Source: an uncultured virus (IMG/VR IMGVR_UViG_3300000301_000027) (taxonomy: Duplodnaviria > Heunggongvirae > Uroviricota > Caudoviricetes > Crassvirales). Taken from it: a stretch of DNA of 64,000 bases. The translations under genes and the position numbers were made by a program. The stretch lies in the IMG/VR virus record IMGVR_UViG_3300000301_000027; one strand, given 5' to 3'. Numbering within the stretch: the first letter of the stretch is position 1; each line of letters opens with the position of its first letter. Below are positions 1 through 64,000 of this stretch, in pieces. The notes beneath the pieces are model-generated. The model was given only the letters and a program-made list of their open reading frames with translations, did not search any database and was not told the origin of the DNA.

Positions 1-1
1 T

Positions 2-124
2 TTCTATGGAGAGAATCCATTTGAATTAAAAGAATATAGAGTTGAAACAACAGAACCAGCTAAACCACAAGAAGTAGAAGAAAAGAAATCAGAAGATCCT
101 TATGATGATGACCTTCCATTTTAA
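2..124 (+). CDS. 3' end of a probable single-stranded DNA-binding protein (partial)
   Basis: Frame 2 reads FYGENPFELKEYRVETTEPAKPQEVEEKKSEDPYDDDLPF*. The acidic DDDLPF C-terminal tip is the SSB signature, and it sits directly before the primase. Confidence 0.7.
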   Translation, partial: FYGENPFELKEYRVETTEPAKPQEVEEKKSEDPYDDDLPF

Positions 125-131
125 TTAAGAT

Positions 132-1109
132 ATGTTAATTGGTAAACCTCTAACAACAGGAAATAAAGATGAATTAAAGTTATTATTTTATTTCTTAGGA
201 GAATTACCAGTAAACCAATTAATCAACAGTCCTCTAAGGGAAGATAATCATCCTTCATTTTATATCTATTATAATCCTGATGGTAAAATTTATTATAAAG
301 ATTTTGCTAGTGGAGAATATGGAGATATAGTTTCATTAATTCAATCTTTTTTACAATTGCCTACATTAGCAGATGCTTCAGAATTAATTTCTAAAACAGA
401 TGTAAAATGTGAATCTAACATAGCTTGTCATAGACTTAATTACACACCAAAAGAGAAAGAATATGAAATTAAAATAAGAATTAGAGATCTTAACTTAGAG
501 GATATTGAATATTGGGAAACTTATGGAGTAGATCATAAAAGATTAACAGAGTTTGGGGTTTATCCAATTTCACATTATTATTTAATTGATGGAGAATATA
601 ATCAATTATTTAGCACAAAAAACTATTGTTATGCATATACAGAATATTATTCAAAATTTTATTATAAAATATACAGACCTTATAGTAAAAGTGCTAAATG
701 GACTTCTAATATTCCTTTCAGTATTTGGGATTTGTATAATTATCTTCCTATTTCTGGAGATGTTGTAATTATTACCAAGAGTAGAAAAGATTCTATGTGT
801 ATCATGTCTAATAGTAGTTATCCTTCTGTTAACATGCAAAGTGAAACTGGAAATCCTTCTAAAGAAAAAATCAATGATCTAAAGAAAAGATTTAAAAATG
901 TTTTTATATGGTATGATAATGACTTTAACAAATCTCATAATTGGGGAAGAATGTATGCAACTGAGATTGCAAAGGCTCATAACTTAATTCAAGTAGAAAT
1001 ACCTGATGGTTTTGAATCTAAAGATATCTCAGACTTCCATAGAGACTTTGGAAAAACTGTTACTAAAGAATTAATTAAAGAACTTATAGAAAATGGAAAA
1101 CAAGTATAA
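132..1109 (+). CDS. DNA primase (DnaG-like, TOPRIM)
   Basis: N-terminal SPLREDNHPSF...YKDFASGEYGD (primase Zn-ribbon-like region); TOPRIM-like IITKSRKD and IWYDND; C-terminal SKDISDF. Confidence 0.8.
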   Translation: MLIGKPLTTGNKDELKLLFYFLGELPVNQLINSPLREDNHPSFYIYYNPDGKIYYKDFASGEYGDIVSLIQSFLQLPTLADASELISKTDVKCESNIACHRLNYTPKEKEYEIKIRIRDLNLEDIEYWETYGVDHKRLTEFGVYPISHYYLIDGEYNQLFSTKNYCYAYTEYYSKFYYKIYRPYSKSAKWTSNIPFSIWDLYNYLPISGDVVIITKSRKDSMCIMSNSSYPSVNMQSETGNPSKEKINDLKKRFKNVFIWYDNDFNKSHNWGRMYATEIAKAHNLIQVEIPDGFESKDISDFHRDFGKTVTKELIKELIENGKQV

Positions 1110-1491
1110 AGTAGCTGTATATGGCTCTTTAAGAAAAGGTCTATATAATCATTATTTAATGTCTCATTCAGACTTTATTAAAACTGTTAGTGTAGAAGTT
1201 CCTTTTAAAATGATTTCTATGTCAGATAGATTTCCTGCACTAATACCTACAAAAGAAAATAATCTGGTAGTATTTGAACTGTATAAAGTAGATGACAAGA
1301 CAGCAAGAAATTTAGATATCTTAGAAGGATATCCTGATTTTTATTCTAAAAAATATATTAAAATTGAAGATGAAGACTATCTAGTTTATTATCTATCTCC
1401 TCTAAAAATCACAAATGAGGAAGAAGTTGTAGAAAGTGGAGATTGGACAGAATTTAAACATAAAAAATTAACAACAAATAAAGAATCATGA
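1093..1491 (+). CDS. gamma-glutamylcyclotransferase (AIG2-like)
   Basis: VAVYGSLRKG..NH, LDILEGYP and SGDW motifs. Confidence 0.9.
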   Translation: MENKYKVAVYGSLRKGLYNHYLMSHSDFIKTVSVEVPFKMISMSDRFPALIPTKENNLVVFELYKVDDKTARNLDILEGYPDFYSKKYIKIEDEDYLVYYLSPLKITNEEEVVESGDWTEFKHKKLTTNKES

Positions 1492-2315
1492 GTTTATTTA
1501 CATCTCTTATTGGAGTTTCTAATAAAGGAACTAATTATTATTATACCACAAGTCCTTGTTGGGGAGCTTTTAATTCTTCTCTTAATACTAAATTACAAAC
1601 AGAAGGAGAAAAATATCAGTTTGTTAAAGTAGGAATCTTTACAGATGGATCTAAATTGTGTCTTACTAATAACACTTTCACTCCTAAGAAAGATATTGAA
1701 AAGTATCTTAATTATATAGGTGAAATTATGGGATGTCCATTAGTAAAATTTGAAGATTATCAAACTTGTTATGACTATCTTAGTTATGTTTCAAATAGCC
1801 CAGGTAAATTAGGAAAAGGAGATAAATCTGTAGAAAAATTTATGCAAGAGAATCCAAAAAATACTTTAAATGGATATCAAGCTACTTTTGATATTAGTAA
1901 ACCTATGGAATTATCTTCTGAAGCAAGACAATTGTTTTTCAAACATTTTGGACCATTAGTAAGAATGAGTTATGAAAACACATATAATCCTATTCTTAAT
2001 AGTGTATTGTCATATGAAAAGACTAAACCTTTTCTCTTTAAACATTTTACCTTCTATGAACTTTTATATTTAGAAGCTGTTAAAAGAGGTCTTACTGGAC
2101 AAGGTCATAGTGCTTGGCCTAGTAATTGTGAGCTTCCAAGTGTTAAAAGCTTTTTAGAAAAGATAAGAAGTAAATCTATACCTTCTAGTATGTTTAATTG
2201 TTTTCCTACAATTAAAAGTACAGAATTAGCTTCTGCAATATCAAAAATTATAGACATTAAAGATGAAAAGACTTTATTAGAAAAACTTTTACAATTAAAT
2301 ACATCTAAGAAATGA
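1488..2315 (+). CDS. hypothetical protein in ligase cluster
   Basis: 275 aa ORF with ATGA overlaps to both neighbours; no motif recognised. Confidence 0.75.
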   Translation: MSLFTSLIGVSNKGTNYYYTTSPCWGAFNSSLNTKLQTEGEKYQFVKVGIFTDGSKLCLTNNTFTPKKDIEKYLNYIGEIMGCPLVKFEDYQTCYDYLSYVSNSPGKLGKGDKSVEKFMQENPKNTLNGYQATFDISKPMELSSEARQLFFKHFGPLVRMSYENTYNPILNSVLSYEKTKPFLFKHFTFYELLYLEAVKRGLTGQGHSAWPSNCELPSVKSFLEKIRSKSIPSSMFNCFPTIKSTELASAISKIIDIKDEKTLLEKLLQLNTSKK

Positions 2316-2965
2316 ATATTTATATAGCTGGAGACTATGGAGTAGGATATGCTTACTGGTTATTAGATTTTTATAAAGAAGCTCTTATTACTAGAAATAT
2401 TCTAGAAGCAGATCTAATAATGTTTACTGGTGGAGCAGATATTAGTCCTTCAATATATGGAGAGAAAATCTCTAGAACATATTGGGGAAATGAACATAGA
2501 GATGAAGTTGAAATTGAAGTCTTTAAGAAAGCAGTAGAATTAGATATTCCAATGATAGGAATATGTAGAGGACTACAATTAATTTGTGGTTTATGTGGTG
2601 GAAGAGTTATTCAAGATGTATCTAATCATGCAGGATGCTCTCATAATATCACTTTTAAAGATGGATTTCAATGTATAACCACTTCTTTACATCATCAAAT
2701 GGTATATCCTTTTGAATTACCAGAAGAGAATTATAGTATTGAAGCATGGAGTACTGAAAGAAGATCTACTAAGTATATTAATGGAGAAGATAAACAATAT
2801 TCACAAATTCCTCCAGTAGAGCCTGAAGTAGTATTATTTTTTAAGGATAAACATAACAATCCTGTAAAATGTTTAGGAATCCAAGGACATCCTGAAATGA
2901 TGAAAATTGGAGAATTTCATAAAAGATTAATTCAACTTATTGACAATAACTTATTAAACAAATAA
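2312..2965 (+). CDS. class I glutamine amidotransferase / peptidase C26 family
   Basis: FTGGADISP, GICRGLQ (nucleophile Cys), SLHHQ, GIQGHPE (His-x-Glu). Confidence 0.9.
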   Translation: MNIYIAGDYGVGYAYWLLDFYKEALITRNILEADLIMFTGGADISPSIYGEKISRTYWGNEHRDEVEIEVFKKAVELDIPMIGICRGLQLICGLCGGRVIQDVSNHAGCSHNITFKDGFQCITTSLHHQMVYPFELPEENYSIEAWSTERRSTKYINGEDKQYSQIPPVEPEVVLFFKDKHNNPVKCLGIQGHPEMMKIGEFHKRLIQLIDNNLLNK

Positions 2966-2967
2966 AT

Positions 2968-3969
2968 ATGGAAAAAGTAGTAATTTTGTGTGGATTAGGT
3001 GGTAGACCTTCAATGAAAAAAGTATTTGCAGAAGTAAAAAATCCAAATGCTTATCTAGTTATTAGAAAAGAATTAAAAAAATCTAAAGGATATATCTTTG
3101 AAGTGTATTCTAAAGATGAGAATGGTAATATTACCATGACAAAAACAAAAAATATAGACTCTTTATTAGATAAATCTTATTTAATTAAATGGGGAAATAG
3201 AATTCAAGTAGATGATTTAGCAAATGTTGTTTACAATAATTCTTCTGCAGTAAAGAATGCTTCAGTAAAGAGTCTAGCTAGAAAACTATTTGCTGAGAAT
3301 GAGATTCCTTGTCCATTAAATATTACTCCTCAAACAGATAGATCTAAAGTTGTATTTCCTATTATTGGAAGACCTTTACTTCATCATCAAGGTAAAAACT
3401 TTTATACCTTTAATACATGGGAAGAATTTTTAGCTCACTATAATGTTCATAAGAAAGATCACTATTACAGTAATTTTGTTCCTAAAGTTAAAGAATTTAG
3501 AGCTCATGTAGCTCATAGTAAAATTCTTGCTTTGCTAGAGAAACCTAGACCAGAAGATCCTAATCAAATAGTATGGAATCATGCTCAAAATGCAGAAGCA
3601 TGGACAGTTATTGGATGGGATGATTATGGAAAATTTGGAAATCTTAGAGAAGGTGCTGAACCTACTAAGAATGATCTTAGATTAGCTAGAGCTTGTGTAG
3701 GAGCTCTTAATGCTTTAGGTCTAGATTTTGGAGCTGTTGATGTTGTAGTGACAGAAGATGGTTCTCCATATGTATTAGAAGTAAATACAGCACCTGAGTT
3801 ATCTAATTCAGAATATGCAGCAGCTAAATATTCTAAATATTTTGATTGGATTGGAGCTTATAATTTAGAAGAAGGTGAAGATAATAAAAGAGAACACTGG
3901 TCTTCTTTAGAATATATGAAATCTAAATCGTTCTCTTGGAAAGAAATTAATTTTAGACAGAATGACTAG
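2968..3969 (+). CDS. ATP-grasp amide/peptide ligase
   Basis: FPIIGRP, KEFRAHV, LGLDFGAVDV and YVLEVNTAP (ExN) motifs. Confidence 0.88.
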   Translation: MEKVVILCGLGGRPSMKKVFAEVKNPNAYLVIRKELKKSKGYIFEVYSKDENGNITMTKTKNIDSLLDKSYLIKWGNRIQVDDLANVVYNNSSAVKNASVKSLARKLFAENEIPCPLNITPQTDRSKVVFPIIGRPLLHHQGKNFYTFNTWEEFLAHYNVHKKDHYYSNFVPKVKEFRAHVAHSKILALLEKPRPEDPNQIVWNHAQNAEAWTVIGWDDYGKFGNLREGAEPTKNDLRLARACVGALNALGLDFGAVDVVVTEDGSPYVLEVNTAPELSNSEYAAAKYSKYFDWIGAYNLEEGEDNKREHWSSLEYMKSKSFSWKEINFRQND

Positions 3970-4531
3970 TAGAATTATTTCTTATAGAAATCCAGTAATA
4001 AGAAGAACAGATCTTACTATCTTTAACAGTTTAATGAGTTCAGATATTTATAATGGCCTGGATTTTATCCAGGTCTATACAAATACTTCTAGAGCTAAAA
4101 TGTTTTTAGATAAAGATTTATGTTCTCCTTTATATTATGATGGATATAAAGTAGAATATCTAAACTTAAAAGTCTATAATGAAGAAAATTGTGGACTAGA
4201 AGACACAATAAGTTTAGGTTATCATATGGATAATGGTGGTTTTAGAGGTATTACTAATATTGATAAATCTTTATTGACATATCAGCCTCAAATAGAATCA
4301 GATTATCCAGATTTAGTAGCTGTAGATACTAAGAGATTAAAGAAAGATTTTTGGAATCCTGATCCTAATTATTTGTATGATTTTATTTGTGCTTACAGAG
4401 AAATAGAAATTCCTTGGAAGACAGATCATAAAAAATTTTTATGTTATACAACATATGAAAAGGCAACAAAAGTTCTTATTGTAAGTGCAGTAAATCAAAA
4501 TTCACTTATTCAAAAAAAAAGATTAATTTAA
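3962..4531 (+). CDS. hypothetical protein in ligase cluster
   Basis: 189 aa ORF, tightly packed; no motif recognised. Confidence 0.7.
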   Translation: MTSRIISYRNPVIRRTDLTIFNSLMSSDIYNGLDFIQVYTNTSRAKMFLDKDLCSPLYYDGYKVEYLNLKVYNEENCGLEDTISLGYHMDNGGFRGITNIDKSLLTYQPQIESDYPDLVAVDTKRLKKDFWNPDPNYLYDFICAYREIEIPWKTDHKKFLCYTTYEKATKVLIVSAVNQNSLIQKKRLI

Positions 4532-4532
4532 T

Positions 4533-5261
4533 ATGATTTTACAAGTTATTAAAGATGTTACTCCTTTATCAGCAGGTATGTTAGTTTCTGCTTTGAGTAG
4601 CTATAAATATTCTCAAGAAGCAGATATCTTCAATAGATTAACACCAGCACCTTTTGAAGAATCTAATGTTGTTAGAGTAAATGGTGTATTAGGAACTCTT
4701 CCAAAAGAAAATTTTAAAATTTGTACAGTAGAAATTACTAATCCTAAACATCCTTTATATAAGAAAAAGTTTGAAATATCTTCTATTATTATGGAAGATC
4801 TTAAAACTAGACAGACATTTGAATTTGTAAATGGTGTATTAGATCCATTATCTATAAAAAGTATTGTGGTAGATACAGGAGAAAGAAAAGTAGAATTATC
4901 TCTTGGAGATACTCAACTGTCTTTTATAGATAATGCTGAAATTGAAGAATTTAAAGCTTATCTGAGATATGTTGATAGAGAAGAATATGAAGAAACTTTT
5001 TCTAGAGAATGGGAAGTTGATGAAGTTGAAACTGAAGAAGACAAAAAAATAGCAGAAGAAAAAGTCTATTTTTCTCATAATACAGGAACAATGACCTTGG
5101 AAAGAGGAACTTTATATGAAGTTATTAAATTCATGAAAAAGAATCCAGATACTGGAGAATATTTTGAAGTTCCTCAATCTCAAGCTAGAGTTGCTCAGGT
5201 ATTAGCAAATGGAAATTTTGTAACTGTATTATTAAGAAATGGTAATATTATAAGAAAATAA
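4533..5261 (+). CDS. hypothetical protein in ligase cluster
   Basis: 242 aa ORF with an acidic linker (EEYEETFSREWEVDEVETEEDKK); no motif recognised. Confidence 0.7.
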   Translation: MILQVIKDVTPLSAGMLVSALSSYKYSQEADIFNRLTPAPFEESNVVRVNGVLGTLPKENFKICTVEITNPKHPLYKKKFEISSIIMEDLKTRQTFEFVNGVLDPLSIKSIVVDTGERKVELSLGDTQLSFIDNAEIEEFKAYLRYVDREEYEETFSREWEVDEVETEEDKKIAEEKVYFSHNTGTMTLERGTLYEVIKFMKKNPDTGEYFEVPQSQARVAQVLANGNFVTVLLRNGNIIRK

Positions 5262-5263
5262 CT

Positions 5264-6082
5264 ATGAAAAGAGTAGATAACATCTTAATTGGATCTGATC
5301 CAGAATTATTTATTTATAACAAGGAAAAAGCAGAGATTGTCTCTGCAATTCCTTTTATTCCTGGTACTAAAGATGCTCCTTATATTATTGGAGATAAAGG
5401 ATATGCTTTACAAACAGATAATATTCTAGCAGAATTTAATATTCCTCCTACTAATAATGTGGATGAATTTGTAGAGCACATGAATTTTATGAAGGGATAT
5501 ATTCAAGAGCATCTAAATAAAATAGATCCTAATCTAACATTATTGCATCTACCTGATGGGCATTTAAAAGAAGAATATTTACAACATCCACAAGCAAAAG
5601 AAATTGGATGTTCTGAAGATTATAATGCTTGGAAAGATGGAGAAGTTAATCCTAAACCAGCAGAATTTCCAGGAACATTGAGGACTGTGGGAAATCATTT
5701 GCATATTGGATATAAAGATCCTGTAGCCCCATTAAATATTATTATTGTTAAATTTATGGATTTATTCTTGGGAGTTCCTTCAGTTATTATTGAACCTAAG
5801 AATGAAAGAAGACAAGTGTATGGTTCAGCTGGATCTTTTAGACATTGTAGATATGGCTGTGAATATAGATGTCTAAGTGGATATTTCTTAAAAGATGATA
5901 ATCTACTAAGATGGGCTTTTAACAATACTCTTAAAGCTATTGAAGAAGTAAATAAATATTTAAATGACGATGAAGATTCTATTGATATAGATGTATTAAA
6001 AGATGAAGTCTTAGCAGCTATGGGAGGGAATGTAGAAGTAGCTAAACAGCTTGTAGAGACATTTAATATTCCTATGGTTTAA
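5264..6082 (+). CDS. phiEco32-like COOH-NH2 ligase (glutamine synthetase-like fold)
   Basis: IGSDPELF, QTDNILAEFN, IGCSEDYNAW, LRTVGNHLHIG, RRQVYGSAGSFR, GCEYRCLS. Confidence 0.88.
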   Translation: MKRVDNILIGSDPELFIYNKEKAEIVSAIPFIPGTKDAPYIIGDKGYALQTDNILAEFNIPPTNNVDEFVEHMNFMKGYIQEHLNKIDPNLTLLHLPDGHLKEEYLQHPQAKEIGCSEDYNAWKDGEVNPKPAEFPGTLRTVGNHLHIGYKDPVAPLNIIIVKFMDLFLGVPSVIIEPKNERRQVYGSAGSFRHCRYGCEYRCLSGYFLKDDNLLRWAFNNTLKAIEEVNKYLNDDEDSIDIDVLKDEVLAAMGGNVEVAKQLVETFNIPMV

Positions 6083-6099
6083 TTATTTAAAATAATATT

Positions 6100-7905
6100 A
6101 TGTGTGGACTTTTTGGTTATATTGGAAAAGATAATAAAAGATTTAGTTGGGATAAGTTTAATGTATTAGGACTTTTTAATGATTCTAGAGGTGGTGATTC
6201 TTGTGGAAGGTATTTACTAGGAAGAGTTCTTTATGGAGTAGAAAAGAAAAAACTTTATAGAGATTTAGTTTTATCTTATAAAAATGATTCTGTATTTAAA
6301 GAAAATAATGTTATTTTAGGACATTGTAGAAAAGCTACTGTAGGTGCTCATACAGAAGCTAATGCTCAACCCATAGTATTATTAAATGAGTCTTTAACAG
6401 AAGAACAAAAAAAACAAGAAAATGTTTTAACAGAAGATTTTGTAATGATTCATAATGGTACACTCCAGAATCATGAAGAATTAGCTGAAAAATATGGTAT
6501 CAAAGAAGTTAAAGGTGAAACTGATTCTAAAATTCTAGCTAAACTAATTAAAAAAGAAGGATTTAAAATTTTAACTGAGTATATTGGTGCAGCTGCTATA
6601 GTTATCTATGATATTAGAGAAAAGATTTCTAGAGGAGTTGATGTAGTATATATTTTTAGAGGAAAATCTAAAGCTTATAATACTTCAACAACTTCAGATG
6701 AAGAGAGACCTTTATTCTTGTATAATATAGATGAAGATTATTGGTATTTTTCTTCTTTAGAAGAATCTTTATCATTTATAGATAATTCTAAAGATGATCA
6801 AGAAAGAATAGCTCCTGTAGAACCTAATACTTTATATAAATTTGAAAATGGAAAACTTGTAAGTAAAACTGTTTATGATAGGAGTGAATGTCTTCAAAAG
6901 AAACCTTATGTATCCACTTATACTGGTCATAATCACAATGCTTATGGTTATGATTATTATAGCTATGGAAGTTATGGTGATGATTATGAAGATGATGTTG
7001 CTTATCAGAGATATTGGGAGAGAGAGTCTGAAAGATATAAAGAAGGAAACAAATTTAATACTAAGAAGGAAGATAAAAAGATTCCAGTCTTAATAGTTCC
7101 TTCTAAAACTAAATTTGATAGTGAGATAGATAAAGAATCTATTGAAGGTTACTATGGTAGTGAGAATATTTTATTTGCTAGAGGTAGATATTATCATAAG
7201 AAACAATTGCTCAATGGAGTATATAATTGTTCTCCTTTAGGATATATAACTACAAGTAAATATACTTCAGATTATAAAGTATACTTTATAGATGGCATAT
7301 TAATTCAACCTCACTGCTATAAAATGGCTAAACAAATTTATACCTTAGCAGGAAAAGTGGATTATATTACACCTTTTATTGCTGAAAATTATCTATATCT
7401 TGGAGAAAATACTTTCACTAGATATGATTTCAAAGTAAAAGGAAATTTATTTGCAACAGGCTATTTTAGTCCTTTATTTTCTTTAAGAAGTTATTTAATT
7501 GTTAAGGGAATTAGTGAGTTTTATAAGACTTTTAATACTAAAACAGATTTTAATGATATAGGTAAGAGAGTAGGTATGTCTCATTACTATAGTAACTTTA
7601 AATCTGATAGAACAAATGTTTTAAGCCCTGAATGGTTAAGAACTGATTTCACTCAACTTTCTGAATGCATCAAATATTATTTTGGTGATCTAGGTTGGGA
7701 AGAATTTAAAGAAGATGTAAGGAACAATTATGAGGATTTATTATTAGCTCTTAAAAGTGAAAGTTTTGCACAAGTAGAACTATGTAAACAACAATTTTTG
7801 ATGTTTGTACAAGAATGTCAAGATATTACTGGACTTTCTGAATTAATTAAAGAAGCTAATGAGATTATTGAAGATTTAACTAAAACTTTAAAAACACTGG
7901 ATTAA
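6100..7905 (+). CDS. class II (Ntn) glutamine amidotransferase with long C-terminal extension
   Basis: Starts MCGLFG; RGGDSCG, GHCRKAT, NAQP, HNGTL, ETDS motifs. Confidence 0.9.
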   Translation: MCGLFGYIGKDNKRFSWDKFNVLGLFNDSRGGDSCGRYLLGRVLYGVEKKKLYRDLVLSYKNDSVFKENNVILGHCRKATVGAHTEANAQPIVLLNESLTEEQKKQENVLTEDFVMIHNGTLQNHEELAEKYGIKEVKGETDSKILAKLIKKEGFKILTEYIGAAAIVIYDIREKISRGVDVVYIFRGKSKAYNTSTTSDEERPLFLYNIDEDYWYFSSLEESLSFIDNSKDDQERIAPVEPNTLYKFENGKLVSKTVYDRSECLQKKPYVSTYTGHNHNAYGYDYYSYGSYGDDYEDDVAYQRYWERESERYKEGNKFNTKKEDKKIPVLIVPSKTKFDSEIDKESIEGYYGSENILFARGRYYHKKQLLNGVYNCSPLGYITTSKYTSDYKVYFIDGILIQPHCYKMAKQIYTLAGKVDYITPFIAENYLYLGENTFTRYDFKVKGNLFATGYFSPLFSLRSYLIVKGISEFYKTFNTKTDFNDIGKRVGMSHYYSNFKSDRTNVLSPEWLRTDFTQLSECIKYYFGDLGWEEFKEDVRNNYEDLLLALKSESFAQVELCKQQFLMFVQECQDITGLSELIKEANEIIEDLTKTLKTLD

Positions 7906-7908
7906 TTT

Positions 7909-9312
7909 ATGTTTAAGAATGATTTTAATGTAGAAGAAGGAGTTCATTATTTCTTAACTCAAACTATTCCTAGCAGAAGTAGATATTATGATTTTGAGAA
8001 AAAAGAGATGAGAAGTTCTACTTCTTCTCTTATTTATGGAGTTGTAAATTTTGATCCTCTATCTCAACAATATTATTATGGTTTCTTTAGTAGAAATTAT
8101 GCTAAAAATGCTTCTGTAAACATTCTTGGAAATGTAGTTACTGTATTTGATAAGAAATATTTAAAAGAAGTTGGATTCTTGGAAGTTGATCCAGATATGT
8201 ATATTAATCCTAGAAATCTTATCTATAAATACAATGGAAAGCTTAGTATGGGAAATAATTATAAAACTCCTGTTAGAAATAGAAAATATCCTTGGATGTA
8301 TGATTTCCCAAATAACTATGGAGCTAAATTTCTATTAGAAGATTTCAAAAGGTATCATTCTGACAATTACATTCCTAATAGAACAGGTGTATTTAACCTT
8401 CCAAATTTAACTTTTGGAATAGAATTTGAAACATGCTCTGGTTCAGTACCACAATCAGAATGTGCTAGATTAGGATTAATTCCTTTAAAAGATGGTTCAA
8501 TAACAGGAAATGAATATGCTACAATTCCTCATAAAGGAAAAGAAGGTATTGGTGTATTACATGAAACTTGTGAAGTATTACAAAATTATTGTGATATTGA
8601 CCATCAATGTTCTCTTCATGTTCATGTAGGAGTTCCTTCTGTAGATAAAACACTTGTTGTTGCAGCATATCATTATTTTAAAACACTAGAACCTCAAATT
8701 TTAGCTATGTTTCCATCAATGATGACTGCATCCTCTTCTTTTAAGAAAGGAGATAAAGATTATTGTAAAAAACTAGCTAAAGATGCTTGTGATAGTAGTC
8801 TTAGTGTAGAAAAACAATTTAAACAGTTGTTTGATATGTATGCTGAAACTCCAGGTTTTGTATTTGAAGGATTTGGAGCAAATCATCCACATGATAGAGA
8901 TGGTAATAGAAAATGGGAAGTGCATGCTAGATATAAATGGGTAAATCTTGTAAATCTTATTTTTGGTGGAGCAAAAACTATTGAATTTAGAATTCATACT
9001 CCAACATTAAATAAGTATAAAGTAATTCCTTGGGTATATATCTGTAATTCCCTAGTGTGGTACTTGCTAAATCATCAGGATGAAATTATTAAGAGTGCTT
9101 CTAGTGGTAAACTTAAAGTAGATCTTAATTCTATTATTTCTAGTTGTTTTAAGGATAGAACAATTGTAGATTATTTATTGTCTTATATTTCCCATAGAAT
9201 GAAAATGGTAGTACAACATCAAATATCTTATGGAGATAGATGTGGCTTCATTGAAATTCTAGATGATTTTGCTTATTCATATGATTATAAACAAATTGAA
9301 TTAGTAAAATAA
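7909..9312 (+). CDS. putative amidoligase (COOH-NH2 ligase superfamily)
   Basis: TFGIEFE, DGSITGNEY, CSLHVHVG, RYKWVNL, KTIEFRIH. Confidence 0.85.
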   Translation: MFKNDFNVEEGVHYFLTQTIPSRSRYYDFEKKEMRSSTSSLIYGVVNFDPLSQQYYYGFFSRNYAKNASVNILGNVVTVFDKKYLKEVGFLEVDPDMYINPRNLIYKYNGKLSMGNNYKTPVRNRKYPWMYDFPNNYGAKFLLEDFKRYHSDNYIPNRTGVFNLPNLTFGIEFETCSGSVPQSECARLGLIPLKDGSITGNEYATIPHKGKEGIGVLHETCEVLQNYCDIDHQCSLHVHVGVPSVDKTLVVAAYHYFKTLEPQILAMFPSMMTASSSFKKGDKDYCKKLAKDACDSSLSVEKQFKQLFDMYAETPGFVFEGFGANHPHDRDGNRKWEVHARYKWVNLVNLIFGGAKTIEFRIHTPTLNKYKVIPWVYICNSLVWYLLNHQDEIIKSASSGKLKVDLNSIISSCFKDRTIVDYLLSYISHRMKMVVQHQISYGDRCGFIEILDDFAYSYDYKQIELVK

Positions 9313-9711
9313 ATGGAAATTTTTATACCAGGTAATGTTCCTAGTAGCAAAAATTCTAGAATGATGACAAAGAGTGGGCTTTTAATTAAGTCTCCTCTTT
9401 GTTTTAAATATGAGAAAGCTACAAAGGATATTTTTGTTGAAAAGTCAAAAGAGTTTAGAGAATATGTAGGAGAAATAGACAAACCTTTGTTTATTAGACT
9501 TCATTTTGTTAGGGATAGTAAAAGAAGATGTGATTTTCATAATCTAACCCAATTTATTGCAGATTTACTAGTTAAAAATGGATGGATTGAAGATGATAAT
9601 ATGAATCAAGTTTTCTTTGTCCCTTATAAAATTGAAGGAAAATGGTATTCTGTTGATAAGGAGAATTGTGGTGTTTGGATAAAAGTAGATCAATGGAAAA
9701 TTTCAGATTAA
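9313..9711 (+). CDS. RusA-like Holliday junction resolvase
   Basis: IPGNVPSSKN, RRCDFHNL, DLLVKNGWIEDDN pattern. Confidence 0.75.
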   Translation: MEIFIPGNVPSSKNSRMMTKSGLLIKSPLCFKYEKATKDIFVEKSKEFREYVGEIDKPLFIRLHFVRDSKRRCDFHNLTQFIADLLVKNGWIEDDNMNQVFFVPYKIEGKWYSVDKENCGVWIKVDQWKISD

Positions 9712-10727
9712 GTTGTAGTGAACAAGAATTTAGAGAAACTAAGGCATTATCTTATTCTAAGATAGCATCTTATGATAAAGATGGTCCTATTTCTTTAATA
9801 ACAAAGAAAGATCTTGATGGTAAATCTTACATCATATTTGGTAAATTAGTAGATGATATGTTATTATCTCCTCAAAATTTATACAAATATAAAATTAATA
9901 ATTATAATGGAGAATTACCTTCTGGTAGTATTTCTGAAATTATTAATAAATGTGTAGATTTTATCAATAAAACAGGAGAACAGTTAACAGATGAGATTAT
10001 ACTGGAATTCTTTGCACAAAAAGATTTTTATAAAACATGGAAGCCTGCAACTAAGGTAGCAGCTGTATGGAAATATAAAGATTATTTAGATTTTATTTTG
10101 CAGAATAAAGATTCTATTTTAATAACTCCATTTATGTGGACAACTGCAGAGAAAATTGTAGAAACTATTAAAACTTCTCCAAAAACTCAACAGTGGTTTA
10201 ACTTGTTAGAAGGACAAGAAGGATTTAATCAAGTAGATCTTATTACTGATTATAATGGATCTAAAGTTAAAGGTGCATTTGATAGACTAGTAGTGGATCA
10301 TGTTAATAAAACTTTCCAGATAATAGATTTAAAAACTGGAAGTGTTAAATCAGATGAATTTGTAGATCAATTCTGGAAATTCAGGTATTGGATTCAAGCT
10401 ACTCTATATTATAAAATGCTTGAAGAGATTATAAAAGATGATGGTCAATATCAAGATTATGAAATCTTAGATTTTGTTTTTGTTTATATGCCTTCAACAG
10501 GAGCAACAATTCCTACTGTATTAACTGTAGAAAAAGATAGAATTTCTGCATTTGAAAATGGTTTTTATATAGGAAGATCTGAATATAAACAAAAAGGACT
10601 TAAACAACTAATAAAGGAAATTGAATGGCATTATGAGTCTCAAATTTTTGATGTTAGTTATGATTTCATAAATAAAGAAGGTTGTTATATAATAAATGAT
10701 AAACAAGTAAGAGGAGAAGATGAATAG
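9693..10727 (+). CDS. PD-(D/E)xK exonuclease (RecE/Exo VIII/Cas4-like)
   Basis: LSYSKI, FGKLVD, KGAFDRL, IIDLKT, YWIQATLY. ATG at 9693 preferred over the GTG at 9666. Confidence 0.8.
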   Translation: MENFRLSCSEQEFRETKALSYSKIASYDKDGPISLITKKDLDGKSYIIFGKLVDDMLLSPQNLYKYKINNYNGELPSGSISEIINKCVDFINKTGEQLTDEIILEFFAQKDFYKTWKPATKVAAVWKYKDYLDFILQNKDSILITPFMWTTAEKIVETIKTSPKTQQWFNLLEGQEGFNQVDLITDYNGSKVKGAFDRLVVDHVNKTFQIIDLKTGSVKSDEFVDQFWKFRYWIQATLYYKMLEEIIKDDGQYQDYEILDFVFVYMPSTGATIPTVLTVEKDRISAFENGFYIGRSEYKQKGLKQLIKEIEWHYESQIFDVSYDFINKEGCYIINDKQVRGEDE

Positions 10728-11250
10728 TGCAGCTAGAAAATTATTATTACCATTATTAGCAACAAAAGTAAAAATACAATTTCCAGAATTATTAACTAAA
10801 GTAACATATGTAGGTTCTTATCTACTTTTGCATTATAAGTTTGATTCTAGTAATGCTTTTTTAAAATATGAAGATTATTTAACTAACCATGAATTATTTA
10901 AGAAACATCTTGATAATGGTAATGGTGTGATTTATTCTTTTGATATGCCTAGAGAATTTATTAGAGAAATTAATCTATTTCATAAAGATAGAATAGAAGA
11001 ATTCTCTGATGATGCTAAGAATATTATCTTAAAAGAATATAAACCTAAAAAGGATTTAGATTTTCTTAAATTAAAATATATCTGGACTACAGATGAAAAT
11101 GAAAAAAATAAAATCAGAGCAAGTTTTTATGTAGTACCTTCTGATTTAGACAAAATTAAAATAGATCTTACTGAAGAGAAGTTTAATTATCTTAGAGATA
11201 TGGATCTATCTTTTGATGAAAATATTAGAAAAAAACTAAATTTTAATTGA
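10720..11250 (+). CDS. hypothetical protein
   Basis: 176 aa ORF coupled to both neighbours. Confidence 0.7.
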   Translation: MNSAARKLLLPLLATKVKIQFPELLTKVTYVGSYLLLHYKFDSSNAFLKYEDYLTNHELFKKHLDNGNGVIYSFDMPREFIREINLFHKDRIEEFSDDAKNIILKEYKPKKDLDFLKLKYIWTTDENEKNKIRASFYVVPSDLDKIKIDLTEEKFNYLRDMDLSFDENIRKKLNFN

Positions 11251-11251
11251 T

Positions 11252-13878
11252 ATGAAGAAAACAGCTGAAGAGTGTAGTGTGAAATATTTTGAAGGAGATG
11301 AATTAGCAGCTAAAGTATTTTTATCTAAATATGCAGGTGAAGATGAAAAAACACCTGATAATATGCATCAGAGGTTAGCTTATAATATTGCTCTTATAGA
11401 AAGAAAGTATCAAAAAGAATTAGTAAATAAAAAAATAAATATAGATAAACTTTCTGATCTAGGTAGAAATTATGTAAGAGATCTATGTGAGTCTAATGAT
11501 TATCAAATCAGAGATAAATGGTTTCAATTGTTTAAAAATTTTAAATATATTGTACCAGGAGGATCTATTATGGCATCTCTAGGTAAAGCTAATAATGTCT
11601 CTCTAGCTAATTGTTTTGGTATTGAAGGACCAAAAGATAAGATGGAGAGTATTATGGATAAAGGCAAAGAGATGGCTTATTTATTTATGAGAAGGGGTGG
11701 TGTTGGAACACATCTTGATCATTTAAGACCTAATGGAGCTATGGTAAATAATGCTTCTAAAACAAGTACAGGAGCTCCTAGTTTTATGGAATTATATTCT
11801 ACAGATGTTAAAACTATAGGTCAAAATGGAAGAAGAGGAGCATTAATGTTATGTATGTCAGATATTCATCCAGATATATCTGAATTTGTTACAATAAAAC
11901 AAGATTTAACTAAAGTTACAGGAGCTAATATTTCTGTGAAATTATGTAGAAATTTAGTAACAGCTGCTCAAAAAAATGAAGATTGGTTACTAAAATGGCC
12001 TATTAATTCAAGATTAGGAGAATTTATTAATTGGAATTCTAAAGATTTTGAATATAATAAACTATATTATGCAGGAAAATCTTATTTTAAAAAGGTAAAA
12101 GCAAATGAATTGTTAGATTTAATTATTGATTGTGCTTGGAAAACAGCTGAGCCTGGAATATTACTATGGGATAATATTATTAATTATGATCCTGCTTCTG
12201 TATATCCTAGATTAAAAGCTGTTACAACTAATCCATGTGGAGAGCAACCACTAGGAGATGCTGATTCATGTAGATTATCTCATATTAATCTTTTATCATT
12301 TGTAAAAAATCCTTTTACTAATGAAGCCTCATTTGATTATGAATTATTTAGAAAAATAGCATATGAACATGTAATCTTTCTAGATGATATTATTGATCTA
12401 GAATGTAAAAATATTGAAAATATAATCAATCATTCAGATGCTAAAAGTGAAATAGAACTTTGGAAAAGAGTTCTTGATGCAGCTAGAAAAGGTAGAAGAA
12501 TTGGATGTGGATTCACAGCTTTAGGAGATACTATTGCTGCAATGAATCTATCATTTAAAGATTCTCATTATCTAGTAGAATCTATTATGGAAACTAAGTT
12601 TAAAGCTGAATTAGAAGCTAGTATAGATTTAGCTTATCTTAGAGGAACTTTCTTAGATTATGATTATAATTTAGAATATCCTGAAGATAAACCTAGTAAT
12701 CAATGGTATGAATTCTTGATAAATAATTATCCTAAACTAGTTTCTAGAATGAAAGAACTAGGAAGAAGAAATGTTTCATTAAGCACTGTTGCTCCTGTAG
12801 GATCAGGATCATTATTAACTCAAACTACTAGTGGTATAGAACCAGTATTTAAAACATTGTATGATAGAAGAGTTAAAGTAAATGCTTTTGATGAAAAATA
12901 TGATTTTATAGATCCTAATACTAAAGAGAAATTTAAAGTATTTACAGTTGCTCATAAAGGATTCCAGAAATTCTGTGAAATAACAACTGGAAAGAAGTTT
13001 AATGAACTATCTAAGAGTATGATTAATACTCTCTTTAAATCTTCTCCTTATTATAATAATGAGGCAGCTGATATTTCTTGGCAAACAAGATTAGAAATTC
13101 AAGCTATTGTACAAAAATATACTACCAGTTNNNNNNNNNNNNNNNNNNNNNNNNNNNNNNNNNNNNNNNNNNNNNNNNNNNNNNNNNNNNNNNNNNNNNN
13201 NNNNNNNNNNNNNNNNNNAGCACAACTATTAATTTAGCCTCAGATGTAAGTAAAGATGTTGTAAAACAAATTTATCTCAATGCTTATAAAATGGGACTTA
13301 AAGGAGTTACTGTCTATAGAGATGGTAGTAGAAGTGGTGTTCTAGTATCTACAGATAATAAAACTAAAGATCCTTCAAGAAAGGCACCAAAGAGACCTTC
13401 TGAGCTACTTTCTCATATTCATAATATGAAAGTTCAAGGAAAGAATTATCTTTGTGCATTAGGCTTCTATGAAGGTAAACCATATGAAATATTTGTATGT
13501 CCTACACCAGAAGATATTAAATTACCAGATATTGGTAAAATTGTTAAAATTAAAAAAGGATATTATCAACTACAAGATCAAGAAGGAAAAGTTATTATAG
13601 AGAACTTTGTAGATGTGATGGATGATCAATTAGAAATGATTACTAGAATTCTATCCATATCTATTAGAAGTGATGTTGGTTTTAACTTTTTAATTGATCA
13701 ATTAAAGAAAAGTAAAGGTGAGTTAACAGCTTTTCATAAAGTATTAGCAAGAACAATTGCTAAGTATGTTGATAATAATGCTAAAAGTGGAGAAAATTGT
13801 CCTATGTGTGGAGATAAATTAGTCTTCAATAATGGGTGTCTTTTATGTAAATCTTGTTCATTTTCCAAATGCAGCTAA
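11252..13878 (+). CDS. nrdJ: class II (B12-dependent) ribonucleotide reductase; one gene interrupted by an N gap
   Basis: SLANC, RRGGVG, RRGALM, AEPG, TNPCGEQ, TVAPVGS, SGIEP, then QKYTTS[gap]STTINL, GLKGVTVYRDGSR and a C-terminal CPMC..CKSC ribbon. No small-subunit gene is nearby. Confidence 0.88.
13131..13218. other. assembly gap (88 N) inside RNR
   Basis: Run of N. Confidence 0.99.
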
Positions 13879-13905
13879 ATTTTGTAAAAAAAATTTTACT
13901 TATCA

Positions 13906-13937
13906 TTTGGAACATCCATTATTATTTTGTATCTTTG
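13906..13937 (+). promoter_or_regulatory. Bacteroidota-type primary-sigma promoter (-33 TTTG / -7 TAnnTTTG) for the HNH gene
   Basis: TTTG at 13906-13909, 20 nt spacer, TATCTTTG at 13930-13937. Confidence 0.75.
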
Positions 13938-13962
13938 TATAGATTTTGAAAAAATTAAAACT

Positions 13963-14682
13963 ATGCTAAGAGAAGATACAATTAAAAAATTTGATGAACT
14001 AAATTTAGTTGATTTGTATAATAGTGGAGAAACATTTACTTCATTAAGTAAAAAATATCATATATGGTATGGAACAGCTAAAGAATATTTAATTCAACAT
14101 GGAGTTAAAATTAGAGAAGATAAAAAGAGACCAGAACTTAGAGAAACTCCTCCAGTAGGACAAAAATTTGGACAATGGACTGTCATCTCAGATAAAATTA
14201 AGATAGGACATGATAGAAGTATAAACTGGGAAGTACAATGTGATTGTGGAAGAAAAACATTTAGAACTGCTTCTGCATTAAAAGCAGGATTAACTAAAAG
14301 ATGTAAGTCTTGTGCTAAAAGACCATTTCTTAGAAATGGTACACTTATAAATACTGTAGCTGCAAGTGCTTATAAAAGAGTGATAAATGGATTAAATAAA
14401 AGAAAAAAATTAAAAGGAATGGAATTTAATATTACTCCTGAATTTATTGACAATCTTTTATCTAAAAATCATTATTGTGCATTATCTGGGATAGATTTAT
14501 CTTTTGATGCTTCAAAACAAATGAGTTGTCAAAATTTATCTATAGATAGAATAGATTCTAATAAAGGATATACTATGGATAATATTCAACTAGTAGATAA
14601 AAGAATTAATTTAATGAAAGGAACATTATCTAATGAAGAATTTATTGATCTTTGTAAAAAGGTTGCAGAACATAACAAATAA
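13963..14682 (+). CDS. free-standing HNH/His-Me-finger homing endonuclease-like protein
   Basis: GQKFGQWTV..WEVQCDCG..CKSC N-terminal region; CALSG..SIDRIDSNKGYTMDNIQLV..INLMK. ATG at 13963 is used because the TTG at 13927 lies within the promoter. Confidence 0.8.
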   Translation: MLREDTIKKFDELNLVDLYNSGETFTSLSKKYHIWYGTAKEYLIQHGVKIREDKKRPELRETPPVGQKFGQWTVISDKIKIGHDRSINWEVQCDCGRKTFRTASALKAGLTKRCKSCAKRPFLRNGTLINTVAASAYKRVINGLNKRKKLKGMEFNITPEFIDNLLSKNHYCALSGIDLSFDASKQMSCQNLSIDRIDSNKGYTMDNIQLVDKRINLMKGTLSNEEFIDLCKKVAEHNK

Positions 14683-14694
14683 AAACAGTATAAT

Positions 14695-14946
14695 ATGGAG
14701 AGATTTAATGAAGAAGGAGAGCAAATACTGTCATTTATAGAAGTGGTTTGTCCTAAACCTAGGATGAATATAATAGATGCTACTAGATGTATGCTTAATG
14801 AAGATAGAATTATAGGTAATTATGATTGGCCTGAAGATAAAATTCTATTTCAAAAAGATGGAGAAATTATAGTGATTCCAGGTAATACTACTTGGAATCC
14901 TACTATGAGAGAATTATTGTCTGGTAACTATTATATTATAAAATAA
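14695..14946 (+). CDS. hypothetical protein
   Basis: 83 aa ORF; its stop overlaps the PolA start (TAATG). Confidence 0.65.
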   Translation: MERFNEEGEQILSFIEVVCPKPRMNIIDATRCMLNEDRIIGNYDWPEDKILFQKDGEIIVIPGNTTWNPTMRELLSGNYYIIK

Positions 14947-16973
14947 TGATACATTTTTGTTCTGAGCAGAAAAGAGTTGTTGGAAGTAGTGTTTGGGAAG
15001 AAATAGAAGTTCAGGATATAATATCTTATTTTAAAAATCATAAATTTATTTCCTTAGATACTGAAACTAGTGGACTAGATCCACATTCTTGTGAATTACT
15101 ATCTATTCAATTTGGAGATTTTGATCATCAATTTGTGATTGAGTATTCTCCTAATATATTAGAAAAATTAAAACCATTATTATTAAGAAAAGATGTAGTT
15201 TGGGTACTACAAAATGCAAAATTTGATCTTCAATTTTTCTATAAGCATGATATTATTCTAGAAAATATATTTGACACATATTTAGCTGAAGGTGTATTAT
15301 ATTGTGGATTTGATGATGTTAAATTGCCAAATTATGTTAGAAAATCTTTAGATGTTCTAGTTCTTAAATATTGTGGTGTCTTATTAAATAAATCTATTAG
15401 AGGAACTATTAATAGAGTAGGACTTACTGATAAAGTTATTGAATATGGTGCCAATGATGTTAAATATCTGATCCCTGTAATGACTTCTCAAATGGTTAAA
15501 ATTAAAGAAGATGGTTTATGGGGTGCTGTTAAATTAGATAATAAATTTGTTAAGGTATTAGCATATATTGAATATTGTGGTATTTATCTTAACAAAGAAA
15601 AATGGCTAGCTAAAATGGAAGATGATTCCAAGAAGCTATCAGATATGGAATTTGCTCTGAACAAATGGGTATTTGAAAGATTTGGTGATAAATATGTTAA
15701 CAAACAATTAGATCTTTTTAGTGCAGCTAAAAGATGTAGTTTAAATTGGAGTTCTTCTAAACAAATTATTCCTATCTTTAAAGAACTAGGTGTAGATACC
15801 AAAGTCAGAGATAAGAAAACAGGAAAAATGAAAGATTCTATAGAAGCTAAACATATAGTTAAACAAGTTCATGTGTCTCCTCTTATACAAATGTATATTG
15901 ACTATAAGAAAGCACAGAAATTGGTAACTACATATGGACAAAACTTCTTAGAAGCTATTAATCCTAAAACAGGAAGAATTCATGCTACATTTTGGCAAAT
16001 TATGAATACTGGTAGAACTTCTTGTGGTTCTGGAGATAATAAAGATGATGATAATAGTATCAATCTTCAAAATATTCCTTCAGATAAAATAACTAGAGGA
16101 TGTTTTACTAATCAATTTGAGAACACTATCTTAGTAGACTGTGATTACAGTCAACAAGAAGATAGAATGTACACTCAATTATCTAAAGAACCTGCACTTA
16201 TAGATTTTTATAATGATACTACTAGAAAAAGAGATGGTCATAGTTTTACTGCAAAATTATGTTTTCCTAAGGAATTAAAAGATATTCCAGAAGAAGAAGT
16301 AAAACATGTAAGACCTGATCTTAGAAGTAAAGCTAAAGGTGCTAAATTTGCAATTTTATTTGGTGGTGTTGGTGATACTATTGCTAAGAATTTAGGATTA
16401 TCTAAAGAAGAAGGAGATGAAGTCTATGATGCCTATATGAAAGCTTTTCCTAAATTAAAAGAATATTTTGACTATATCAAACCTATTGTTGTCAAAAATG
16501 GATATGTCTATTTTAACAAAGTTACTGGAAGAAGATCATATTATCAAATATTTGATGAATATGAAAGACTTTCTAGAACTATTGATAAACAATGGTGGGA
16601 GAATTATAAACAACATAAATTTCATCAAACAGAAGATTTTTTGACATATTATAAGCCTACTTGTAAAAGATTTTTTAATCTTAGAGGAGATTTAGAAAGA
16701 AGAGCATTAAACTTTCCTTGCCAGGGTAGTGCTTCAGATATGTCTAAATTAGCTGGAGTTTGGTTTTTTGATTGGATTCTAAAAGAAAATTTATTCAACA
16801 AAGTTAAAATAAGTAACTTTGTCCATGATGAATATCTTTTAGAAACTCCTAAAGATATAGCAGATAAATGTGCAAAAGCTTTAAAAGAATGTATGGAAAA
16901 AGCAGGTAGAGTATTTATAGATGTAGTTCCTGTAATTGCAGAACCTGAGATAACAACAGTATGGCAACATTAA
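14946..16973 (+). CDS. polA: DNA polymerase family A with 3'-5' exonuclease
   Basis: LDTETSGLD, QNAKFD, YGANDV; TGRTS, NLQNIP; motif A DYSQQE; motif B RSKAKGAKFAILFG; NFPCQGSASD; motif C VHDE. Confidence 0.95.
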   Translation: MIHFCSEQKRVVGSSVWEEIEVQDIISYFKNHKFISLDTETSGLDPHSCELLSIQFGDFDHQFVIEYSPNILEKLKPLLLRKDVVWVLQNAKFDLQFFYKHDIILENIFDTYLAEGVLYCGFDDVKLPNYVRKSLDVLVLKYCGVLLNKSIRGTINRVGLTDKVIEYGANDVKYLIPVMTSQMVKIKEDGLWGAVKLDNKFVKVLAYIEYCGIYLNKEKWLAKMEDDSKKLSDMEFALNKWVFERFGDKYVNKQLDLFSAAKRCSLNWSSSKQIIPIFKELGVDTKVRDKKTGKMKDSIEAKHIVKQVHVSPLIQMYIDYKKAQKLVTTYGQNFLEAINPKTGRIHATFWQIMNTGRTSCGSGDNKDDDNSINLQNIPSDKITRGCFTNQFENTILVDCDYSQQEDRMYTQLSKEPALIDFYNDTTRKRDGHSFTAKLCFPKELKDIPEEEVKHVRPDLRSKAKGAKFAILFGGVGDTIAKNLGLSKEEGDEVYDAYMKAFPKLKEYFDYIKPIVVKNGYVYFNKVTGRRSYYQIFDEYERLSRTIDKQWWENYKQHKFHQTEDFLTYYKPTCKRFFNLRGDLERRALNFPCQGSASDMSKLAGVWFFDWILKENLFNKVKISNFVHDEYLLETPKDIADKCAKALKECMEKAGRVFIDVVPVIAEPEITTVWQH

Positions 16974-16985
16974 AGAAAATCTAGA

Positions 16986-17126
16986 ATGAGTAATATTGAA
17001 TTTAATGCTATCTTGTCTGATATAATTAATGATATATTAGGAGTAGCTTGGGATTATAATAAAGATGGAGATGCTTTATATACTGAAGATGTTCTTAATA
17101 TAATTAATATGTATAAGAAGAAATGA
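16986..17126 (+). CDS. small hypothetical protein (46 aa), not in the ORF track
   Basis: MSNIEFNAILSDIINDILGVAWDYNKDGDALYTEDVLNIINMYKKK*. Fills the gap after polA, and its TGA overlaps the next ATG (ATGA). Confidence 0.6.
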   Translation: MSNIEFNAILSDIINDILGVAWDYNKDGDALYTEDVLNIINMYKKK

Positions 17127-17662
17127 AACATATAATGATAGATATAGAGACTTTAGGAAAAAGTGAATTTGCTCCTTTAGTCAGTATAGGTGCTATTGAA
17201 TTTAAACCTGAAGATAATAAAGCTTTAGGAAGAGAATTTTATCAAGTAGTAGATTTAGGAGAATCTGTTGTAGGATATGCTATAGATGTAGATACTCTTA
17301 AATGGTGGATGCAACAATCTGATAAAGCTAGAGAAGTTTTTAAAGAACAAGGTCAACCTATGCAGAGTGCTTTAATAATGTTCTCTCAATTTATCAACCA
17401 AATAGCAAAAAATGATGATTTCAGAATTTGGGCTAGAGGTGATTTAGACTTTAAAATATTAGAACATAATTGTAAACTATGTAATGTAAATATTCCTTGG
17501 GAATATAATCAGAAAAGAGATTCTAGAACATTTATAGAAGAATTAATAGATTTCTGTCCATGTTTTCAAGAAGAAAATGATAATGAACATAATGCATTAA
17601 GTGATGCTATATATGAAGCATTAAAAGTAATGCATATCATGTCTTACCTAAGAAAAATTTAA
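17123..17662 (+). CDS. DEDDh 3'-5' exonuclease
   Basis: IMIDIETLG, TLKWW, DFKILE, RDSRT, HNALSDA. Confidence 0.85.
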   Translation: MKHIMIDIETLGKSEFAPLVSIGAIEFKPEDNKALGREFYQVVDLGESVVGYAIDVDTLKWWMQQSDKAREVFKEQGQPMQSALIMFSQFINQIAKNDDFRIWARGDLDFKILEHNCKLCNVNIPWEYNQKRDSRTFIEELIDFCPCFQEENDNEHNALSDAIYEALKVMHIMSYLRKI

Positions 17663-17663
17663 T

Positions 17664-18191
17664 ATGCAAGTTAAGATAAAAAAGTTACATTCAGAAGTAA
17701 ATTTACCTGTATATAAAACTATTGGTGCAGCTTGTGCTGATATTCAAGCTCATTTCAAATATAAACCATTAGATGAAATAATGTGTATTCCTAATAAGGA
17801 ATACACTTATAAAAGAGTCTATGATTATTATGATGAAAAAGAAGAAAAAGTTTGTTTAGAAAAACTAGTATTATGTCCAGGAGATAGAATGCTTATACCT
17901 ACAGGTATTTGTATGGAAATTCCAGAAGGATATGAAATAGTTATTAGGCCTAGATCTGGTTTAGCTTTCAAAGAAAGTCTTCTTGTAGTTACAGGAACTA
18001 TTGATTGTGATTATAGAGGAGAAATTTTTATTAGTGTCTACAATAATAGTAAAAGAGATTTTATTACTATTAATAATTTTGATAGAATTGCACAAGTAAA
18101 ATTTCAAAAAGCTGAACAATGTGAATTTATTGAAGGAGAATTATCTGATACTGAAAGAGGTAATGGTGGATTTGGTCATACTGGAAAATAA
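17664..18191 (+). CDS. dut: dUTPase (trimeric)
   Basis: AACADI, RPRSGLA, GTIDCDYRGE, RIAQ, RGNGGFGHTG. Confidence 0.95.
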   Translation: MQVKIKKLHSEVNLPVYKTIGAACADIQAHFKYKPLDEIMCIPNKEYTYKRVYDYYDEKEEKVCLEKLVLCPGDRMLIPTGICMEIPEGYEIVIRPRSGLAFKESLLVVTGTIDCDYRGEIFISVYNNSKRDFITINNFDRIAQVKFQKAEQCEFIEGELSDTERGNGGFGHTGK

Positions 18192-18631
18192 TGAATAAAA
18201 ATCTTTATATTCAATTAAGAGCAAGACTTTATGATATATACTGGGAATATTTATATTCTAAAATATATGCTTTAATTGAGGAATATGTAGAAGAACATCC
18301 AGATTATTTTCTTGAAATTATAGAACAAAATGAAAAGAATATAGCTTTATTTAAAAAAGCAGAAACTATGTTTCATCCTTATTTTTCAGAAAATAAAATG
18401 GGTGATTTTCTTAAAAGAAGAATAGAAGGTGCACTCAAATCTTATATTGAGAATCTTTATTTTAAAGAATTCCTTACTAATGCAGATACAATAATAAAAG
18501 TTTGTATAAAAGAAGTAAATAAACAAGAAATAGAAATAGGTTTTCTAGAAAAATCTTTTAAAAAATCTATAAAAGCTCTTATAGAAAAAAATATTGAAGA
18601 AATTCAAAAAGAACATGAAGATGGATTATGA
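18191..18631 (+). CDS. hypothetical protein
   Basis: 146 aa ORF coupled to both neighbours. Confidence 0.65.
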   Translation: MNKNLYIQLRARLYDIYWEYLYSKIYALIEEYVEEHPDYFLEIIEQNEKNIALFKKAETMFHPYFSENKMGDFLKRRIEGALKSYIENLYFKEFLTNADTIIKVCIKEVNKQEIEIGFLEKSFKKSIKALIEKNIEEIQKEHEDGL

Positions 18632-19139
18632 AAGAATATTTTTATTTGCAGATCCTCATTTCTATCATAAAAACATAATAGGCTATGAAAATAGACCATT
18701 TAAAGATGTTTATGAAATGAATGATATTATTATTAGTAATTGGAATAAAGTTGTTAAAAAACAAGATAAAGTGTTTTTAGCAGGTGATGTTTCTTTTGCT
18801 AATAAGATGTTAACAGAAGCTATTATAAATCAATTAAATGGAGATATAGTATTAATCTTAGGTAATCATGATTTAGATCATTCCTATTCTTTTTGGAAGA
18901 CTCAATTTAAAGAAGTTTCTAAATATCCTATAATTTTAGATAAGTTTTTTATCATATCTCATCATCCTATGTATCTAGAATCTAATTCTCCATATGCCAA
19001 TATATATGGACATGTACATAGTGATGATAGATATAAAGATTATACTAATAATACTTTTTGTGTAAGTGCAGAAAGAATTAATTATACTCCAATATCTTTA
19101 GCAGAAATAATTACAAAAATGAAAAACTATGAACCCTAG
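18621..19139 (+). CDS. calcineurin-like metallophosphoesterase
   Basis: ADPHFYH, AGDV, GNHD, SHHP, GHVH. Start is ATG at 18615 or 18621. Confidence 0.9.
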   Translation: MDYERIFLFADPHFYHKNIIGYENRPFKDVYEMNDIIISNWNKVVKKQDKVFLAGDVSFANKMLTEAIINQLNGDIVLILGNHDLDHSYSFWKTQFKEVSKYPIILDKFFIISHHPMYLESNSPYANIYGHVHSDDRYKDYTNNTFCVSAERINYTPISLAEIITKMKNYEP

Positions 19140-19395
19140 AAAGTTTGCTTTGACACTTTTAAAAAAGGCAAAAGATTTAAAAAAATTTAATCCAGATCTT
19201 AGAGAAGGTCAAACTATTATAATTCAATTATGTAGAATGAATCAAAAATATTTTTTAGATTTGCCTAATGAATATAATTGTTTTGAAGATGATTCTAAGA
19301 TACCTGCTTTATTAGAATATATATCAACTCTTAAAAAGAAAAAGAATGAAGATAATAGATCAAAGTGTGGAGCTAATAGAAAGAGGAAAAAGTAG
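19129..19395 (+). CDS. hypothetical protein
   Basis: 88 aa ORF; NPDLREGQ resembles a small phage protein motif. Confidence 0.6.
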   Translation: MNPRKFALTLLKKAKDLKKFNPDLREGQTIIIQLCRMNQKYFLDLPNEYNCFEDDSKIPALLEYISTLKKKKNEDNRSKCGANRKRKK

Positions 19396-20134
19396 TCCAT
19401 CTGAATTTGTAGAATTATGTGCTAAGAATTGTTATAAATCTAATTTAACAACTTCTGAAGAACAAAGAATTAATTTTATTACTAGTCTTGTAAGAAGAGG
19501 ACATACCTCTGTATTTGAGCATTGTGGAATTTATCTAAAATATACATATGGTTATGTTAGAACTAGATTCTCATATTTCTTAAAGAATCCATATACAGTA
19601 ATAAAGAAGAAAGATGGAATGTGTTATATCTACACTAATTTAAGAGTTATTGTAGAGAATGATATAGATTTATTTGAAAGAATTATTTTAGATAAACCTA
19701 CTGTTTCTTATTTTGAACCAGAAAAGAATGATCCTAATAGAATAGTTACTTTTAGGATTATTACTGACCATGGTCAAGAAAGAAGCTTCTTAAGACATAG
19801 ATATAATAGTTTTACAATAGAAAGTACTAGATTTATTAATTATCTTAAAAAACTAGGTATTACATTTATTACTTGGCAGGGACAAGATAAAAATGCATGG
19901 ATATATAAATTATCTTGTAAAATCAGTGCTTATCTTTATAAACTATTAATTAAAAGAGGAGAAACTCCTGAAATTGCTAGAACTGTCTTAACTTTAGGAC
20001 ACAAAACAGATATTATTATGAGTGCTCCTATATGTAAATGGAATAATTTCTTTGATTTGAGATTAGATAAATCAGCTCATTTTCAAATTAAAGAGTTAGC
20101 TTTAAAAATGTATGATTTAATACAAAATTTATGA
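19346..20134 (+). CDS. thyX: flavin-dependent thymidylate synthase (divergent)
   Basis: GHTSVFEH, RHRYNSFTIESTRF, PEIARTVL, FFDLRL..AHFQIK. Confidence 0.8.
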   Translation: MKIIDQSVELIERGKSSPSEFVELCAKNCYKSNLTTSEEQRINFITSLVRRGHTSVFEHCGIYLKYTYGYVRTRFSYFLKNPYTVIKKKDGMCYIYTNLRVIVENDIDLFERIILDKPTVSYFEPEKNDPNRIVTFRIITDHGQERSFLRHRYNSFTIESTRFINYLKKLGITFITWQGQDKNAWIYKLSCKISAYLYKLLIKRGETPEIARTVLTLGHKTDIIMSAPICKWNNFFDLRLDKSAHFQIKELALKMYDLIQNL

Positions 20135-21021
20135 AAATAGCTTTTTGTGGTAGAAAAGGAAGTGGGAAGGATACAGCTGCAAAACTCTTAAATTTTTATT
20201 TAAGTGGAGGTAAATCTATAACAGAAGAAGTAAAAGAAGGAACTATTAATAGTATTTTAAGTATAGCTAAAGAACATTTTAGATTTGATACAATATCTTT
20301 TGGAGATAAACTTAAATCTTTGTTACTAGAAATTTATGATTTGTCTAAATCAAACAAGTATCTCTTATATTGTTCTGAAAAAGATAATTTATATTTTGAT
20401 CTAGAAAAAAATTCTATAGAAAATTCAGATTCTGCTTCTAGTATTCCTTTAAGAATATTATTACAACAGACAGCAGATAAAATTAAAAAGAATTTTGGAG
20501 AAGATTATTTTATTAAATCTTTATTTAGAACTATAGAAAATTATGGTAAAAAAGATGTTATAGTTCCAGATTGTAGATATATAAATGAATATGAAGCTTT
20601 AAGAGAAAAAGGATTTTATATTATTAAAATTGAAAGAGATGATATTTTAAAAGATAATCATGATTCTGAGAATTCAGCTGTAAATTTGCCAGATAATATG
20701 TTTGATGCTAAAATTTCTAACAATGGAAGCTTAAAAGATTTAGCATTTACATGTTATGATATTTATTGTGAAATATCAGATTATATGAAAGATGAGGATA
20801 AAATTTTAAAAAAAGATCCTAATGATTTTTTAAAAAATTATTTTTCTAATGCTATAGATCCATTTATAAAATCAGTAAATAATATAATAGAAACAGACAA
20901 ACTTAATTCATGTAGTGCAGATCCATTTTCAGATATGTATTATTATGATTGGAAAAATATAGTTTATAATAATATAAGTGATGATACTATTAGATCTAAA
21001 TTTACTTTGGGTTTTAGATAA
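20131..21021 (+). CDS. deoxynucleoside monophosphate kinase
   Basis: P-loop GRKGSGKDT, SFGDKLK, RILLQ, DCRYINE, HDSE. Confidence 0.85.
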   Translation: MKIAFCGRKGSGKDTAAKLLNFYLSGGKSITEEVKEGTINSILSIAKEHFRFDTISFGDKLKSLLLEIYDLSKSNKYLLYCSEKDNLYFDLEKNSIENSDSASSIPLRILLQQTADKIKKNFGEDYFIKSLFRTIENYGKKDVIVPDCRYINEYEALREKGFYIIKIERDDILKDNHDSENSAVNLPDNMFDAKISNNGSLKDLAFTCYDIYCEISDYMKDEDKILKKDPNDFLKNYFSNAIDPFIKSVNNIIETDKLNSCSADPFSDMYYYDWKNIVYNNISDDTIRSKFTLGFR

Positions 21022-21070
21022 TAAAAATATAAGGAGGAAAGTAGAAATACCTTCCCCCTTAGTTTTTTTT
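21020..21070. terminator. intrinsic terminator at the convergence of the two gene blocks
   Basis: The minus strand reads TAAGGGGGAAGGTA-TTTC-TACTTTCCTCCTTA then TATTTTTATT. The plus strand is followed by a T run, so it is probably bidirectional. Confidence 0.85.
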
Positions 21071-21076
21071 ATCTAT

Positions 21077-24000
21077 CTAGTCTAAACCATACCATTTTAA
21101 TTTTTCATCAATAGTCATAAAATCAAATATTAATCTACTACCTGGAACTAATCTTAAAGTTTTAATAAAGCCTTTATTCCATCCTTTATAATCCCCTTTT
21201 TCATAAGTTTCAAACCATGCACCACTAAAAACATCACTTAATGAATCAACTAATCCTAATATAGCTGTAGGAGATTGAAACATCCTAGTGGTTTCACTAA
21301 ATATACCTAATGGAGATAAAGCAGCTAATTCTGTTCTAGTTCTAGCTAACATAAGTCTAAGTGCTTGTAGTCTTTTTTCATTATCTTCATCAGCTTTTCC
21401 AGCTAATGCTCCAATAGTCATAATCAATATAGTCATTATTCCTAATGTTGCTAATTCTGTAATAGCAATATGCATATTTTGTTTTTGACCATCAGTTAAT
21501 TTATCCCAAGCAGTTAAAATATTAAAATGAGCATCCTTTAAATCATACCATACAAACTTTAATAAAGTATTATAATATCCTTCAGTATAAATGCCTAAAG
21601 AAGTATCTAATTTATTAATAGAATATCTTCTATTAAGGTTAGGACCTAAGAATGATCTAAAGATAGAAAAAGCTCTACCAATACTTCTTGATTGTAATGG
21701 AGCCCTATCTATTTTATCAGTCATACCAAATAATTGAGTGTTTAGTTTTCCTAATCTGTTCATAAAAGCTACTAAATCAGATTTAGTAAAATCACTTCCA
21801 TCTAGATTTTTAGTTCCTTCTTTAATACCAGGAATTCCATTTTTTACTTCAAACTGATCATATAAAGAAACTTTCTTGCCTTCAGAATTCAATACTTTAG
21901 TATTATGAAGCATTGCTATTCCAACACTCATTTTATTACTAAAATCTCCCAATTGTATAGGAAGCATTAAAGAATTGAAAGATAGTCCTCTAAGTAATTT
22001 ATTCTTTACATTAGAATTAAGATCTTTTAATTCTTGATCATAGTCTCCTAACATATCAAAAAATGAAGTGAGATAGAACAATTTAGAATCTGGAGTAACT
22101 GATCCCACTTCAGCTAGATATTCAGGCATTAACTTCATCACTTCTTTTGCAGCAAATGCTCTGTCTTTATAGTCAAAAAATCTTTTAGAGGNNNNNNNNN
22201 NNNNNNNNNNNNNNNNNNNNNNNNNNNNNNNNNNNNNNNNNNNNNNNNNNNNNNNNNNNNNNNNNNNNNNNNNNNNNNNNNNTAAGAATACTTAACTCTC
22301 CAGTTACTTGATTAGCAAAACCTACAAATGGAGAACCTCCCAACATAATATATTGTACAGCATCTCTCACTGCATTTATAGATTTAGCAATATCAAATTC
22401 TCCTTTAATAAAAGGTATTTTAAAAGAACCTTCATTTTTCTGATACTCTCCATATAATCCTTTATCTATAAGATCTTTATATCCTTTATATAGATTTTCT
22501 GCTTTAACTTTACTTTCTCTTTGAATTAATCTGGTGAGAACAGGAATAGTTACTTTAGATTCTAATCCATTACTACCAATTTTAACCAATCTTTCTGATA
22601 AAATATTCTTCCCCACTTCTAGAATATCAATCATTTTAGACTTTAAGTTATAATTAATAGACATATCATAAAATCTAAGTACATTTCCTATTAAATCTGT
22701 AGAAAAAGTGGCATCTTTTATCTTACTTGTATAATAAATAGGTAAGAATTGTACTGTATTACCTTCAAAATCTTGAAGTCTTTCTTCATATCTATACCCA
22801 AATTCATCTTCATCAGCTCTAATTTGAATTGCAGATAAAGCATCTTTAGTTTTAAAAGCTTTAATAAATCCTTCTTGAACAACTCTCTCTCTAAAATCTG
22901 CTCTAATTCTAGGAGCCATATTAGGAGTTACTCCTTTTATATCAGCAGGTAGTAGGTTAAGAGATTCTTTCATAATCTTATTAATAGTATTATAGAATTT
23001 TAATTTAGCAGGGTTATTTTTAATCTCTTCAAAAGCTTTATTCTTTTGTTTAGGATGTGCTAATTCTCCATATACATTAGGAGTATGTATAGTATTACCT
23101 TTAGAATCAATATACTCATTAACATTTTTAGATTTCCATTTCAAAAATTCTCCTCTAGGTAAAGTTTTCTCTTTATTATATATAATATTTTCCCATCCTT
23201 CAACTCTCTCTACATATTTTCTATTAAATTCAGACCATATTTTAGCCCATTCTTTTTGTAATTCTGGATTAGCAATAAAAGCTTTTTCTCTTTCTATTGG
23301 ATTTTCAGGAAATTTTTTTCTTAAAGTTTCCCATAATTTAGATTTAGCAACTTCATAACTAGAATAATCCCATTCTGAATTAAAATTTTGTGAATATTCT
23401 CCATTTATTTTTTCAAATATCCAATCAAAATCTTTAATTCCTGCATCATTTAATTCTTTTACAGCATTTATTAATTGATAATGAACATCTTTAACTTTCA
23501 TTCTTTTTTCACCTTCTGTGTTTTTAAATGCTGTTGCTACTAAATTAATAACTATATCAGGATTATCACTTGCTGAAGATATCCATCTATTAAACCAATT
23601 ATTATCTTTATTAGCTTTTGTTAAACTGTCAATAACTTGTTGTCTAGTTAATTTTTCTCCAAATGGATTTTCAACTTCTGCAAATTTATCAAATTGAGTT
23701 CCTATCCATTTAGCAAAAATATTAAACATCTTTAATTGAAGTTCATCATTAATAGCATTAGATTCTACTAAGAATTCTGAAATTAAAGAATGCATTTTAC
23801 TATTAAATTCTGGATCTGATTTATCTTCTCTTAGGTATCTCTGCATATCTGTAACTATAGGCTGTACAGATACTAAGAAAGATTTCATTCTTCTAGCAAT
23901 ATGGGCAGACTTTGAAATAGAATTACTAGAGAGCAATTCATTCTCTTTATTTAATTGTTCTGTTAATTGTTGCATTACTTTAGAAGCTCCACTAATATAA

Positions 24001-25298
24001 GAAGCTATTCTTTCTTTAATAGTGCCTTTTTCTAAAGCATCATTTAATTCAACTACTAACTTTCTTTGAGCTTCTTTAGTACTAATACTAGATAATTGAT
24101 TTTCATAAATCTTAAGTCTTAAAGCTTCTGTTTCAATAACTTTATTCATAACATCTTCTAAAGATTTAGCTCTATTGCCAATAGAATATAATTTATCTAT
24201 AGAAGATTTTAATAGAGAAGTCTTGTTTAATCCTTTTGCTTTATTGGTCAAAATATCATGAGCAAACTCTTTTAATTCATTATTTAAGAGTTTTTCTAAT
24301 GATGTATTATCTTTAGAACTAAAAATTGATTTTAAGGCATTCCAGAGCCTTTCTAAGAGATTTTTAGCTGGTTTATAAGATAAAGTATTGACATCAATAA
24401 GATATTGTCCTAAAAGCTTTCCTATAGCCTCTTTAGCTAAAAGATCTTCATCTCCTTTATAAGCTAAATTATATTCACTAAATTCATCTCCTAGTATATT
24501 TTTATAAGCTTCATTTTGTTTAATTAGATTCATTAATCTATTAACAAATGGAGAATCATTCATAGCTTCTACAAAAAAATGTGCTCCTTCTTCACCTAAA
24601 GCTTCTAAAGATATTTCATTTTTAGCAAATTTAATGGCCTTATTAGTAATATCTGCAACAGCTAAATAGTCTAAACCATATTGAGATTTTAAAGAGTCAA
24701 CAGTTTGAACTTCTACCCCAAGTTTTTTTAATTCATCTAAGATTCTATTTTTAATAGAATTCTGAATATCAGAAGCAGATAAAGAATATTTAGGATTATT
24801 TTTTATTTCTTTTGCAGTAATATATTTATTTAGAGATCTATCATATAATTGATATTTAGTACCAATAGATACCACATCTACATCTTTTAATCCTGCAGCT
24901 TTAATAGTATTATTTAAATCAATAGCTTGATCAGCTTCTAATTTAAATTGGCCTTTATTATTCATGTGATATCCTTCTACTATATCCATTAAAGCTTCTT
25001 TACCTAGTTCTAATGTTGTAGTATTCTTAATAAGCTCAGCTTTAGGAATATCTGTATTATTATAAGACTCACTATTTAATAATTCTAATGCTGCAGTTTT
25101 TAAAGCATATTCTTTATCATTATATTTTTCAAAATTACTTATATAAGTAGTATTTATATCTCCATCTGCTGTCCTATCTAAGAAATTTCCTTTATTTTTA
25201 TTCCATAAATAATAAGCAGAATCCTCACCAAATAATCTTTTTAATGTTTCAAATTCTTCTTTTACTTGTGGATCATTTAAATTTGGACAAATCTTCAT
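21077..25298 (-). CDS. large virion cargo/ejection protein; one gene interrupted by an N gap
   Basis: After the gap the frame is open (SKRFFDYKDRAFAAKEV) into the 354 aa ORF, with no intergenic space. It has a C-terminal hydrophobic helix and follows the vRNAP, as in crAss-like phages. Confidence 0.7.
22192..22282. other. assembly gap (91 N)
   Basis: Run of N. Confidence 0.99.
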
Positions 25299-25302
25299 AT
25301 TT

Positions 25303-25341
25303 AAAAAATTATAGGGGATTTGATATTATCTCCTCCCCATT
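25303..25341 (-). terminator. weak hairpin or attenuator after the vRNAP
   Basis: ATGGGGA-GGA-GAT-AAT-ATC-AAA-TCCCCTAT then AATTTTTT. The stem has an internal loop. Confidence 0.4.
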
Positions 25342-25345
25342 ATTA

Positions 25346-28300
25346 TTATTTACCTTTACAATGATTCTTTATTTGTTCTGCTTCTTTAGATACTGAAGCT
25401 AGTTTATCAGATAATTCACTATCTAATTCTTCATTATTTTGAGTATTAGTCTCTCCTTCTATCATAGCTTTTACTAAATCTATTTCTGCTTGAGCTTCAT
25501 GTCTTTTTAAATTAGCATTTAATTCTGAAGATTTCATTAGTTTTTCAGATAAATGATTAGAAGTGAAACTTGATTCTCCCTCAATGAATTCAAAAATAGT
25601 TGATGTACCATAGCCACTCACTCTCTGATATTCAGCTGATTCTTTGGTAGCTCCTATTAACTTGTACAATTCTATTTTTCCATTATTATTAAATTTAATG
25701 TATCTATAAGGAGTCTTAATATAAGAACCTTCTTTTATATTAATAGAACTAGAATGACTTAATGTTAATCCTGAATGATCTTTATCAGTAAACTTGTAGT
25801 TATCTCCTTTACTAATTTCAGGGACTATTCTATTATTTCTAAAATTATTTACAATATAAGAATCAATTAGGTTATCTATATTAACTTTAATATTATCACT
25901 AAAAATAGTTTCTCTAAACAATTCATTAAATCCTGGAATATTGTTAATCATAGAAATTGGAACTACATGATTAAAACTATTAGGTGTAACACCCCATCCA
26001 CTAATAACAAAATTATATTTTAATAAGTCTTCAGCTAATTTAGTATATTTAGGAGTTCTCCATAAATATTCAAAAGCTCTAATAGCTTCATCTTTAGCAA
26101 CTTCATTATCAAATCTAGAACCACTAAATTTAATTATAGAAATAGATTGTCTACCATTCAATGTGGTTTGGAATTCATTTTGAACAGTCAATCTTCTAGT
26201 AAACTCATTTATATTTTTAAGATAGTTGTCTTTATTTACAATTTCTAAAAATTTTACAGGAAATTTATATATCCAAGCATTTTTTTGTTCTTTTGTAAAT
26301 TTAAAGAAATCTAGAGACTCTGTTAAATGATTAAGCATTATAGTATTTAATTCATCTATTTCACTTCCAGTTAAGTCATCATGAATAGCTTCTGATAACA
26401 AAGATCTATAAGCTGTAAAAATTCTAGTGTTAAATGGAGTGTATTTTGATATAAAATTATCATATTCTACTACACCATTAGTATTAGCAGAAATTAAAGA
26501 TTTTTTTATATTTGGATCATGCATTAATTTTTCATATTCTTCTCCTCTAGAAACATAAGTTAAAATATCTCCTAAACCTGAAACAATAGTTTTTTTACTT
26601 AGTTTTTTAGCTTTAGCTAAATTGGCTATTGTATCTCCTGGATTAGGTGCTGCTCCATAAGTTTCTGATCTCATTGCTGAGTTAATAGATCTTAAAGTAT
26701 TTGCTGGTTCTATAAGATCTTTAAATGCTTCTAAGATAAGAATTTGTTTTGCATTTTCATATAAATCTATATCACCACCACTCTTACTATAATTTTCTAT
26801 AGCTTTAATGAGATCTGATTGTTTAAATTGAGTAAAACCACTCTTTATAAGATCAAATCTAGATTGTTCATTAGTATGTTTAGAAAATGCTTTAATAACT
26901 TCTTCTATACTATCTCTATAATTAAACATATCTCCTTTAGCCATTACCTTATCAGACAATAATCTTAAAGAAGGTTGAGACATAAAATACATTACTGTTT
27001 TAGGATCAAAACCCATTCTTAATAATAATGTATAAGTACTAGCAGTAAACATATTTAAATTTACTTTAGAAGCAGTTAATGTTTTAGCATTATCTACTAC
27101 TGTAGCTAAGAAAGATCCTAATATATTAGTAACATTATTAGTTCCATCTAATGTTTTAACAGGACTTATTCTTGTTACAGTTTTTCCATCTAATGTAATA
27201 GCACTCTTTTTATTAAGATTAACATTATAGAATTGTAACATAGAATGATTAGCACTGTTAGCTGCAAACACACCTGTTAATGCTTTTCCTGCCATATATT
27301 CATAATAAGTATCTGTTAAGAAACCAGGATCAAATAATCTATCTCCTCCTGATTTTTTCTTTTCTATTTTTTCTAAAGTGCTTATAACATCAGCAAACAT
27401 AGAGGTATTAGCCCCACTTATCATTGTTTTAAATGCATCTCTAGAAGTAAGAATACTATACATAATATCTATTAAAGCATTATTAGATGCTTCTACAGAT
27501 TGTTTTTCAGGAAATTGTTTATAATTATATTTTATTTTTTCTAATTTAGATTTTTGAATTATAAGATCTTGATGTTCTTTTAAGAATTTAGAAACCTCAA
27601 TCATTGCTTCTGTTTCTTCAGTGCTTAGTTTTTCTCCAGAATCATATTTTTCTAATAAATCACTGAGATAATTCATCTCTTCTTGATAATTACCTGATGA
27701 GAAAGTGTCTGATAATAATCCATTATTTACCATCCAAGTTCTTATCTTAGATAGATTATATCTAGCTGGAGTATATTTGGCAGCATAAGATAGAAAATAC
27801 ATCTTATCTACATCAAAATCAGATCCAGTAATAGTAATAATATCAGAAGGCAATTTAATAATACCTCCTTCTGCAGGAGAACTAAATCCTTTAATTCTTA
27901 ATGGAACAGCTGAATATTTATCTTCAGTAGGAATTCTATAACATATTACTTTTAACAATTCTTTATCTTCCACTTTAGATGGATCTATCATGCCATTTTC
28001 ATCTGCTAATTGAGCTAGTTGATTACTATAAGTATAAGGCATAATACAATCAACATATTCTATATGTCCATCTTTCATATGTACTTTTAAAGAATTATCA
28101 AAACCATAAGAAGATACTTGATATAAAGCTCCTCCACTAACTTTATTTCTAATAATATTATTTCTAAAAATAGAAGATATCATTTGAAATATTCTATTAG
28201 ATTGAAGAGGGAAATATAAAGGTAATTTAAATACTTTTTCTCCTTTATAATTCATAAGTTGTACAGCTTCTGTAGTATTTTCAGCAAATTTTCTTTGCAT

Positions 28301-31300
28301 TACTCCACCTTGAAGTTCTCTAGCTAATCCATCTATAGTACCAATTTTATCTATAACTTTCTTATAATTTTTATCATAATTCCATGCTAAAATATCATCA
28401 AATAAAGAAGCAATATTCTTGCCAGTAAATTTCATATCTTCAATATAAAATTCAGCATCTTCATCTAAGTTAGCAATAATATGTTTTCTAATTTGAGATC
28501 CAAATAGCTGTAATGTATCTCTAAAGTGTTCTGGTGTATCCATCTGATACATGTAATCATCATTACTTAAATAATAATATTTAACATTAGTTTCAGATAA
28601 TTCTCTGGGATCGCCATTAAAATGTAATACAGCATCTGGAAGAATAGGTTTACCTTGTTTTCTTAGTTTATCTTTAAGTTCTTGAGAAGTATTTAATTCA
28701 ATACCTTCTTTTACTGCAGATTCAAAGTAAACAGCATCTATACCATTATCTTCCATTCCTTTAACTAGAGCACTTAATAAAGGACTATTTTGCACCATTT
28801 GAGGAATTAATACTGCTTCAGAGTTTTTATTTTGTAGTGGTTGATATAAAGAAGTGTTTTTACCATTTATATCTACTCCAGAATCTGTAATATGAGGAGC
28901 AAACATATATGGTTTAATAGGTTGTAAAGAGAATGTTAAAATATCTTCTACATTATAAGTACCATTTTTTAGTCTTTGATAAGATGATTCTTTAGCATCA
29001 TCCCATTTAGAATTCATTCTAGCAATATTTCTATATCTATCTAATGTGATAAATGTTTGTCCATCTGTGGCATTATTTAAACCACTATCAATAATTTGAC
29101 CATTAGGTAATTTTACTTTCTTATTTCCTTCTGAGTCTGTATAATTAGAATAACCAAATTTAGAAGCAATAATCATAGCTTCTGTTGTTGATACACCATT
29201 TAATTTAAGATTTTCATAATAAGCATCAGCTACTAATGAAGGAATTTCATTATCTTTCATTCTAATAGCTTTAAACTTCTCTGGTATTCCTAAAGTTTCC
29301 CAATCACCATATTGACCAGGAGACATATTTTGTTTATTTCTTTTAAAGAAGTCTACATCATTTTTATAATAAGCTAAATCTCCAGATGTCATAGTCATAA
29401 TACTATATTGAGCTAAAGTATCATTATAATAAAACTCCTTTAATTTACTCTCAGTTATTCTTTTGTCATATTTAGTACCATCTAGATCAGGATTAGATTT
29501 AAATTTCTTAAATCCCTCTTCCATAGCTTCTTCAATATATTTTCTTAAAGTTGCTTCAGAAGTTTTAAGTTCATCAAGATTATATTTATTTAAAAAAGGA
29601 AACATTAAGAATTTAGATCCCCTTCCATCTTTTTCTTTACCTTGATCATTAATAGTAACATCAAAGTTTTTAATACTATAAAGCTTACCTTGTTTAATAA
29701 GGGCTTTTCTCTTATTATAGACTTCAATTCTTCTAATTTCAGCTTTAGCTAGTTCTACTAAACCATCTACAGAATAACTTAGATCATAAGATTTTACAAA
29801 TCTAATTACTGGCATAGAAGAAGCATCTGATGGAATTGGTAACATGAAATAACCATAATCTCTAGCTCCATTATTAAACCATAAATTAATTTTAGATCCT
29901 AAGAAATCAGGTTTACTTAATTCAGAATATCTAGTTTTATCTTTTTCTAGAAACATAGACACTTGAATCTCACTAGCAAGATCTTTAGTTTTTATATTAT
30001 AAAGTTCTTTTAGCCAAGGATGTGTAAATTTACCTTCATTATTAGTATAAAAGAAACTTTTCTTAAAAGGTTCAAATGCACTTTTATCTTCTACATCTGT
30101 AAGTCTTTTAAACAATTTACCTATAAAAGATGGAGTAATATTTGTAGAATATGTCTTTCCATCTTCTCTTAAAGAAGATTCATATAATGATGGTCTAACA
30201 TTAGATAAAGCTTTACTTAATGCTTTTATTCTAACATTAACAGGTAATAATTCAAGATCATAATAAGTATTTCTTCTTATATCATAATCATCTTTATTTA
30301 TGGTATCATGAAAAGCTCTCAACACTCTAAATGAATTCAATAAGAAATCTTGCATTGGCTGAAAGTTAGAATTATCATCATTTAATCTCATATTAGATTG
30401 AAAAACTTTTACTAGTTCTGATGGTTTACTATCTATTCCTATAGTATTCAACATACCAGAAACTTCTCTAGCCCATGCATTGATTTGTGGATTATTAAAT
30501 TTACCAGATTTCCAATTCTTTTTCCAAAGTCTAACTTTATGAAGTCTAAATGGATTACCTGATACTTCTTGATATATTTTATATATTTTATCTGAATTTT
30601 CCTTTAAAGACTTTACAAGCTCTTCTTTATTATGACTAGCTAAAGAATAATTAGAACTCCATATTCTTAACAATTCTCCTGCTTTATTAACACTATTGCC
30701 TCCAAATACTCTCATAGTACCATCACTTTGAGAGCTAATAATCATATATTCTACAGAATCATTTCTGAATGAATTATAAAAATCTACCTGTAATTTAGGA
30801 TTTGATTTTAAAATATCTATAATAGAATCTACCCAAGGAAAACTTTGACTTAAAGATTCTAAAGTCTTCATTAAATCACTAGGTTTATTCATTGTAGATA
30901 GTTTATTTAACATAGTGGCAAAAACTTCTGTACCACTCATATAAGGTTGATATCCTAAATCATCAGGAGATACTAAAGTACCATCAGAAGTCATTTTAGG
31001 AATTCTTCTAATAATATTCCTAGTGCTTTGTCTTAATTTAGTTACTGGAGATATTAACATTTGATCTATTTGCCATCCTTCTTGTTTAACAACTTCTTCA
31101 TTATTCATAAACTCAGTGTTCTCATCTTGTTGATTCATATCCATATCAACAATTTGTTGAGCTTTAAAAGTAATACCTTCTAATGCAGATATTTCTTTTA
31201 ACATATCTAATGCTAATTGACCAAATTGAGGATTTCCATCAGCATCAAATTGAACAAGTTCATCTGTAATTAAATCAATAGCATCTATTTGAATAGGATC

Positions 31301-34300
31301 TGTATAAATAGCATTATCTCCATGTGCAGAAGCATATAATTGATCATGTATAGTTAAAATATAATCTTCTAAAGAATATTGTTTAATGACATCAACTCTA
31401 CTTAGTTCAGGAGATTCTTGAGCTAAATTATCTATAATATCTTCAAAAGTATCTACTAGCATATCTACTCTTCTTTTATAAATAGAAGGAGTGATATTAG
31501 ATAACCAGTTTCTTTCTACTAGAGGTCTATTCTTTTCAAATTTCTTTTTAGAATATCTTCCTCTATTAATATTATAAAATACTTGTTCTATAGAAGGATT
31601 AAGATGTAATTTATTTTTAATTAAGTAATATATATTTTTAAAGAAATCACTAATTCTATCTAAGATAGATTTATTAGTAATTTGATCTGTTTCTACATAA
31701 TCTCTAAATTTATCTGCTAGAGTTTCTTCTACAGCTACATCAGATTTACCAGTTAAACCAAGTTCTTTTCTAGCTTTTTCTAATAATTTATTAGTTTCTG
31801 ATTCTGTTAAAAACATATTAAACACAGCATGAAAAGCTTCATGGTATGTAGTTCCACTAGCAGCTATATCTGATAGTTCTATAATTCCATCTTTAAATCT
31901 TCCCCAAGCATATAAATTACCCACATTAATTAGACCTCTGTGAATCTCAACTAATTCATTGTCTGTTAATTGAGGTAAATTTTCTTTTAACCAAGATAAT
32001 TCTTTGTTTAAATCAGCTTTTTCATAGTTTAAAGGTTCAGACATTAATCTGTATTTGTCATCATCTTTTCCCCATTCAGCTTTTCTAGATAAGTCAGGTT
32101 TAATAAAGTTTTTACCTTTTAACTTATTAGCTAATTTATTATTAGGACCAGATAAGGGACCTCTTTTTTTAGGAGAATTAGATAATTCTTTTACTGCATC
32201 TACAGTTAAAGTTTGTTCAAAAGATTGTTCTACAGGATCTGTAATTTTTTCTTTTGGTTTAGGTTCTTCTATTTTAGTTTCTTTAGTAGGTTCTTTAACT
32301 TCAGATATAGTTTCTTTTACTGGATTAAGATCTACTAAATTTCTATCATATCCAAATGTTGGAGAATGAAATGGTTCACCTGGAAATATATTCATTTGTA
32401 ATGCATCTGAATTCAATAATTCATTCATTATTTTATTTCCAGATTTATTTAAAAGATTATAAGGAATGTTGATTAAAGATTCTTTTACTCTATTAATAGC
32501 TTCTTCTCTAGAAACAGCTTCAACATCTTCATATTCAGATCCATTATATTTTTGAACCATAAAAGGAAGATCTGCACTATTATTTTTCACTAATCTAATA
32601 ACAACATATTTAGATAGTTCATAAGATCCTTTACTAGAAACTTCAGGATCTGAATCTAATATCTTTTTAAAAGCATTATTAATATTAGTCCTATAATAGT
32701 TATGTAGAGCTGAACCTTGTTGTAAAGTATTATATTTTTGAGTGTAAAGTCTTAATGGAAAATAATCTCCATTAGCACTTTGTACCATAGCAAATAAATG
32801 ACCTGTTCTAAAGTTATCAGCAGGTGGTGTATGAAAATTATTCATATCAACACCAGGAATATTAAAAGTATATCCATTAGTTTCTTTTCCTACAACTATA
32901 CCTAACTTAATATCTTCAACATTATCTACTTGTAAAGCTTCTTTAATTGGATAATAATTATCTCCATCATGTGTAATTATACCATAAGATTTACTAGTTA
33001 TAAAAGAAGATACATTACAAGGGATAACTCTTTTACCATTAATTAATACAGGTTCTCCTTGATAACTAACAGCTTTATTATATAATAATGCTCTTTGTTG
33101 TTTAAGTATATGTATTTCTTGATCTGTAGCTTTCCATTCTCTAGCTTTTTTCTCTCTTCTTAACCAACTAATACCATTATTATTTTCATCATATATTAAA
33201 ATATCAGCATCATCTGCACTATGTTGATATTGAAGAAATTCTTCAGGAATACCAAAGAAAACTTTAGATCCTACATTAGCCACTTCAGGTTTAATAGTTT
33301 CATCAAAACTAATATAAGAATTATATTTTATAGAATCCATTCTATTCTGAGGAATAGTTTTTATTCTTTGATTACCTTGAGAATCTGTATATTTATCATA
33401 ACTATATTTAAAAGATACTAATCTTAAAGGATCATTCTGATTATATTCAGTTTCTACATTATCAGATTGTTGACTATTATCTTCTTGTACTGGAATATTA
33501 TCAGGAATATTTTGTGAAGGAGTAACATCTCCATATTGTTTAGATTCTTGTAATCCTTTTATATAGTCTAAAACTTCATTATAAGCCACAAATTCTTCTC
33601 CTCCTAATAATTGATCATTTATAGGAGTTTTGTTCATTAAAGCTTCTTTAATAAGTTCTGCAGCAACAGGCTCTTCTGTAATATCAAAGAATCTAGCTGC
33701 AAAAGCATTAGCTTGTGATTCTGTAGGATTATCTAGATTAAAATCTCTTAAAAGATCATCTTCAGATTTATATATTTTATTAAAAGCTTCTTTAGACAAA
33801 GCACTTGTTTCTGCAGATTTTTTAGCTTCTTCTCTAGCAGCTAAATAATCATTTAGATTAGAAGCACTATTAATAGATTCTACTATATCATTAACTACTT
33901 CATCTTTACTCCTACTTTTATCAGTAATAATATCATTTGAATCTTGTTGAATAGGACCAAATAATTCTTCATTCATTGTAGCAGTAATAGAATCATCTAT
34001 GTCAAATTCAGTTGTTTCTGATATATTTCCAGATTCTGTATCACTATAATCTAAACCTTCATCATTAGATGCTTTAGAATCTACATCTTGTTCAGGAGAT
34101 TCTGAAGATTTGGGTTTTTTCTTATTAACTTTCTCTTCAGTCTTTTCTTCACTAGTCTTAGTAGTTTGTTCTGAGACTTTCTCTTTAGATTTTGGAGAAG
34201 ATTTTTCTTTAGTAGTTTCTTCAGATTCTGTTTTAAGATTTTGCATTTCTGTAAGAAGATCTATAGAAATCATTCTTTCAGCAAAATTCTTTTCTAGATT

Positions 34301-36145
34301 ATAAGCTATTTCTTCTAATTTAGGATTTCTAGCTATAATATTAGATAAGTCATTCTTTTGAAGAATAAGTTGTTTATTATCTGCTATATGTTTTTTATAA
34401 TGATTTTTAAAATTACTTTCTCCTAAATCTTTAACTCTATTGATAGTATCAATATTTTTTAATACTTCTTGAGCTGCTCTATTTCTTAAAGCAAGTACTA
34501 TACTAGAAGCATCTTCTTTTCCTTCTATAATAGATTGAACAGCAGTATTTAATTCATTATTAAGAGTTTGGTCTAATGCTTGTTGTTTAATACCTTCTTG
34601 TTCAACTAAAGCATATAATGTAGTTGCTTTTTTATTTTTTCTAAAAGCAGGATATTTTTGAAGACTATCAATAGTAGGCTTTATTGCTTTTAATGTTTCT
34701 AAATAATTATTAGCTGTTACTTGATCTTCTCCTTCTAATGTACCTACTCTGTCTTCATACATTTGAATTAATTGATCTAAACTATCAGCTTTTATATGTT
34801 TTCCTAATTGTTCTTCAAATTCATGTTGAGATAAAATTTTAAAAGCATCTGGATTCTTTTGAACAGTAGCTATTTCTTTAGCTGTTCTATATTTATTTAA
34901 TCTATCTAATGCTTTTGTGTATATTTTATTTAAAGTAGGTCCTGCAGCTCTAAATAAACCTCCACCTGCTGCACCTAGTAAGATAGAAGTTTTAAATTCT
35001 ATATCATCAGTATATTTATCCCACCTTTCAGAAAATGATTCTCCTAACATTTTCTTTAATTCAGGGTCACTTAAAGCACTAAACTCAGCTTCTTTTTGAA
35101 TAACATATTGAGTGCCTTCTTCTAATCCTTCAGATACAGCATTCATACCATAATCTGACAGGGTATTAGCAATTCTTTTTAATCTAGAATTAGCATTTTT
35201 AAATGAAGCAAATCCACTTAAAATACTATCAAATTGAAATGCATCTAATAGAAATAAAGGCATATTAGCTTGCATGGTAATAGAAGCAGCTTTACCAGCA
35301 TCTAATCTTAATTGAGCTTCATCATTAACATATTTGTCATCTAATTTGTGAGCTTCAATAAAACTATCATAAGCCTCTTTAGCTTCCATACCAGATTCCA
35401 TAATTCTACTAGTAAGACCTGCACCTATATTAGCTGTAATTCTTGCTGTATTAGCTGCTCCTTTAGCTGTAGCACCAAGTCTCATTCCTAATTTTCCCAA
35501 TCCTTTTCCTACAACACTAAATCCTTTAGCTGCTGCTACTCCTGGAATCATAAGAGATAATGTTGTAGCAATACTTTCAGCATTTCCAGCCCAAAAAGTA
35601 GCATCAAACATAGCTTCCCATAGACTATCAGATTTAGATTGCATAGTTCTATAAATAGGATCAGTAAGATCATTCATAGATTCTTTTAATTTTCTAAATG
35701 TTTTAGAAAATTGATTCTCAAAATCTCCTACAATTTCTTCTCCAAATAAAGCTCTGTATGTATTAGGATTAACTAAATATCCTAATGATTCTAGAGTACC
35801 TGCAGTAATTGCAGATACTCCTCTAACAGCTCCTTTACCTATTAATCCTAGTAATGATTGTTGTTTAGCAAAATAATCTTCTCTTAATTCTGGATTAATT
35901 AAAGATTCATAAGACATATTTGTATCATATCCATCAGCTACATTATATTGAATAGGACTTCCTTGTAGCCAAGATTGAGGTGTTTGATTTTCTTGTGCAG
36001 CTTTTCTATAAATATCCCAGTTAGTTACTCCACTAGAATAAACATATTCTCTACCATTTGGAGAGTTAGGATTATCTATATATTCTCTACCATTCTCATC
36101 TGTTTTTATTTTACCTGTTAAGTTAGGTAACTTATCTTCCTCCAT
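25346..36145 (-). CDS. virion-packaged RNA polymerase polyprotein (~3600 aa) with N-terminal hydrophobic region and central zincin motif
   Basis: GSDFDVDKMY (27806-27820), YRIPTEDKYS, NATDGQTFIT, HEAFH (31829-31843). The DFDxD motif matches crAss-like vRNAPs. Start is ATG at 36145 or 36178. Confidence 0.88.
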   Translation of the reverse strand: MEEDKLPNLTGKIKTDENGREYIDNPNSPNGREYVYSSGVTNWDIYRKAAQENQTPQSWLQGSPIQYNVADGYDTNMSYESLINPELREDYFAKQQSLLGLIGKGAVRGVSAITAGTLESLGYLVNPNTYRALFGEEIVGDFENQFSKTFRKLKESMNDLTDPIYRTMQSKSDSLWEAMFDATFWAGNAESIATTLSLMIPGVAAAKGFSVVGKGLGKLGMRLGATAKGAANTARITANIGAGLTSRIMESGMEAKEAYDSFIEAHKLDDKYVNDEAQLRLDAGKAASITMQANMPLFLLDAFQFDSILSGFASFKNANSRLKRIANTLSDYGMNAVSEGLEEGTQYVIQKEAEFSALSDPELKKMLGESFSERWDKYTDDIEFKTSILLGAAGGGLFRAAGPTLNKIYTKALDRLNKYRTAKEIATVQKNPDAFKILSQHEFEEQLGKHIKADSLDQLIQMYEDRVGTLEGEDQVTANNYLETLKAIKPTIDSLQKYPAFRKNKKATTLYALVEQEGIKQQALDQTLNNELNTAVQSIIEGKEDASSIVLALRNRAAQEVLKNIDTINRVKDLGESNFKNHYKKHIADNKQLILQKNDLSNIIARNPKLEEIAYNLEKNFAERMISIDLLTEMQNLKTESEETTKEKSSPKSKEKVSEQTTKTSEEKTEEKVNKKKPKSSESPEQDVDSKASNDEGLDYSDTESGNISETTEFDIDDSITATMNEELFGPIQQDSNDIITDKSRSKDEVVNDIVESINSASNLNDYLAAREEAKKSAETSALSKEAFNKIYKSEDDLLRDFNLDNPTESQANAFAARFFDITEEPVAAELIKEALMNKTPINDQLLGGEEFVAYNEVLDYIKGLQESKQYGDVTPSQNIPDNIPVQEDNSQQSDNVETEYNQNDPLRLVSFKYSYDKYTDSQGNQRIKTIPQNRMDSIKYNSYISFDETIKPEVANVGSKVFFGIPEEFLQYQHSADDADILIYDENNNGISWLRREKKAREWKATDQEIHILKQQRALLYNKAVSYQGEPVLINGKRVIPCNVSSFITSKSYGIITHDGDNYYPIKEALQVDNVEDIKLGIVVGKETNGYTFNIPGVDMNNFHTPPADNFRTGHLFAMVQSANGDYFPLRLYTQKYNTLQQGSALHNYYRTNINNAFKKILDSDPEVSSKGSYELSKYVVIRLVKNNSADLPFMVQKYNGSEYEDVEAVSREEAINRVKESLINIPYNLLNKSGNKIMNELLNSDALQMNIFPGEPFHSPTFGYDRNLVDLNPVKETISEVKEPTKETKIEEPKPKEKITDPVEQSFEQTLTVDAVKELSNSPKKRGPLSGPNNKLANKLKGKNFIKPDLSRKAEWGKDDDKYRLMSEPLNYEKADLNKELSWLKENLPQLTDNELVEIHRGLINVGNLYAWGRFKDGIIELSDIAASGTTYHEAFHAVFNMFLTESETNKLLEKARKELGLTGKSDVAVEETLADKFRDYVETDQITNKSILDRISDFFKNIYYLIKNKLHLNPSIEQVFYNINRGRYSKKKFEKNRPLVERNWLSNITPSIYKRRVDMLVDTFEDIIDNLAQESPELSRVDVIKQYSLEDYILTIHDQLYASAHGDNAIYTDPIQIDAIDLITDELVQFDADGNPQFGQLALDMLKEISALEGITFKAQQIVDMDMNQQDENTEFMNNEEVVKQEGWQIDQMLISPVTKLRQSTRNIIRRIPKMTSDGTLVSPDDLGYQPYMSGTEVFATMLNKLSTMNKPSDLMKTLESLSQSFPWVDSIIDILKSNPKLQVDFYNSFRNDSVEYMIISSQSDGTMRVFGGNSVNKAGELLRIWSSNYSLASHNKEELVKSLKENSDKIYKIYQEVSGNPFRLHKVRLWKKNWKSGKFNNPQINAWAREVSGMLNTIGIDSKPSELVKVFQSNMRLNDDNSNFQPMQDFLLNSFRVLRAFHDTINKDDYDIRRNTYYDLELLPVNVRIKALSKALSNVRPSLYESSLREDGKTYSTNITPSFIGKLFKRLTDVEDKSAFEPFKKSFFYTNNEGKFTHPWLKELYNIKTKDLASEIQVSMFLEKDKTRYSELSKPDFLGSKINLWFNNGARDYGYFMLPIPSDASSMPVIRFVKSYDLSYSVDGLVELAKAEIRRIEVYNKRKALIKQGKLYSIKNFDVTINDQGKEKDGRGSKFLMFPFLNKYNLDELKTSEATLRKYIEEAMEEGFKKFKSNPDLDGTKYDKRITESKLKEFYYNDTLAQYSIMTMTSGDLAYYKNDVDFFKRNKQNMSPGQYGDWETLGIPEKFKAIRMKDNEIPSLVADAYYENLKLNGVSTTEAMIIASKFGYSNYTDSEGNKKVKLPNGQIIDSGLNNATDGQTFITLDRYRNIARMNSKWDDAKESSYQRLKNGTYNVEDILTFSLQPIKPYMFAPHITDSGVDINGKNTSLYQPLQNKNSEAVLIPQMVQNSPLLSALVKGMEDNGIDAVYFESAVKEGIELNTSQELKDKLRKQGKPILPDAVLHFNGDPRELSETNVKYYYLSNDDYMYQMDTPEHFRDTLQLFGSQIRKHIIANLDEDAEFYIEDMKFTGKNIASLFDDILAWNYDKNYKKVIDKIGTIDGLARELQGGVMQRKFAENTTEAVQLMNYKGEKVFKLPLYFPLQSNRIFQMISSIFRNNIIRNKVSGGALYQVSSYGFDNSLKVHMKDGHIEYVDCIMPYTYSNQLAQLADENGMIDPSKVEDKELLKVICYRIPTEDKYSAVPLRIKGFSSPAEGGIIKLPSDIITITGSDFDVDKMYFLSYAAKYTPARYNLSKIRTWMVNNGLLSDTFSSGNYQEEMNYLSDLLEKYDSGEKLSTEETEAMIEVSKFLKEHQDLIIQKSKLEKIKYNYKQFPEKQSVEASNNALIDIMYSILTSRDAFKTMISGANTSMFADVISTLEKIEKKKSGGDRLFDPGFLTDTYYEYMAGKALTGVFAANSANHSMLQFYNVNLNKKSAITLDGKTVTRISPVKTLDGTNNVTNILGSFLATVVDNAKTLTASKVNLNMFTASTYTLLLRMGFDPKTVMYFMSQPSLRLLSDKVMAKGDMFNYRDSIEEVIKAFSKHTNEQSRFDLIKSGFTQFKQSDLIKAIENYSKSGGDIDLYENAKQILILEAFKDLIEPANTLRSINSAMRSETYGAAPNPGDTIANLAKAKKLSKKTIVSGLGDILTYVSRGEEYEKLMHDPNIKKSLISANTNGVVEYDNFISKYTPFNTRIFTAYRSLLSEAIHDDLTGSEIDELNTIMLNHLTESLDFFKFTKEQKNAWIYKFPVKFLEIVNKDNYLKNINEFTRRLTVQNEFQTTLNGRQSISIIKFSGSRFDNEVAKDEAIRAFEYLWRTPKYTKLAEDLLKYNFVISGWGVTPNSFNHVVPISMINNIPGFNELFRETIFSDNIKVNIDNLIDSYIVNNFRNNRIVPEISKGDNYKFTDKDHSGLTLSHSSSINIKEGSYIKTPYRYIKFNNNGKIELYKLIGATKESAEYQRVSGYGTSTIFEFIEGESSFTSNHLSEKLMKSSELNANLKRHEAQAEIDLVKAMIEGETNTQNNEELDSELSDKLASVSKEAEQIKNHCKGK

Positions 36146-37901
36146 AAGAGGGGTTGAGTTTTCTTTCTCTACTAACATATTTTTGTTCTAGTACTAAAGG
36201 TGTTAATTTTTCTATAACTGAATTAAAAGGTAATCTTTGTTGTTCTGTATATCCTATGATTTGACCTCTATTGTTATATTTGGGCAAACTCATAGTTACC
36301 ATAGCTTCCATACCATTAGGTCCAACAGCTTTTTCCATTTTAATAGGCAATCCAGTGATAGGATCTGTAAAAGTTATTTCACCTCTACTATTATCATAAT
36401 ATTTATTAAATAAAGTATTTGCCACTATAAATTTAGATTGATCTGATTCTACTGGCTTTCTTACTGCTTGATATTTTTTACCATCTTTCATAATAATAAA
36501 TGCAGCCATAGCTCCATTTGCAGCAAAAGCTGTAGAAACTTCTTTTACTTTATTATCATCACTAAATTTAATAGCTTTATGAAAATCTTTTTGATCTTCT
36601 ATAGTTTTACCATCTATATACCAATCTTGAACAGAACCAGGTAAAGAACCTGTTTTTAATTCATCTATATCTTGTTTATATTTTTCTTCATACATTGCTT
36701 TAGGAACATACTTAAATGCAGCAGTAGTTTTATTACTCTTAGCATAATTATCTTCCCATTTAAGAACATCTTCTCTAGTTATATTAGGATTAAGAGTTTT
36801 TAAATATTCATATTCTTGATCTATAATTTGATTTGCATAAGTATTAGCAGCTTCTGCTTCTTCTTTAGTAATATTTTTAGTTCCAAATAATCCTATCATA
36901 CTATATCCTTCTGGATATAATTCTGAAGGATCTCTACCATTTTCATAAGGTTTCATAGTAGCCATTTCTGATAAGTTATCAGAAGCTAGCCAAGGTAATG
37001 ATAATATTTGAGTTTGAGCATCAGCACTCATACCACTAGAACTAATAGACCCATCTTGTAATTTTTTAAATAGTCCAAAATCATAATTAGTTTTATTTTC
37101 TACATCATTTCTATAGAAAGTCAAAGCTCCTTCATTACCTAGCTTATCTAGATCTTCCATGATATTATTAGTTAATCCTAATTGTTGTCTTTCTTTCAAA
37201 TAGGACATTGCTTCAGGATTACTCATTATTCTACTAATTATAGTATTTTTAATTCTTTCTGGAGATAAGGTTACAGTCTTATTAGAAGAATCTGTTATAA
37301 TACCTGTTGAAGGATCATATTTATATCCCAAATCTCTAGCAATAGTTTGAGGAGTAATTTCTTTTCCATATTTACTAACAAGCTCTTGTAAATCTACAGC
37401 TCTAGTAGAATACCATGGAGAATATGTTGCATTAGAACCTGCTCCACCAGATTGATTATATCTTTGTAAAGCAAATGCTAATCCTCTTTCATATTGATCT
37501 CTATTAATTTCTCCTTTTTCTAATCTCTTTTTTTCATCTTCAACATTCTTTAAATATTGTTGATAAGCTTGACTTGCTCTTCCTAAATAACCTCTGCTAG
37601 AGATAGCTTGTTGTTTTTCTTGCAATATCTGTCTAGCTCTTCTAGAAAGATCTTTATTATAACCAGATCTTAATAGTTGATCAGATAGATCATTAATATT
37701 TTCTTTATATTTATCCATCCATTGTTGTACTCCAGGTTTATCTACTTCTAATGCTGGAACATCAAATAAGCCTTCTTGATCTAATAAAGCTTGATATTGA
37801 TCATGTTTTTGTTGCATCATTTGTGGTCCTATAAGCATTTCTTGTAGAGTCATTGGATTATATGTCAATGGTTGAAATTGATCATAGTAGTTAACTGCCA
37901 T
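36132..37901 (-). CDS. virion cargo protein upstream of the vRNAP
   Basis: 589 aa, helical N-terminus (YNPMTLQEML..P). Called by position in the crAss-like layout. Confidence 0.6.
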   Translation of the reverse strand: MAVNYYDQFQPLTYNPMTLQEMLIGPQMMQQKHDQYQALLDQEGLFDVPALEVDKPGVQQWMDKYKENINDLSDQLLRSGYNKDLSRRARQILQEKQQAISSRGYLGRASQAYQQYLKNVEDEKKRLEKGEINRDQYERGLAFALQRYNQSGGAGSNATYSPWYSTRAVDLQELVSKYGKEITPQTIARDLGYKYDPSTGIITDSSNKTVTLSPERIKNTIISRIMSNPEAMSYLKERQQLGLTNNIMEDLDKLGNEGALTFYRNDVENKTNYDFGLFKKLQDGSISSSGMSADAQTQILSLPWLASDNLSEMATMKPYENGRDPSELYPEGYSMIGLFGTKNITKEEAEAANTYANQIIDQEYEYLKTLNPNITREDVLKWEDNYAKSNKTTAAFKYVPKAMYEEKYKQDIDELKTGSLPGSVQDWYIDGKTIEDQKDFHKAIKFSDDNKVKEVSTAFAANGAMAAFIIMKDGKKYQAVRKPVESDQSKFIVANTLFNKYYDNSRGEITFTDPITGLPIKMEKAVGPNGMEAMVTMSLPKYNNRGQIIGYTEQQRLPFNSVIEKLTPLVLEQKYVSRERKLNPSYGGR

Positions 37902-37922
37902 AGTTTATATTTTAGTGTGAAG

Positions 37923-37965
37923 TGTTGCACTTAGTTGTATACATAGATATAATCTAAATGCAACA
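37923..37965 (-). promoter_or_regulatory. long stem-loop in the predicted 5' leader
   Basis: UGUUGCAUUUAGAUUAUAU-CUAUGU-AUACAACUAAGUGCAACA: ~17 bp with one G-U pair, one bulge and one mismatch. Confidence 0.6.
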
Positions 37966-37970
37966 GATCA

Positions 37971-38002
37971 CAAAGATACTAAATTATTAAAGTTATTCCA
38001 AA
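37971..38002 (-). promoter_or_regulatory. Bacteroidota-type promoter for the cargo/vRNAP operon
   Basis: TTTG at 38002-37999, 20 nt spacer, TATCTTTG at 37978-37971. Confidence 0.78.
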
Positions 38003-38005
38003 TTT

Positions 38006-41000
38006 TTATGATTTTTTATATTTCACTTGTCCTAGAGCATCTAAATAATAATCCATACCCATAGTTTTAATAGTATTTCTATAAGCTTTTTCTCTACCTA
38101 TACTTCCTAATCCTTGCATAGCTCCAGATAGATAATTTCTAATAGCAGTTCTTCTAGCAGCTCTATTTCTAGCATTTATATCATCAGTCATTGTCTTAGA
38201 AGAAGCATTATATTGTTTAGCTCTAGCTCTCTCTGAAGCATTAAATTGATTAGTTCCTCTATTAAATTCTTTAGCCTGCACTCTTCTTTGTTCATTAACA
38301 GCTTCTGCTTGTAATGCAGCATCTGAAATTGCTTTTTGAGTTTGAGCATTTAAACCTAAGTTAGCAGCTAATATAGCAGCTCTTGAACCACCACTAGCAT
38401 CAGCAAAAGATCTTCTAGCATTAGAAGCTTGATTTAATATAGGATTAGTATATGTATTTGGATCAATAGGATTATATTGTAGATAATCATTTAATTGTTC
38501 TGGTGTAATATATGTAGGATTAACCTTTTCAGCTTTACCTACTGTTGCAGCTCCAATTAAATTACCTAATACTGGAGCATATTGTAGTAATGAACCTAAT
38601 CCTTGTAATTTCATAGCTCTTTCATGTCTCTTATAAGCTTGATAATCTTCAGGACTTAATGTGGCTAATTCTTCTGGTGTTAATTCAAAATCAGAAGTTG
38701 GATTAAAATTAACTTCATTTTCATGAGCAATAGCATTGCCTTCTAAGTCAGCTTCTAATTGATAAGGATCAAATCTTGGACCTGTTAATCCTGTTAAATC
38801 TCCAAAATTATATTTTCTATCCATCATTCTATCAAATTCTTCTTCAGTATCAATAGAAGGAATACTAGTTTTTTTTGTTGTAGAAGTATTAGTTTTAATT
38901 GGCTCAACAGTAGTTTTTTCATCTTCTCCTCCTTTAATAAATGGAGGATTAAAAGTATCCCCATAAGGTTTAGTATTATCAGGCAATATACCATTCCATC
39001 CACCTTTAATATCAGGAACTTTAAACAATTGTCTTTCTGGTGGAATTGGATATATTGGATCTGTTTTCCAATAATTTCCTCTATTAGGATTATCCATTCT
39101 AATATTAGTTTTATTAGATAATCTAGGATCTGAATTTAAATACCATCTACCATTTCTAAAATAAGCTCCATTTCTATTAGGACCAAATAAATCTCCACCT
39201 TTTGCAAATTGCTGTGGTTCTACAGGCATTTCTTGATTTAAAGGCTGTTCTAGCTCATTAGAGACATTTTCTTCTTCAGGCATATCAACTATACCTTGTT
39301 GTTCATCTATGGCTTGTACATCCTCTATTCTAGTCCATTTCTCTTTTAAGAAATTTTCTTCTTCTTCAGTAATAGGTTCATCAATTAATCCTATATGATA
39401 TAATCTAGTATAATAATCTTTATTTTCTGTTAGATGATCTAGAGCTATTTCTCTAGCAGCTTCTATACTATCTGTATGTTCCATTTCAACTTTAATACCT
39501 ACAGATATTTCTAAAGGATCAAATAATTCAGTAGCATTTTCTCTTACTTCTTCAGAAGCTCTACCACCTTTTATTTTTTCTTCTTTAATATTAGAAGCAG
39601 CAATTCTTTTTACTTGTTCATCTGTAACTTCTTTTAGCTCATTGCCTAGATTTTCATCCTCACCTTCTACTTCTTTAATAGAAGGACTAGGTTCCATAGG
39701 TTCTCCATTTAAACTTCCACCTTCAGCAAATGTGTTAGAATCTTCTAAATCTTTTTTCATATTATTTGCTGCTTGTAATCTAATCATCATTTCTTCAAAA
39801 CCTCTTTTACTAATAGGATCATTAGGATGTTCTTCTATATCTTTAGCTAATATTTCACTAGCTTCAGCAAATGTTTTTCCTATTAGATTAGAAGGAAGAT
39901 TTAATTCTTTGACTATATCTTCATCTAAAGTTAATCTATCTGAAAAGATATAATCTTGATATCTAGTTTCTCCTTCTTCAACTAGGTTTACATTTCCATT
40001 ATCACCTATACCTTGTGGTATTCCACCTATAGGAGATTCTTCATGACTACCTCCAGTATTAAAAGAAGTTAAACCACCTTCTGCAAAATATTTTCTGCCC
40101 ATTAAATTNNNNNNNNNNNNNNNNNNNNNNNNNNNNNNNNNNNNNNNNNNNNNNNNNNNNNNNNNNNNNNNNNNNNNNNNNNNNNNNNNNNNNNNNNNTA
40201 ATATTTCCACCATCAGCAAAGCCATATGCTTTTCCCATATAACTTTCTAATGTAGCCATAGTATTTAATCCTCTAGCTTTATTCTTAGCTCTTTTTTCTT
40301 TTCTTTTAGCTTTTTTCTTTCCAAATATAGACTTAATACCTCCAGCTATAGCACCACCTACAGCTCCAACAGCACCACCCACTACAGTTCCTATACCTGG
40401 AACAATAGATCCAACAGTTGCTCCTAATCCTGCACCTGCTCCTACAGAACTTCCTATAGCTTGTTTAGTGTCAAAATCTTTTTTAACTTTAGACACATCT
40501 ATATATGTAGGATCAAAGTTATTCTCTTCATCAACATCAGCTTGTTGATTTTCTCCTTGAGATGTTATTTTTGGAGAAGAAAATAATGTTGATATATTAG
40601 ACACAGTACTTACAGGATCTATGCTTCCTAAGCTAATTCCTTGTTTTGGAATTGTGGGATTAACTGCTTGTTGAGTTAATGTCTCAGGAGCTTGAGCTGT
40701 TAAATTAGGATTAATAATAGATCTAGCTACCATAGGAGATTCTAAAGGTCCTCCATCATATAATTGATTAGTATAATAATCTAATCCTAATAGTTCTCCT
40801 CCATTAGCATGTTTTAAGCTAGGATATTTTTTATATACTTTAGCTTTAATATCACTTCTACCATGTAATCCTGCCAATCTTAAAGCATCTCTAGCATCTG
40901 CTTTAGTTGGAATAGGATAACTTCTATGTTTTCCTGCAAAGTCAGAACTTTTAACTTTAGGATATGGTTTTTTTGAAGATCCATAATCTTTAGATCTACT

Positions 41001-41828
41001 TAAACCTCCTCCATCTTTATATATATTTGTTTGAGGCATATTCCATCCTTTATTTTGTAATTCTAATTCAGTATCTGTTGGAAATATATTATATAAAAAT
41101 TCTGCTTTATTTTGTATTAATTCAGCATTACTAGATTTAGAACTTTGTGCATCATGTAAAGCTTTTGTTATTTCTGCAACAGATGAATTTGGATTGTCAA
41201 ATATTTCTTTATATTTTTTCTTATCTTCTATTCTTGTTAAATATTTATTAACATAGAAATCAGTTTGTGCTAGAATTGGATTTTTATAATTTTTACCTTC
41301 ATCTTTTAACCAATCTTGATACCAATAAGAAGTTGGTTTTTCATTAGAAGGTGTATTGCTAAAATCTCCAACTCCTTCTTCAAAAGAATATAATCCCCTA
41401 TTTACAACTCCACCTTTAGTTCCTTCTTGTATTTTATTAGGATCCCAAACTTTACCTTTTACATATTTATTTCCTCCTTTAGCTGTTTCTTGGTGAGACA
41501 ATGCCATTAAAGCAGCTATTTGTTTTTTACTATATTTATCTTTTAATGCTTCATAAAAAGCTTTAGCATTATCAGCATCTTCTTCTTTAAACATTAAAGT
41601 GGATTTTTCATTTTTAAGATCTCCTAATATATTATGTTCTATTTTATCTATAGAAAAATTTTTTCCTGTAATTAAGGATTTATAATCAGAGAGTTTATTA
41701 ACAAAATCAGGATTATATAATCTTTGAATCATTTCTTTTATTTTGAGATTATTATAAGGAGAATCTTTATCTTTTATCTCATCTCTAAGTCTTTTTATTA
41801 GAATATCTCTTAATTCTTCATTATTCAT
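38006..41828 (-). CDS. modular virion cargo protein (~1270 aa) with Gly-zipper hydrophobic segment and xxxGG repeats; one gene interrupted by an N gap
   Basis: Frames are open on both sides of the gap (YGFADGGNI...NLMGRKYFAEGG) and the same motif recurs on both sides. Contains TGGSHEE..GGIPQG..VEEGET. Confidence 0.7.
40109..40198. other. assembly gap (90 N)
   Basis: Run of N. Confidence 0.99.
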
Positions 41829-44800
41829 TATATAGAATATTTAACATTAATATCATGTAATATAACTTTCCTATTATTATCATTCTTTAATCCTAATTTA
41901 ATAAATTGCCATCCATTTCTCATTCTGATTAAAGATTTTGAATGTCTAGGAATAGGTGTTCTCCATATTCTAAATCTTTCTCTTAAATTATTACCAAATA
42001 TTAATGGAACTTCTTCTGAATTTTGTCTCTCATTCCAAGAATGTATATAATTATATGTTTCATTATACACATCTTTATTCCATTTACTATTTTCTAAAGA
42101 ATAACATTCAGATCTAAATTCTATATTATCATATGTTTTATCTAAATCATAATTCTCATTAGATATAATAGTAATAGAACTATCTTTTAATTCTCCATAA
42201 AAACTATTATAGTCTCCTTCAAATTGAAGATATAAATGTTCTATATTATTTACTATATGATCTGTTAAGAAAGTATCTTTATAATTAATAAATATATTTG
42301 GTGTAATATCCATAAATTCAGTAAAAGCATTAGCAGCTTCACTAAATATTAATGATTCTGTATTTTTAAAATTAAAATATATTTCATCATTATTATTATG
42401 AAAGAAAGAATTAAAATCTTGAGATAAATCTATATTAGACATATAAGAGTGGAATCCATAATTAGTAGAGATATCTTGCATTCCTTCTCCTGTAATCTTG
42501 TTAATAGAACTATTAGTATCATCTATATAATAAATTCCAGTATTAGAAGAACATACACTCCACTTATTAGTAGTTCCAGATTTAGTTGTAATATATCTTT
42601 TATCTGATAAGAATTGTCCTGTTCCTAATTCAATAGGTACTCCATCTGAAGGAGTTAATTGGACTCTAGGATTAATAATAAGATAACTTACAGCAGTATC
42701 TTGAAATCCATACATGAAACTATTAAATTCTTGTAGTTTTCTAATTTCACCATATTGACCATCAAGATCTATAAATTCATTTTGAAGAATATTAGTAGCA
42801 TTATCTATTTTAGATCCTAATGTTTTAGTACTACTAGCAATTATCTTATTGGGAAAATTAGTTTGCACATCTACATCTGAAGGTATTTGAGAATAAGTGA
42901 ACAAATCATTTAACTGGTTATACACTTCATTAAATTTATAATATTGTTCAGGTTGTGTATATTTAATATCAGTTAATTTATCAGAATTATCTATTCTTCT
43001 ATCTAAATCTATAGTAGATTCTACCATAAATGATAACACTTCTGCAACTCCATTTGTAGCTTGTGTATCTGTAATATATGATTTTAAAAGATTAAATCTT
43101 TGTAAATAAATATCTCCTTGATCAGCAATAATATCAACAGGTTTCTGTATAGTACTAGAATATTCTATAGGAACTTCTTTACTACATACTATATATAGAT
43201 TATTGTTATTATCTGTTTCTCCATATTGTCCAGATTCTCCAGTTATCTTTCTACTAAGTTCTATTATAGGAAATTCTTTAGTAGTCCAATTATAGGTTCC
43301 TTTTTCTCCATGCTCTATATCAGAAATAGGAGCATACTTAATATCATTATAGGCTGTAAATACATCATCTATTGCTTTATCTGTATTACTTTGGAAATGA
43401 TAATAAGGTTGAACATTATCATATTCAGGTAATTCTGCTACAGCAGGAAAAACTATATGTTGAGATGTTTTACCATGATATGTTAAAGTTTTAGTAGCAT
43501 CTCTATCAGTATAATGAAGATCTATATCTGAATTATATTTTATAGATTTACCTATATTCTTCATAAATAAATCAACAGTGCCATTATTAGCTCCTCCATA
43601 CTGTTTTTCACTATCAGTTCTCAATAAAGTATATTTATCTGAAGAATCTTTTTTAATAGGATCAAATCCATAATAAGCTCTAAAATAAGAAATTTTATGA
43701 TTATTAGTAGGGCTATCATAAGTAAAAATCAATCCTTCTCCATTACTAAGATAGCCAGGTCTAAGATAAGTTAAAATTCTATCTTCATACCCTGGAATAC
43801 TAGCACTAACAGTTACATTCTTATTATTAGTAGTGTCTAATGTTGTGGAAGATGATAATGTCCATCTATTAGTTGTTATTCCAACCAATTTAACTTCACA
43901 AGAGTTTAAATCTAATTTGGGTTGATCTGGAAAAGATATTTCAGGAGACCACATATTTACAATACTACTATCTCCATAAACACAATAGTTAGGATCAGTA
44001 GTATTTGCTATAATACTTACAGGATTATAAAAAGTTGAATCTTTTGCATCAAATTCTATATTATCATATACATAACTATCAGGTTGACCTAAAGGTCCTA
44101 CAGTTAAATCTGCTTTTCCACATAAAGGTTGAAACACTCCTTTAGCTGGAAATATTGCATGTGTAGGCATTTTACTAGAAGTAGCTACTGTCTTTTTATC
44201 AGGACTATTAATTCCCATATTTCTAGTTAAATAATCAGGCATAGCCCAAAAACCAGTATCTCTTTGAGTTCTTTGAAAGATGGTGGGAGTTAATATCCCC
44301 TGAGATAGTATACTAGAATTTGAAGTATCTCTTTTTACTCTAACTATTCTAGCTCTAACAATACCAAAGTCTTGTACTAGTATTCTACATAAACTTATAG
44401 GAATTGTAAAAGTTACTCTAGAATAATTAGCAGATATGTTAACATTTAATCCATTTTCAATTTCATTAAAAGGAGCTTCTGTGTAAGACTCTAATCCACC
44501 TCTAGGATTAGATTTGATATTATCTTTTCCTCTAGGTATATAAACATCTTTTAGATATATTACTTCTAACCATTGTCCATATTTATCACAAAATTGTATT
44601 CCAAATCTATAAGTTTCCCCTCTTTTAAAAGAAGTTTTAATTTTTCCTTTTTGATCATTTTGATATGGATTATATTTTAAACTGGATTGTATATTACCTT
44701 TCCATGTTTCATTAGCAGCAACTGAAGTGCTATTAACATCTTGAGTGAAATTTTGTTGTTCAGCAGGTAATATTGTATAAGTATCTATAATTTGAGTTTC

Positions 44801-45955
44801 AGCCCCTATACTATATTTAATAAAGTTTGGACTGGCATTAATTAAATCATTATCACTACTTTTATAAGTTCTACTAGTTTTATCAAAATCTAGTTCTTCT
44901 GCTCCTTGAAAATTATATTTACCATTAGGATCTATTAAATCTTGTAGATTATTATGTTCTTCTTTATAATTAGCAAATATTAATCTGTTTGAATGTTGAG
45001 CAATACAATTAGGAATTAAAAAATCTGATCCTAAAAAAGATAATTGTTCTAATGACACATCTTCTAGTGATACTAAACCATTATCTTTATAATTCAATAC
45101 TAGATTTCCTGTAGGAACTTTAGTATTTCCATCTTTAATATATTCATCCTCTAATTTACCATCATATATAAGGCTAATCTTAGGAAGACTATTATATTCA
45201 GTTCTATGTATTCTATATAATTTTATATTAGAAAATCCTTGTTTAGGAATTCCTCCTACTGTTATATCAAAAGCTACAGGAACATTAGTATCTTTTTCAT
45301 ATCCTTTACCTGTACTAGTAATAGCATATAATTCACTTAAACCACTAAGTTTAGATTGAGCTCCATATTTTCTATATAAATTATAACCATATTGAATCAT
45401 TCCTGCTTTAAATAAACCTCCAGTAGTTTGGCTAACTTCAATATTACCATAGCCAATTTCAGGAACAAAATCTATAACACTAATATCATTCTCAGCTCCA
45501 TCTGCTATATTTACATATCTAGGTTGATTTAAACCATCTATCCAATATACTTTTATAATAGAATCAGATTCATACCATCCTATAGTTTCTATCTTATGTT
45601 GAATATTAAAATTCATATTTCCTTCTAAGATAGTAATCATTTGATTAGTTTCTGTATCTATTCTATAAATTCTATCAATAACTGGATTCTCTTGATGTGT
45701 AAATAATACTATATAGTTTTTAACTTCACAATGTCCTAATATGATTCCTTTAATTGCTAAAGTATTTCCTTTGTCATCTGTTACAATATATTCTTTATTA
45801 CCTTTCTCATTAGTTACAGCAAAAGTAGTTTGACTGTCTGTAGCTAATAGTCTGGCATTTCTTATCTCATAAGCATATTCATTGCTAAACTTAGATTTTG
45901 AGATATCTTGATTAATTCCCTTAATCAAATGTTTTTCAATCTTAGGTATTCCCAT
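41828..45955 (-). CDS. tail stabilisation/muzzle protein (P22 gp10-like)
   Basis: 1375 aa; KGINQDISK, TNEKGN, VYWIDGLNQPR, SFKRGETYRFGI, LDGQYGEI. Size and position are typical of crAss-like phages. Confidence 0.75.
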   Translation of the reverse strand: MGIPKIEKHLIKGINQDISKSKFSNEYAYEIRNARLLATDSQTTFAVTNEKGNKEYIVTDDKGNTLAIKGIILGHCEVKNYIVLFTHQENPVIDRIYRIDTETNQMITILEGNMNFNIQHKIETIGWYESDSIIKVYWIDGLNQPRYVNIADGAENDISVIDFVPEIGYGNIEVSQTTGGLFKAGMIQYGYNLYRKYGAQSKLSGLSELYAITSTGKGYEKDTNVPVAFDITVGGIPKQGFSNIKLYRIHRTEYNSLPKISLIYDGKLEDEYIKDGNTKVPTGNLVLNYKDNGLVSLEDVSLEQLSFLGSDFLIPNCIAQHSNRLIFANYKEEHNNLQDLIDPNGKYNFQGAEELDFDKTSRTYKSSDNDLINASPNFIKYSIGAETQIIDTYTILPAEQQNFTQDVNSTSVAANETWKGNIQSSLKYNPYQNDQKGKIKTSFKRGETYRFGIQFCDKYGQWLEVIYLKDVYIPRGKDNIKSNPRGGLESYTEAPFNEIENGLNVNISANYSRVTFTIPISLCRILVQDFGIVRARIVRVKRDTSNSSILSQGILTPTIFQRTQRDTGFWAMPDYLTRNMGINSPDKKTVATSSKMPTHAIFPAKGVFQPLCGKADLTVGPLGQPDSYVYDNIEFDAKDSTFYNPVSIIANTTDPNYCVYGDSSIVNMWSPEISFPDQPKLDLNSCEVKLVGITTNRWTLSSSTTLDTTNNKNVTVSASIPGYEDRILTYLRPGYLSNGEGLIFTYDSPTNNHKISYFRAYYGFDPIKKDSSDKYTLLRTDSEKQYGGANNGTVDLFMKNIGKSIKYNSDIDLHYTDRDATKTLTYHGKTSQHIVFPAVAELPEYDNVQPYYHFQSNTDKAIDDVFTAYNDIKYAPISDIEHGEKGTYNWTTKEFPIIELSRKITGESGQYGETDNNNNLYIVCSKEVPIEYSSTIQKPVDIIADQGDIYLQRFNLLKSYITDTQATNGVAEVLSFMVESTIDLDRRIDNSDKLTDIKYTQPEQYYKFNEVYNQLNDLFTYSQIPSDVDVQTNFPNKIIASSTKTLGSKIDNATNILQNEFIDLDGQYGEIRKLQEFNSFMYGFQDTAVSYLIINPRVQLTPSDGVPIELGTGQFLSDKRYITTKSGTTNKWSVCSSNTGIYYIDDTNSSINKITGEGMQDISTNYGFHSYMSNIDLSQDFNSFFHNNNDEIYFNFKNTESLIFSEAANAFTEFMDITPNIFINYKDTFLTDHIVNNIEHLYLQFEGDYNSFYGELKDSSITIISNENYDLDKTYDNIEFRSECYSLENSKWNKDVYNETYNYIHSWNERQNSEEVPLIFGNNLRERFRIWRTPIPRHSKSLIRMRNGWQFIKLGLKNDNNRKVILHDINVKYSI

Positions 45956-45956
45956 A

Positions 45957-46667
45957 TTATTGTGTTCTTAAATATTCCTTACTTCCTAATGATGCATAAT
46001 ATTTATCATGTTGTTTTAAATCAGGAATAAGTCTATTAACTATATTTGTAAAGTTTTCTGCTTCATCTAATGACATTTGATGTAATTGAGTACTAGCTCT
46101 ACCAATAGACCAAGCATATCTTTGTTCTACCATTTGAAGTACTTGATAAGGCATTCTCATATTTTCTACTAGTATAGTATAATATTGAACTTTAATATAA
46201 TCAATTAAAGCTCTCATGATAGCAAAGTTTTCAGGAACCATAGGCATTCCATCTTCATCTACTACTATACCTCTATATGCCATTTCAACAAATCCATTTC
46301 TAAAGGAAGTATAAATCATTCCATTATTAATTGTATAAGTTAAATCAGATGGACCTTCTTGATAACAATATTGTTTTCCTGTAGGATGAAATGTATCTGT
46401 AGATCTTCTCATTGGAATGAAAGCTTTATCATTATTATGATGCCTCATTCTTAATTGTACTTCTTTAACAAAATTACAAGGTAATTTACCCATGTAATCT
46501 TTTATTTCTATATCTGATTCTGTTTTATAATCTCTAAGTAATTTTGGAGAGTTTAATATCTGAAAGAAATCAGTAACATAAATTACTACTGCTTCATAAT
46601 TTAAATCAGCCATTATATTATTACTTTTAAGTCTATCTAACAGTTCAATCAATTTTACATATCTCAT
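45957..46667 (-). CDS. tail tubular/ring protein
   Basis: IEIKDYMGKLPC, TYTINNGMIYTSF..G.VEMAY..I.VDEDGMPMVP; called with position. Confidence 0.7.
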   Translation of the reverse strand: MRYVKLIELLDRLKSNNIMADLNYEAVVIYVTDFFQILNSPKLLRDYKTESDIEIKDYMGKLPCNFVKEVQLRMRHHNNDKAFIPMRRSTDTFHPTGKQYCYQEGPSDLTYTINNGMIYTSFRNGFVEMAYRGIVVDEDGMPMVPENFAIMRALIDYIKVQYYTILVENMRMPYQVLQMVEQRYAWSIGRASTQLHQMSLDEAENFTNIVNRLIPDLKQHDKYYASLGSKEYLRTQ

Positions 46668-47172
46668 ATTTTTCTTGTTCTAATGCATCTATTTTATGCT
46701 CTCTAATGTTTTTAGAAAATTGTCTAGACATTATTCTAGCAGGTTTATATTTCAAAAATCTTAGTTTATCATATCTATTAGCAATATCTGAAACAGTATA
46801 TCTTATCTGATACATATAACCATCAGAATGTTGATTTAACAGATAAATAACTTGTTTATTCTCTTTAGCTTCTGGATCAGATTCCCATAATTCTTTAGTA
46901 GCTTTATAATTTATAGGAAGATTATTAACTAATTCTCCTCCTTCAAATTTAGGACTTTTAAAATATTTCCTAATTCTTATTTGTCCTAATCTATAAGGAA
47001 ACTTTATATCCATAGCTTTTTCAGAAATAAGGAAAGAATATTGTTCCATAATAAAATCTAAAATTTCTTTATATTTTTTATATGGAATTTTTTTACAATT
47101 CTTACAATAATATTGCCAATAATCTTTACAACTATATGAATTCTTAAATTTATGTTCTCTTTGTTCACTCAT
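46645..47172 (-). CDS. IHF/HU-like basic DNA-binding protein of the crAss structural block
   Basis: IKFPYRLGQIRIRK, INYKATKELW; basic; lies between the ring genes. Confidence 0.6.
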   Translation of the reverse strand: MSEQREHKFKNSYSCKDYWQYYCKNCKKIPYKKYKEILDFIMEQYSFLISEKAMDIKFPYRLGQIRIRKYFKSPKFEGGELVNNLPINYKATKELWESDPEAKENKQVIYLLNQHSDGYMYQIRYTVSDIANRYDKLRFLKYKPARIMSRQFSKNIREHKIDALEQEKYEICKID

Positions 47173-47174
47173 AA

Positions 47175-47858
47175 TTATACTCTAGATCTTTGATCTTCAA
47201 TTCCTTCTCCATCATTAATAACATCTTTAGGTCTTTGTATTCTAGTAAGTTCTTCTAATGTTAATTTAATAATAGGATCTACCATAGAATTATTAATAGG
47301 AAATTCTTCTTCATAGTAATCTCCTTCATTTCCATTAGCAAAATATACTTGAGAAGGATCAGAAAAAACTCCAAATATTAAAACTTTAGTTAGATTAGTA
47401 AAAGATGAATTAAAAGATTTTAGATATAATCTTTCATTTCCTAATGCTACATATAATAAATCTTTTGTCCATCTATTAGATCCAACAGTAGGCAATCTTT
47501 CAAATGTAACTAAATTAAAAGGAATTGCTGTGTAATCTGTACTCATTATAATAGTAGTAGCTACTCCAGCTTCTTGTGCAAAATCTACCATTTCAGGTAT
47601 TTTATCTACTGATCTTAATAGCACTTCTGAATATTTTAGATCAGGAACAACTCTAATTTTTTCTAAAGGAACATTTAATGTTTGATAACAAGACCTAGGT
47701 ACAGATTTTCTAGCATCTTTGTAGTGTTGCTTTAGAAGAAAAGCTCTTTTATCTATTAAAACATTATAAATATATTCTTCAGAAAAATCTTGAATAGAAT
47801 CATCTGAATTAATAGATAAGAACTGTAATACTCTAAATATTAGTTCTCTTGTTTTCAT
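47175..47858 (-). CDS. tail ring/structural protein
   Basis: SDDS near the N-terminus, YQTLNVPLE, LRSVDKIP, GVFSDP, FPIN; called with position. Confidence 0.6.
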   Translation of the reverse strand: MKTRELIFRVLQFLSINSDDSIQDFSEEYIYNVLIDKRAFLLKQHYKDARKSVPRSCYQTLNVPLEKIRVVPDLKYSEVLLRSVDKIPEMVDFAQEAGVATTIIMSTDYTAIPFNLVTFERLPTVGSNRWTKDLLYVALGNERLYLKSFNSSFTNLTKVLIFGVFSDPSQVYFANGNEGDYYEEEFPINNSMVDPIIKLTLEELTRIQRPKDVINDGEGIEDQRSRV

Positions 47859-47881
47859 TCTATTTTATTTAAATTAATTTA

Positions 47882-47913
47882 CAAAGATACAACATTTTAT
47901 AGCTTTTTCCAAA
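47882..47913 (-). promoter_or_regulatory. Bacteroidota-type promoter for the tail genes
   Basis: TTTG at 47913-47910, 20 nt spacer, TATCTTTG at 47889-47882. Confidence 0.75.
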
Positions 47914-48523
47914 CTTTATTTTTAAATACATAATCTGTTGCTCCTGTAATTTTAGCATTAGGATTTCTATTTACATATGTAGTTCTAAATCCTTTTGTTC
48001 CATACTTGATAAATAAGAATTTCTTAGGAATATTTTCTAATATTTGATCTATAGTATCTCTAGATTGATATTCTATTTTATATTGTTTTCCTAAATCTAT
48101 AACATCTAAATCTAAATATGGAGATTTATATGTTGCTTTTATTGTTTTTATGATTGTATCTTTAAGATATAAGGTGTCTATTACCTTATTTAAGAGGAGA
48201 TTTTGATTCTCTTGGGTAATTGTTTGATTAACTTTTAAAAGTCTCTTATATTTAATATTTAGAGCCTCTATTTGTTTTTTAGAATCATCATTAATATTTT
48301 TATATTCATTAGTAGTTACTATCAAAGATTTAATAGTAGCTGCATTAAGAGAATCTTTAGTTTTAAAATTAACTATTTCTGTAGTGAGAGCTTCTTGATT
48401 ATGAGATAATCTTTCTATATTAGCTTTCTGTTTTTTAATATATTTAGCTTGAAAACTAATAGTACATATTAAACCTAGGAGTACTATAAATACTCCTAAG
48501 TATAATTTCCATTTTATATTCAT
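47897..48523 (-). CDS. membrane-anchored coiled-coil protein, probable spanin/Rz-like lysis accessory
   Basis: N-terminal TM segment (LYLGVFIVLLGLICTISF) followed by a coiled coil; downstream of the endolysin. Confidence 0.55.
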   Translation of the reverse strand: MNIKWKLYLGVFIVLLGLICTISFQAKYIKKQKANIERLSHNQEALTTEIVNFKTKDSLNAATIKSLIVTTNEYKNINDDSKKQIEALNIKYKRLLKVNQTITQENQNLLLNKVIDTLYLKDTIIKTIKATYKSPYLDLDVIDLGKQYKIEYQSRDTIDQILENIPKKFLFIKYGTKGFRTTYVNRNPNAKITGATDYVFKNKVWKKL

Positions 48524-49248
48524 ATTCTATTTTCTTTAATTTCTTTTATTGTCTTTCCTAATATCTTCATTTCTTCAAATGAAAAATTATTTCCTCTTGC
48601 TATATTACAAGTATAACAACAAGGAACCACATTATCATAAGTATGTCCTTTATTATTGTCTATTCTATCACATCCCAAATTATTAGTATCTCCACAATAA
48701 ATACATTTACTTTTTAAAATGTTTTCTATAAACCATTCTCTATCTAAATTGAATTGTAAATCTTTTTTCCAGTCTTTTAGTTTATAAGAAGATAACATTT
48801 TAGAAGCTTTCTTCTTTAAATCTGCTTCTTTAAGTTCTTTTGGATTCATCAAATTTCTTTTTGAAAGTCTCTTTTTTCCAAATAAAATTTCTTCTATAGT
48901 ATAGTTTTTGTTGTTATGATACCTAGTCCTTATTCCCACAACACTTTTTTCTAAAATATCTGCCCATTCTTGAATTGTGTGAGTTTCATTATTATAAGTT
49001 ATTTTTATAATATTATTTTTTAAAGTAGCAACTTCTTCTTCTGGGAGGAATATGAAATTATTTTTTGAAAAAGGTTTTGTTTTATCTTTTCTAACTAATC
49101 TATAATTAGGAATATAATATTGGATAGTATCATTAAAGAAATTATTATAATATTTCCATTCTTCACTAAAGCCTATTTTTTGTCCTTTAGCAGTATATCT
49201 AAAACCTCTCCAAATATTAAAAAGAGGATGTTTTCTTATAGCTTCCAT
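48520..49248 (-). CDS. free-standing HNH/His-Me-finger homing endonuclease-like protein
   Basis: HPLFNIWRG, ITYNNETHTIQEWA, CIYCG..DRIDNNKGHTYDNVVPCCYTCN. Confidence 0.8.
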   Translation of the reverse strand: MEAIRKHPLFNIWRGFRYTAKGQKIGFSEEWKYYNNFFNDTIQYYIPNYRLVRKDKTKPFSKNNFIFLPEEEVATLKNNIIKITYNNETHTIQEWADILEKSVVGIRTRYHNNKNYTIEEILFGKKRLSKRNLMNPKELKEADLKKKASKMLSSYKLKDWKKDLQFNLDREWFIENILKSKCIYCGDTNNLGCDRIDNNKGHTYDNVVPCCYTCNIARGNNFSFEEMKILGKTIKEIKENRI

Positions 49249-49703
49249 TACTCTATAGTGATTGTAATTTGATCTGCAGAAGATTTTAATTTATGATATA
49301 AATCTTTAAATGTGTTTGTGCTATTACAAATATGTCCATCTTTATCTTTTATACCAACTAGAATGCACCCAAGAGAATCAGTAATAGGATCATTTCCTAC
49401 ATGTATTAAAACACCTTCAAATCCAGGAACATCTAATAGTCTAGGAAGTTTACCTTCACAGAAAGTTGCCCATGATCTGTTTTTAAATTTAGGACTTACT
49501 ACATCTAAAGTGATTTGATAAGTTCCTTTAGGAACAGCAGTTTCTCCATATACTTTTTTAGATTGAATTTCTGTAATAGACATTTCATTAGTTAAACCCC
49601 TATCAGTATCTTCAATTACATCACATTGATATATACCATCAATATATAACTTACCTTCACAATAGTTATCTTGATTATTTATTCTTTTTAAAACTAACTT
49701 CAT
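49248..49703 (-). CDS. probable endolysin (DUF5675-like, Bacteroidota phage type)
   Basis: LKRI..YCEGKLYIDG, EDTDRGL, KVYGETAVPKGTY, PRLLDVPGFEGVLIHVGN, DSLGCILVG. Confidence 0.75.
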   Translation of the reverse strand: MKLVLKRINNQDNYCEGKLYIDGIYQCDVIEDTDRGLTNEMSITEIQSKKVYGETAVPKGTYQITLDVVSPKFKNRSWATFCEGKLPRLLDVPGFEGVLIHVGNDPITDSLGCILVGIKDKDGHICNSTNTFKDLYHKLKSSADQITITIE

Positions 49704-49720
49704 AACTTAAAAATTTATAT

Positions 49721-49758
49721 AAAACAAAAAATGCCCCCTATCAATTAAGATAGAGGGC
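49721..49758 (-). terminator. intrinsic terminator
   Basis: GCCCTCTATC-TTAATT-GATAGGGGGC then ATTTTTTGTTTT. Confidence 0.85.
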
Positions 49759-49782
49759 TCATTAAACAAAATCCAAGAACAA

Positions 49783-50376
49783 TTACCTGAATAGTTTATG
49801 TTTTTCTGCCATAGTTCCATATAGATATGTCAAGAAAATGAAATATGCCTTAGCTTCAGGATATGGAAAAGAATCATCAGTTAAAGATTTATATGTATTA
49901 TAAGCAAGTTCATTAATAGACTTACCCTCATATTTTTCTTTAGCTTTCTTCTTATTCATAATAAAATTAAAATCATACTTATTTACAGAAGAGAATTCTC
50001 CAGTAAAATGTAGATTATTATTTTTCCTAGCTCTTTCAGTTTCTTCAACTGACCAAGGCTCATCATCTTCAAAATCTAATAGAAGCAGACCACATTCAAG
50101 CATTTCTTTATTTAAATGATATCCATGTTCTTTAACATGTTCCATCATTCTAATATCACAATATTCTTTTTCTTTACCACTTTTCTCAGAAAATCTATTA
50201 TGCATAGATTCTTGTTCAAATGGTTTATTAGAATATCTTCTGGACATGTTCATATCATCATTATAGTTTTTCATATTCTTGAAGCCTTTGTTTTCAAAGT
50301 CTTGTCTGAACTGATCACTAAACATATCTGAATCATATCCAGAGGTTCCAAATAGTTTACTCATTAAATGTCTCAT
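49783..50376 (-). CDS. hypothetical protein, cassette gene 4
   Basis: Low-complexity N-terminus, then a helical domain HGYHLN..EPWSVEET..NKYDFNFIMN..LTDDS..AKAYF. Confidence 0.75.
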   Translation of the reverse strand: MRHLMSKLFGTSGYDSDMFSDQFRQDFENKGFKNMKNYNDDMNMSRRYSNKPFEQESMHNRFSEKSGKEKEYCDIRMMEHVKEHGYHLNKEMLECGLLLLDFEDDEPWSVEETERARKNNNLHFTGEFSSVNKYDFNFIMNKKKAKEKYEGKSINELAYNTYKSLTDDSFPYPEAKAYFIFLTYLYGTMAEKHKLFR

Positions 50377-50759
50377 AACTGATCTGTTTTAACTTGTTCA
50401 TTTTTAGCATTATTAAATAAGGTTTTTAGAGATTCTAGATCAGATCTTTCAATCTCATATGTTTTATTACTAATTAAGCTTGCTAAACCTTTAGGAACAT
50501 TAGGAAGATCTCCAAGTTTAAATTTAAATCCTCCTGTTTCATCAATTAATTTGAGATATTTATCTAACAGTCTATCAAAGTGTAGATTACCTTCAGAATC
50601 TGCTAGTAAACTAACAAAAGAACCTATTTTGTTTTCAACTATTTCATCTACTATAGGAAGCATTAGTTTAGTACCAAAACTATTTCCTGTTAGTTGAATT
50701 ATAATATTCTTAATCCATCTAGGAGCTACTTGTTTAAAAATTTCTACATCTGATATCAT
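50373..50759 (-). CDS. hypothetical protein, cassette gene 3
   Basis: 128 aa; ATGA overlaps at both ends. Confidence 0.75.
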   Translation of the reverse strand: MISDVEIFKQVAPRWIKNIIIQLTGNSFGTKLMLPIVDEIVENKIGSFVSLLADSEGNLHFDRLLDKYLKLIDETGGFKFKLGDLPNVPKGLASLISNKTYEIERSDLESLKTLFNNAKNEQVKTDQL

Positions 50760-51169
50760 AATTTATTCCTTTCTTTTAACCATTGTTCAAATTCAAATTG
50801 ATGTTTTCTATACTCTTCTAAATCTTCTAATTTTTGCTTATTAATTTCAACTGCTTTAGATTTACAATCTTTAATTACTTTCAATAAATTCTCAGAGATT
50901 ATTCTACCTTCTCTAGTAGAACTAAATTCCTCTTTAAATTTATTAAGAAGAAACAATTGAAAATGCTGATTATAGAGATTATTAGCTTCTACAAATTCAG
51001 GTATTGAATTCATAGTCAACATATCTGATTCAGAAACACTAGATAATTCTACTAAGATTTCTTCAGATACTGATTTAGGCAATTTCTGAATATTATTATT
51101 AGTTAATTGGCCTAATTTTTCTTGTGCTAATTGAGCTTGTTCTGCTAATTGTTCTGCAATACTTTTCAT
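50756..51169 (-). CDS. hypothetical coiled-coil protein, cassette gene 2
   Basis: 137 aa, Q/E/K-rich and helical. Confidence 0.75.
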   Translation of the reverse strand: MKSIAEQLAEQAQLAQEKLGQLTNNNIQKLPKSVSEEILVELSSVSESDMLTMNSIPEFVEANNLYNQHFQLFLLNKFKEEFSSTREGRIISENLLKVIKDCKSKAVEINKQKLEDLEEYRKHQFEFEQWLKERNKL

Positions 51170-51183
51170 AGTAATATAAGATT

Positions 51184-51208
51184 AAAAAGGGGAGAATTTA
51201 ATCTCCCC
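51184..51208 (-). terminator. intrinsic terminator or attenuator after cassette gene 1
   Basis: GGGGAGA-TTAAAT-TCTCCCC then TTTTT. Confidence 0.8.
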
Positions 51209-51214
51209 AATTAA

Positions 51215-51799
51215 TTATGCAGCAGGAGTACTAGAAGAAGTAGCTACTCTAGGGCAACCACATGATCCCCAAGGACCATTAGCTCCTTCATAACCTGTTA
51301 CTACTGGAGTCTCAGGTAATACATTTACTCCATAGATTACACCACAAGTTTTCTTATCAGTATATCTATCTGAATGATTTTGAGCTAATTGGAACTGCAA
51401 TTCCAAAATCTTTTGCTCATAAGGTTTAGCTTGTTCTAAAGCAGCAACCTGTTTTTCAATTTGACAGAACTTGTCATTGAAATAATTATAAATACCAGTT
51501 TTCTCTTGCAAATCTTTGATTCTAGTATCATAGATTGCTCTAGTCAATAAAACATTATCTTCACATTGTTTAGCAGACATATATACTTCAGAAGGAGTAT
51601 ATCCAAATCCACTTACACCAGCAGCACCATATCCTAAAGTGTTATTAGCTATAATAGTTTCTCCACCACCAATACCACCTAAAAGATTACCACCATTTTT
51701 TACTAGTGCCCACAAACCTAGAGCTGTACCTGCTATACCTAATCCAAGACCTGCACCAGCTACTCCCTTAGAAGCAGCATCATCTAAACTTCTTGCCAT
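51215..51799 (-). CDS. Gly-zipper membrane/coiled-coil protein, cassette gene 1
   Basis: ASKGVAGAGLGLGIAGTALGLWAL N-terminus, central coiled coil, C-terminal CGC. Confidence 0.8.
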   Translation of the reverse strand: MARSLDDAASKGVAGAGLGLGIAGTALGLWALVKNGGNLLGGIGGGETIIANNTLGYGAAGVSGFGYTPSEVYMSAKQCEDNVLLTRAIYDTRIKDLQEKTGIYNYFNDKFCQIEKQVAALEQAKPYEQKILELQFQLAQNHSDRYTDKKTCGVIYGVNVLPETPVVTGYEGANGPWGSCGCPRVATSSSTPAA

Positions 51800-51864
51800 T
51801 GTTTTAAAATTTAAGTTGTTAGTTAGTTAGTTTATATTGGAATATTGGCCAATTAATTCCAATA

Positions 51865-51898
51865 CAAAGATACTATGTTTAGATGAGAAATATTCAAA
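51865..51898 (-). promoter_or_regulatory. Bacteroidota-type promoter for the four-gene cassette
   Basis: TATCTTTG at 51872-51865; TTTG at 51898-51895 (22 nt spacer, slightly long). Confidence 0.65.
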
Positions 51899-51934
51899 AT
51901 TTTTAAAAACTATACAATTTACTATAGCTATTCT

Positions 51935-52387
51935 TTATAGCTTTCCATAATATTTTATAAAAGCAAAGCCTTTTCTATGATCTAAATAGTCCTCTATTTC
52001 TTCATTTTCACATGCTTCTATCTCAAAGGCAGATGCTTTATAAGCTTTGTGATTAATTTTTGATATATCAAATTTTTCTTTTTTGATTAATGTTTTAAAT
52101 ATATTATATATTAAAGATATTAAATATTCTACTCCATATATAATATAATACATTAAAAAATAGATAGGTAACCACCACCAACTATAAAATATACATAATA
52201 CAGCAAATGGAATTAAGAAAGCTATAATACACTCTTTATATTGTTCACAGTGAATTAATTCATGCCTTAGAGATGAAGGCATTAAACTTTCTTTCTTTGT
52301 AAAAATGTAGCCAAACAACATAATTGTACTATATCCTTTAAATAAGATTGTTTTAGCTAATTTACTATTATAAAATACTTTACTCAT
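51935..52387 (-). CDS. small membrane protein with HExxH motif (putative metallopeptidase)
   Basis: LRHELIHCEQ, a hydrophobic hairpin, then FEIEA (candidate third ligand). Confidence 0.65.
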   Translation of the reverse strand: MSKVFYNSKLAKTILFKGYSTIMLFGYIFTKKESLMPSSLRHELIHCEQYKECIIAFLIPFAVLCIFYSWWWLPIYFLMYYIIYGVEYLISLIYNIFKTLIKKEKFDISKINHKAYKASAFEIEACENEEIEDYLDHRKGFAFIKYYGKL

Positions 52388-52389
52388 AA

Positions 52390-53304
52390 TTAAGGTTGAG
52401 GAGTTTGATACATTATACCTGCAGCTCTTAAATTAGCCAATAATTGGTTAAATTGAGCTTTAACACCTTCTAGATCAGTATCAGCTTGTAAATCTGTTAG
52501 ATCAGCAGCTTGTTTAACTAATCCTAAAGTATCTGGAGTGGCAGTAGTTGTTGCACTAACAGTATTCTCTAGTTTAACTTTATCTGCTGCAGACATAACT
52601 CCTGCTTTAGTTGTAGTTGCTGCATTAATAGTATGTGTAACATTTGCAGTTGACCAAGTTCCAGTAGAAGCTTTATATAACATAGAACTATTATGAGTGA
52701 CAGTATTGTTTGAATAACTATAATTAGTCAGTTTATGAATTATACCATTAATATTAGTACTAGCATTAGTTACAATATTAGCTAATAGATTATAATGATC
52801 TACACTCAATAATCCATTACTATCAACACTAGCTTCTGGAAAATTAGAATATATAGTAGAATTTTTCCACTCATCTTCAGCAGAAGAGTAAGTAGATGTA
52901 GAATGATTTATTCTTATTGCTCCATTCTTAGAAACAATATTAGATCCTACTAAAAAAATCTTTGCATCAAAAATACTTTTATTAATCTTAATTTCATTCA
53001 ATTCTCTACCCATATTAGCACTAAGAGCTTTATCTGTATCAGTACTAATTAAATCATCTACAATATCTCTCATATCATCAGCAGCCCAAACTACATTACC
53101 ATTTTCATCTAGTTTAAGAACTTGGTTAGATTTTCCATTTGTAGGGGGTAAAGTGTTCATATCTAAAAATTTCATTTTAGATTTACCTTGAACACCTAAT
53201 AAATCTCCATCTTTAGTATTTAAAATTATAGAAGCTCCAAAAGGCAATTCTTTATTTCTTAGAACTGCCTTAGCTTCTTCTTTTGTATTATATATTACCA
53301 TCAC
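52390..53304 (-). CDS. fibre protein with tail repeat and head-fibre-like C-terminus
   Basis: DIVDDLISTDTDKALSANMG, ATTTKAGVMSAADK, GLVKQAA..FNQLLANLRAAGIM. Confidence 0.7.
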   Translation of the reverse strand: MMVIYNTKEEAKAVLRNKELPFGASIILNTKDGDLLGVQGKSKMKFLDMNTLPPTNGKSNQVLKLDENGNVVWAADDMRDIVDDLISTDTDKALSANMGRELNEIKINKSIFDAKIFLVGSNIVSKNGAIRINHSTSTYSSAEDEWKNSTIYSNFPEASVDSNGLLSVDHYNLLANIVTNASTNINGIIHKLTNYSYSNNTVTHNSSMLYKASTGTWSTANVTHTINAATTTKAGVMSAADKVKLENTVSATTTATPDTLGLVKQAADLTDLQADTDLEGVKAQFNQLLANLRAAGIMYQTPQP

Positions 53305-53326
53305 TTAAATTTTATTTTAATTGATC

Positions 53327-56300
53327 CTAACTTCTAGTAAAAGGTCCTATTGCTATATAATGAAAAACTCTACTACTTCCATCTCCATTAATTATTGTAA
53401 ATCCAGAACTTGTATAGTCAGTAAATCCCCAGTTTTCTTGACCACCAGTACTAGTATTATCCCAGGATCCAGTCACTGACCAGACAGTATCAGTAAATGA
53501 AACTGGGAAATTTATTGCTCTTGTTGAATTTCCTTGAACTGTGAAATATCCCCATTGTATCATTATATCTCCAATTCTTTGATATCCATCTGGATTATGA
53601 TATTGTGTATTAGAGCCTAATAAATAATATCTATTTTCAGGAGTTCCATAGAAAGGTCTTCCAGTATATTCCATTGCTAAAAATTTTTTTGATATAGCTG
53701 AATATAAAAACATTCCTACTTCAGAATTATATCCTATTGATCCTCTAGGAGTTGTATTTGTTCCATCAGTATTAGAATCATCAAAGTACATCTCTATAGT
53801 CCTGCTAGTACCTGTAGAAACTCCTGTTCTTTGTAGTCTTAATAAAACTTGGTCACTGTTTCTTATATATCCTCCTGTAGTTGGTACAAATTTATCTAAT
53901 AGACTATCTGAAGTTAGAAATCCTTGTCCATTTACCCATTCTTGTGTAGTATAACCACTATCATTAGTTAATCTACTAATATTATCATTAGCTTTTACAT
54001 AAGAACTGGCTGCTGTTCCTCCTAATTGAGTTGAATTTGTTGCTGTTGCTGCATTACCAGTAATAGAGACTCCTAAAGTAGTAGAACATTGAGTGATTGT
54101 TCCTGCATTCATGTATACTGGAACTGTAGCAGAACCTACTGTTGCAGAACATGCTGTTGGTGTTCCAGAACTTAAATATATAGGTTTAGCTGATCCTCCT
54201 ATTGTAGTAGAGCCTAATTTAGATGCTGCAGAGGCTGTTGATGCATTCCCAGAGATGTTAATATCCCAAGTTCCACTAGCACCTGTTCCTGTTTTAAGTG
54301 GATATTGAGAATTAGACCATGTTTGAGTTGCATATTCAGTAATATCTGTTTCAGTTAATATTTTCTTATAATCTGTTCTTGTACCTACATAAGGTTTTCC
54401 ATCATCTTTAACAAATAAATAAGTATTAGAAGGGAAATTATATATAAAAGCTCCTATATTATCATAATAACCAACTGCCCCTTTTGAAGTAGAACTTCTT
54501 AAAAAATGAATAACACTTTCTGTAGAACTACTTGAATCTAATATTAATAAATTAGAACCACTAGACTTGATACTTAATTTTCCAGTAAGATTTCCACCTG
54601 TTAATGGGAGATAACTACCTAAATCTGTTACAGTTGCTAATTTTCTTAAACTATTAGTATTCGCTCCATAATAAGCACCATCTGATTTTACAGCCAATGT
54701 TTCTCCTGTAACATTCTGAAGAAAAGAACCCAAACTCTCATAGAAACCAACAGTTCCTTTATTAACACCTCCCCTGCTAAAATCAATAGATGATTGACTT
54801 GCATGAGTTGAGTTTATAGTTAATGGATTTGATTTGGAAGAAGATATTGTTCCTCCACTTAGAGGAAGATAATTACCTATATCAGATGTAGTAGCTAATT
54901 TAATCCAATTTCCAAATGATGTCCATTTAGTTCTATAATAAAGTTCAGTTCTAGTAGAACTTGCCCATAATTGAATTCCTTCATCATCTCCTTGAACACT
55001 AAATAATAATCCTTTAGTTGTTGGAGTTTCAGCAACATTCTGTATTTCAGAATAAAATATTTGATTAGCTGGTAAAGTAGAAGGATTACTACTAGATTGT
55101 GTTTGTATTATATTAACATCTTTATTTGTTAATAACCTATTCCACTCTCCATATGTTGTCTCATTATAAGGCATATGCCTATAATAAAGACCATTTTTAC
55201 TAGCTTCTGCACCACCTGAAAACCATAATTGATTTGCCCAATGAGCATTTCTTGAATTTACTTGTAATACAGTTCCATAATTAGTAGGGCCTCCTGCACT
55301 AGATGCATCATAAGCATCTAATACTTGTAGATATCCACCATAATTTCTATTTGGTGCTAAATCATTTGTCCAAATGTTAGCTTTAAAAGCAATTCCATTA
55401 GAGTCTAAGATTATTTGTCCTGTTGCTGTATCTCCAGTTTTCTTAAGAAAATTACTTGTACTACTATTAATCTTTGATACAACCCAATTAGTATCAGCTA
55501 AAAATTTCCAACCAGTAGTACTATTTCCTGAAGAAGGTATATATTGTCTATAAGCTATTCCTGTGCCATCAATATCTGCAGCCAATTGAAAAGCATTATC
55601 ATTTACCCAGAAATAAGTTAAGAACATTCCATCATTAACATTCTTACCTGTATTAGAATCAGTTCCTGGAGAACCTGCTGCATCTACTGTAAATGATGAT
55701 ATATATAAAACATCATTGCCAGTTTTTGCTAAGTTTAGATTTGTCTGTCTAAAATTGCTAGTAAATCCAGCAGCTGATTTAATAACTCCTTTAGAATATA
55801 TCCCATTAGTAGGTATATTAGGAGCACTATTAGCATAACCATCTGAAACACATAAACTTCCTACATAAACAGGACAAGCTGCATTTTGAGAAGTATAAAA
55901 TCCAATACCTATATGATCAGAATCTCCACTTTGATTATCTATAAATGACCCAGCATCTCCAAAAGTTACTTTATTTGTATGTAAGTTGTTTATATATGCA
56001 GCATTAAAACTCTGATCTGAAGTCCCAAGTAAACCTGATCCTCCACTAGCTAATGTAACTTGAGAATGAGGCAATAACCCATTAGTTCCTGCTTTAATAT
56101 AAGTAAAATACTGTCCATCTTTATTTGTTAATGTTGCATGATTATATGTATTTGTAGTATATGTTACTGGATTAGTTAGGTTATATTTGTCCCAGATTTC
56201 ATAATAAGTTCCATTATGTCCAATAGCCCACTTATCTCCTGCATATCCAAATACCCCTAGCTGAGAGGCTTGTGCATTTATAGCTTGTATAATACAATGA

Positions 56301-59032
56301 TTATCAGCATCAGTAGACTGTAATCTCAATTTAATATCTATACTTTGTTTTATTGTCACTTGTCCAGTTAAAGTACCTCCAGCTAATGGTAAGTAATTAG
56401 CTAAATCAGTAGATGTTGCTGGATTAGGTAAGTTATATTCAGAATATATAGTATAATTTTTCCATGTAGATGATGCTGTATCATATTTACTATGATATAA
56501 ATTCTTAGCTAGTAATTCTAGTGATACAGAAGAATCACTATTTCCAAATTTTACCTTTTTTTCTGATTTATTGTGATAAAATAATGTACTGCTTCCAGTA
56601 AATATTCTAAATGAACTTTCTGGAACTACCATTGTACTAGATACAGAGAATTGATTACTATAAAATTTATATTGTGCTGTATCATGCCTAACATCTCCTA
56701 TACCTATATAAGCATATCCAATACTAGTATCATTAATTGAATTAAATCCTCCAAATACAAAACCTGAAGTAGGATCACTATTAGCCCTAAATGTAATACT
56801 TCTGCTCCATGCACTTTCTGCTTGAGAACTTATATCTAAAAACAAACTCCCACTACTTGTAACTTTAAAAGGACCTACATTAAATTTACCTGCTTGGAAT
56901 GTGTTATTGCCAGTAAATGTATTATTACCAGATAATGTTACAGGATCTGGGAGATTATAAGCATCATATATTGAATAAGAACTGCCATTAATATAATGTA
57001 TAATATTACTATTATCAGTTCTTAAAAATATTTTTCTCTTATTATTTCCAAATTCAATGGCATTATTTGAGGGCCAATAAGATAATACACTATCAACACT
57101 ACCACTAATAATCATCTTAAGAGGATCTGTTGATGGGAGGTTAATACTTCCAGTCATTGTGCCACCAGAAAGTGGTAAATAAGATCCTTGTATACTAGTA
57201 ATAGAATTTTGTAATAATTTACCTTGTTCTGCAGATAATACTTTATTTGTTCCACCAGATGTTAAATTATTAACTATATCTGCATGATATAATACTTCTG
57301 ATTTATCAGAGCCTCTTTTAAATGTAAGTGCATATTCTGTTCCTGTAGTATATAAATCTCCAATAAAGTTAAATTTACTTCTAATAGATCTGAAATTAGT
57401 GTAATTATCTCCTGTAAAGATTGCCAAATATTGATTATTAGTACTTATTTTTAATGATCCATCATCAGATGGAGAGTAATTTAAACTAACAGTTTTATTA
57501 TCTCCAAAATAAAGAAAAGATGAGGATGGAACAATGTTAGTAGTTTTAAGTCTCTTAGTAGTAGAATCCCATGTAGTGAACATTCCATTAACCATACTAT
57601 CATCTCCATCTCTTAAAGCTAAGCATTGAATATCTCCAATCTCTCCAGCTTTAAATCTATTATCAGATTCATCAAAGATAATTTGATAGTTAGGTTCTGT
57701 TCCTCTATCTATTTCTAATCCTGCAATTCCTTTAGTAACTCCAGCTCCTACTTCACCTTTGTTTAATAAAAGTAAATTATCTTTTATTTCTACAGTTTCT
57801 GCTTCTGTAACAAAAGATTGTCCTTCTACTAAAAGATCTCCTTTAAATGTAGCATTCTTAGCAATAAAATTAACATAGTCAGTATCAGCTGCATTTCTAA
57901 CAGAAATAGCATCACTTTCATGTTTAATCTTATTACCAGTATTATATTTTAATTGAAATGTAGAATTAGTTGTTCCTAAATCAGTATTCTGTTCATGAGT
58001 ATCTCCTTCTAATGCAGTAAGTCTATTATCATGTTCAGTATCTTTATTTGTAGATCTAGCAATTTCATTATCTAATTTTGTTTCAATTCTAGATTCTTCT
58101 GATTCAGCTCTATCAGTTTCAGTTTCAATCTTAGTATTTAAATTAGATTCAGCATCAGTTGCTCTTGTTGTTTCAGCATCTATTTTTTTATCTAATCTAT
58201 CATCTTCAGTGGTAGATCTATTAATCTCAGAATCTAACTTAGAATCTATTCTTTGATCTTCTTTGGTAGACCTGTCTATCTCTTTATCTAGTTTAGTTTC
58301 TATTCTATTTTCAGCATTAATAGCTCTATCAGTTTCAGTTCTGATAGACTGCATAGCTGATTCAAAATAATTAGTAAGAGTATCACTTAATACTTTTCCT
58401 TGTTTAGCAGACAATACTTTAGTAGGATCATCAGTAGTTAAATTGTCCACTATATCTTGTTTATTAACAAAATTCTCTGGAATATCTACAATAAAGTCTT
58501 TATACTGATTTAAAAATTTAAGAGCTTGTTCTAATGTATTTAGAACTGTGCTTCCATCATCTCCATATATTTTAGCTCTAAGCTCTTCAATTTTTGTTTG
58601 AATTCTTTTTAAAGTATTGTATTCATCAGATGCTCCTCCAATAAGATTAATAACTGCTGTATTAATTTGATCTAAAGTCCATTGAACTCTAGCTATTGTA
58701 TCAGGAATATCTGCATCTACTATTTCAGATCTGATTTCTTCACTTGTTTTATGAATTGCTTTATTACTTACATGTTCTTGTAACTCTTTATCAATTCTTT
58801 CAATCTCTTCTTCATTATCATCAATAGTAGGGTTTATTAAACTGGTTTGAAAAGTATATTTTCTTAACTCATTATTTTTATCTAAAGCAAAGAATGTTAG
58901 ACCATAATATCTTTTCTGTACAGGTACTCTTTTAAGATATTGTTCTAATGTCTCCAAATTACTTTTAGAAACAATCCTATCATCAATAGGATCATTTCCT
59001 TGCATGTTAAAACCAGTTAATATATTACTCAT
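53327..59032 (-). CDS. long tail fibre / receptor-binding protein
   Basis: 1901 aa; coiled-coil repeats, repeated YLPLxGG, KVLSAxQGK repeats, C-terminal GYQRIGDIMIQWG..FPVSF domain. Confidence 0.85.
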   Translation of the reverse strand: MSNILTGFNMQGNDPIDDRIVSKSNLETLEQYLKRVPVQKRYYGLTFFALDKNNELRKYTFQTSLINPTIDDNEEEIERIDKELQEHVSNKAIHKTSEEIRSEIVDADIPDTIARVQWTLDQINTAVINLIGGASDEYNTLKRIQTKIEELRAKIYGDDGSTVLNTLEQALKFLNQYKDFIVDIPENFVNKQDIVDNLTTDDPTKVLSAKQGKVLSDTLTNYFESAMQSIRTETDRAINAENRIETKLDKEIDRSTKEDQRIDSKLDSEINRSTTEDDRLDKKIDAETTRATDAESNLNTKIETETDRAESEESRIETKLDNEIARSTNKDTEHDNRLTALEGDTHEQNTDLGTTNSTFQLKYNTGNKIKHESDAISVRNAADTDYVNFIAKNATFKGDLLVEGQSFVTEAETVEIKDNLLLLNKGEVGAGVTKGIAGLEIDRGTEPNYQIIFDESDNRFKAGEIGDIQCLALRDGDDSMVNGMFTTWDSTTKRLKTTNIVPSSSFLYFGDNKTVSLNYSPSDDGSLKISTNNQYLAIFTGDNYTNFRSIRSKFNFIGDLYTTGTEYALTFKRGSDKSEVLYHADIVNNLTSGGTNKVLSAEQGKLLQNSITSIQGSYLPLSGGTMTGSINLPSTDPLKMIISGSVDSVLSYWPSNNAIEFGNNKRKIFLRTDNSNIIHYINGSSYSIYDAYNLPDPVTLSGNNTFTGNNTFQAGKFNVGPFKVTSSGSLFLDISSQAESAWSRSITFRANSDPTSGFVFGGFNSINDTSIGYAYIGIGDVRHDTAQYKFYSNQFSVSSTMVVPESSFRIFTGSSTLFYHNKSEKKVKFGNSDSSVSLELLAKNLYHSKYDTASSTWKNYTIYSEYNLPNPATSTDLANYLPLAGGTLTGQVTIKQSIDIKLRLQSTDADNHCIIQAINAQASQLGVFGYAGDKWAIGHNGTYYEIWDKYNLTNPVTYTTNTYNHATLTNKDGQYFTYIKAGTNGLLPHSQVTLASGGSGLLGTSDQSFNAAYINNLHTNKVTFGDAGSFIDNQSGDSDHIGIGFYTSQNAACPVYVGSLCVSDGYANSAPNIPTNGIYSKGVIKSAAGFTSNFRQTNLNLAKTGNDVLYISSFTVDAAGSPGTDSNTGKNVNDGMFLTYFWVNDNAFQLAADIDGTGIAYRQYIPSSGNSTTGWKFLADTNWVVSKINSSTSNFLKKTGDTATGQIILDSNGIAFKANIWTNDLAPNRNYGGYLQVLDAYDASSAGGPTNYGTVLQVNSRNAHWANQLWFSGGAEASKNGLYYRHMPYNETTYGEWNRLLTNKDVNIIQTQSSSNPSTLPANQIFYSEIQNVAETPTTKGLLFSVQGDDEGIQLWASSTRTELYYRTKWTSFGNWIKLATTSDIGNYLPLSGGTISSSKSNPLTINSTHASQSSIDFSRGGVNKGTVGFYESLGSFLQNVTGETLAVKSDGAYYGANTNSLRKLATVTDLGSYLPLTGGNLTGKLSIKSSGSNLLILDSSSSTESVIHFLRSSTSKGAVGYYDNIGAFIYNFPSNTYLFVKDDGKPYVGTRTDYKKILTETDITEYATQTWSNSQYPLKTGTGASGTWDINISGNASTASAASKLGSTTIGGSAKPIYLSSGTPTACSATVGSATVPVYMNAGTITQCSTTLGVSITGNAATATNSTQLGGTAASSYVKANDNISRLTNDSGYTTQEWVNGQGFLTSDSLLDKFVPTTGGYIRNSDQVLLRLQRTGVSTGTSRTIEMYFDDSNTDGTNTTPRGSIGYNSEVGMFLYSAISKKFLAMEYTGRPFYGTPENRYYLLGSNTQYHNPDGYQRIGDIMIQWGYFTVQGNSTRAINFPVSFTDTVWSVTGSWDNTSTGGQENWGFTDYTSSGFTIINGDGSSRVFHYIAIGPFTRS
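58013..58336 (-). repeat. six degenerate 54-bp (18 aa) tandem repeats in the fibre stalk
   Basis: ETDRAINAENRIETKLDK / EIDRSTKEDQRIDSKLDS / EINRSTTEDDRLDKKIDA / ETTRATDAESNLNTKIET / ETDRAESEESRIETKLDN / EIARSTNKDTEHDNRLTA. Confidence 0.85.
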
Positions 59033-59036
59033 TTTT

Positions 59037-59531
59037 CTAACTTATTACTATGTTAAAATGATTTGGAGAATCCAAATATTTAATTTCTGATGTTCTATAA
59101 ACATCTAATTGTGTAGTTTTATCAGGTGTTAATTCTGATCTAATCTTTGTAAATTCATTTTTAACATTTACACCATTATTAGTAATAGAGAATGTAAATG
59201 TACTTGGAACTACAATATAGAGATATCCATATAAAGGATTAGCTACAGTACCATTAATATCTTCTTCAAATGTACTAGGTAATGATTTAACTAACAGTGC
59301 ATTCAATACATGAATATCTGAAATATTTTGAGATGCTGAAATACCAAAATAACAATTTTTATTATTAATAATTTCTTCAGTAGCAATCTCTAAAGTATCA
59401 ATCATTTGAGATAATACATCAATAAGATATTTATAGTCCTCTGAAGTAATTCTCCTAGGACATGTTTGAAATCTCATTCTTAATTCTGCAATAGTTGCAG
59501 GATCAAAAATATCTATATTGATTTTATTCAT
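59037..59531 (-). CDS. hypothetical structural protein
   Basis: 164 aa; CYFG..GYLYIVVP beta-rich C-terminal half; lies in the fibre block. Confidence 0.6.
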   Translation of the reverse strand: MNKINIDIFDPATIAELRMRFQTCPRRITSEDYKYLIDVLSQMIDTLEIATEEIINNKNCYFGISASQNISDIHVLNALLVKSLPSTFEEDINGTVANPLYGYLYIVVPSTFTFSITNNGVNVKNEFTKIRSELTPDKTTQLDVYRTSEIKYLDSPNHFNIVIS

Positions 59532-59533
59532 TA

Positions 59534-59839
59534 TTATGCTTCTTTAATTTTAATACATAAATCAAATAGATAATCTGTGATTGCATTATTTTTATCCAAT
59601 TCATCAACAGAATCTTTAAGTAGTTTTAATTCTTCACTATTAAAATCAACATCTTTAAGCTTCTCTTCATTTTTCCAAGTAATACCCTTTTCTGTTTGTT
59701 TAATTTCAAAAGTTTCAATTTCTTCAGAACTAAAATCTACTTTCTTAATAATATTTCTCTTATTAGTCATAGTTAAGAGAGCCCCCTTTTCAGGGAGCAA
59801 CTCTAACATCATTAATCTTTCTTTTATATTTAATTTCAT
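59534..59839 (-). CDS. hypothetical protein (possible fibre chaperone)
   Basis: 101 aa acidic ORF between the fibre genes. Confidence 0.6.
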   Translation of the reverse strand: MKLNIKERLMMLELLPEKGALLTMTNKRNIIKKVDFSSEEIETFEIKQTEKGITWKNEEKLKDVDFNSEELKLLKDSVDELDKNNAITDYLFDLCIKIKEA

Positions 59840-59851
59840 AGTATTTATATT

Positions 59852-62800
59852 TTAATCTTTATGCCAATTAACATTACCACTTCTTCCTAAGAAAAACCAT
59901 TTTCCATTTGTTTTAATTACAGAAACATTAGCTCCTCCATCAGTCATTTCCAAATGATTAGTTGTAATATCATATAAACTTCCAGCATTATATTGACAGA
60001 TATTGTATATAATAAGATTATTATTACTATTATCACAATCTACAAAAGTAATAATTTGCCCTTCTGTTCCAGAACTATTATTTAAAGTGATTGATTGTGT
60101 AGAACCTCCTGTCCATAAAAAAATAGATTGGTAATTAAATGCTGAAGCTTGACCTGAAGCAACACTAGAATATCCAAAAGTATTTCCTAAATTAAGATGA
60201 TTTCTAATATATAAGTCATTTCCATTAATTCTAACTTGATGTTTAGTAGAACCACCAGATTTAAAGTTTCCAGCAAAAAATAATTCACTATTTAATGAAG
60301 TTGTTCCATTATCTTTTCTTACATTAATACCAAAAGAATCTGCTGATACTAAAGAAGGATCCAAATACTGTCCTATAGAGACATATCCAACAAATGGTGA
60401 TTTAGACAATACTCTAATACCATTATTATCTAATGTTAAGCTTCCAAAAGTTGTTCCATTAGCAACAGTAAGAGTTCCACTAAAAGAACCATTAACAGCA
60501 TTTATTTCTCCACTAAAGACACCATTTTTAGCAGTAAGATTACCATTAGGATCTACATAAAAATTGCCATCTTGTTGTCCAAATGAACCATCAGAATTAA
60601 TTAGAAGGTTACCAATTTTACCTCCTGTTGCAATGATTGATCCAGTGGCTTTTATATTTCCACTAAAATAGCCATTATCAGCCCATATATCTCCATGGAA
60701 ATATCCCCCATAACATAACATTTGACCATCTTCTCTAATTACAAATGTGGCTCCTTGGGGACTTTGAGACCTAGGATCATATTCCCAAAACTGTTGTCTT
60801 TTTTCTGGAGTTTTATCTCCATCTAAAAATTCTTGATATAAATTAGACCATTCTTGAGAAGATTCATAATTACCTCCAGAATAGAATCTTACTGTTTGAG
60901 GTTCATATTCTCCAGGTAAATTTTTACCTCCATATATACCTGCTTTTTCATCAGTTAATTCATATTCAAAATCATTTTTCTTTTTAGCATGACCTAATCT
61001 AATCCAAGTGGTTAAGAATAATCCTCCATCTGTAACAGATACTCCTCCTAATGCATCTTCTAGATACCAATTTTCTTCATTAATCTTTCTCCAAGTAATA
61101 ACCTTCAAAAAATTAATTCCTGAATCTTCACAATAAATTCTTATCTTACATGAAAGATATGTTTTATTAGTATTAAAAACTGTTGGGTATATTTGTCCTT
61201 TTTCTGAAATTCCAACTTCAAGACCTTCATCAGGTTCAGCTATTATAGAGTAATAATTATTTCCAGGAGTAGTACCTCCTTGTAGTCTATAAATAAGTTC
61301 TTTAGAACCTTTTAAAACTGTATATGTAGTTGATACTGATAATGCTAATTTATTAGGATCTAAGTAATCTGGATTTATGGTATCTTTAGTTCCAGGATCT
61401 ACTAGTATATCATGAGATTCTTTATCTGCTATTACAGTATAAGAATCTTCTCCTTTATCTCCTGTTAATTTAATAGGTGTTGACCACTGTTCTCCATCTT
61501 TTACTTCTCCAGTAATAGGATTTTTTAATATTTTAGTCATCCATACATATAAGTTACCAGATGGTTGGGGTGGATTATCATACCAATTAGTACCAGGACT
61601 TTTTCCATTAGGATATTGTATAGGAGGAATATTTTCACTTAAAGCATATTTAAAATCTATATACCATCCATCAACTCCAACAATTTTTACAGGATCACCC
61701 CATTCACCTGAAGAAGCACTAGGTGCTACTTTTTGAGACATCCATATAACATTATCTGTAGTATCAGTATGCCATCCATTAGTAGTTCCATTACCAGTAG
61801 GCTTATTGGGCTTTAATTCAGAATCATGATAAGTTATATACACATTCCATCCATTTTCCCCATTAGCACCATCAGTTCCATCTGAACCATCAGTAACCAT
61901 TAAAGTCCATGCTGTACCATTATAAATATAAACTTTACCATTATCTATATCTCTATATACCCAATTAATTTCAGGATTAGAAGGTGGATTTTTAAATTCT
62001 CCTTTCCATATAATACTTAATCCATCAGTACCATTTTTCCCATTAATACCATCAATAGTCATCTGATACCAAGAACCACTTTGATATACATAACTTTTAC
62101 CATCAGTGGTGTTTCTATATGCCCAACCATTTTGAGGATCATTTGGATGAGAATCAAATTCTCCCTTCCATACTATAGAAGTACCATCTGTACCATCTAC
62201 ACCATCAGCTCCATTAATACCATTAATACCATCAGTTATTTTAACAATAGTATGAGTATCATAATAATCTCCTACATCTACTCTATAAGTAACATAAGTA
62301 TTACCATTGCTCCATCCCATCTTAGGGTCATTAGGATTAATAGTTAAAGAATTAGTAGTATTTTCTATTACTGTCCAATTGGTGTTTTCAGTTTTATATC
62401 TCCATATATATTGAGGATCAAGAATATTTTGTGTTAAAGCTATTATATTAATAACATTAGGAATAGGATCTCCTTTAAAGTCATCTTTATATTTAAATAA
62501 TTGATCTCCTTGTATTGTAACACTTTTTGCAGGTGTTCCAATAGCTGTTTGTTTTAATAATTCAGAAATAGAAGGTTCTCTATTATTGCATAGATCTAAT
62601 CTCTGACCCCAAAAATGTACTTCAGTACCTATTCCTAAAGCACTGCCTTGATAAGCTCTAAACATTTGAACTTCATCAGTGTTTTTAAATTTAAAAGTTC
62701 TAAATTTAATTGTATCAGAAGCTTTTCTGCCTGTTTTAGGATCATATATACCAGCATCAAATTTTTCTCCTGTATTGTCCTCTGAACTATTAATATAACC

Positions 62801-64000
62801 TACTAATAAATACCATTTATTTAATTCTGGTAAATCACCTCCCCAGAATAAACCATCAGAAGTTTGCCCTGAATATAATGAAGTATTAGGATCACATCCA
62901 AACAAGATAGTACCATCTCTCTGCATCTGTTTTACCCATATAGAATATCTATAAGTAAGATGATGATAAATAGGTATATTTGGAACATAAAAACCTCCAT
63001 CTGTATCACCATCAGCAGTAGAAATACATTTCCATACTACATCTGGCATATTAAATGGAGTAGGTAATATCTCCCTTTTATTATTAGCATTAGTTCCATA
63101 TTGTAAATACTTACTATAATCTCCTGATCCTTCATTCCATAAGAATCTAAAGAACATGTTAGTAGTATATTCATCAACTAATAATGGAGGAGTCCATTCT
63201 CCTGAAGGCTCTCCAGTTAGATTATTTATATTAAATGCTTGCCATAATAATCCATACCATTCATCAAATGTGTTAGGATTAACATTCCATCCTGCTGGAC
63301 TAGCTCCTCTAGGTTGGATAGGTTCAAGCATATCTCTAGTATATATAATAACACTATTACTACCATCAATAATATCTACAATGGTGATTCTTCCTTTAGC
63401 AATTACCTCTCCTAAAGAGTTTTTCAATCTAACTTCAAAATTAGATTTAGAATCAACATCATCTGGTGTTATTAAAATAGTCTTATTTATTCTAGAGAAA
63501 GTGGGAATTATTTGTCCATCTTTATCATATTGAATCCAATCATAAATATATGTTGATCCATCTTCATCAAGCTCTTCACCATTTCTCCATACTTCAGCTT
63601 CTATTGTAATAGTTCCTGTTTTATTTTTAAAGATAGTTCCTTCAGGAGTATTAAAAGCTATTTGTAAAGGATCTTGTTGGTCTAAGAATGAAGCTGTGGC
63701 ATATACAGATTGATTATAAGTAATAGATTTTGAATCTAAATCTGTAATAACACATTTAAATGTTGCAAAATTTAATACAGTAGATTCTGGAATAATAATT
63801 TCATTAGTAGTATATCCAGTAACTCCAAAATTATTTACTTCATCAATATAAGCCCATCCTATTCCTCCACTACTATTATAATAAGGATTATATATTCTAG
63901 TACCACTAGGAACATCTTGTTTTAATGTTTCTGTTAATACTAAGGTTGTAGAAGAATTTACTGTAGCTACTACATAATCATATCCTAAGATTCTAATATT
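59852..64000 (-). CDS. large tail fibre/spike-type structural protein (5' partial)
   Basis: I translated 64000-63428 and the frame has no stops (NIRILGYDY...FEVRLKNSLG), so the TTG start at 63427 in the track is internal. It has collagen-like GxDG triplets and beta-helix-like repeats. Confidence 0.8.
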   Translation of the reverse strand, partial: NIRILGYDYVVATVNSSTTLVLTETLKQDVPSGTRIYNPYYNSSGGIGWAYIDEVNNFGVTGYTTNEIIIPESTVLNFATFKCVITDLDSKSITYNQSVYATASFLDQQDPLQIAFNTPEGTIFKNKTGTITIEAEVWRNGEELDEDGSTYIYDWIQYDKDGQIIPTFSRINKTILITPDDVDSKSNFEVRLKNSLGEVIAKGRITIVDIIDGSNSVIIYTRDMLEPIQPRGASPAGWNVNPNTFDEWYGLLWQAFNINNLTGEPSGEWTPPLLVDEYTTNMFFRFLWNEGSGDYSKYLQYGTNANNKREILPTPFNMPDVVWKCISTADGDTDGGFYVPNIPIYHHLTYRYSIWVKQMQRDGTILFGCDPNTSLYSGQTSDGLFWGGDLPELNKWYLLVGYINSSEDNTGEKFDAGIYDPKTGRKASDTIKFRTFKFKNTDEVQMFRAYQGSALGIGTEVHFWGQRLDLCNNREPSISELLKQTAIGTPAKSVTIQGDQLFKYKDDFKGDPIPNVINIIALTQNILDPQYIWRYKTENTNWTVIENTTNSLTINPNDPKMGWSNGNTYVTYRVDVGDYYDTHTIVKITDGINGINGADGVDGTDGTSIVWKGEFDSHPNDPQNGWAYRNTTDGKSYVYQSGSWYQMTIDGINGKNGTDGLSIIWKGEFKNPPSNPEINWVYRDIDNGKVYIYNGTAWTLMVTDGSDGTDGANGENGWNVYITYHDSELKPNKPTGNGTTNGWHTDTTDNVIWMSQKVAPSASSGEWGDPVKIVGVDGWYIDFKYALSENIPPIQYPNGKSPGTNWYDNPPQPSGNLYVWMTKILKNPITGEVKDGEQWSTPIKLTGDKGEDSYTVIADKESHDILVDPGTKDTINPDYLDPNKLALSVSTTYTVLKGSKELIYRLQGGTTPGNNYYSIIAEPDEGLEVGISEKGQIYPTVFNTNKTYLSCKIRIYCEDSGINFLKVITWRKINEENWYLEDALGGVSVTDGGLFLTTWIRLGHAKKKNDFEYELTDEKAGIYGGKNLPGEYEPQTVRFYSGGNYESSQEWSNLYQEFLDGDKTPEKRQQFWEYDPRSQSPQGATFVIREDGQMLCYGGYFHGDIWADNGYFSGNIKATGSIIATGGKIGNLLINSDGSFGQQDGNFYVDPNGNLTAKNGVFSGEINAVNGSFSGTLTVANGTTFGSLTLDNNGIRVLSKSPFVGYVSIGQYLDPSLVSADSFGINVRKDNGTTSLNSELFFAGNFKSGGSTKHQVRINGNDLYIRNHLNLGNTFGYSSVASGQASAFNYQSIFLWTGGSTQSITLNNSSGTEGQIITFVDCDNSNNNLIIYNICQYNAGSLYDITTNHLEMTDGGANVSVIKTNGKWFFLGRSGNVNWHKD

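Follow-up and report, generated by a model that had tools for sequence, protein, structure and literature searches.

Near-absence of the CG dinucleotide as an inherited trait of a crAss-like phage lineage near Steigviridae

Restriction-site avoidance was reportedly described by Rusinov et al. in 2018 for non-temperate phages without methyltransferases. Concerning CG itself, the excerpted text of PMC11282364 links the under-representation of CpG in Mycoplasma penetrans to the CpG-specific methyltransferase M.MpeI (Wojciechowski et al. 2013, cited therein), summarises the work of Forni and co-workers, according to which phage CpG content resembles that of the host, and mentions that CpG is suppressed in vertebrate viruses subject to ZAP or TLR9 sensing. 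DNA modified at CG is restricted by methylation-dependent enzymes such as E. coli Mrr/McrBC, which act on CG-methylated DNA, the MspJI family, and PsuGI with the site BB5mCGD (excerpt of PMC12707154).

The CG depletion in the window (the whole stretch of 64,000 nt analysed here) and in its relatives resembles restriction-site avoidance in that a short word would be lost by selection via silent changes from a virulent-type phage without methylase, and in that the purge coincides, in the relatives, with avoidance of GATC, CTAG, GGCC, and many 6-bp palindromes. There are, however, clear differences: the word comprises two bases, all 16 flanks are purged, no matching enzyme is known, and the clade of the window avoids no other site but CTTAAG, GGATCC, and GCTAGC. 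As in M. penetrans (excerpt of PMC11282364), CG is specifically under-represented in a low-G+C genome of prokaryotic type, whereas the present phages have no methylase, do not spare Arg CGN codons, and have relatives whose host-group chromosomes are not CG-poor. The phage-host rule of Forni and co-workers is broken: crAss001, DAC17, tikkala, and frurule exhibit observed/expected ratios (O/E) of CG of 0.02-0.07, against 0.76-1.11 in all eight sampled chromosomes of Bacteroides, Phocaeicola, and Segatella. With methylation-dependent restriction the case would share a modified CG as the effective target, such that a CG-free phage could not be marked and hence not be cut; this route would differ in requiring that at least one host carry a CG methylase. 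As with ZAP and TLR9, CG would be lost from a viral genome through selection, not mutation, owing to a host factor that reads CG, but these sensors belong to vertebrates, and the target of ZAP is RNA. To our knowledge, there is no bacterial counterpart of such CG sensing, and no paper describing a CG purge in crAss-like phages was found in the literature searched.

An exact count over the 64,000 bases, of which 269 N in three runs are not judgeable for CG, yielded 4 CG against 1231 expected from base composition (G+C 27.9%), i.e., an O/E of 0.003, while the 15 other dinucleotides range from 0.70 to 1.41. The first-pass annotation, which had reported only four CG, is thereby confirmed to the position (3929, 5968, 28612, and 54662), and the ratio lies far below the limit of about 0.3 that it had set for its claim. 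Its statements that GC is abundant and that GATC and GGCC are present agree with the counts (1309 copies of GC, O/E 1.06; 229 of GATC; 11 of GGCC). The depletion is even along the whole window, in both transcription blocks and equally in coding and intergenic DNA, and it affects all 16 NCGN contexts, non-palindromic ones included. TG (O/E 1.00) and CA (1.03) exhibit no matching excess.

Codon preference, as had been supposed, does not account for the loss. When synonymous codons were permuted within each gene, such that proteins and codon usage were preserved (n=200), 209 ± 12 CG were obtained (minimum 172), against the 4 observed. Codon junctions with a C-ending before a G-starting codon contain 2 CG in the window instead of the expected 226, none of the 735 Arg codons is CGN, and the intergenic DNA of the window contains 0 CG where about 29 are expected. 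In the non-coding DNA of three relatives (G002, G005, and G006), 0 CG stand against 120.6 expected, with 117 copies of GC in the same DNA. CG is a word under-represented relative to both composition- and codon-corrected expectation, as is characteristic of restriction-site avoidance.

The following genes of the window are relevant to its placement and to candidate agents:

1093..9312, plus strand: cluster of GGACT, GATase, ATP-grasp, COOH-NH2 ligase, GATase, and amidoligase genes (PHROGs and Pfam matches)
13927..14682, plus strand: HNH endonuclease gene, CG-free (PHROGs match); positions 13848-14679 of the window have no counterpart in the 98%-identical G002
17664..21021, plus strand: dUTPase, metallophosphoesterase, ThyX, and dNMP kinase genes (Pfam PF00692, PF02511, PF21448)
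38006..47858, minus strand: crAss-type cargo and tail ring genes (Pfam crAss_CARG1, CrAss_Ring_1, CrAss_Ring_2)
48520..49248, minus strand: second HNH endonuclease gene, CG-free (PHROGs match); absent from G002

Judged from its hallmark structural genes and gene order, the phage is assigned to the Crassvirales, near Steigviridae. Its portal shares 54-55% identity with those of crAss001 and cr108_1, and the portal tree places its clade between phi14:2 and the other Asinivirinae. Integrase or repressor families do not occur among the PHROGs or Pfam matches, as is typical of non-temperate phages. The genes at 17664..21021 would represent an ordinary dTMP supply without cytosine-replacement enzymes: the thymidylate-synthase-like gene is ThyX (PF02511), and the T4-type set (dCMP hydroxymethylase/dCTPase, kinase, and transferases) was not found. 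The presence of ThyX beside dUTPase and dNMP kinase argues against a genome of the hydroxymethyl-C type. The cluster at 1093..9312 was rejected as purge-linked, since phi14:2 (O/E 0.46) and cr108_1 (0.51) have it and crAss001 (0.028) lacks it. Both HNH genes are missing from the 98%-identical relative and are therefore recent insertions, which consequently cannot cause a clade-wide trait; genes related to the second one (48-58% identity at the amino-acid level) lie on other phage contigs that are poor in CG (O/E 0.048, 0.115, and 0.288).

The CG depletion is genuine and is inherited within the crAss-like lineage near Steigviridae. The complete genome of G002 (100,426 bp) contains 9 CG, G005 (62.6 kb) and G006 (68.1 kb) contain none, eight of nine DNA-polymerase loci contain 0-2, and 58 of 80 portal loci have an O/E below 0.10. 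The suggestion that the whole gene pool of the lineage is purged is borne out by these counts and by the CG-free recent HNH inserts. The same depletion is found in crAss001 (0.028) and DAC17 (0.021), both cultured phages with Bacteroides hosts, and in Fpv1, a portal-related Flavobacterium phage (0.080). Milder depletion exists in other crAss-like relatives (phi14:2 and cr108_1, as given above; crAss002, 0.69; cr50_1, 0.54; cr128_1, 0.24), and according to the portal tree the trait changed several times among close relatives. Some CG-poor relatives contain CG-normal islands of 2-4 kb (e.g., 68 CG in 2.2 kb of G011, where CG is lost no faster), so CG is not lethal in every current host.

The sampled chromosomes represent the host group of the relatives, i.e., the same genus or family as the hosts of crAss001, DAC17, tikkala, and frurule. 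To the question raised initially, whether host chromosomes are equally CG-free, the answer for this host group is negative in 8/8 samples. Five unrelated Bacteroidota phages also keep CG (0.68-1.22); phages of the same host genera that keep CG are B40-8 (1.19), B124-14 (1.22), and crAss002. B40-8 possesses two annotated methylase genes.

The four residual CG of the window are situated as follows:

3929..3930, plus strand: TCG Ser codon, context TCGT; private to the window genome, with TCAT in G002, G004, G005, and G006
5968..5969, plus strand: GAC/GAT codon junction in the COOH-NH2 ligase gene, context ACGA; common to G002, with ATGA in G004, G005, and G006
28612..28613, minus strand: GGC/GAT codon junction in the gene of a 3610-aa giant protein; private, with TCAC in G002 and TCTC in G004 and G005
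54662..54663, minus strand: GCG Ala codon in the gene of a 1901-aa variable structural protein; region without alignment to relatives

All four are synonymous. The first is a young A-to-G change, and the CG at all three alignable sites are young, two being private and one common only to G002; the CG at 5968 is present also in 5 of the 9 DNA-polymerase loci. The gene of the 1901-aa variable protein probably encodes a tail fibre, such that the claim that the usually mobile genes are CG-free holds for both HNH genes but not strictly for this one.

Between the window and G002, 1282 differences exist over 54,411 aligned sites. C/T differences before G number 0/2606 and A/G differences after C 5/2690, whereas other contexts differ at 1.0-2.1%; between G005 and G006, the corresponding values are 0/2244 and 0/2433. 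The constraint on CG thus acts now, CG-creating transitions being missing even between 98%-identical genomes. Arg CGN codons are likewise absent from the clade (0/1136 in G002, plus 0/734 and 0/842) and occur elsewhere at 6/1349 (crAss001), 580/1339 (cr108_1), and 226/1052 (phi14:2). Among 16 genomes with an O/E of 0.02-0.39, the class at codon positions 1-2 is the most depleted or nearly tied in 13, and none of the 16 has it less depleted than the junction class.

These data bear on a mutational cause, in which an enzyme of the host or phage would methylate CG or deaminate it directly, decay to TG/CA would outpace the re-formation of CG, and no selection against CG as such would be involved. 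TG and CA stand at 1.09-1.26 in Fpv1 and the purged crown relatives and at 0.94-1.06 in relatives with a weak purge, and of 101 aligned CG sites in the sister genome G004, 48 read CA or TG in G002. Yet this excess may be the silent route that the code forces on junction and NCG sites, in which case it would not separate mutation from selection. Moreover, TG and CA reach only 0.97-1.06 across the clade of the window, the share of NCA among NCN codons is barely raised (0.32-0.37 vs 0.23-0.36), and 25 of the same 101 sites exhibit a transversion in G002 (CT or AG). Arg CGN, which methylation and deamination would be expected to leave in place longest, cannot be removed silently by C-to-T but needs C-to-A; it is nevertheless fully gone and is not spared in intermediate genomes, and therefore deamination is not supported. 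C5 or N4/N6 methyltransferases (PF00145, PF01555) were found in 0 of 24 related genomes for each family, and within a CG-rich island that is shared, CG is not hypermutable (7 changes over 128 CG-site positions vs 79 over 639 other C/G positions). Furthermore, zero CG in 62-68 kb would require loss to exceed gain several thousand-fold. A mutational cause is accordingly very unlikely, and the earlier proposal of long-term methylation followed by deamination is not upheld. The substitution patterns indicate that the loss of CG is held by continuing purifying selection on the DNA itself, and not by decay of methyl-cytosine.

Concerning the agent of this selection, the best reading, to which we give slightly less than an even chance, is an extreme avoidance of a CG-reading, restriction-like activity, probably in Bacteroidota hosts. 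Selection would remove CG from codons, codon junctions, spacers, and newly arrived mobile genes while leaving proteins unchanged; the activity in the hosts would read the CG step, acting either on unmethylated CG directly or on CG marked by a host methylase; and the phage, having no DNA methyltransferase of its own, would escape by offering no target. The trait would then constitute restriction-site avoidance reduced to a dinucleotide. We infer a host nuclease as the agent. Of the three explanations in the first-pass annotation, a host activity reading CG fits best, although no such activity was identified. The lack of a protecting methyltransferase (0/24 genomes for PF00145 and PF01555) agrees with restriction avoidance. 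In the relatives, the purge accompanies general restriction-site avoidance: crAss001 has 1 GATC against 301 expected, 2 CTAG against 320, and 0 GGCC against 60, and across 18 genomes outside the clade the O/E of CG correlates with avoidance of non-CG 6-bp palindromes (Spearman 0.78, uncorrected for phylogeny). In G004, which has regained part of its CG, avoidance of the four palindromic NCGN words persists (7 vs 43.5 expected); palindromic contexts are singled out only there.

Several observations stand against a host restriction-like activity. No CG-specific nuclease or CG methylase was identified in any host, and we know of no Type II enzyme with a bare 2-bp CG site. Instead of specific sites of 4-8 bp, mostly palindromes, all NCGN contexts of the window are purged, palindromic or not. 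In the clade of the window, the purge stands alone, with no accompanying general palindrome avoidance: GATC (229 vs 246 expected), CTAG (276 vs 290), and GGCC (11 vs 9.8) are near expectation in the window, and in the clade non-CG 6-bp palindromes have an O/E of 0.83-0.89, with only the three sites named at the outset avoided. In addition, B40-8, B124-14, and crAss002 retain CG in the same host genera, CG-poor relatives carry CG-normal islands, and the CG-normal host chromosomes would require protective methylation. It is a possible but rather doubtful extension that Bacteroidota hosts, or crAss-like phages themselves, have an undescribed DNA-targeting activity whose effective recognition element is the CG step alone.

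Alternatively, the phage itself might make a CG-directed nuclease or DNA-damaging enzyme against host or competitor DNA, its own CG-free genome being spared with no need of a methylase. In favour of this, the trait follows the phage lineage more than the host phylum, being found in crAss-like phages and Fpv1 but not in the five other Bacteroidota phages, and many early genes belong to no known family (Pfam matches are lacking for 31 of 37 ORFs in the non-window part of G002). However, among 827 ORF clusters from 22 genomes, none combined presence throughout the purged clades with absence from the weakly purged ones. The best partial candidates, small genes like gp58 and gp63 of crAss001, are confined to 7 genomes, with none in this clade, G013, or cr85_1 even by a six-frame HMM search; 24 x 16 profile-profile comparisons yielded a head-fibre link only; PADLOC reported no restriction-like protein among 78 proteins; and the HNH genes are too recent. 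A phage-made enzyme, which had also been proposed initially, is thus unlikely, no gene tracking the trait.

An intrinsic cost of CG to the phage machinery (injected giant RNA polymerase, replication, packaging, or DNA mechanics), without any nuclease, would explain why the trait is concentrated in one phage type with an unusual virion RNA polymerase and cargo proteins, and why the purge in this clade is uncoupled from other signs of restriction pressure. Weak selection per site would suffice, because every CG is silently removable. Against this, cr108_1, phi14:2, crAss002, cr50_1, and cr128_1 have the same core machinery and yet contain CG at a quarter to two thirds of expectation, the portal tree shows repeated shifts of the trait among close relatives, and CG-normal islands are carried without sign of erosion. 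We consider such a cost decidedly unlikely.

The crAss-like phages are the most abundant human-gut viruses, and the limits of their host range are largely unexplained. The purge, which leaves no CG in 62-68 kb, extends to cultured model phages, and is upheld at 2% divergence, points to a strong, specific pressure so far unnamed; an activity directed at the CG step, if real, would be strong enough for whole phage lineages to rewrite 100-kb genomes without CG. CG-free DNA of this kind is a natural template for vectors that are to enter Bacteroides, and for uncultured crAss-like phages, CG content could help to predict the hosts or the exposure to defences. TLR9 is not stimulated by CpG-free DNA, and the phage DNA is expected to be a poor TLR9 stimulant. 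Evasion by a gut phage of the animal host's TLR9 sensing of unmethylated CpG DNA would suit the faecal source of many purged relatives, but it is extremely unlikely as the cause: such selection on a bacterial virus would be expected to be very weak, and faecal crAss-like phages with CG exist (cr108_1, cr128_1, crAss002, and cr50_1, at the O/E of 0.51, 0.24, 0.69, and 0.54).

The exact count over the 64,000 bases yields 4 CG dinucleotides versus 1231 predicted from base composition (G+C 27.9%), i.e., an observed/expected ratio (O/E) of 0.003. The four sites are exactly those read by eye in the first-pass annotation:

Residual CG dinucleotides in the window (position of the C)
3929
5968
28612
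54662

The remaining dinucleotides all stay within about 40% of expectation; GC, the reverse word of equal composition, has an O/E of 1.06, and TG and CA stand at 1.00 and 1.03, respectively. The loss is uniform along the window and over both transcription blocks, and no dispersed long motif was found in the window. Three runs of N (269 bases in total) lie outside what the count can judge. They are situated at 13131-13218, 22192-22282 and 40109-40198 (88-91 bases each), where G002, a complete relative with 98% identity, has only 2-9 bases. They resemble scaffold gaps given an arbitrary length, and they cause RNR and two structural genes each to be read as a pair of ORFs.

Codon usage cannot be the cause of the loss, as had been argued from the sequence alone. 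Permutation of synonymous codons inside genes gives 209 ± 12 CG (minimum 172 in 200 shuffles) versus the 4 real ones, a C-ending codon is followed by a G-starting codon in 2 cases versus 226 expected, and the intergenic DNA of the window contains 0 CG versus about 29 expected. In non-coding DNA pooled from three relatives, CG is found 0 times versus 120.6 expected, with GC occurring 117 times. Arginine is encoded 735 times by AGR in the window and never by CGN.

The window covers the section of a crAss-like phage genome with the genes for replication, virion RNA polymerase and tail. Among its products are a giant protein of 3610 aa, Pfam crAss_CARG1, tail ring proteins 1 and 2, PolA, primase, class II RNR, ThyX and dUTPase. 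Its aligned parts are 92-99% identical to G002, a complete IMG/VR genome with terminal repeats. The closest named phages are Steigviridae: the portal shares 54-55% identity with those of crAss001 and cr108_1, and the DNA polymerase 38% with that of cr108_1; megablast of the window against named phages gave no match. A portal tree built from 92 of 95 sequences places the branching point of the window clade between Cellulophaga phage phi14:2 and the rest of the Asinivirinae. Concerning gene content, the whole window clade lacks the uracil-DNA glycosylase (UDG) gene, which all other compared Asinivirinae possess between the amidoligase and RusA genes (here position 9312-9313), and likewise the HKD nuclease and Sak4-like ATPase clusters. 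Adjoining the primase, at 1093-9312, are genes for a GGACT cyclotransferase, two glutamine amidotransferases, an ATP-grasp protein, a COOH-NH2 ligase and an amidoligase together with three unknown ORFs; this cluster is common to phi14:2 and cr108_1, whereas crAss001 has ThiF-like and metalloprotease genes instead.

The near-total loss of CG (purge) is confirmed: it is real, it is striking, and it marks a clade to which cultured model phages also belong.

CG content of relatives of the window and of phages outside the family
G002 (window clade): 100,426 bp, 9 CG, O/E 0.005
G005 (window clade): 62.6 kb, 0 CG, O/E 0
G006 (window clade): 68.1 kb, 0 CG, O/E 0
G004 (sister genome): 70.6 kb, 150 CG, O/E 0.097
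Strongly purged relatives, O/E: DAC17 0.021, crAss001 0.028, tikkala 0.032, cr106_1 0.033, cr126_1 0.038, frurule 0.071
Relatives with weaker purge, O/E: cr85_1 0.106, cr111_1 0.23, cr128_1 0.24, Dulem virus 41 0.38, phi14:2 0.46, cr108_1 0.51
Outside the family, O/E: crAss002 0.69, cr50_1 0.54, B40-8 1.19, B124-14 1.22, Flavobacterium phage 11b 0.78, Cellulophaga phi38:1 0.68, Riemerella RAP44 0.83

Eight of nine DNA-polymerase loci contain 0-2 CG per 22 kb, and the portal loci from IMG/VR (n=80) range from O/E 0.002 to 0.40, with 58 of the 80 below 0.10; along the portal tree, the ratio shifts several times between close relatives. Fpv1, a phage of Flavobacterium psychrophilum with a distantly crAss-like portal, has an O/E of 0.080. 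Chromosomes of the relatives' host group are normal in CG (O/E 0.76-1.11 in eight 20-kb samples from Bacteroides sp., B. xylanisolvens, Phocaeicola vulgatus and Segatella copri, all of strains other than the hosts of crAss001 and DAC17). The first-pass annotation had named equally CG-free host chromosomes as refuting a phage-specific system; this outcome did not occur, a result limited to the group of bacteria that the relatives infect. A literature search, with subscription journals and supplements outside its reach, found no paper on CG loss in crAss-like phages.

The purge is complete, lineage-wide and currently maintained at the DNA level, and the constraint is visible at shallow divergence: between the window and G002 (1282 differences at 54,411 aligned sites), C/T differences before G occur at 0 of 2606 sites and A/G differences after C at 5 of 2690, versus 1.0-2.1% in the remaining contexts; between G005 and G006, the respective counts are 0/2244 and 0/2433. 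The four CG of the window are all at synonymous positions, and three of these sites align with relatives, two being private single transitions and one being common to G002 only, a pattern that looks like mutation-selection balance.

Methyl-C deamination converts CGN codons to Cys, Trp, stop, His or Gln, whereas the silent path to AGR is a C-to-A transversion. Nevertheless, CGN accounts for 0/1136, 0/734 and 0/842 Arg codons in the clade and for 6/1349 in crAss001, compared with 580/1339 in cr108_1 and 226/1052 in phi14:2. Among 16 genomes with O/E 0.02-0.39, CG at codon positions 1-2 (Arg CGN) is the most depleted class or nearly tied in 13, and in all 16 it is depleted no less than CG across codon boundaries. 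Since Arg CGN cannot disappear silently by deamination and yet is gone, the purge reflects selection rather than decay. A C5 or N4/N6 methyltransferase is encoded in none of 24 genomes. The modest TG/CA excess (1.09-1.26) in purged crown relatives is absent in the window clade and is no argument for mutation, because silent removal at codon junctions and at codon positions 2-3 forces such an excess by the genetic code. Polarised CG sites of G004 exhibit an ordinary spectrum of about two transitions per one transversion, which does not separate mutation from selection. A mutational enzyme as the agent is quite improbable. As for the source of selection, TLR9 evasion seems very far-fetched.

Among the relatives, the purge is coupled to restriction avoidance: in 18 genomes outside the clade, CG O/E and the avoidance of 6-bp palindromes without CG are correlated (Spearman 0.78, P = 1.3e-4, without phylogenetic correction), which puts the purge among the anti-restriction traits of virulent phages that lack a methylase. 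In crAss001, GATC is found once versus 301 expected, CTAG twice versus 320 and GGCC 0 times versus 60, and 20 different 6-bp palindromes are strongly avoided at observed ≤ 0.2 × expected (22 at the ≤ 0.3 cut-off). The window clade is an exception, combining the strongest CG purge with otherwise normal sites, and its inclusion lowers the correlation to 0.25. The window contains 229 GATC versus 246 expected, 276 CTAG versus 290 and 11 GGCC versus 9.8, AGCT is normal, and non-CG palindromes in the clade have an overall O/E of 0.83-0.89; only CTTAAG (4 versus 30), GGATCC (3 versus 10) and GCTAGC (2 versus 7.6) are low.

The broader syndrome, i.e., almost no GATC, CTAG and GGCC and the loss of about 15-23 different 6-bp palindromes, is found in crAss001, G010, G014, cr106_1 and Fpv1; that of the crAss001 group is among the broadest seen and is absent in the window clade. 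Fpv1 (KU599877.1), a phage of a fish pathogen outside Crassvirales with a portal of 24.5% identity, has GATC once versus 217 expected, CTAG 14 times versus 194, and 17 purged 6-bp palindromes.

In the sister genome G004, CG has returned in part, and in non-palindromic contexts (ACGA/TCGT 64, GCGA/TCGC 33), whereas the four palindromic NCGN words total 7 versus 43.5 expected, a deficit that cannot result from independent half-site preferences.

Palindromic NCGN words in G004, observed versus expected
ACGT: 0 versus 11.3
CCGG: 0 versus 3.8
GCGC: 0 versus 3.9
TCGA: 7 versus 24.5

The rare CG left in the window and in G002 are likewise nearly all in RCGA/TCGY contexts. Symmetric CG sites are thus under the strongest pressure within the clade, but in the line of the window all CG is removed.

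The best-supported inference, although a tentative one, is a host-side restriction-like activity whose effective target would be CG, in unmethylated form or once methylated; the purge is then best classed as restriction-site avoidance in an extreme form, at the level of a dinucleotide, with a putative CG reader as the agent. Enzymes that depend on methylation and act on modified CG have been described (PMC12707154). Against such an activity, an enzyme of the proposed kind is not known and none was found in this analysis, every CG context is purged, CG is retained by other phages that infect the same host genera, and some relatives tolerate CG-rich islands.

The two HNH genes of the window are both CG-free and both missing in the 98%-identical G002, and relatives of the second one (48-58% identity) are located in other CG-poor phage contigs. 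Furthermore, inteins bearing homing-endonuclease domains interrupt the terminase of G002, whose genome has 9 CG. The gene pool feeding the clade is thus itself purged, in agreement with what had been proposed at first reading. The large terminase of G002 (1769 aa, L017:9945-15254, i.e., G002 69945-75254) exhibits intein splicing, LAGLIDADG and Hom_end domains and probably holds two inteins.

In several otherwise CG-poor crown relatives, in contrast, the DNA downstream of the portal contains 2-4 kb islands whose CG density is normal; these are probably recently exchanged tail-spike modules:

CG-normal islands, by locus
L046: 12-18 kb (G011 23.7-25.9 kb)
L074
L120
L110
L064
L041

An island of 2.2 kb with 61-68 CG is common to G011, G009 and cr128_1 (89-95% identity). 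On the G011 branch, 7 of 128 CG-site positions changed versus 79 of 639 other C/G positions, i.e., without CG excess, in a test that is weak, since the divergence of the island could predate its transfer and have arisen in CG-normal donors. At least some present hosts thus tolerate CG-bearing DNA. An intrinsic cost of CG to the phage's own machinery is improbable.

Concerning a CG-directed nuclease borne by the phage itself, none of 827 ORF clusters from 22 genomes occurs in the purged clades without also occurring in weakly purged ones, and tblastn of 90 G002 ORFs against six genomes revealed nothing trait-specific. Genes similar to the small crAss001 genes gp58 (zinc ribbon) and gp63 occur in G010 and G011 and are missing in their sisters cr128_1, G008 and G009, which amounts to one independent contrast with the purge; none was found in the window clade, in G013 (O/E 0.070) or in cr85_1 (0.106), six-frame HMM search included. 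Profile-profile comparison of 24 clusters specific to the window clade with 16 specific to the purged crown matched only a head-fibre protein, and PADLOC on 78 proteins detected nothing restriction-like. Clustering, HMM searches and profile comparisons thus yielded no gene common to both purged clades that follows the trait. Small, fast-evolving genes could escape these methods; all in all, a phage-borne nuclease is unlikely, if slightly less so than an intrinsic cost.

Several individual candidates were rejected. One protein that seemed common only to G002 and crAss001 turned out to occur in 19 of 21 records. The amidoligase/GATase cluster (1093-9312), considered as a cause through DNA modification, is present in the unpurged phi14:2 and cr108_1 and missing in the purged crAss001; hmC-type base replacement is rejected on gene content, the thymidylate-synthase-like gene being ThyX; and HKD nuclease and UDG are present in unpurged relatives or simply missing in the whole window clade. 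Genes for tRNA, considered as a test of the purge in structural RNAs, are lacking altogether in the window clade (G002, G004, G005, G006). In crAss001, at least 23 tRNA genes are annotated in the first 6 kb, and its residual CG are concentrated in that region.

Follow-up and report, generated by a model that had tools for sequence, protein, structure and literature searches.

Does the run of nine genes that separates the primase from the resolvase in an uncultured crAss-like phage (IMG/VR record IMGVR_UViG_3300000301_000027) constitute one pathway, and on what acceptor would such a pathway act? In the window, by which we mean the whole 64,000-nucleotide stretch that was analyzed, positions 1093-9312 hold nine co-directional ORFs on the + strand, overlapping or tightly packed. 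A DnaG-type DNA primase (132..1109, +; phrog_12622, 4.5e-47) lies on the left and a RusA-like Holliday junction resolvase on the right (9313..9711, +; phrog_1682, 5.5e-13; Pfam RusA, 20.2 bits, under the cut-off of 22.8). The last 17 nt of the primase gene are shared with the first cassette gene, and by coordinates neighbouring genes either overlap by 4-17 nt or stand 0-17 nt apart. The original prediction of nine tightly coupled genes between primase and resolvase, from named families in a named order, is confirmed by the ORFs and by matches to Pfam, PHROG and NCBIfam, although three of the nine ORFs match no family in Pfam or PHROG. Based on these predicted families, the block is an intact, slightly enlarged amidoligase cassette of a pig-gut crAss-like phage, that is, a crAss-like arrangement of the phage-restricted phiEco32-type cassette. 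A phage amidoligase cassette was reportedly predicted by Iyer et al. in 2009 (Mol Biosyst). The cassette itself has been known from sequence since then, and the window copy adds a member.

The first gene, GG (1093..1491, +, 132 aa), encodes a predicted gamma-glutamyl(amine) cyclotransferase of the AIG2/GGACT family (PF06094, 1.1e-17, 65.1 bits against a cut-off of 22.8; phrog_2520, 1.5e-23). Its BLASTP matches include PaP3 orf42 (8.7e-12), phi14:2 gp048 (2e-9) and phiEco32 gp77 (2e-6), and in one relative, locus L048, the GGACT is fused to the C26 enzyme. That enzyme is represented in the window by G1 (2312..2965, +, 217 aa), a putative class I glutamine amidotransferase or peptidase C26 of the gamma-glutamyl hydrolase type (PF07722, 2e-18, 67.4 bits; PF00117, 6.6e-11, 42.7 bits; phrog_7218, 6.4e-29). 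Among 32 sequences, Cys85 (in the motif GICRG) and His193 of its Cys-His-Glu triad are invariant and Glu195 is near-invariant. Its best NCBIfam matches, both weak, are to gamma-glutamyl-CDP-amidate hydrolase of the Cj1417 type (9.6e-9) and PuuD (1.1e-5); with 35.6 and 25 bits they fall far short of the respective equivalog thresholds of 250 and 266.

Between GG and G1 lies hA (1488..2315, +, 275 aa), assigned from hhalign, Foldseek/BFVD and its neighbourhood to an unnamed phage family that partners the C26 amidotransferase. The family is large (582 representative clusters at E<=1e-3), and none of 16 sampled members has a Pfam match at E<=0.001 or a PHROG match. By hhalign, hA is related to the family of two cr108_1 paralogs (probability 82%, E 1e-5) and not to CN or AL (probability at most 0.2%). 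Its AF2 model (pLDDT 86.2, pTM 0.87) retrieves two cr108_1 proteins with Foldseek from BFVD, one of 329 aa (E 5.2e-5) and the other of 300 aa (E 7.1e-3), and nothing from the PDB at E below 0.5. The residues C24, R159 and E163 are the sole invariant positions, in 22 and in 42 sequences.

AG (2968..3969, +, 333 aa) is a predicted ATP-grasp ligase, RimK/R2K-like (phrog_2599, 5.6e-23; RimK-family TIGR00768, 4.9e-9). All Pfam ATP-grasp models are under their cut-offs, the best being R2K_3 (22.4 bits against 26.3); BLASTP relates AG to the cassette ATP-grasps phi14:2 gp049 (5e-11), PaP3 orf43 (3e-10) and phiEco32 gp80 (2e-5). The next two ORFs, unk189 (3962..4531, +, 189 aa) and unk242 (4533..5261, +, 242 aa), have no family match in Pfam, PHROG or NCBIfam searches. 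Among the sources compared, unk189 is present only in the window and eight close IMG/VR loci, and its AF2 model is all-beta (pLDDT 57.6). For unk242, 5.8 billion clusters yielded six homologs, five of them full-length and 60-99% identical and the sixth a 172-aa fragment that spans 40% of the query; hhalign probabilities against the other accessory families are at most 2.9%. Both ORFs are additions of one close clade and stand outside the general machine.

The last three genes are found in most copies of the cassette. CN (5264..6082, +, 272 aa) is a predicted phiEco32-type COOH-NH2 ligase type 2, a carboxylate-amine ligase of the GCS2/GS fold (PF14395, 9.3e-11, 41.9 bits against a cut-off of 25; phrog_3815, 5.8e-62), with 34 invariant positions common to the window, crAss-like (cr108_1), phi14:2, PaP3 and phiEco32 copies. 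G2 (6100..7905, +, 601 aa) is a putative glutamine amidotransferase of the Ntn class (class II) whose C-terminal part is non-canonical (PF13522, GATase_6, 2.3e-13, 50.7 bits against 27). Its profile matches to PurF (2.8e-20) and GlmS (1.7e-18) cover the glutaminase domain only (approximately residues 1-240), where an alignment of 30 sequences shows little or no variation at C2, R30, G31, H75, R77, N119, G120, D142 and S143. AL (7909..9312, +, 467 aa) is a predicted Amidoligase_2, a glutamine-synthetase-like ligase (PF12224, 4.7e-8, residues 208-382, 33.6 bits against 22; phrog_2443, 4.1e-18). It has an N-terminal extension of ~165 aa, and G170, E172, E174, D195, S197, E202, H237, H239, E359 and R361 are invariant in 33 sequences. 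The alignments show that the predicted catalytic residues are kept in all six recognisable cassette enzymes.

We compared 85 sources with a COOH-NH2 ligase (the window, 80 IMG/VR loci and four GenBank phages). G2 occurs in 82 of them, AL in 83, AG in 76, GG in 61 and G1 in 49. The original prediction depended on the genes being co-conserved as a unit in other phages, and this holds: all five core families lie within ~10 kb in 59 of the 85 sources, and all core genes are on a single strand in every one (85/85). These counts are lower bounds because contig ends cut some loci. G2 adjoins AL in 79 of 81 sources, window included, and hA is immediately upstream of G1 in 32 of 32. An independent search with hA gave a similar picture, as 18 of 19 loci have hA followed by G1-CN-G2-AL, the 19th stopping at a contig end; two of the 18 carry an extra hA-G1 pair upstream, and inserts split several genes. 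Co-occurrence of the core persists across phages whose ligases are only 30-45% identical. Thus, we conclude that the grouping of the cassette genes is far beyond chance.

The cassette is phage-restricted, and hundreds of phages carry it. A search of 185,579 species genomes for the COOH-NH2 ligase gave only 10 loci, each of them on a draft or metagenome-assembled contig (1-104 kb). There are 317 GenBank phage records, 291 of them in the ten commonest name groups; 276 of these 291 are named after Gram-negative genera and 15 just 'phage'. The confinement to phages of Gram-negative hosts may be due in part to search sensitivity. The cassette lies beside a primase or primase-helicase in three unrelated lineages (crAss-like phages, phiEco32 and PaP3), and a primase of the phrog_12622 family is at most two genes away in 30 of the 35 sources in which one was detected. 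Accessory genes vary by lineage, with hA in crAss-like and jumbo-size contigs and other unknowns in podophages. Introns or homing endonucleases lie within CN, G1 and AL of relatives, an invasion that resembles what DNA-metabolism genes often show. The original prediction also held that the product had yet to be established, and no product is reported in the literature searched; in the portions consulted, papers of 2023-2025 still refer to no more than the predictions of 2009 and 2013.

How the enzymes might work together is suggested by their families. We consider it fairly probable that the cassette is a cytoplasmic pathway that builds and trims a glutamate/glutamine-type amide adduct on an acceptor supplied by the host. 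The block lies among replication genes, and its site of action is probably the cytoplasm. Three ATP-dependent carboxylate-amine ligases, the RimK-like ATP-grasp, the GCS2-like COOH-NH2 ligase and the GS-like amidoligase, would each form one amide bond via an acyl-phosphate. G2 lacks a synthase domain and nearly always adjoins AL, most likely as its working partner; it could deliver ammonia from glutamine or hydrolyse the amide of a glutamine or gamma-glutamyl group. G1, with its obligatory neighbour hA, and the GGACT would strip gamma-glutamyl groups. Glutamate would then be a removable handle, as it is in butirosin synthesis, or an erasable mark. A reversible write/erase system, as originally proposed, fits the three ligases, the three glutamine/gamma-glutamyl cleaving enzymes and the L048 fusion, but a one-way gamma-glutamyl-handle pathway fits equally. 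Regarding the acceptor, the balance tips slightly towards a small cytoplasmic molecule. Within this class a peptidoglycan stem-peptide precursor is a tentative candidate, and an amine, polyamine or cofactor is only slightly less probable. A protein is an unlikely acceptor and DNA or a nucleotide a still less likely one. These weights come from inference and from the old predictions, that of Iyer in 2009 and the one reportedly made by Hardies in 2013 on the same cassette.

Were the acceptor a protein, whether of the host or of the phage, the cassette would attach glutamate or a short peptide to it much as RimK or PafA/Dop do, and GGACT, G1 and G2 would be erasers or deamidases that mature the tag. 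GGACT-type enzymes cleave epsilon-(gamma-glutamyl)-lysine, which is consistent with this, as is the affinity of AG, closest to the RimK family. The longest of the weak structural matches of the hA model by VIA-align are to PafA (Z 5.1, rmsd 4.5, 178 residues), Dop (Z 5.1, 4.3, 167) and the GS/GCL-fold enzymes gamma-GCS (Z 4.3, 5.5, 181) and GS (Z 4.0, 4.8, 159), although all are under the noise line of Z 8. The Glu/His pattern of a metal site, retained in CN and AL, is missing from hA. The R2K clade has been proposed to modify proteins in phage-host conflicts (PMC4431377). On the other hand, no conserved small tag or carrier protein was found within or beside the cassettes, nor was a fusion of a cassette gene to a protein-binding domain, and we regard protein tagging as improbable. 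It is highly improbable that independent auxiliary metabolic genes simply gathered by chance in the early region and form no single pathway. The lineage-specific accessory genes (hA, the podophage unknowns, and unk189 and unk242 in the window clade) would agree with such a gathering, but the joint occurrence of the five core families, the single strand, the fixed pairs G2-AL and hA-G1, their persistence at low ligase identity and the GGACT-C26 fusion all argue against it.

There is also a small chance that phage DNA or a nucleotide precursor receives an amino-acid or amide adduct from the cassette, or that the cassette overcomes restriction in some other way, which would make it the missing anti-restriction pathway of phiEco32-group phages. 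Its position beside primase genes and the introns or homing endonucleases of relatives favour this, and our literature search found no paper treating both Kuravirus and amidoligases. The base composition points the other way. The window has 4 CG dinucleotides where 1231 are expected (CpG o/e 0.003), and the genome also avoids CATG and GGATCC, several palindromes being purged; such a purge is expected of nuclease-exposed DNA and therefore counts against DNA as the target. Nor does CG depletion accompany the cassette, a link that the original prediction had put up for checking across relatives: CpG o/e is 0-0.087 in the close clade of the window but 0.12-1.18 in other cassette-bearing loci. Pfam scans of 42 window ORFs, which left out five minus-strand ORFs of >1000 aa and the roughly one third of the genome beyond the 64-kb window, detected neither the thymidine hypermodification set (5-hmdU source, 5-HMUDK kinase, aGPT-Pplase) nor another base-activating enzyme (hydroxymethylase, DpdA-type), and the only nucleotide-related domains were ThyX, dUTPase and a dNMP-kinase-like one. 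Thymidine hypermodification pathways with a dUMP hydroxymethylase or TET/JBP as the 5-hmdU source were reportedly described by Lee et al. in 2021. Domains of the amidoligase and amidotransferase families are found together with thymidine-hypermodification genes in viral contigs (PMC8989533). Gordonclarkvirinae resist restriction-modification systems and have no known modification pathway, although the authors suggest a dCTP deaminase and a nucleotidyltransferase instead (PMC11990801). The DNA of the LUZ24-like phage U17, a cassette carrier, was cut by 11 of 16 restriction enzymes (PMC11945000), and for a relative of UFV-P2, the latter itself the cassette bearer, native Nanopore sequencing gave only a nick-associated motif in the text consulted (PMC11780129). 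If the cassette were nevertheless an anti-restriction pathway, to which we assign a low probability, it would equip phage DNA or a deoxynucleotide precursor with an adduct derived from glutamate or an amide, or chemically disarm a nuclease-based defence. This would account for the resistance of phiEco32-group phages described in PMC11990801 and for a block that travels with primase genes in three unrelated lineages.

The cytoplasmic amide-adduct pathway that we favour can be set against known systems. Among phages, the amidoligase cassette has its type example in gp77-gp88 of phiEco32 (Kuravirus), which bears out the original statement that this combination of families is known from phiEco32-like phages. 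As in the window, a COOH-NH2 ligase type 2, Amidoligase_2, class II amidotransferase, ATP-grasp and GGACT are co-directional beside the primase/helicase, and BLASTP connects CN (7.7e-32) as well as GG and AG (values above). Unlike the window, the order is CN, a phrog_4877 protein, AL, G2, AG and GG, and there is no Pfam-recognisable C26 enzyme. The upstream gp87 and gp88 (phrog_13102 and phrog_13063) have no sequence relation to hA, unk189 or unk242, and phiEco32 infects E. coli with a podovirus virion of different architecture.

Two crAss-like phages of the Steigviridae are closer. The nearest annotated record is gp_22626-gp_22632 of the uncultured phage cr108_1 (Pipoluvirus), where the cassette likewise follows the primase and contains an ATP-grasp, two hA paralogs, G1, CN, G2 and AL, with identities to the window of 43% for CN, 41% for G1, 35% for G2 and 32% for AL. 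In cr108_1 both hA paralogs are upstream of G1 and the GGACT is absent from the block, whereas the window has one hA, a GGACT, the ATP-grasp moved to after G1 and the extra ORFs unk189 and unk242. Its CpG o/e is 0.585, an ordinary depletion compared with that of the window. The cultured Cellulophaga phage phi14:2 has a minimal crAss-like cassette, gp048-gp052, in which the primase is followed by GGACT, ATP-grasp, CN, G2 and AL in identical order and strand; it comprises these five genes only, without the C26 enzyme, hA, unk189 or unk242.

Outside phages, the cassette proteins of the window and of sampled relatives have no Mur-ligase or other peptidoglycan-related Pfam domain such as MurT/GatD-type amidation would involve, a point against the pathway that we favour. 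Gamma-glutamyl handle chemistry is used by bacteria in putrescine catabolism (PuuA/PuuD), in butirosin synthesis (BtrJ/BtrG) and by the gamma-glutamyl-CDP-amidate hydrolase Cj1417; in these pathways glutamate is put on by a ligase of the GS-like or ATP-grasp type and taken off by an enzyme of the C26 or GGCT type. The cassette does not have the carrier protein, decarboxylase or oxidase of the handle pathways, but it shares their enzyme classes, a likeness of logic rather than of membership.

The region from 1093 to 9312 of the window is filled by nine plus-strand open reading frames, each of which overlaps the next by 4-17 nt or is separated from it by 0-17 nt. It is flanked on the left by a DnaG-type primase gene (132-1109, plus strand; phrog_12622, 4.5e-47) and on the right by a RusA resolvase gene (9313-9711, plus strand; phrog_1682, 5.5e-13). 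In order, the nine genes encode a GGACT protein (PF06094, 65.1 bits), a 275-aa protein, hA (1488-2315), assigned to the hA family by profile comparison, a C26/class I amidotransferase (G1; PF07722, 67.4 bits), an ATP-grasp protein (phrog_2599, 5.6e-23; Pfam models under their cut-offs), two proteins of 189 and 242 aa (unk189 and unk242), a phiEco32-type COOH-NH2 ligase (CN; PF14395, 41.9 bits; phrog_3815, 5.8e-62), a 601-aa Ntn amidotransferase (G2; PF13522, 50.7 bits) and a 467-aa Amidoligase_2 protein (AL; PF12224, 33.6 bits). The original prediction, that nine coupled genes of these families lie in this order between primase and resolvase, is an exact description by Pfam and PHROG comparison. 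Judged from sequence, the reading is correct and the cassette genuine and intact, one more copy of a cassette already known.

Downstream (3') of the cassette are genes for a PD-(D/E)XK exonuclease, ribonucleotide reductase, family A DNA polymerase, dUTPase, ThyX and a dNMP-kinase-like protein, and the cassette therefore lies inside a replication and nucleotide module. The G+C content of the window is 28%. Its minus-strand structural arm encodes crAss_CARG1, CrAss_Ring_1 and CrAss_Ring_2 (Pfam), gene content that marks the window as part of a crAss-like phage. Based on CN, the closest annotated record is the uncultured phage cr108_1 (Steigviridae, 43% identity). Among the matches listed, 20 public runs from 13 studies contain the stretch in whole or in part, and many of the runs carry the label pig gut metagenome. 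Contigs from four RNA-library runs span the larger part of the cassette, at a depth of 1-9; this is no proof of transcription, since such libraries can contain DNA. A sigma-70 promoter scan was uninformative (76 sites versus 74.9 expected). The ribonucleotide reductase gene (11252-14682), which includes a stretch of N, is interrupted by an HNH/endonuclease VII-type reading frame (13927-14682; phrog_3322, 3.8e-24). This element is skipped in RNA-library contigs, which join 13882 to 14679 (X16, X19) or 13785 to 14679 (X17, X18). It could be a spliced intron or reflect intron-less strains; Rfam found no intron there at the gathering score.

Searches across phages were anchored on CN. In GenBank, 317 phage records matched by tblastn; by name, the ten largest groups are Pseudomonas (121), Escherichia (94), Vibrio (21), 'phage' (15) and Aeromonas (11), followed by Proteus (8), Salmonella (7), Cronobacter (6), Pseudoalteromonas (5) and Klebsiella (3). 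In IMG/VR, 177 stretches were confirmed with an alignment-based scan. The best 80 of these, four GenBank stretches and the window make up 85 sources, which were analyzed with iterative HMM searches. AL was identified in 83 of the 85, G2 in 82, the ATP-grasp protein in 76, GGACT in 61 and the C26 enzyme in 49, counts that are lower bounds because several loci end at contig ends. The genes are conserved as a unit in other phages, as the original prediction required: all five core families occur together in 59/85 sources, all core genes are on one strand in 85/85, and G2 adjoins AL in 79/81. When one genome per species was scanned for CN across 185,579 prokaryotic species, only 10 loci were recovered, each on a metagenome-assembled or draft contig (1-104 kb). 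CN is therefore essentially a phage gene, as far as this pattern-based scan, with its limited sensitivity, can tell.

The block hA-C26-CN-G2-AL is also found in the IMG/VR loci L085-L094, L097, L098 and L101, on contigs as large as jumbo-phage genomes (128-353 kb), with no recognisable ATP-grasp or GGACT gene near it. A 319-375-aa protein without a Pfam match is 5' of hA in most of these contigs (absent in L091 and L093), and the hA-C26 pair occurs twice in L097 and L098. Mobile elements have invaded cassette genes in several relatives. In L008, L009 and L010, a 1.1-kb insert (~10450-11575) breaks CN after approximately residue 143; the insert encodes a LAGLIDADG endonuclease (PF14528, 1.4e-14) and has no intron match in Rfam. 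Rfam places group I introns in the AL gene of L088 (13548-13832, 88.3 bits) and L094 (13396-13845, 50.8 bits), and L033, L094 and L097 have a split C26 gene.

The cassette enzymes look active based on their conserved residues. The C26 enzyme retains Cys85, His193 and Glu195, AL retains the motifs E-x-E, H-x-H and E-x-R, and 34 CN positions are invariant from crAss-like phages through phiEco32. In an alignment of 30 G2 sequences, C2 is near-invariant, and R30/G31, H75, R77, N119/G120 and D142/S143 show complete or almost complete invariance. The G2 profile matches solved PurF (2.8e-20) and GlmS (1.7e-18) over the glutaminase domain only (approximately residues 1-240); beyond it there is no recognisable synthase domain, only a linker and then a weakly conserved block. 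The linker (residues ~270-330, window 6900-7100) is Tyr/Asp/Gly-rich and of low complexity, and the C-terminal block has repeated F/Y-x-x-G-x-Y-like motifs. A sequence-profile search of the PDB returned no match for CN or AL, and no longer (fused) forms of either were found, which is weak evidence by the tool's own rating.

Three observations together support an ATP-driven pathway in which glutamate/glutamine-type amides would be built and then trimmed. One locus, L048, encodes a single 353-aa protein that combines GGACT (residues 4-119) with a C26 domain (151-252), a Rosetta-stone fusion that links the two enzymes cleaving gamma-glutamyl groups. The closest curated families of the C26 enzyme are stand-alone gamma-glutamyl-amide hydrolases, with scores far under the cut-offs. 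Lastly, G2 and AL probably act as a pair, since G2 lacks an acceptor domain and in nearly all cases adjoins the glutamine synthetase-like AL. The building and trimming parts of the originally predicted reversible write/erase system are thus supported, while its reversibility is not separable from a removable biosynthetic handle. No conserved small tag or carrier protein encoded in the cassette was found. As originally stated for the product, literature searches returned no published one, and the cassette is absent from the available portions of PMC12210895, PMC10855318 and bioRxiv 10.64898/2026.02.22.706922.

The hA protein is no orphan. Its AF2 model is confident (pLDDT 86.2, pTM 0.87), and residues C24, R159 and E163 are invariant in two alignments, of 22 and 42 sequences. 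Profile comparison links it to the family of two paralogous 'hypothetical proteins' of cr108_1 (hhalign probability 82%, E 1e-5). A Foldseek search of predicted viral structures recovered both of these proteins (E 5.2e-5 and 7.1e-3) as well as two from another crAss-like virus. A search of 1.84 billion representatives placed 582 representative clusters in the family at E<=1e-3, and neither Pfam (E<=0.001) nor PHROG matched any of the 16 members sampled. In 32/32 sources, hA is directly 5' of the C26 gene. An independent scan started from hA, using the sub-family alignment A6 (the broad alignment A5 was too diverse), gave 19 loci, 11 of them on contigs of 128-353 kb. In 18 of the 19, hA is followed by C26-CN-G2-AL, and the 19th ends at a contig end. 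Two of the 18 have a second hA-C26 pair upstream, and inserts split several genes among these loci.

Searches of the PDB with hA found nothing by structure (Foldseek) and no match below E 0.8 by sequence profile. In VIA-align, the proteins that align with hA over the greatest length are PafA and Dop (Z 5.1 each), glutamine synthetase (Z 4.0) and gamma-glutamylcysteine synthetases (Z 4.0-4.3); every one of these scores is under the tool's noise line of Z 8. The metal-site motifs of CN and AL are absent from hA, as is profile similarity to either. Weak structural matches to ~300-aa proteins of LUZ24-like phages (Foldseek probability 0.41-0.54) make a kinship with these proteins a lead only. The score of a predicted G1-hA complex, 0.01, counts neither for nor against an interaction.

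The proteins unk189 and unk242 are confined to the window and 8-9 close IMG/VR relatives. Their identities in L006/L007 are 48% and 64%, versus 83% for CN, and by this comparison they evolve faster than the cassette enzymes. Comparison with 17 accessory families and with each other gave probabilities of <=2.9% (hhalign). In the ESM Atlas, unk189 has capsid-like leads only (<=0.84), and the search with unk242 returned nothing; the homologs of unk242 are all close ones. The AF2 model of unk189 is poor (pLDDT 57.6) and too weak to sustain an assignment as an SH3b-type cell-wall-binding protein, for which matches are near Z 3 (best overall Z 3.7, VIA-align).

The window contains four CG dinucleotides (at 3929, 5968, 28612 and 54662) versus 1231 expected, an observed/expected ratio of 0.003. 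The ratio for GC is 1.06, and TG/CA are not in excess (1.01). No CGN arginine codon occurs in the 11,777 codons of 17 long window genes, which use AGA 383 times and AGG 24 times. Within the close clade (L002-L010) the CG ratio is 0-0.005, except for 0.087 in L010, whereas all other cassette-bearing loci range from 0.12 to 1.18. The co-occurrence of cassette and CG depletion raised in the original prediction is therefore not borne out, and the two are independent. Other words are also rarer in the window than under Markov expectation: among 4-mers the deficit is greatest for TAAG/CTTA (z -10.6), CATG occurs 112 times versus 173 (z -5.5), GGATCC three times versus 12.3, and GGTACC not at all versus 4.1.

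Published ideas for the cassette are cell-wall modification, superinfection exclusion and secondary metabolites, as set out in the available sections of PMC10580990, PMC11945000 and PMC11706807, which cite Iyer 2009 and Hardies 2013. The Poseidoniales-virus paper among them (PMC11706807) is unusable as an argument against the cell-wall idea because, in its available text, the host of that virus is uncertain. That the cassette instead acts on DNA or in anti-restriction seems improbable to us, even though it is constantly near primase genes and its genes in relatives harbour group I introns and homing endonucleases. The window genome avoids CG and several palindromes, as would be expected of exposed DNA, and no base-activating enzyme is present among the scanned window ORFs. 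Thymidine-hypermodification genes do adjoin amidoligase/amidotransferase domains in viromes (PMC8989533, available sections), but 11 of 16 restriction enzymes are reported to cut the DNA of a cassette-bearing LUZ24-like phage (PMC11945000, available sections). In favor of a DNA or anti-restriction role, the Gordonclarkvirinae resist restriction-modification without a known modification pathway, although the authors, in the sections available, suggest a dCTP deaminase and a nucleotidyltransferase (PMC11990801). Literature searches found no paper that pairs Kuravirus with amidoligase. We favor a pathway for glutamate/glutamine-type amides.

The cassette is among the most widespread phage-only enzyme systems without a known product and is almost absent from cellular genomes. 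This copy narrows the product question but does not solve it: it separates the cassette from the CG purge, shows the crAss-like form with a fixed five-gene block (hA-G1-CN-G2-AL), gives hA its first family definition and a confident model and, through the GGACT-C26 fusion, ties together the two gamma-glutamyl-removing enzymes. The question is answerable at the bench today because cultured carriers, namely the phiEco32-group BASEL phages, LUZ24-like phages and Cellulophaga phi14:2, grow on laboratory hosts.

Two gene arrangements of the cassette are seen repeatedly. Podophages (phiEco32, PaP3 and marine contigs) have a ~300-aa protein, CN, a ~220-aa protein (phrog_4877), AL, G2, ATP-grasp, GGACT and then primase/helicase. 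Two podophage-type cassettes also carry tandem paralogs of 92-104 aa, four in L078 (10791-11933) and two in L079 (10367-10947), which have an SH3-like motif at the N terminus and a conserved acidic motif at the C terminus. The arrangement in crAss-like phages is primase, GGACT, ATP-grasp, hA (once or twice), C26, CN, G2 and AL, and Cellulophaga phage phi14:2 has a minimal cassette of five genes.

Follow-up and report, generated by a model that had tools for sequence, protein, structure and literature searches.

The closest described counterpart of the gene considered here is cargo protein 1 (gp45) of the Bacteroides phage PhicrAss001, which is represented in PDB entries 7QOG, 7QOI, 7QOJ, 7QOL and 8CKB and by the Pfam family PF25725, crAss_CARG1 (Bayfield et al. 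2023, PMC10172136). Virion presence, together with binding to the portal and the tail barrel, is known for cargo protein 1 (C1) only from this phage. As described there, residues 214-245 and 425-552 and one unassigned 14-residue helix are the only ordered parts of gp45 in the maps, segments of the protein interdigitate with the wing loops of the portal, and the protein is divided between tail and capsid, the tail having room for no more than about residues 1-245 of 12 copies (PMC10172136). The ejection, or "ejectosome", proteins of podophages (N4 gp51/gp52 and T7 gp14-16) are likewise stored in the particle at tail and portal, exit before the DNA, and are expected to bridge the cell envelope (PMC13434306; PMC10172136). 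However, we found no sequence relation between them and C1, and the accessible parts of these papers report no repeated seam motif. A third comparison is gp13 of phi29 (PDB 3CSQ/3CSR), a virion-borne wall hydrolase that is a tail-tip protein and not an internal cargo thread. Viral polyproteins are cut after Gly-Gly by the adenovirus protease and by ASFV pS273R, and phage internal proteins are cut by the head proteases T4 gp21 and phiKZ gp175. C1 has in common with these substrates a short signal ending in small residues at the module borders of a packaged protein.

We analysed a 64,000-nucleotide stretch of DNA from an uncultured member of the Crassvirales, hereafter the window, the features of which are collected in Table 1. 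It carries the gene for cargo protein 1 of a gut crAss-like phage, homologous to gp45 of PhicrAss001, with a product of approximately 1244 amino acids as compared with 842 in gp45. In this record the gene is interrupted by a run of N, and the open reading frames on either side of it are out of frame with each other. Alignment with the relative L005 (95-97% nucleotide identity) places window position 40199 at L005 position 9998 and window position 40108 at 10001. The 90 N therefore stand for 2 nucleotides, which closes the gap left in the preliminary description. L005 has a contiguous reading frame of 1244 amino acids, indicating that the two window pieces are one gene, and the relative P0004 reads "...FADGGNINNLMGRKYFAEGG..." (GGNINNLMGRK) across the junction. 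The crAss_CARG1 match scores 124 bits against a cut-off of 27 and covers residues 11-123 of the C part of the protein. The corresponding model (pLDDT 88-98) matches 7qog_M in Foldseek with E 6.8e-7, probability 1.00, TM(target) 0.75 and rmsd 2.5 over 119 columns at 43% identity. In total, four blocks of the window protein are homologous to gp45, namely the portal-binding domain, the basic module, the glycine-zipper segment (phmmer E 0.046) and the C-terminal domain. The genome position is also shared, as in both phages C1 directly follows the muzzle gene and precedes C2 and the RNA polymerase genes; in the window, a giant reading frame takes the position of the virion RNA polymerase (vRNAP). 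Ring protein genes lie upstream of the muzzle gene, and reading frames of 589 and 3610 amino acids lie downstream of C1.

Table 1. Features of the C1 gene and its neighbors in the window.
Feature	Position	Strand	Basis
Giant ORF of 3610 aa, where RNA-polymerase-associated cargo genes are expected	25346..36178	-	gene order; no family matched
Cargo protein 2 counterpart by position	36132..37901	-	gene order; weak gp46 similarity, E 0.038
Cargo protein 1 (C1, gp45 homologue) gene	38006..41828	-	two ORF pieces, Pfam, PDB gp45 matches, L005 orthologue
Conserved helical C-terminal domain	38009..38764	-	gp45 650-806, E 9.7e-11 (phmmer); pLDDT 85-97
FIKGG seam, ninth motif	38927..38941	-	sequence
Variable module, no confident fold	38942..39193	-	pLDDT 34-45
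FAKGG seam	39194..39208	-	sequence; breakpoints 39188-39203
Acidic helical domain with DUF5661	39296..39631	-	Pfam; pLDDT 82-96 at residues 160-271
FAEGG, predicted to cap last CARG1 helix, then disordered linker	39716..39730	-	sequence, model
crAss_CARG1 portal-binding domain	39731..40078	-	Pfam E 5.7e-36; Foldseek 7qog_M
FAEGG and FNTGG, N-terminal arm of CARG1 domain	40073-40087, 40049-40063	-	sequence; gp45 alignment
N run, 90 N for only 2 nt, completing one codon	40109..40198		L005 alignment, P0004
FADGG, first of three tandem motifs entering portal-binding domain	40206..40220	-	sequence
Glycine-zipper hydrophobic segment, then Lys/Arg-rich stretch	40314..40466	-	Pfam, PHROG, gp45 114-182
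LYDGG(PLE) seam; counterpart gp45 SAYGG-PLEF	40749..40763	-	sequence
HANGG seam	40797..40811	-	sequence; homology resumption at 40814
Basic module "H" (…RSYPIPTKADARDALRLAGLHG…)	40812..41003	-	gp45 255-336, E 5.5e-30 (phmmer); module map
YKDGG(G), between lysozyme domain and basic module	41007..41021	-	sequence; pLDDT <50 at residues 265-275
N-terminal helical bundle (residues 1-75) and lysozyme-fold domain (~80-250)	41037..41828	-	AF2 model, VIA-align
Muzzle protein gene, directly upstream of C1	41828..45955	-	Pfam crAss_MUZ E 5.9e-203

The protein is a string of modules in the order helical bundle and lysozyme fold, basic, glycine-zipper, portal-binding, DUF5661, variable and helical C-terminus. 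An AF2 model of the N-terminal domain (pLDDT 79, pTM 0.82) was compared with known structures, and its residues 80-250 aligned best with phi29 gp13 (3csq_A, residues 10-159; VIA-align Z 11.8, rmsd 3.4, 142 aligned), followed by muramidases and lytic transglycosylases at Z 7-9. A further 28 chains reached Z of at least 5, those listed being mainly muramidases, lytic transglycosylases, endolysins and chitinases. The best Foldseek match was likewise phi29 gp13, but weak (E 0.36), Pfam Phage_lysozyme2 gave only E 0.23, and with 15-17% identity there is no sequence-level match to gp13. Two stretches, E114-T115 and G145-L146-x-S148, are invariant in seven relatives. On the strength of the modeled fold, the N-terminal domain is a putative wall-cutting enzyme, which we take to parallel T7 gp16. 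The basic module, for which the Atlas offers a weak lead to DUF6582 (score 0.81), is swapped in relatives for an unrelated 55-amino acid module "F". The glycine-zipper segment, putatively membrane-inserting, has weak Pfam matches to Gly-zipper_Omp and YidB and matches tail-lysin and tape-measure families of PHROG (E 8e-7 to 3e-3); it follows the basic module in the window protein, whereas it precedes it in gp45. DUF5661 (PF18905) is recognized at residues 202-237 with E 1.2e-8 and 35.6 bits against a cut-off of 27. In place of the variable module, L008, L009, L010 and P0004 carry unrelated sequence, and a long helix is modeled at residues 576-682 of the C-terminal domain. Two of these domains, lysozyme-fold and DUF5661, are absent from gp45, which in turn has a basic N-terminal leader and the "F" module that the window protein lacks. 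The preliminary description had read the gene as that of a cargo protein built from unrelated modules, which agrees with the CARG1 and gp45 homologies, and its lysozyme-like domain, basic block of about 65 residues and proposed DUF5661 were borne out by fold, by homology to gp45 and by Pfam, respectively. Its glycine-zipper block holds through the match to gp45, with the Pfam match being weak; its GGSHEE/VEEGET block is indeed a domain, and can now be named crAss_CARG1; of its C-terminal transmembrane segment plus coiled coil, the helical, coiled part is homologous to gp45 650-806.

The modules are separated by a recurrent aromatic-x-x-Gly-Gly motif. All eight copies that had been listed previously are present on the minus strand, and we add a ninth, FIKGG. 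A leucine or isoleucine follows within two residues in seven of the nine, as had been remarked for most, the exceptions being FNTGG-SH and FIKGG-ED. In the models, pLDDT falls below 50 at residues 265-275 of the N-terminal domain and, within the C part, at 127-155, 272-315 and 325-420. Each of these stretches holds a motif adjoining a confident domain, so that in the models the motif sits in linkers at domain edges, in agreement with the block boundaries originally proposed. The last CARG1 helix, for example, spans residues 98-128 before confidence falls at 127. At the other side of this domain, the FAEGG/FNTGG arm aligns to gp45 439-448, within the modeled 425-552, and is predicted with a pLDDT of 90 from residue 11; in P0004, the Pfam CARG1 model begins already at FADGG (profile position 2). 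The gp45 counterpart of LYDGG, SAYGG-PLEF, stands just ahead of the tail-barrel-bound helix 214-245. Given that the protein is 8.3% glycine and includes a glycine zipper, the motif could conceivably be a meaningless effect of a glycine-rich, low-complexity composition. Over the 1243 translated residues, however, [FYHLW]xxGG occurs 9 times against 1.35 ± 1.15 expected, and none of 5000 shuffles that preserve the composition of the protein reaches this count. The same is true of F[AN]xGG (5 against 0.04; 0 of 5000) and of the Gly-Gly dipeptide itself (19 against 8.5 ± 2.7; 0 of 2000). In addition, the motifs lie outside the glycine zipper and are in sevenfold excess family-wide. An origin in composition is therefore refuted, and we assign it practically no probability.

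In order to examine the motif across the family, 2610 matches were reduced to 150 cluster representatives. These contain 550 copies of [FYW]xxGG against 76.6 ± 8.8 expected, with phenylalanine at P5 at 7.4 times and alanine at P4 at 3.4 times the background. The P2' residue is Leu, Ile, Met or Phe in 312 of 429 copies, and P1' is proline in 26 of 429. The resulting family consensus is seven residues long, Phi-A-x-G-G-x-Phi, and after CARG1 it reads FAxGGxL. In the family alignment, conservation of 90% or more is reached by the Gly-Gly column after CARG1 and by that of the FAKGG site. A short basic leader of 10-25 residues that ends in the motif opens the protein in 54 of the 150 relatives. PhicrAss001 gp45 carries the motif as FDTGG, SAYGG, FAEGG, KAFGG, NAFGG, FINEGG and FAYGG. 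In a count over the proteins of this phage, gp45 has 7 copies, whereas the portal, the capsid protein, gp46, gp49 and gp50 have none. Similarly, 7 of the 12 [FY]xxGG matches in the window fall within the C1 gene and 5 are spread over the other 44 reading frames. Among DUF5661 reading frames of other phages, 41 of 46 are without the motif. Judged from these sequences, the motif belongs to the C1 string and not to individual modules.

The motif marks the points where related phages have swapped modules. Of 327 DNA homology breakpoints among 76 C1 genes, 103 lie within 6 nucleotides of a motif, as compared with a random expectation of 7.0 ± 1.3% and a maximum of 10.4% in 200 randomizations; gain, loss or replacement of modules at the motifs of orthologues, as first predicted, is thus observed. 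A module map drawn from 13 close relatives also shows exchange at the seams, and in DNA alignments of close relatives homology to the window ends at, or within 22 nucleotides of, YKDGG, HANGG and FAKGG. On the YKDGG side, homology breaks at 41016 against L010 and at 41043 against L006 and L007; it restarts at 40814 in L002, L003, L008, L009, L010 and L014; and the FAKGG-side breakpoints listed in Table 1 are those against L008, L009, L010 and L014. Relatives lacking the first module begin right after the seam position ("MSDIHIKP…" as compared with "FENGG-KMSIHIKP…"). Relatives also carry cell-wall enzymes of different kinds at different positions, in line with the earlier suggestion that variable effectors are plugged in. 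At the protein level, with CARG1 excluded, breakpoints are enriched at motifs for right-hand block ends (9-12% against 3%), and no such enrichment was detected for left-hand block ends. Several accessory enzyme domains in relatives are without flanking motifs, such as Lys2 of P0013 (residues 474-601), in which motifs occur only at 237 and 856.

These breakpoints on motif codons, and the different module order in gp45 and the window protein, could be accounted for if the motif had no partner at all and were a passive linker standard, a scar of shuffling, with recombination being viable, or favored by microhomology, only there. The freedom of P3 at one single site (FAKGG, FALGG, FAFGG, FAEGG, FASGG and FADGG) would also fit. 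Nevertheless, conservation is at the level of protein, as glycine (GGA, GGT) and alanine codons differ between copies, and 15 nucleotides is short for homologous exchange. Furthermore, the bias extends over seven positions, P5, P4 and P2' among them, the Gly-Gly column after CARG1 is conserved as described above, and the motif also occurs past the basic leader at the extreme N-terminus and close to the C-terminus, sites at which it has no modules to connect. We therefore consider a purely passive linker improbable.

The preliminary description had proposed that the motif is either a protease site or a tag for loading, and of these the tag, for loading or docking, agrees slightly better with the data. 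According to the former, CARG1 would load a polyprotein that is later cut after Gly-Gly or one residue on, at maturation or after ejection, to give tail-resident, portal-bound and free polypeptides, the enzyme being an unrecognized phage protease, an HExxH domain within the giant protein packaged alongside C1, or a protease of the host; we regard this as rather unlikely. Its attraction lies in a conserved linear peptide that flanks modules on both sides within disordered linkers, in leaders that end in the motif, and in relatives that begin exactly past a seam. It would also suit the finding of gp45 parts in both tail and capsid, with a tail that fits only residues ~1-245 of the 12 copies (PMC10172136). 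The one HExxH of the 3610-amino acid reading frame (HEAFH, residue 1446) lies in a protein at the vRNAP position, and the accessible literature anticipates cleavage of fused cargo polyproteins and points to a zincin-like domain; a second HExxH occurs in a 150-amino acid reading frame of the window. However, this giant, putatively a polyprotein, contains no [FY]xxGG, and therefore its processing, if any, uses other sites. In the solved virion, gp45 425-552 ("AFGGWLNTQGGDFTNGVTFINEGGSHEE…") is a single modeled chain, bound to the portal, that runs uncut across three Gly-Gly motifs (AFGG-W, TQGG-D and NEGG-S), and, unlike the sites of Gly-Gly-cut polyproteins, those of C1 are not shared with other virion proteins. 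Proline at P1' would presumably suit Gly-Gly-specific cysteine proteases poorly.

A search for the enzyme was no more favorable to cleavage. Pfam recognized no endopeptidase family among 42 window reading frames, where the sole peptidase-named match is a Peptidase_C26/GATase of the gamma-glutamyl hydrolase type at 2312-2965, part of an amidoligase cluster, nor among the 44 other reading frames of G002, a complete relative with 95-99% identity; many of the reading frames scanned belong to no family. Two specific systems were discarded as candidates. A double-glycine leader with its C39 peptidase does not apply, as the window protein opens with a helical bundle and no leader, and Peptidase_C39 was not found by Pfam in the window reading frames or G002. 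Ubiquitin-like cutting by ThiF and JAB was suggested by PhicrAss001, which encodes ThiF (E 8e-16) together with a Prok-JAB whose match is weak and does not reach the cut-off (E 4.9e-4), but both families are absent from all five close-relative records, three of which are at least 99% complete. The accessory enzymes that lack flanking motifs, as in P0013, are also difficult to reconcile with release by cutting.

Published gel-band spectra of PhicrAss001, which we re-analysed, do not distinguish between the two outcomes. In each of 13 bands, peptide-mass matches to gp45 numbered 0-4 and did not exceed those to shuffled decoys (0.1-4.3), although proteins of the portal, capsid and muzzle and the polymerase were identified and the portal equals gp45 in copy number at a similar mass. 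Bands 5-9 matched portal, gp26, gp22, gp25 and gp23 by peptide mass and gave no signal of intact gp45, which would favor cleavage, in a dataset that gives no band-to-size mapping; no gp45 fragments were obtained from the bands either, which would speak against it. The accessible text of the PhicrAss001 paper mentions neither cleavage, processing nor the motif (PMC10172136), and a second paper is likewise silent on cleavage. A version in which the seams are cut at a late stage of assembly or during ejection, the protease being either packaged or supplied by the host, we also hold to be unlikely. One candidate cutter would be the HExxH domain in the giant cargo protein, acting before the hydrophobic residue that follows Gly-Gly-x. 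If the seams were cut, it would resolve how gp45 is ordered in both tail and capsid, and C1 would be the first Gly-Gly-processed phage cargo polyprotein, a plug-in standard for injected effectors.

The explanation that we favor over a protease site, tentatively, is that the motif is an uncut seam or handle joining modules. The C1 thread would be stored in the particle, anchored to the portal through CARG1, and ejected ahead of the DNA. At each seam Gly-Gly would close a structural element, with the hydrophobic residues on either side capping or starting its neighbors. As the seam separates elements, each module could fold, unfold and thread through portal and tail on its own, and with one shared seam at the end of every module, seam-joined recombinants would stay functional. 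Such a common seam would account for the differences between related phages, in which entire modules are swapped exactly there. At least some copies may act as handles, as the solved structure of the relative has the three tandem copies of the CARG1 arm ordered on the portal; this role is suggested by the one published sentence on interdigitation with portal wing loops and by position in the sequence. The identity of the protein, its architecture, the conservation of the motif throughout the family, its place in linkers and the exchange of modules at seams are all established by the present data, and from these we infer both the hinge or handle function and the lack of cutting.

Several observations weigh against an uncut seam. 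The PhicrAss001 maps do not resolve any copy beyond the CARG1 arm, and such copies are thus not stably docked on symmetric surfaces of the mature particle. When a linear motif is conserved within disorder, it needs a partner of some kind, for which a protease is one candidate, and a plain hinge leaves the conserved aromatic, alanine and P2' hydrophobic residues unexplained. The basic leaders resemble a removable propeptide, full-length gp45 was undetected in gel bands where the portal was detected, and the protein-level breakpoints are not enriched at left-hand block ends. Without cutting, a distance of 420 Å through the portal has to be spanned by twelve gp45 chains of 179 residues, which would be tight if the very conserved basic module folds. 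With or without cutting, the injected cargo protein of these crassviruses has a swappable-module architecture with conserved aromatic-x-x-Gly-Gly joints. As a minor observation on the neighboring gene, the counterpart of cargo protein 2 ends in …NPSYGGR, with a C-terminal YGG.

The gene for cargo protein 1 (C1) is represented in the window by two long open reading frames (ORFs) with a run of 90 N where they meet, and the parts on either side of the run translate into 543 aa (P0001) and 700 aa (P0002). The sequence of a relative with 95-97% DNA identity (L005) is continuous across this gap, with window position 40199 corresponding to its base 9998 and window position 40108 to its base 10001; therefore, the 90 N replace 2 nt. 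This closes the gap that the preliminary description had left in the gene: C1 is a single ORF, of 1244 aa in L005, and a cluster representative of 99% identity reads '…FADGGNINNLMGRKYFAEGG…' over the junction. At the window's two further N runs the complete 101-kb relative G002 has no more than about 5 and 9 nt, and the ORFs that these runs interrupt are probably intact genes.

Pfam detects the portal-binding domain crAss_CARG1 (E 5.7e-36) and DUF5661 (E 1.2e-8) in the portion of C1 on the C-terminal side of the N run (C part). A structure has been solved for just one relative, gp45, the C1 of Bacteroides phage PhicrAss001, which matches in four blocks, namely the basic module (E 5.5e-30), a Gly-zipper segment (E 0.046), the portal-binding domain (E 5.6e-22) and the C-terminal domain (E 9.7e-11). 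Gene order is common to PhicrAss001 and the window: the muzzle gene (crAss_MUZ, E 5.9e-203) immediately precedes the C1 gene, which is followed by two ORFs, one of 589 aa at the C2 position and then one of 3610 aa at the position of the RNA-polymerase proteins. The latter stands where PhicrAss001 has three RNA-polymerase-associated cargo genes, has no Pfam match, and shares the 47 nt at its start with the end of the C2-like gene. The C part was modeled with AlphaFold from an alignment of 100 sequences; its CARG1 domain reaches pLDDT 88-98 and superimposes on chain 7qog_M, the portal-bound gp45 (E 6.8e-7, rmsd 2.5 Å, 119 columns, 43% identity). The N-terminal 275 residues, modeled with 7 relatives, form a helical bundle plus a lysozyme fold (pLDDT 79, pTM 0.82). 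A profile of this domain gave no matches to PDB sequences and Pfam returned only E 0.23, so that a fold search was needed. VIA-align paired it with the lysozyme domain of phi29 gp13 (Z 11.8, rmsd 3.4, 142 residues), with muramidases and lytic transglycosylases next at Z 7-9, and the same phi29 gp13 ranked first in Foldseek, weakly, with E 0.36. Pfam, the gp45 matches and the models together show that the compositionally distinct blocks named in the preliminary description, from the lysozyme-like domain to the C-terminus, are all real. As a member of the C1 family the gene is new, and it is enlarged by DUF5661 and by a domain predicted to cut cell wall.

Every one of the eight xxGG pentapeptides reported earlier for this gene was found, together with a ninth, FIKGG, that was absent from the earlier list; L or I follows within two residues in seven of the nine copies, as had been said of most of them. 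Composition-preserving shuffles yielded 1.35 ± 1.15 copies of [FYHLW]xxGG against the 9 observed (0/5000 reach 9) and 0.04 copies of F[AN]xGG against 5 observed (0/5000), and the motif signal in C1 is therefore above chance. Within the window the motif is nearly confined to the C1 gene, with 7 copies of [FY]xxGG there, 5 across the other 44 ORFs, and 0 in the 3610-aa neighbor. In the models, the seams outside the CARG1 arm fall in low-confidence stretches that adjoin confident domains. Coordinates are collected in the table.

Coordinates of the C1 gene, its seam motifs and other features
Feature	Record	Nucleotides	Strand	Residues	Remark
C1 gene	window	38006..41828	-
ORF piece	window	40059..41828	-
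ORF piece	window	38006..40225	-
N run in C1	window	40109-40198
YKDGG	window	41007-41021	-	N-domain 270-275 (YKDGGG)	pLDDT < 50 from 265
HANGG	window	40797-40811	-
LYDGG	window	40749-40763	-
FADGG	window	40206-40220	-
FAEGG	window	40073-40087	-
FNTGG	window	40049-40063	-
FAEGG	window	39716-39730	-	C part 127-131	end of helix 98-128; then 127-155 < 50
FAKGG	window	39194-39208	-	C part 301-305	inside 272-315 < 50
FIKGG	window	38927-38941	-	C part 390-394	inside 325-420 < 50
crAss_CARG1	window			C part 11-123
DUF5661	window			C part 202-237
3610-aa ORF	window	25346-36178	-
C2-like gene	window	36132-37901	-
150-aa ORF	window	51935-52387	-		HELIH at residue 42
Ligase-type gene run	window	1093-9312	+
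N run (88 N)	window	13131-13218			ORF region 11252..13878
N run (91 N)	window	22192-22282			ORF 22185..25298
gp76-gp77	PhicrAss001 (L082)	81394-83792
gp66	PhicrAss001	73492-74007
Capsid-gene and 1769-aa ORF sites	L087 (G002 80001-100000)	5056-7434 and 11466-16775	-

When 1.84 billion representatives were searched with the CARG1 part, 2610 proteins reached E <= 0.001. In the best 150 of the 2610, [FYW]xxGG occurs 550 times compared with 76.6 ± 8.8 in shuffles, and the consensus exceeds five residues: F is enriched 7.4-fold at the aromatic position (P5) and A 3.4-fold at the next (P4), and 312 of 429 copies have L, I, M or F as the second residue past Gly-Gly. Certain places are fixed in the family alignment, with two copies just before CARG1, one in its first strand region (FNxGGSHE) and one directly after it (FAxGGxL), where the Gly-Gly column is at least 90% conserved. 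A basic N-terminal leader of 10-25 residues that ends in the motif is present in 54/150 and in gp45 (MAKKKIKRRGKMPPNIFDTGG), while in 21/150 a copy lies within 25 residues of the C-terminus, in most cases with a short basic tail behind it. The family as a whole carries the seam motif as a genuine feature, and the text returned by our full-text literature searches holds no mention of it or of C1 processing. Because 41 of the 46 DUF5661 ORFs from other phages lack the motif, it does not travel with DUF5661 and is a property of the C1 string and not of the modules inserted into it. Among neighboring proteins, the C2-like protein of the window ends in …NPSYGGR, a seam-like tag at its very terminus. 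This …SYGGR end is common to the window, L006, L008 and L010, and is absent from five relatives' loci (L002, L005, L011, L013, L014) and from gp46, the C2 of PhicrAss001; C2 therefore does not share the tag in general.

In order to map the modules, C1 of 13 close relatives (L002-L014), of the window and of PhicrAss001 was cut at the motifs and the pieces were clustered. The slot between the first two seams holds a 69-aa basic module in the window, L005, L006 and L007, and an unrelated 55-aa module in L002-L004, L008-L010 and L014. The first slot is occupied by a lysozyme-fold module of 266-282 aa, by a 21-aa leader (L006, L007) or by nothing (L011-L013). Unlike the window C1, gp45 has both small modules in tandem and carries the Gly-zipper part before, not after, them. 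At the DNA level, homology to the window stops at 41016, inside YKDGG, in L010; restarts at 41043, 22 nt before YKDGG, in L006 and L007; restarts at 40814, the codon preceding HANGG, in six loci; and stops at 39188-39203, at FAKGG, in four loci. In 76 C1 genes taken from 80 viral contigs, 327 distinct internal breakpoints of homology were counted, and 103 of these are no more than 6 nt away from a motif, compared with 7.0 ± 1.3% for random positions (maximum 10.4% in 200 trials), a count to be read with the relatedness of the genes, which makes the 327 breakpoints non-independent events, and with the edges of conserved domains, which may produce block ends as well as recombination does. The ends of protein BLAST blocks peak strongly at the motif with CARG1 included; without CARG1 only right-hand ends are enriched, with 9-12% within 3 residues versus 3%.

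Pfam analysis of 56 long representatives identified Phage_lysozyme2, SLT_3, Glucosaminidase, Phage_lysozyme, YkuD, PG_binding_1 and DUF5661 as plugged-in domains, standing before or after CARG1. Relatives are thus predicted to insert at least six kinds of cell-wall-active domain into one scaffold. Accessory enzyme domains are not always bracketed by motifs, several being unbracketed, as in the cluster representative P0013. The check proposed in the preliminary description, for domain gain or loss at the motifs, is borne out in these relatives by swapping at seams; two other breakpoints of the DNA comparison with the window, at 38778 and 41379, are away from any motif.

How the seams act is less clear, and we tentatively favor seams that stay uncut and serve as both hinge and handle. 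In PhicrAss001, gp45 contacts the portal wing inside the capsid through residues 425-552 and lines the tail barrel with residues 214-245, each segment in twelve copies, and it was proposed to be first to leave the particle, helping to build a channel (Bayfield et al. 2023, PMC10172136). The 425-552 segment, which begins 'AFGGWLNTQGGDFTNGVTFINEGGSHEE', is modeled there as one chain over three Gly-Gly motifs, and this argues against the somewhat less likely alternative that the seam is a protease site. Cleavage would suit seams that are conserved linear peptides in disorder and, outside the CARG1 arm, show no order in the maps of PhicrAss001 (PMC10172136); it would also suit basic leaders that look like propeptides, and relatives lacking a module that begin exactly past the seam position. 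By the numbers in the same source, there is tail room only for about residues 1-245 of 12 gp45 copies, and we infer that intact gp45 would be tight if the conserved basic module folds, with 179 residues spanning 420 Å in 12 copies through the portal. A single HExxH (HEAFH at residue 1446) occurs in the 3610-aa ORF that occupies the vRNAP position. However, that fused protein has no seam motif even though the literature expects its processing (Drobysheva et al. preprint), and in neither the window nor PhicrAss001 do the other virion proteins carry the motif. Moreover, Pro occupies P1', the position after Gly-Gly, in 26 of the 429 copies, and Pfam scans of 42 window ORFs and of the other 44 ORFs of G002 gave no endopeptidase family, the sole peptidase-named match being the Peptidase_C26/GATase of an amidoligase cluster. 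Of the earlier proposal of a cleavable polyprotein, the modules and seams are borne out, whereas cleavage finds no support in the gp45 chain, uncut at three motifs, or in this Pfam result. A third reading, in which the seam is a standard linker with no partner, we regard as unlikely.

Several candidate proteases and apparent cases of separate modules were also considered. A ThiF and JAB pair handles Gly-Gly ends, and PhicrAss001 gp76-gp77 comprises a ThiF/E1-like protein (E 8e-16) adjoining a weak Prok-JAB (E 4.9e-4); neither family occurs in any of five records of close relatives (0/5), which speaks against the pair as the Gly-Gly protease. PhicrAss001 gp66 is a small retropepsin-like aspartyl protease (E 8.8e-7). 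The 150-aa ORF that the preliminary description named as a candidate protease has long hydrophobic stretches and belongs to no Pfam family. Some C1 genes appear split, with apparent starts at the pre-CARG1 motif ('MANFSANGGDLFAYGG…') and the Gly-zipper part in an upstream ORF, yet they are no proof of separately working modules, the breaks being in-frame TGA (contigs L102, L116, L124, L128) or TAG (L159). C1 and its neighboring late genes in each of these contigs are broken by only one kind of in-frame stop, so that standard-code gene calls in protein libraries cut C1 into false fragments. Crassviruses use stop-codon recoding, and the stops in these contigs fit recoding, not real splits.

Given that raw MALDI peak lists are available for 13 PhicrAss001 gel bands (Shkoporov 2018, PMC6235969, supplement file 8, parts 70-74), we matched them to the tryptic masses of 46 PhicrAss001 proteins, with shuffled decoys as control. 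Bands were recovered for the muzzle, gp50/gp47, gp49, portal, gp26/gp22/gp25, gp23, capsid, gp36 and gp29, for example with 12 matches versus 3.1 in decoys for the portal, 35 versus 2.2 for the capsid, and 47 versus 8.7 for gp49. For gp45 there were 0-4 matches per band, never above decoys (0.1-4.3) in any of the 13; neither a gp45 fragment nor the intact protein of ~91 kDa was seen, the latter not even beside the portal, which has equal copy number and nearly equal mass. From these data nothing firm follows on gp45 size; at most they hint weakly that intact gp45 is not abundant. For mass spectrometry in 2023, one excised band was used, which carries no size information, and what read as the authors' replies to reviewers hold nothing on processing (Bayfield 2023, PMC10172136).

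Crassviruses are reported to be the most abundant human gut phages, and their storage and ejection of about 5.5 MDa of protein is described as unsolved (PMC10172136); the N4 paper likewise names crassvirus ejection proteins an open problem. The seam motif offers a simple, testable grammar of the main cargo thread, consisting of module borders, swap points and a few key residues, and lends itself as a guide to placing foreign modules in a protein delivered by phage.

Two further features lie outside the cargo genes. The plus-strand gene run near the start of the window encodes GGACT (E 1.1e-17), Peptidase_C26/GATase, a weak ATP-grasp R2K, a phiEco32-like COOH-NH2 ligase, GATase_6 and Amidoligase_2, and presumably resembles the phage peptide-ligase/amidoligase clusters predicted to tag or modify proteins. 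In locus L087 of the close relative G002, the major capsid gene lies in two pieces around a GIY-YIG ORF, and a 1769-aa ORF adjoining the portal gene carries intein, LAGLIDADG and homing-endonuclease domains. We take this ORF, which matched no terminase family, to be the terminase gene by its position, and both look like places where selfish elements sit in essential genes.
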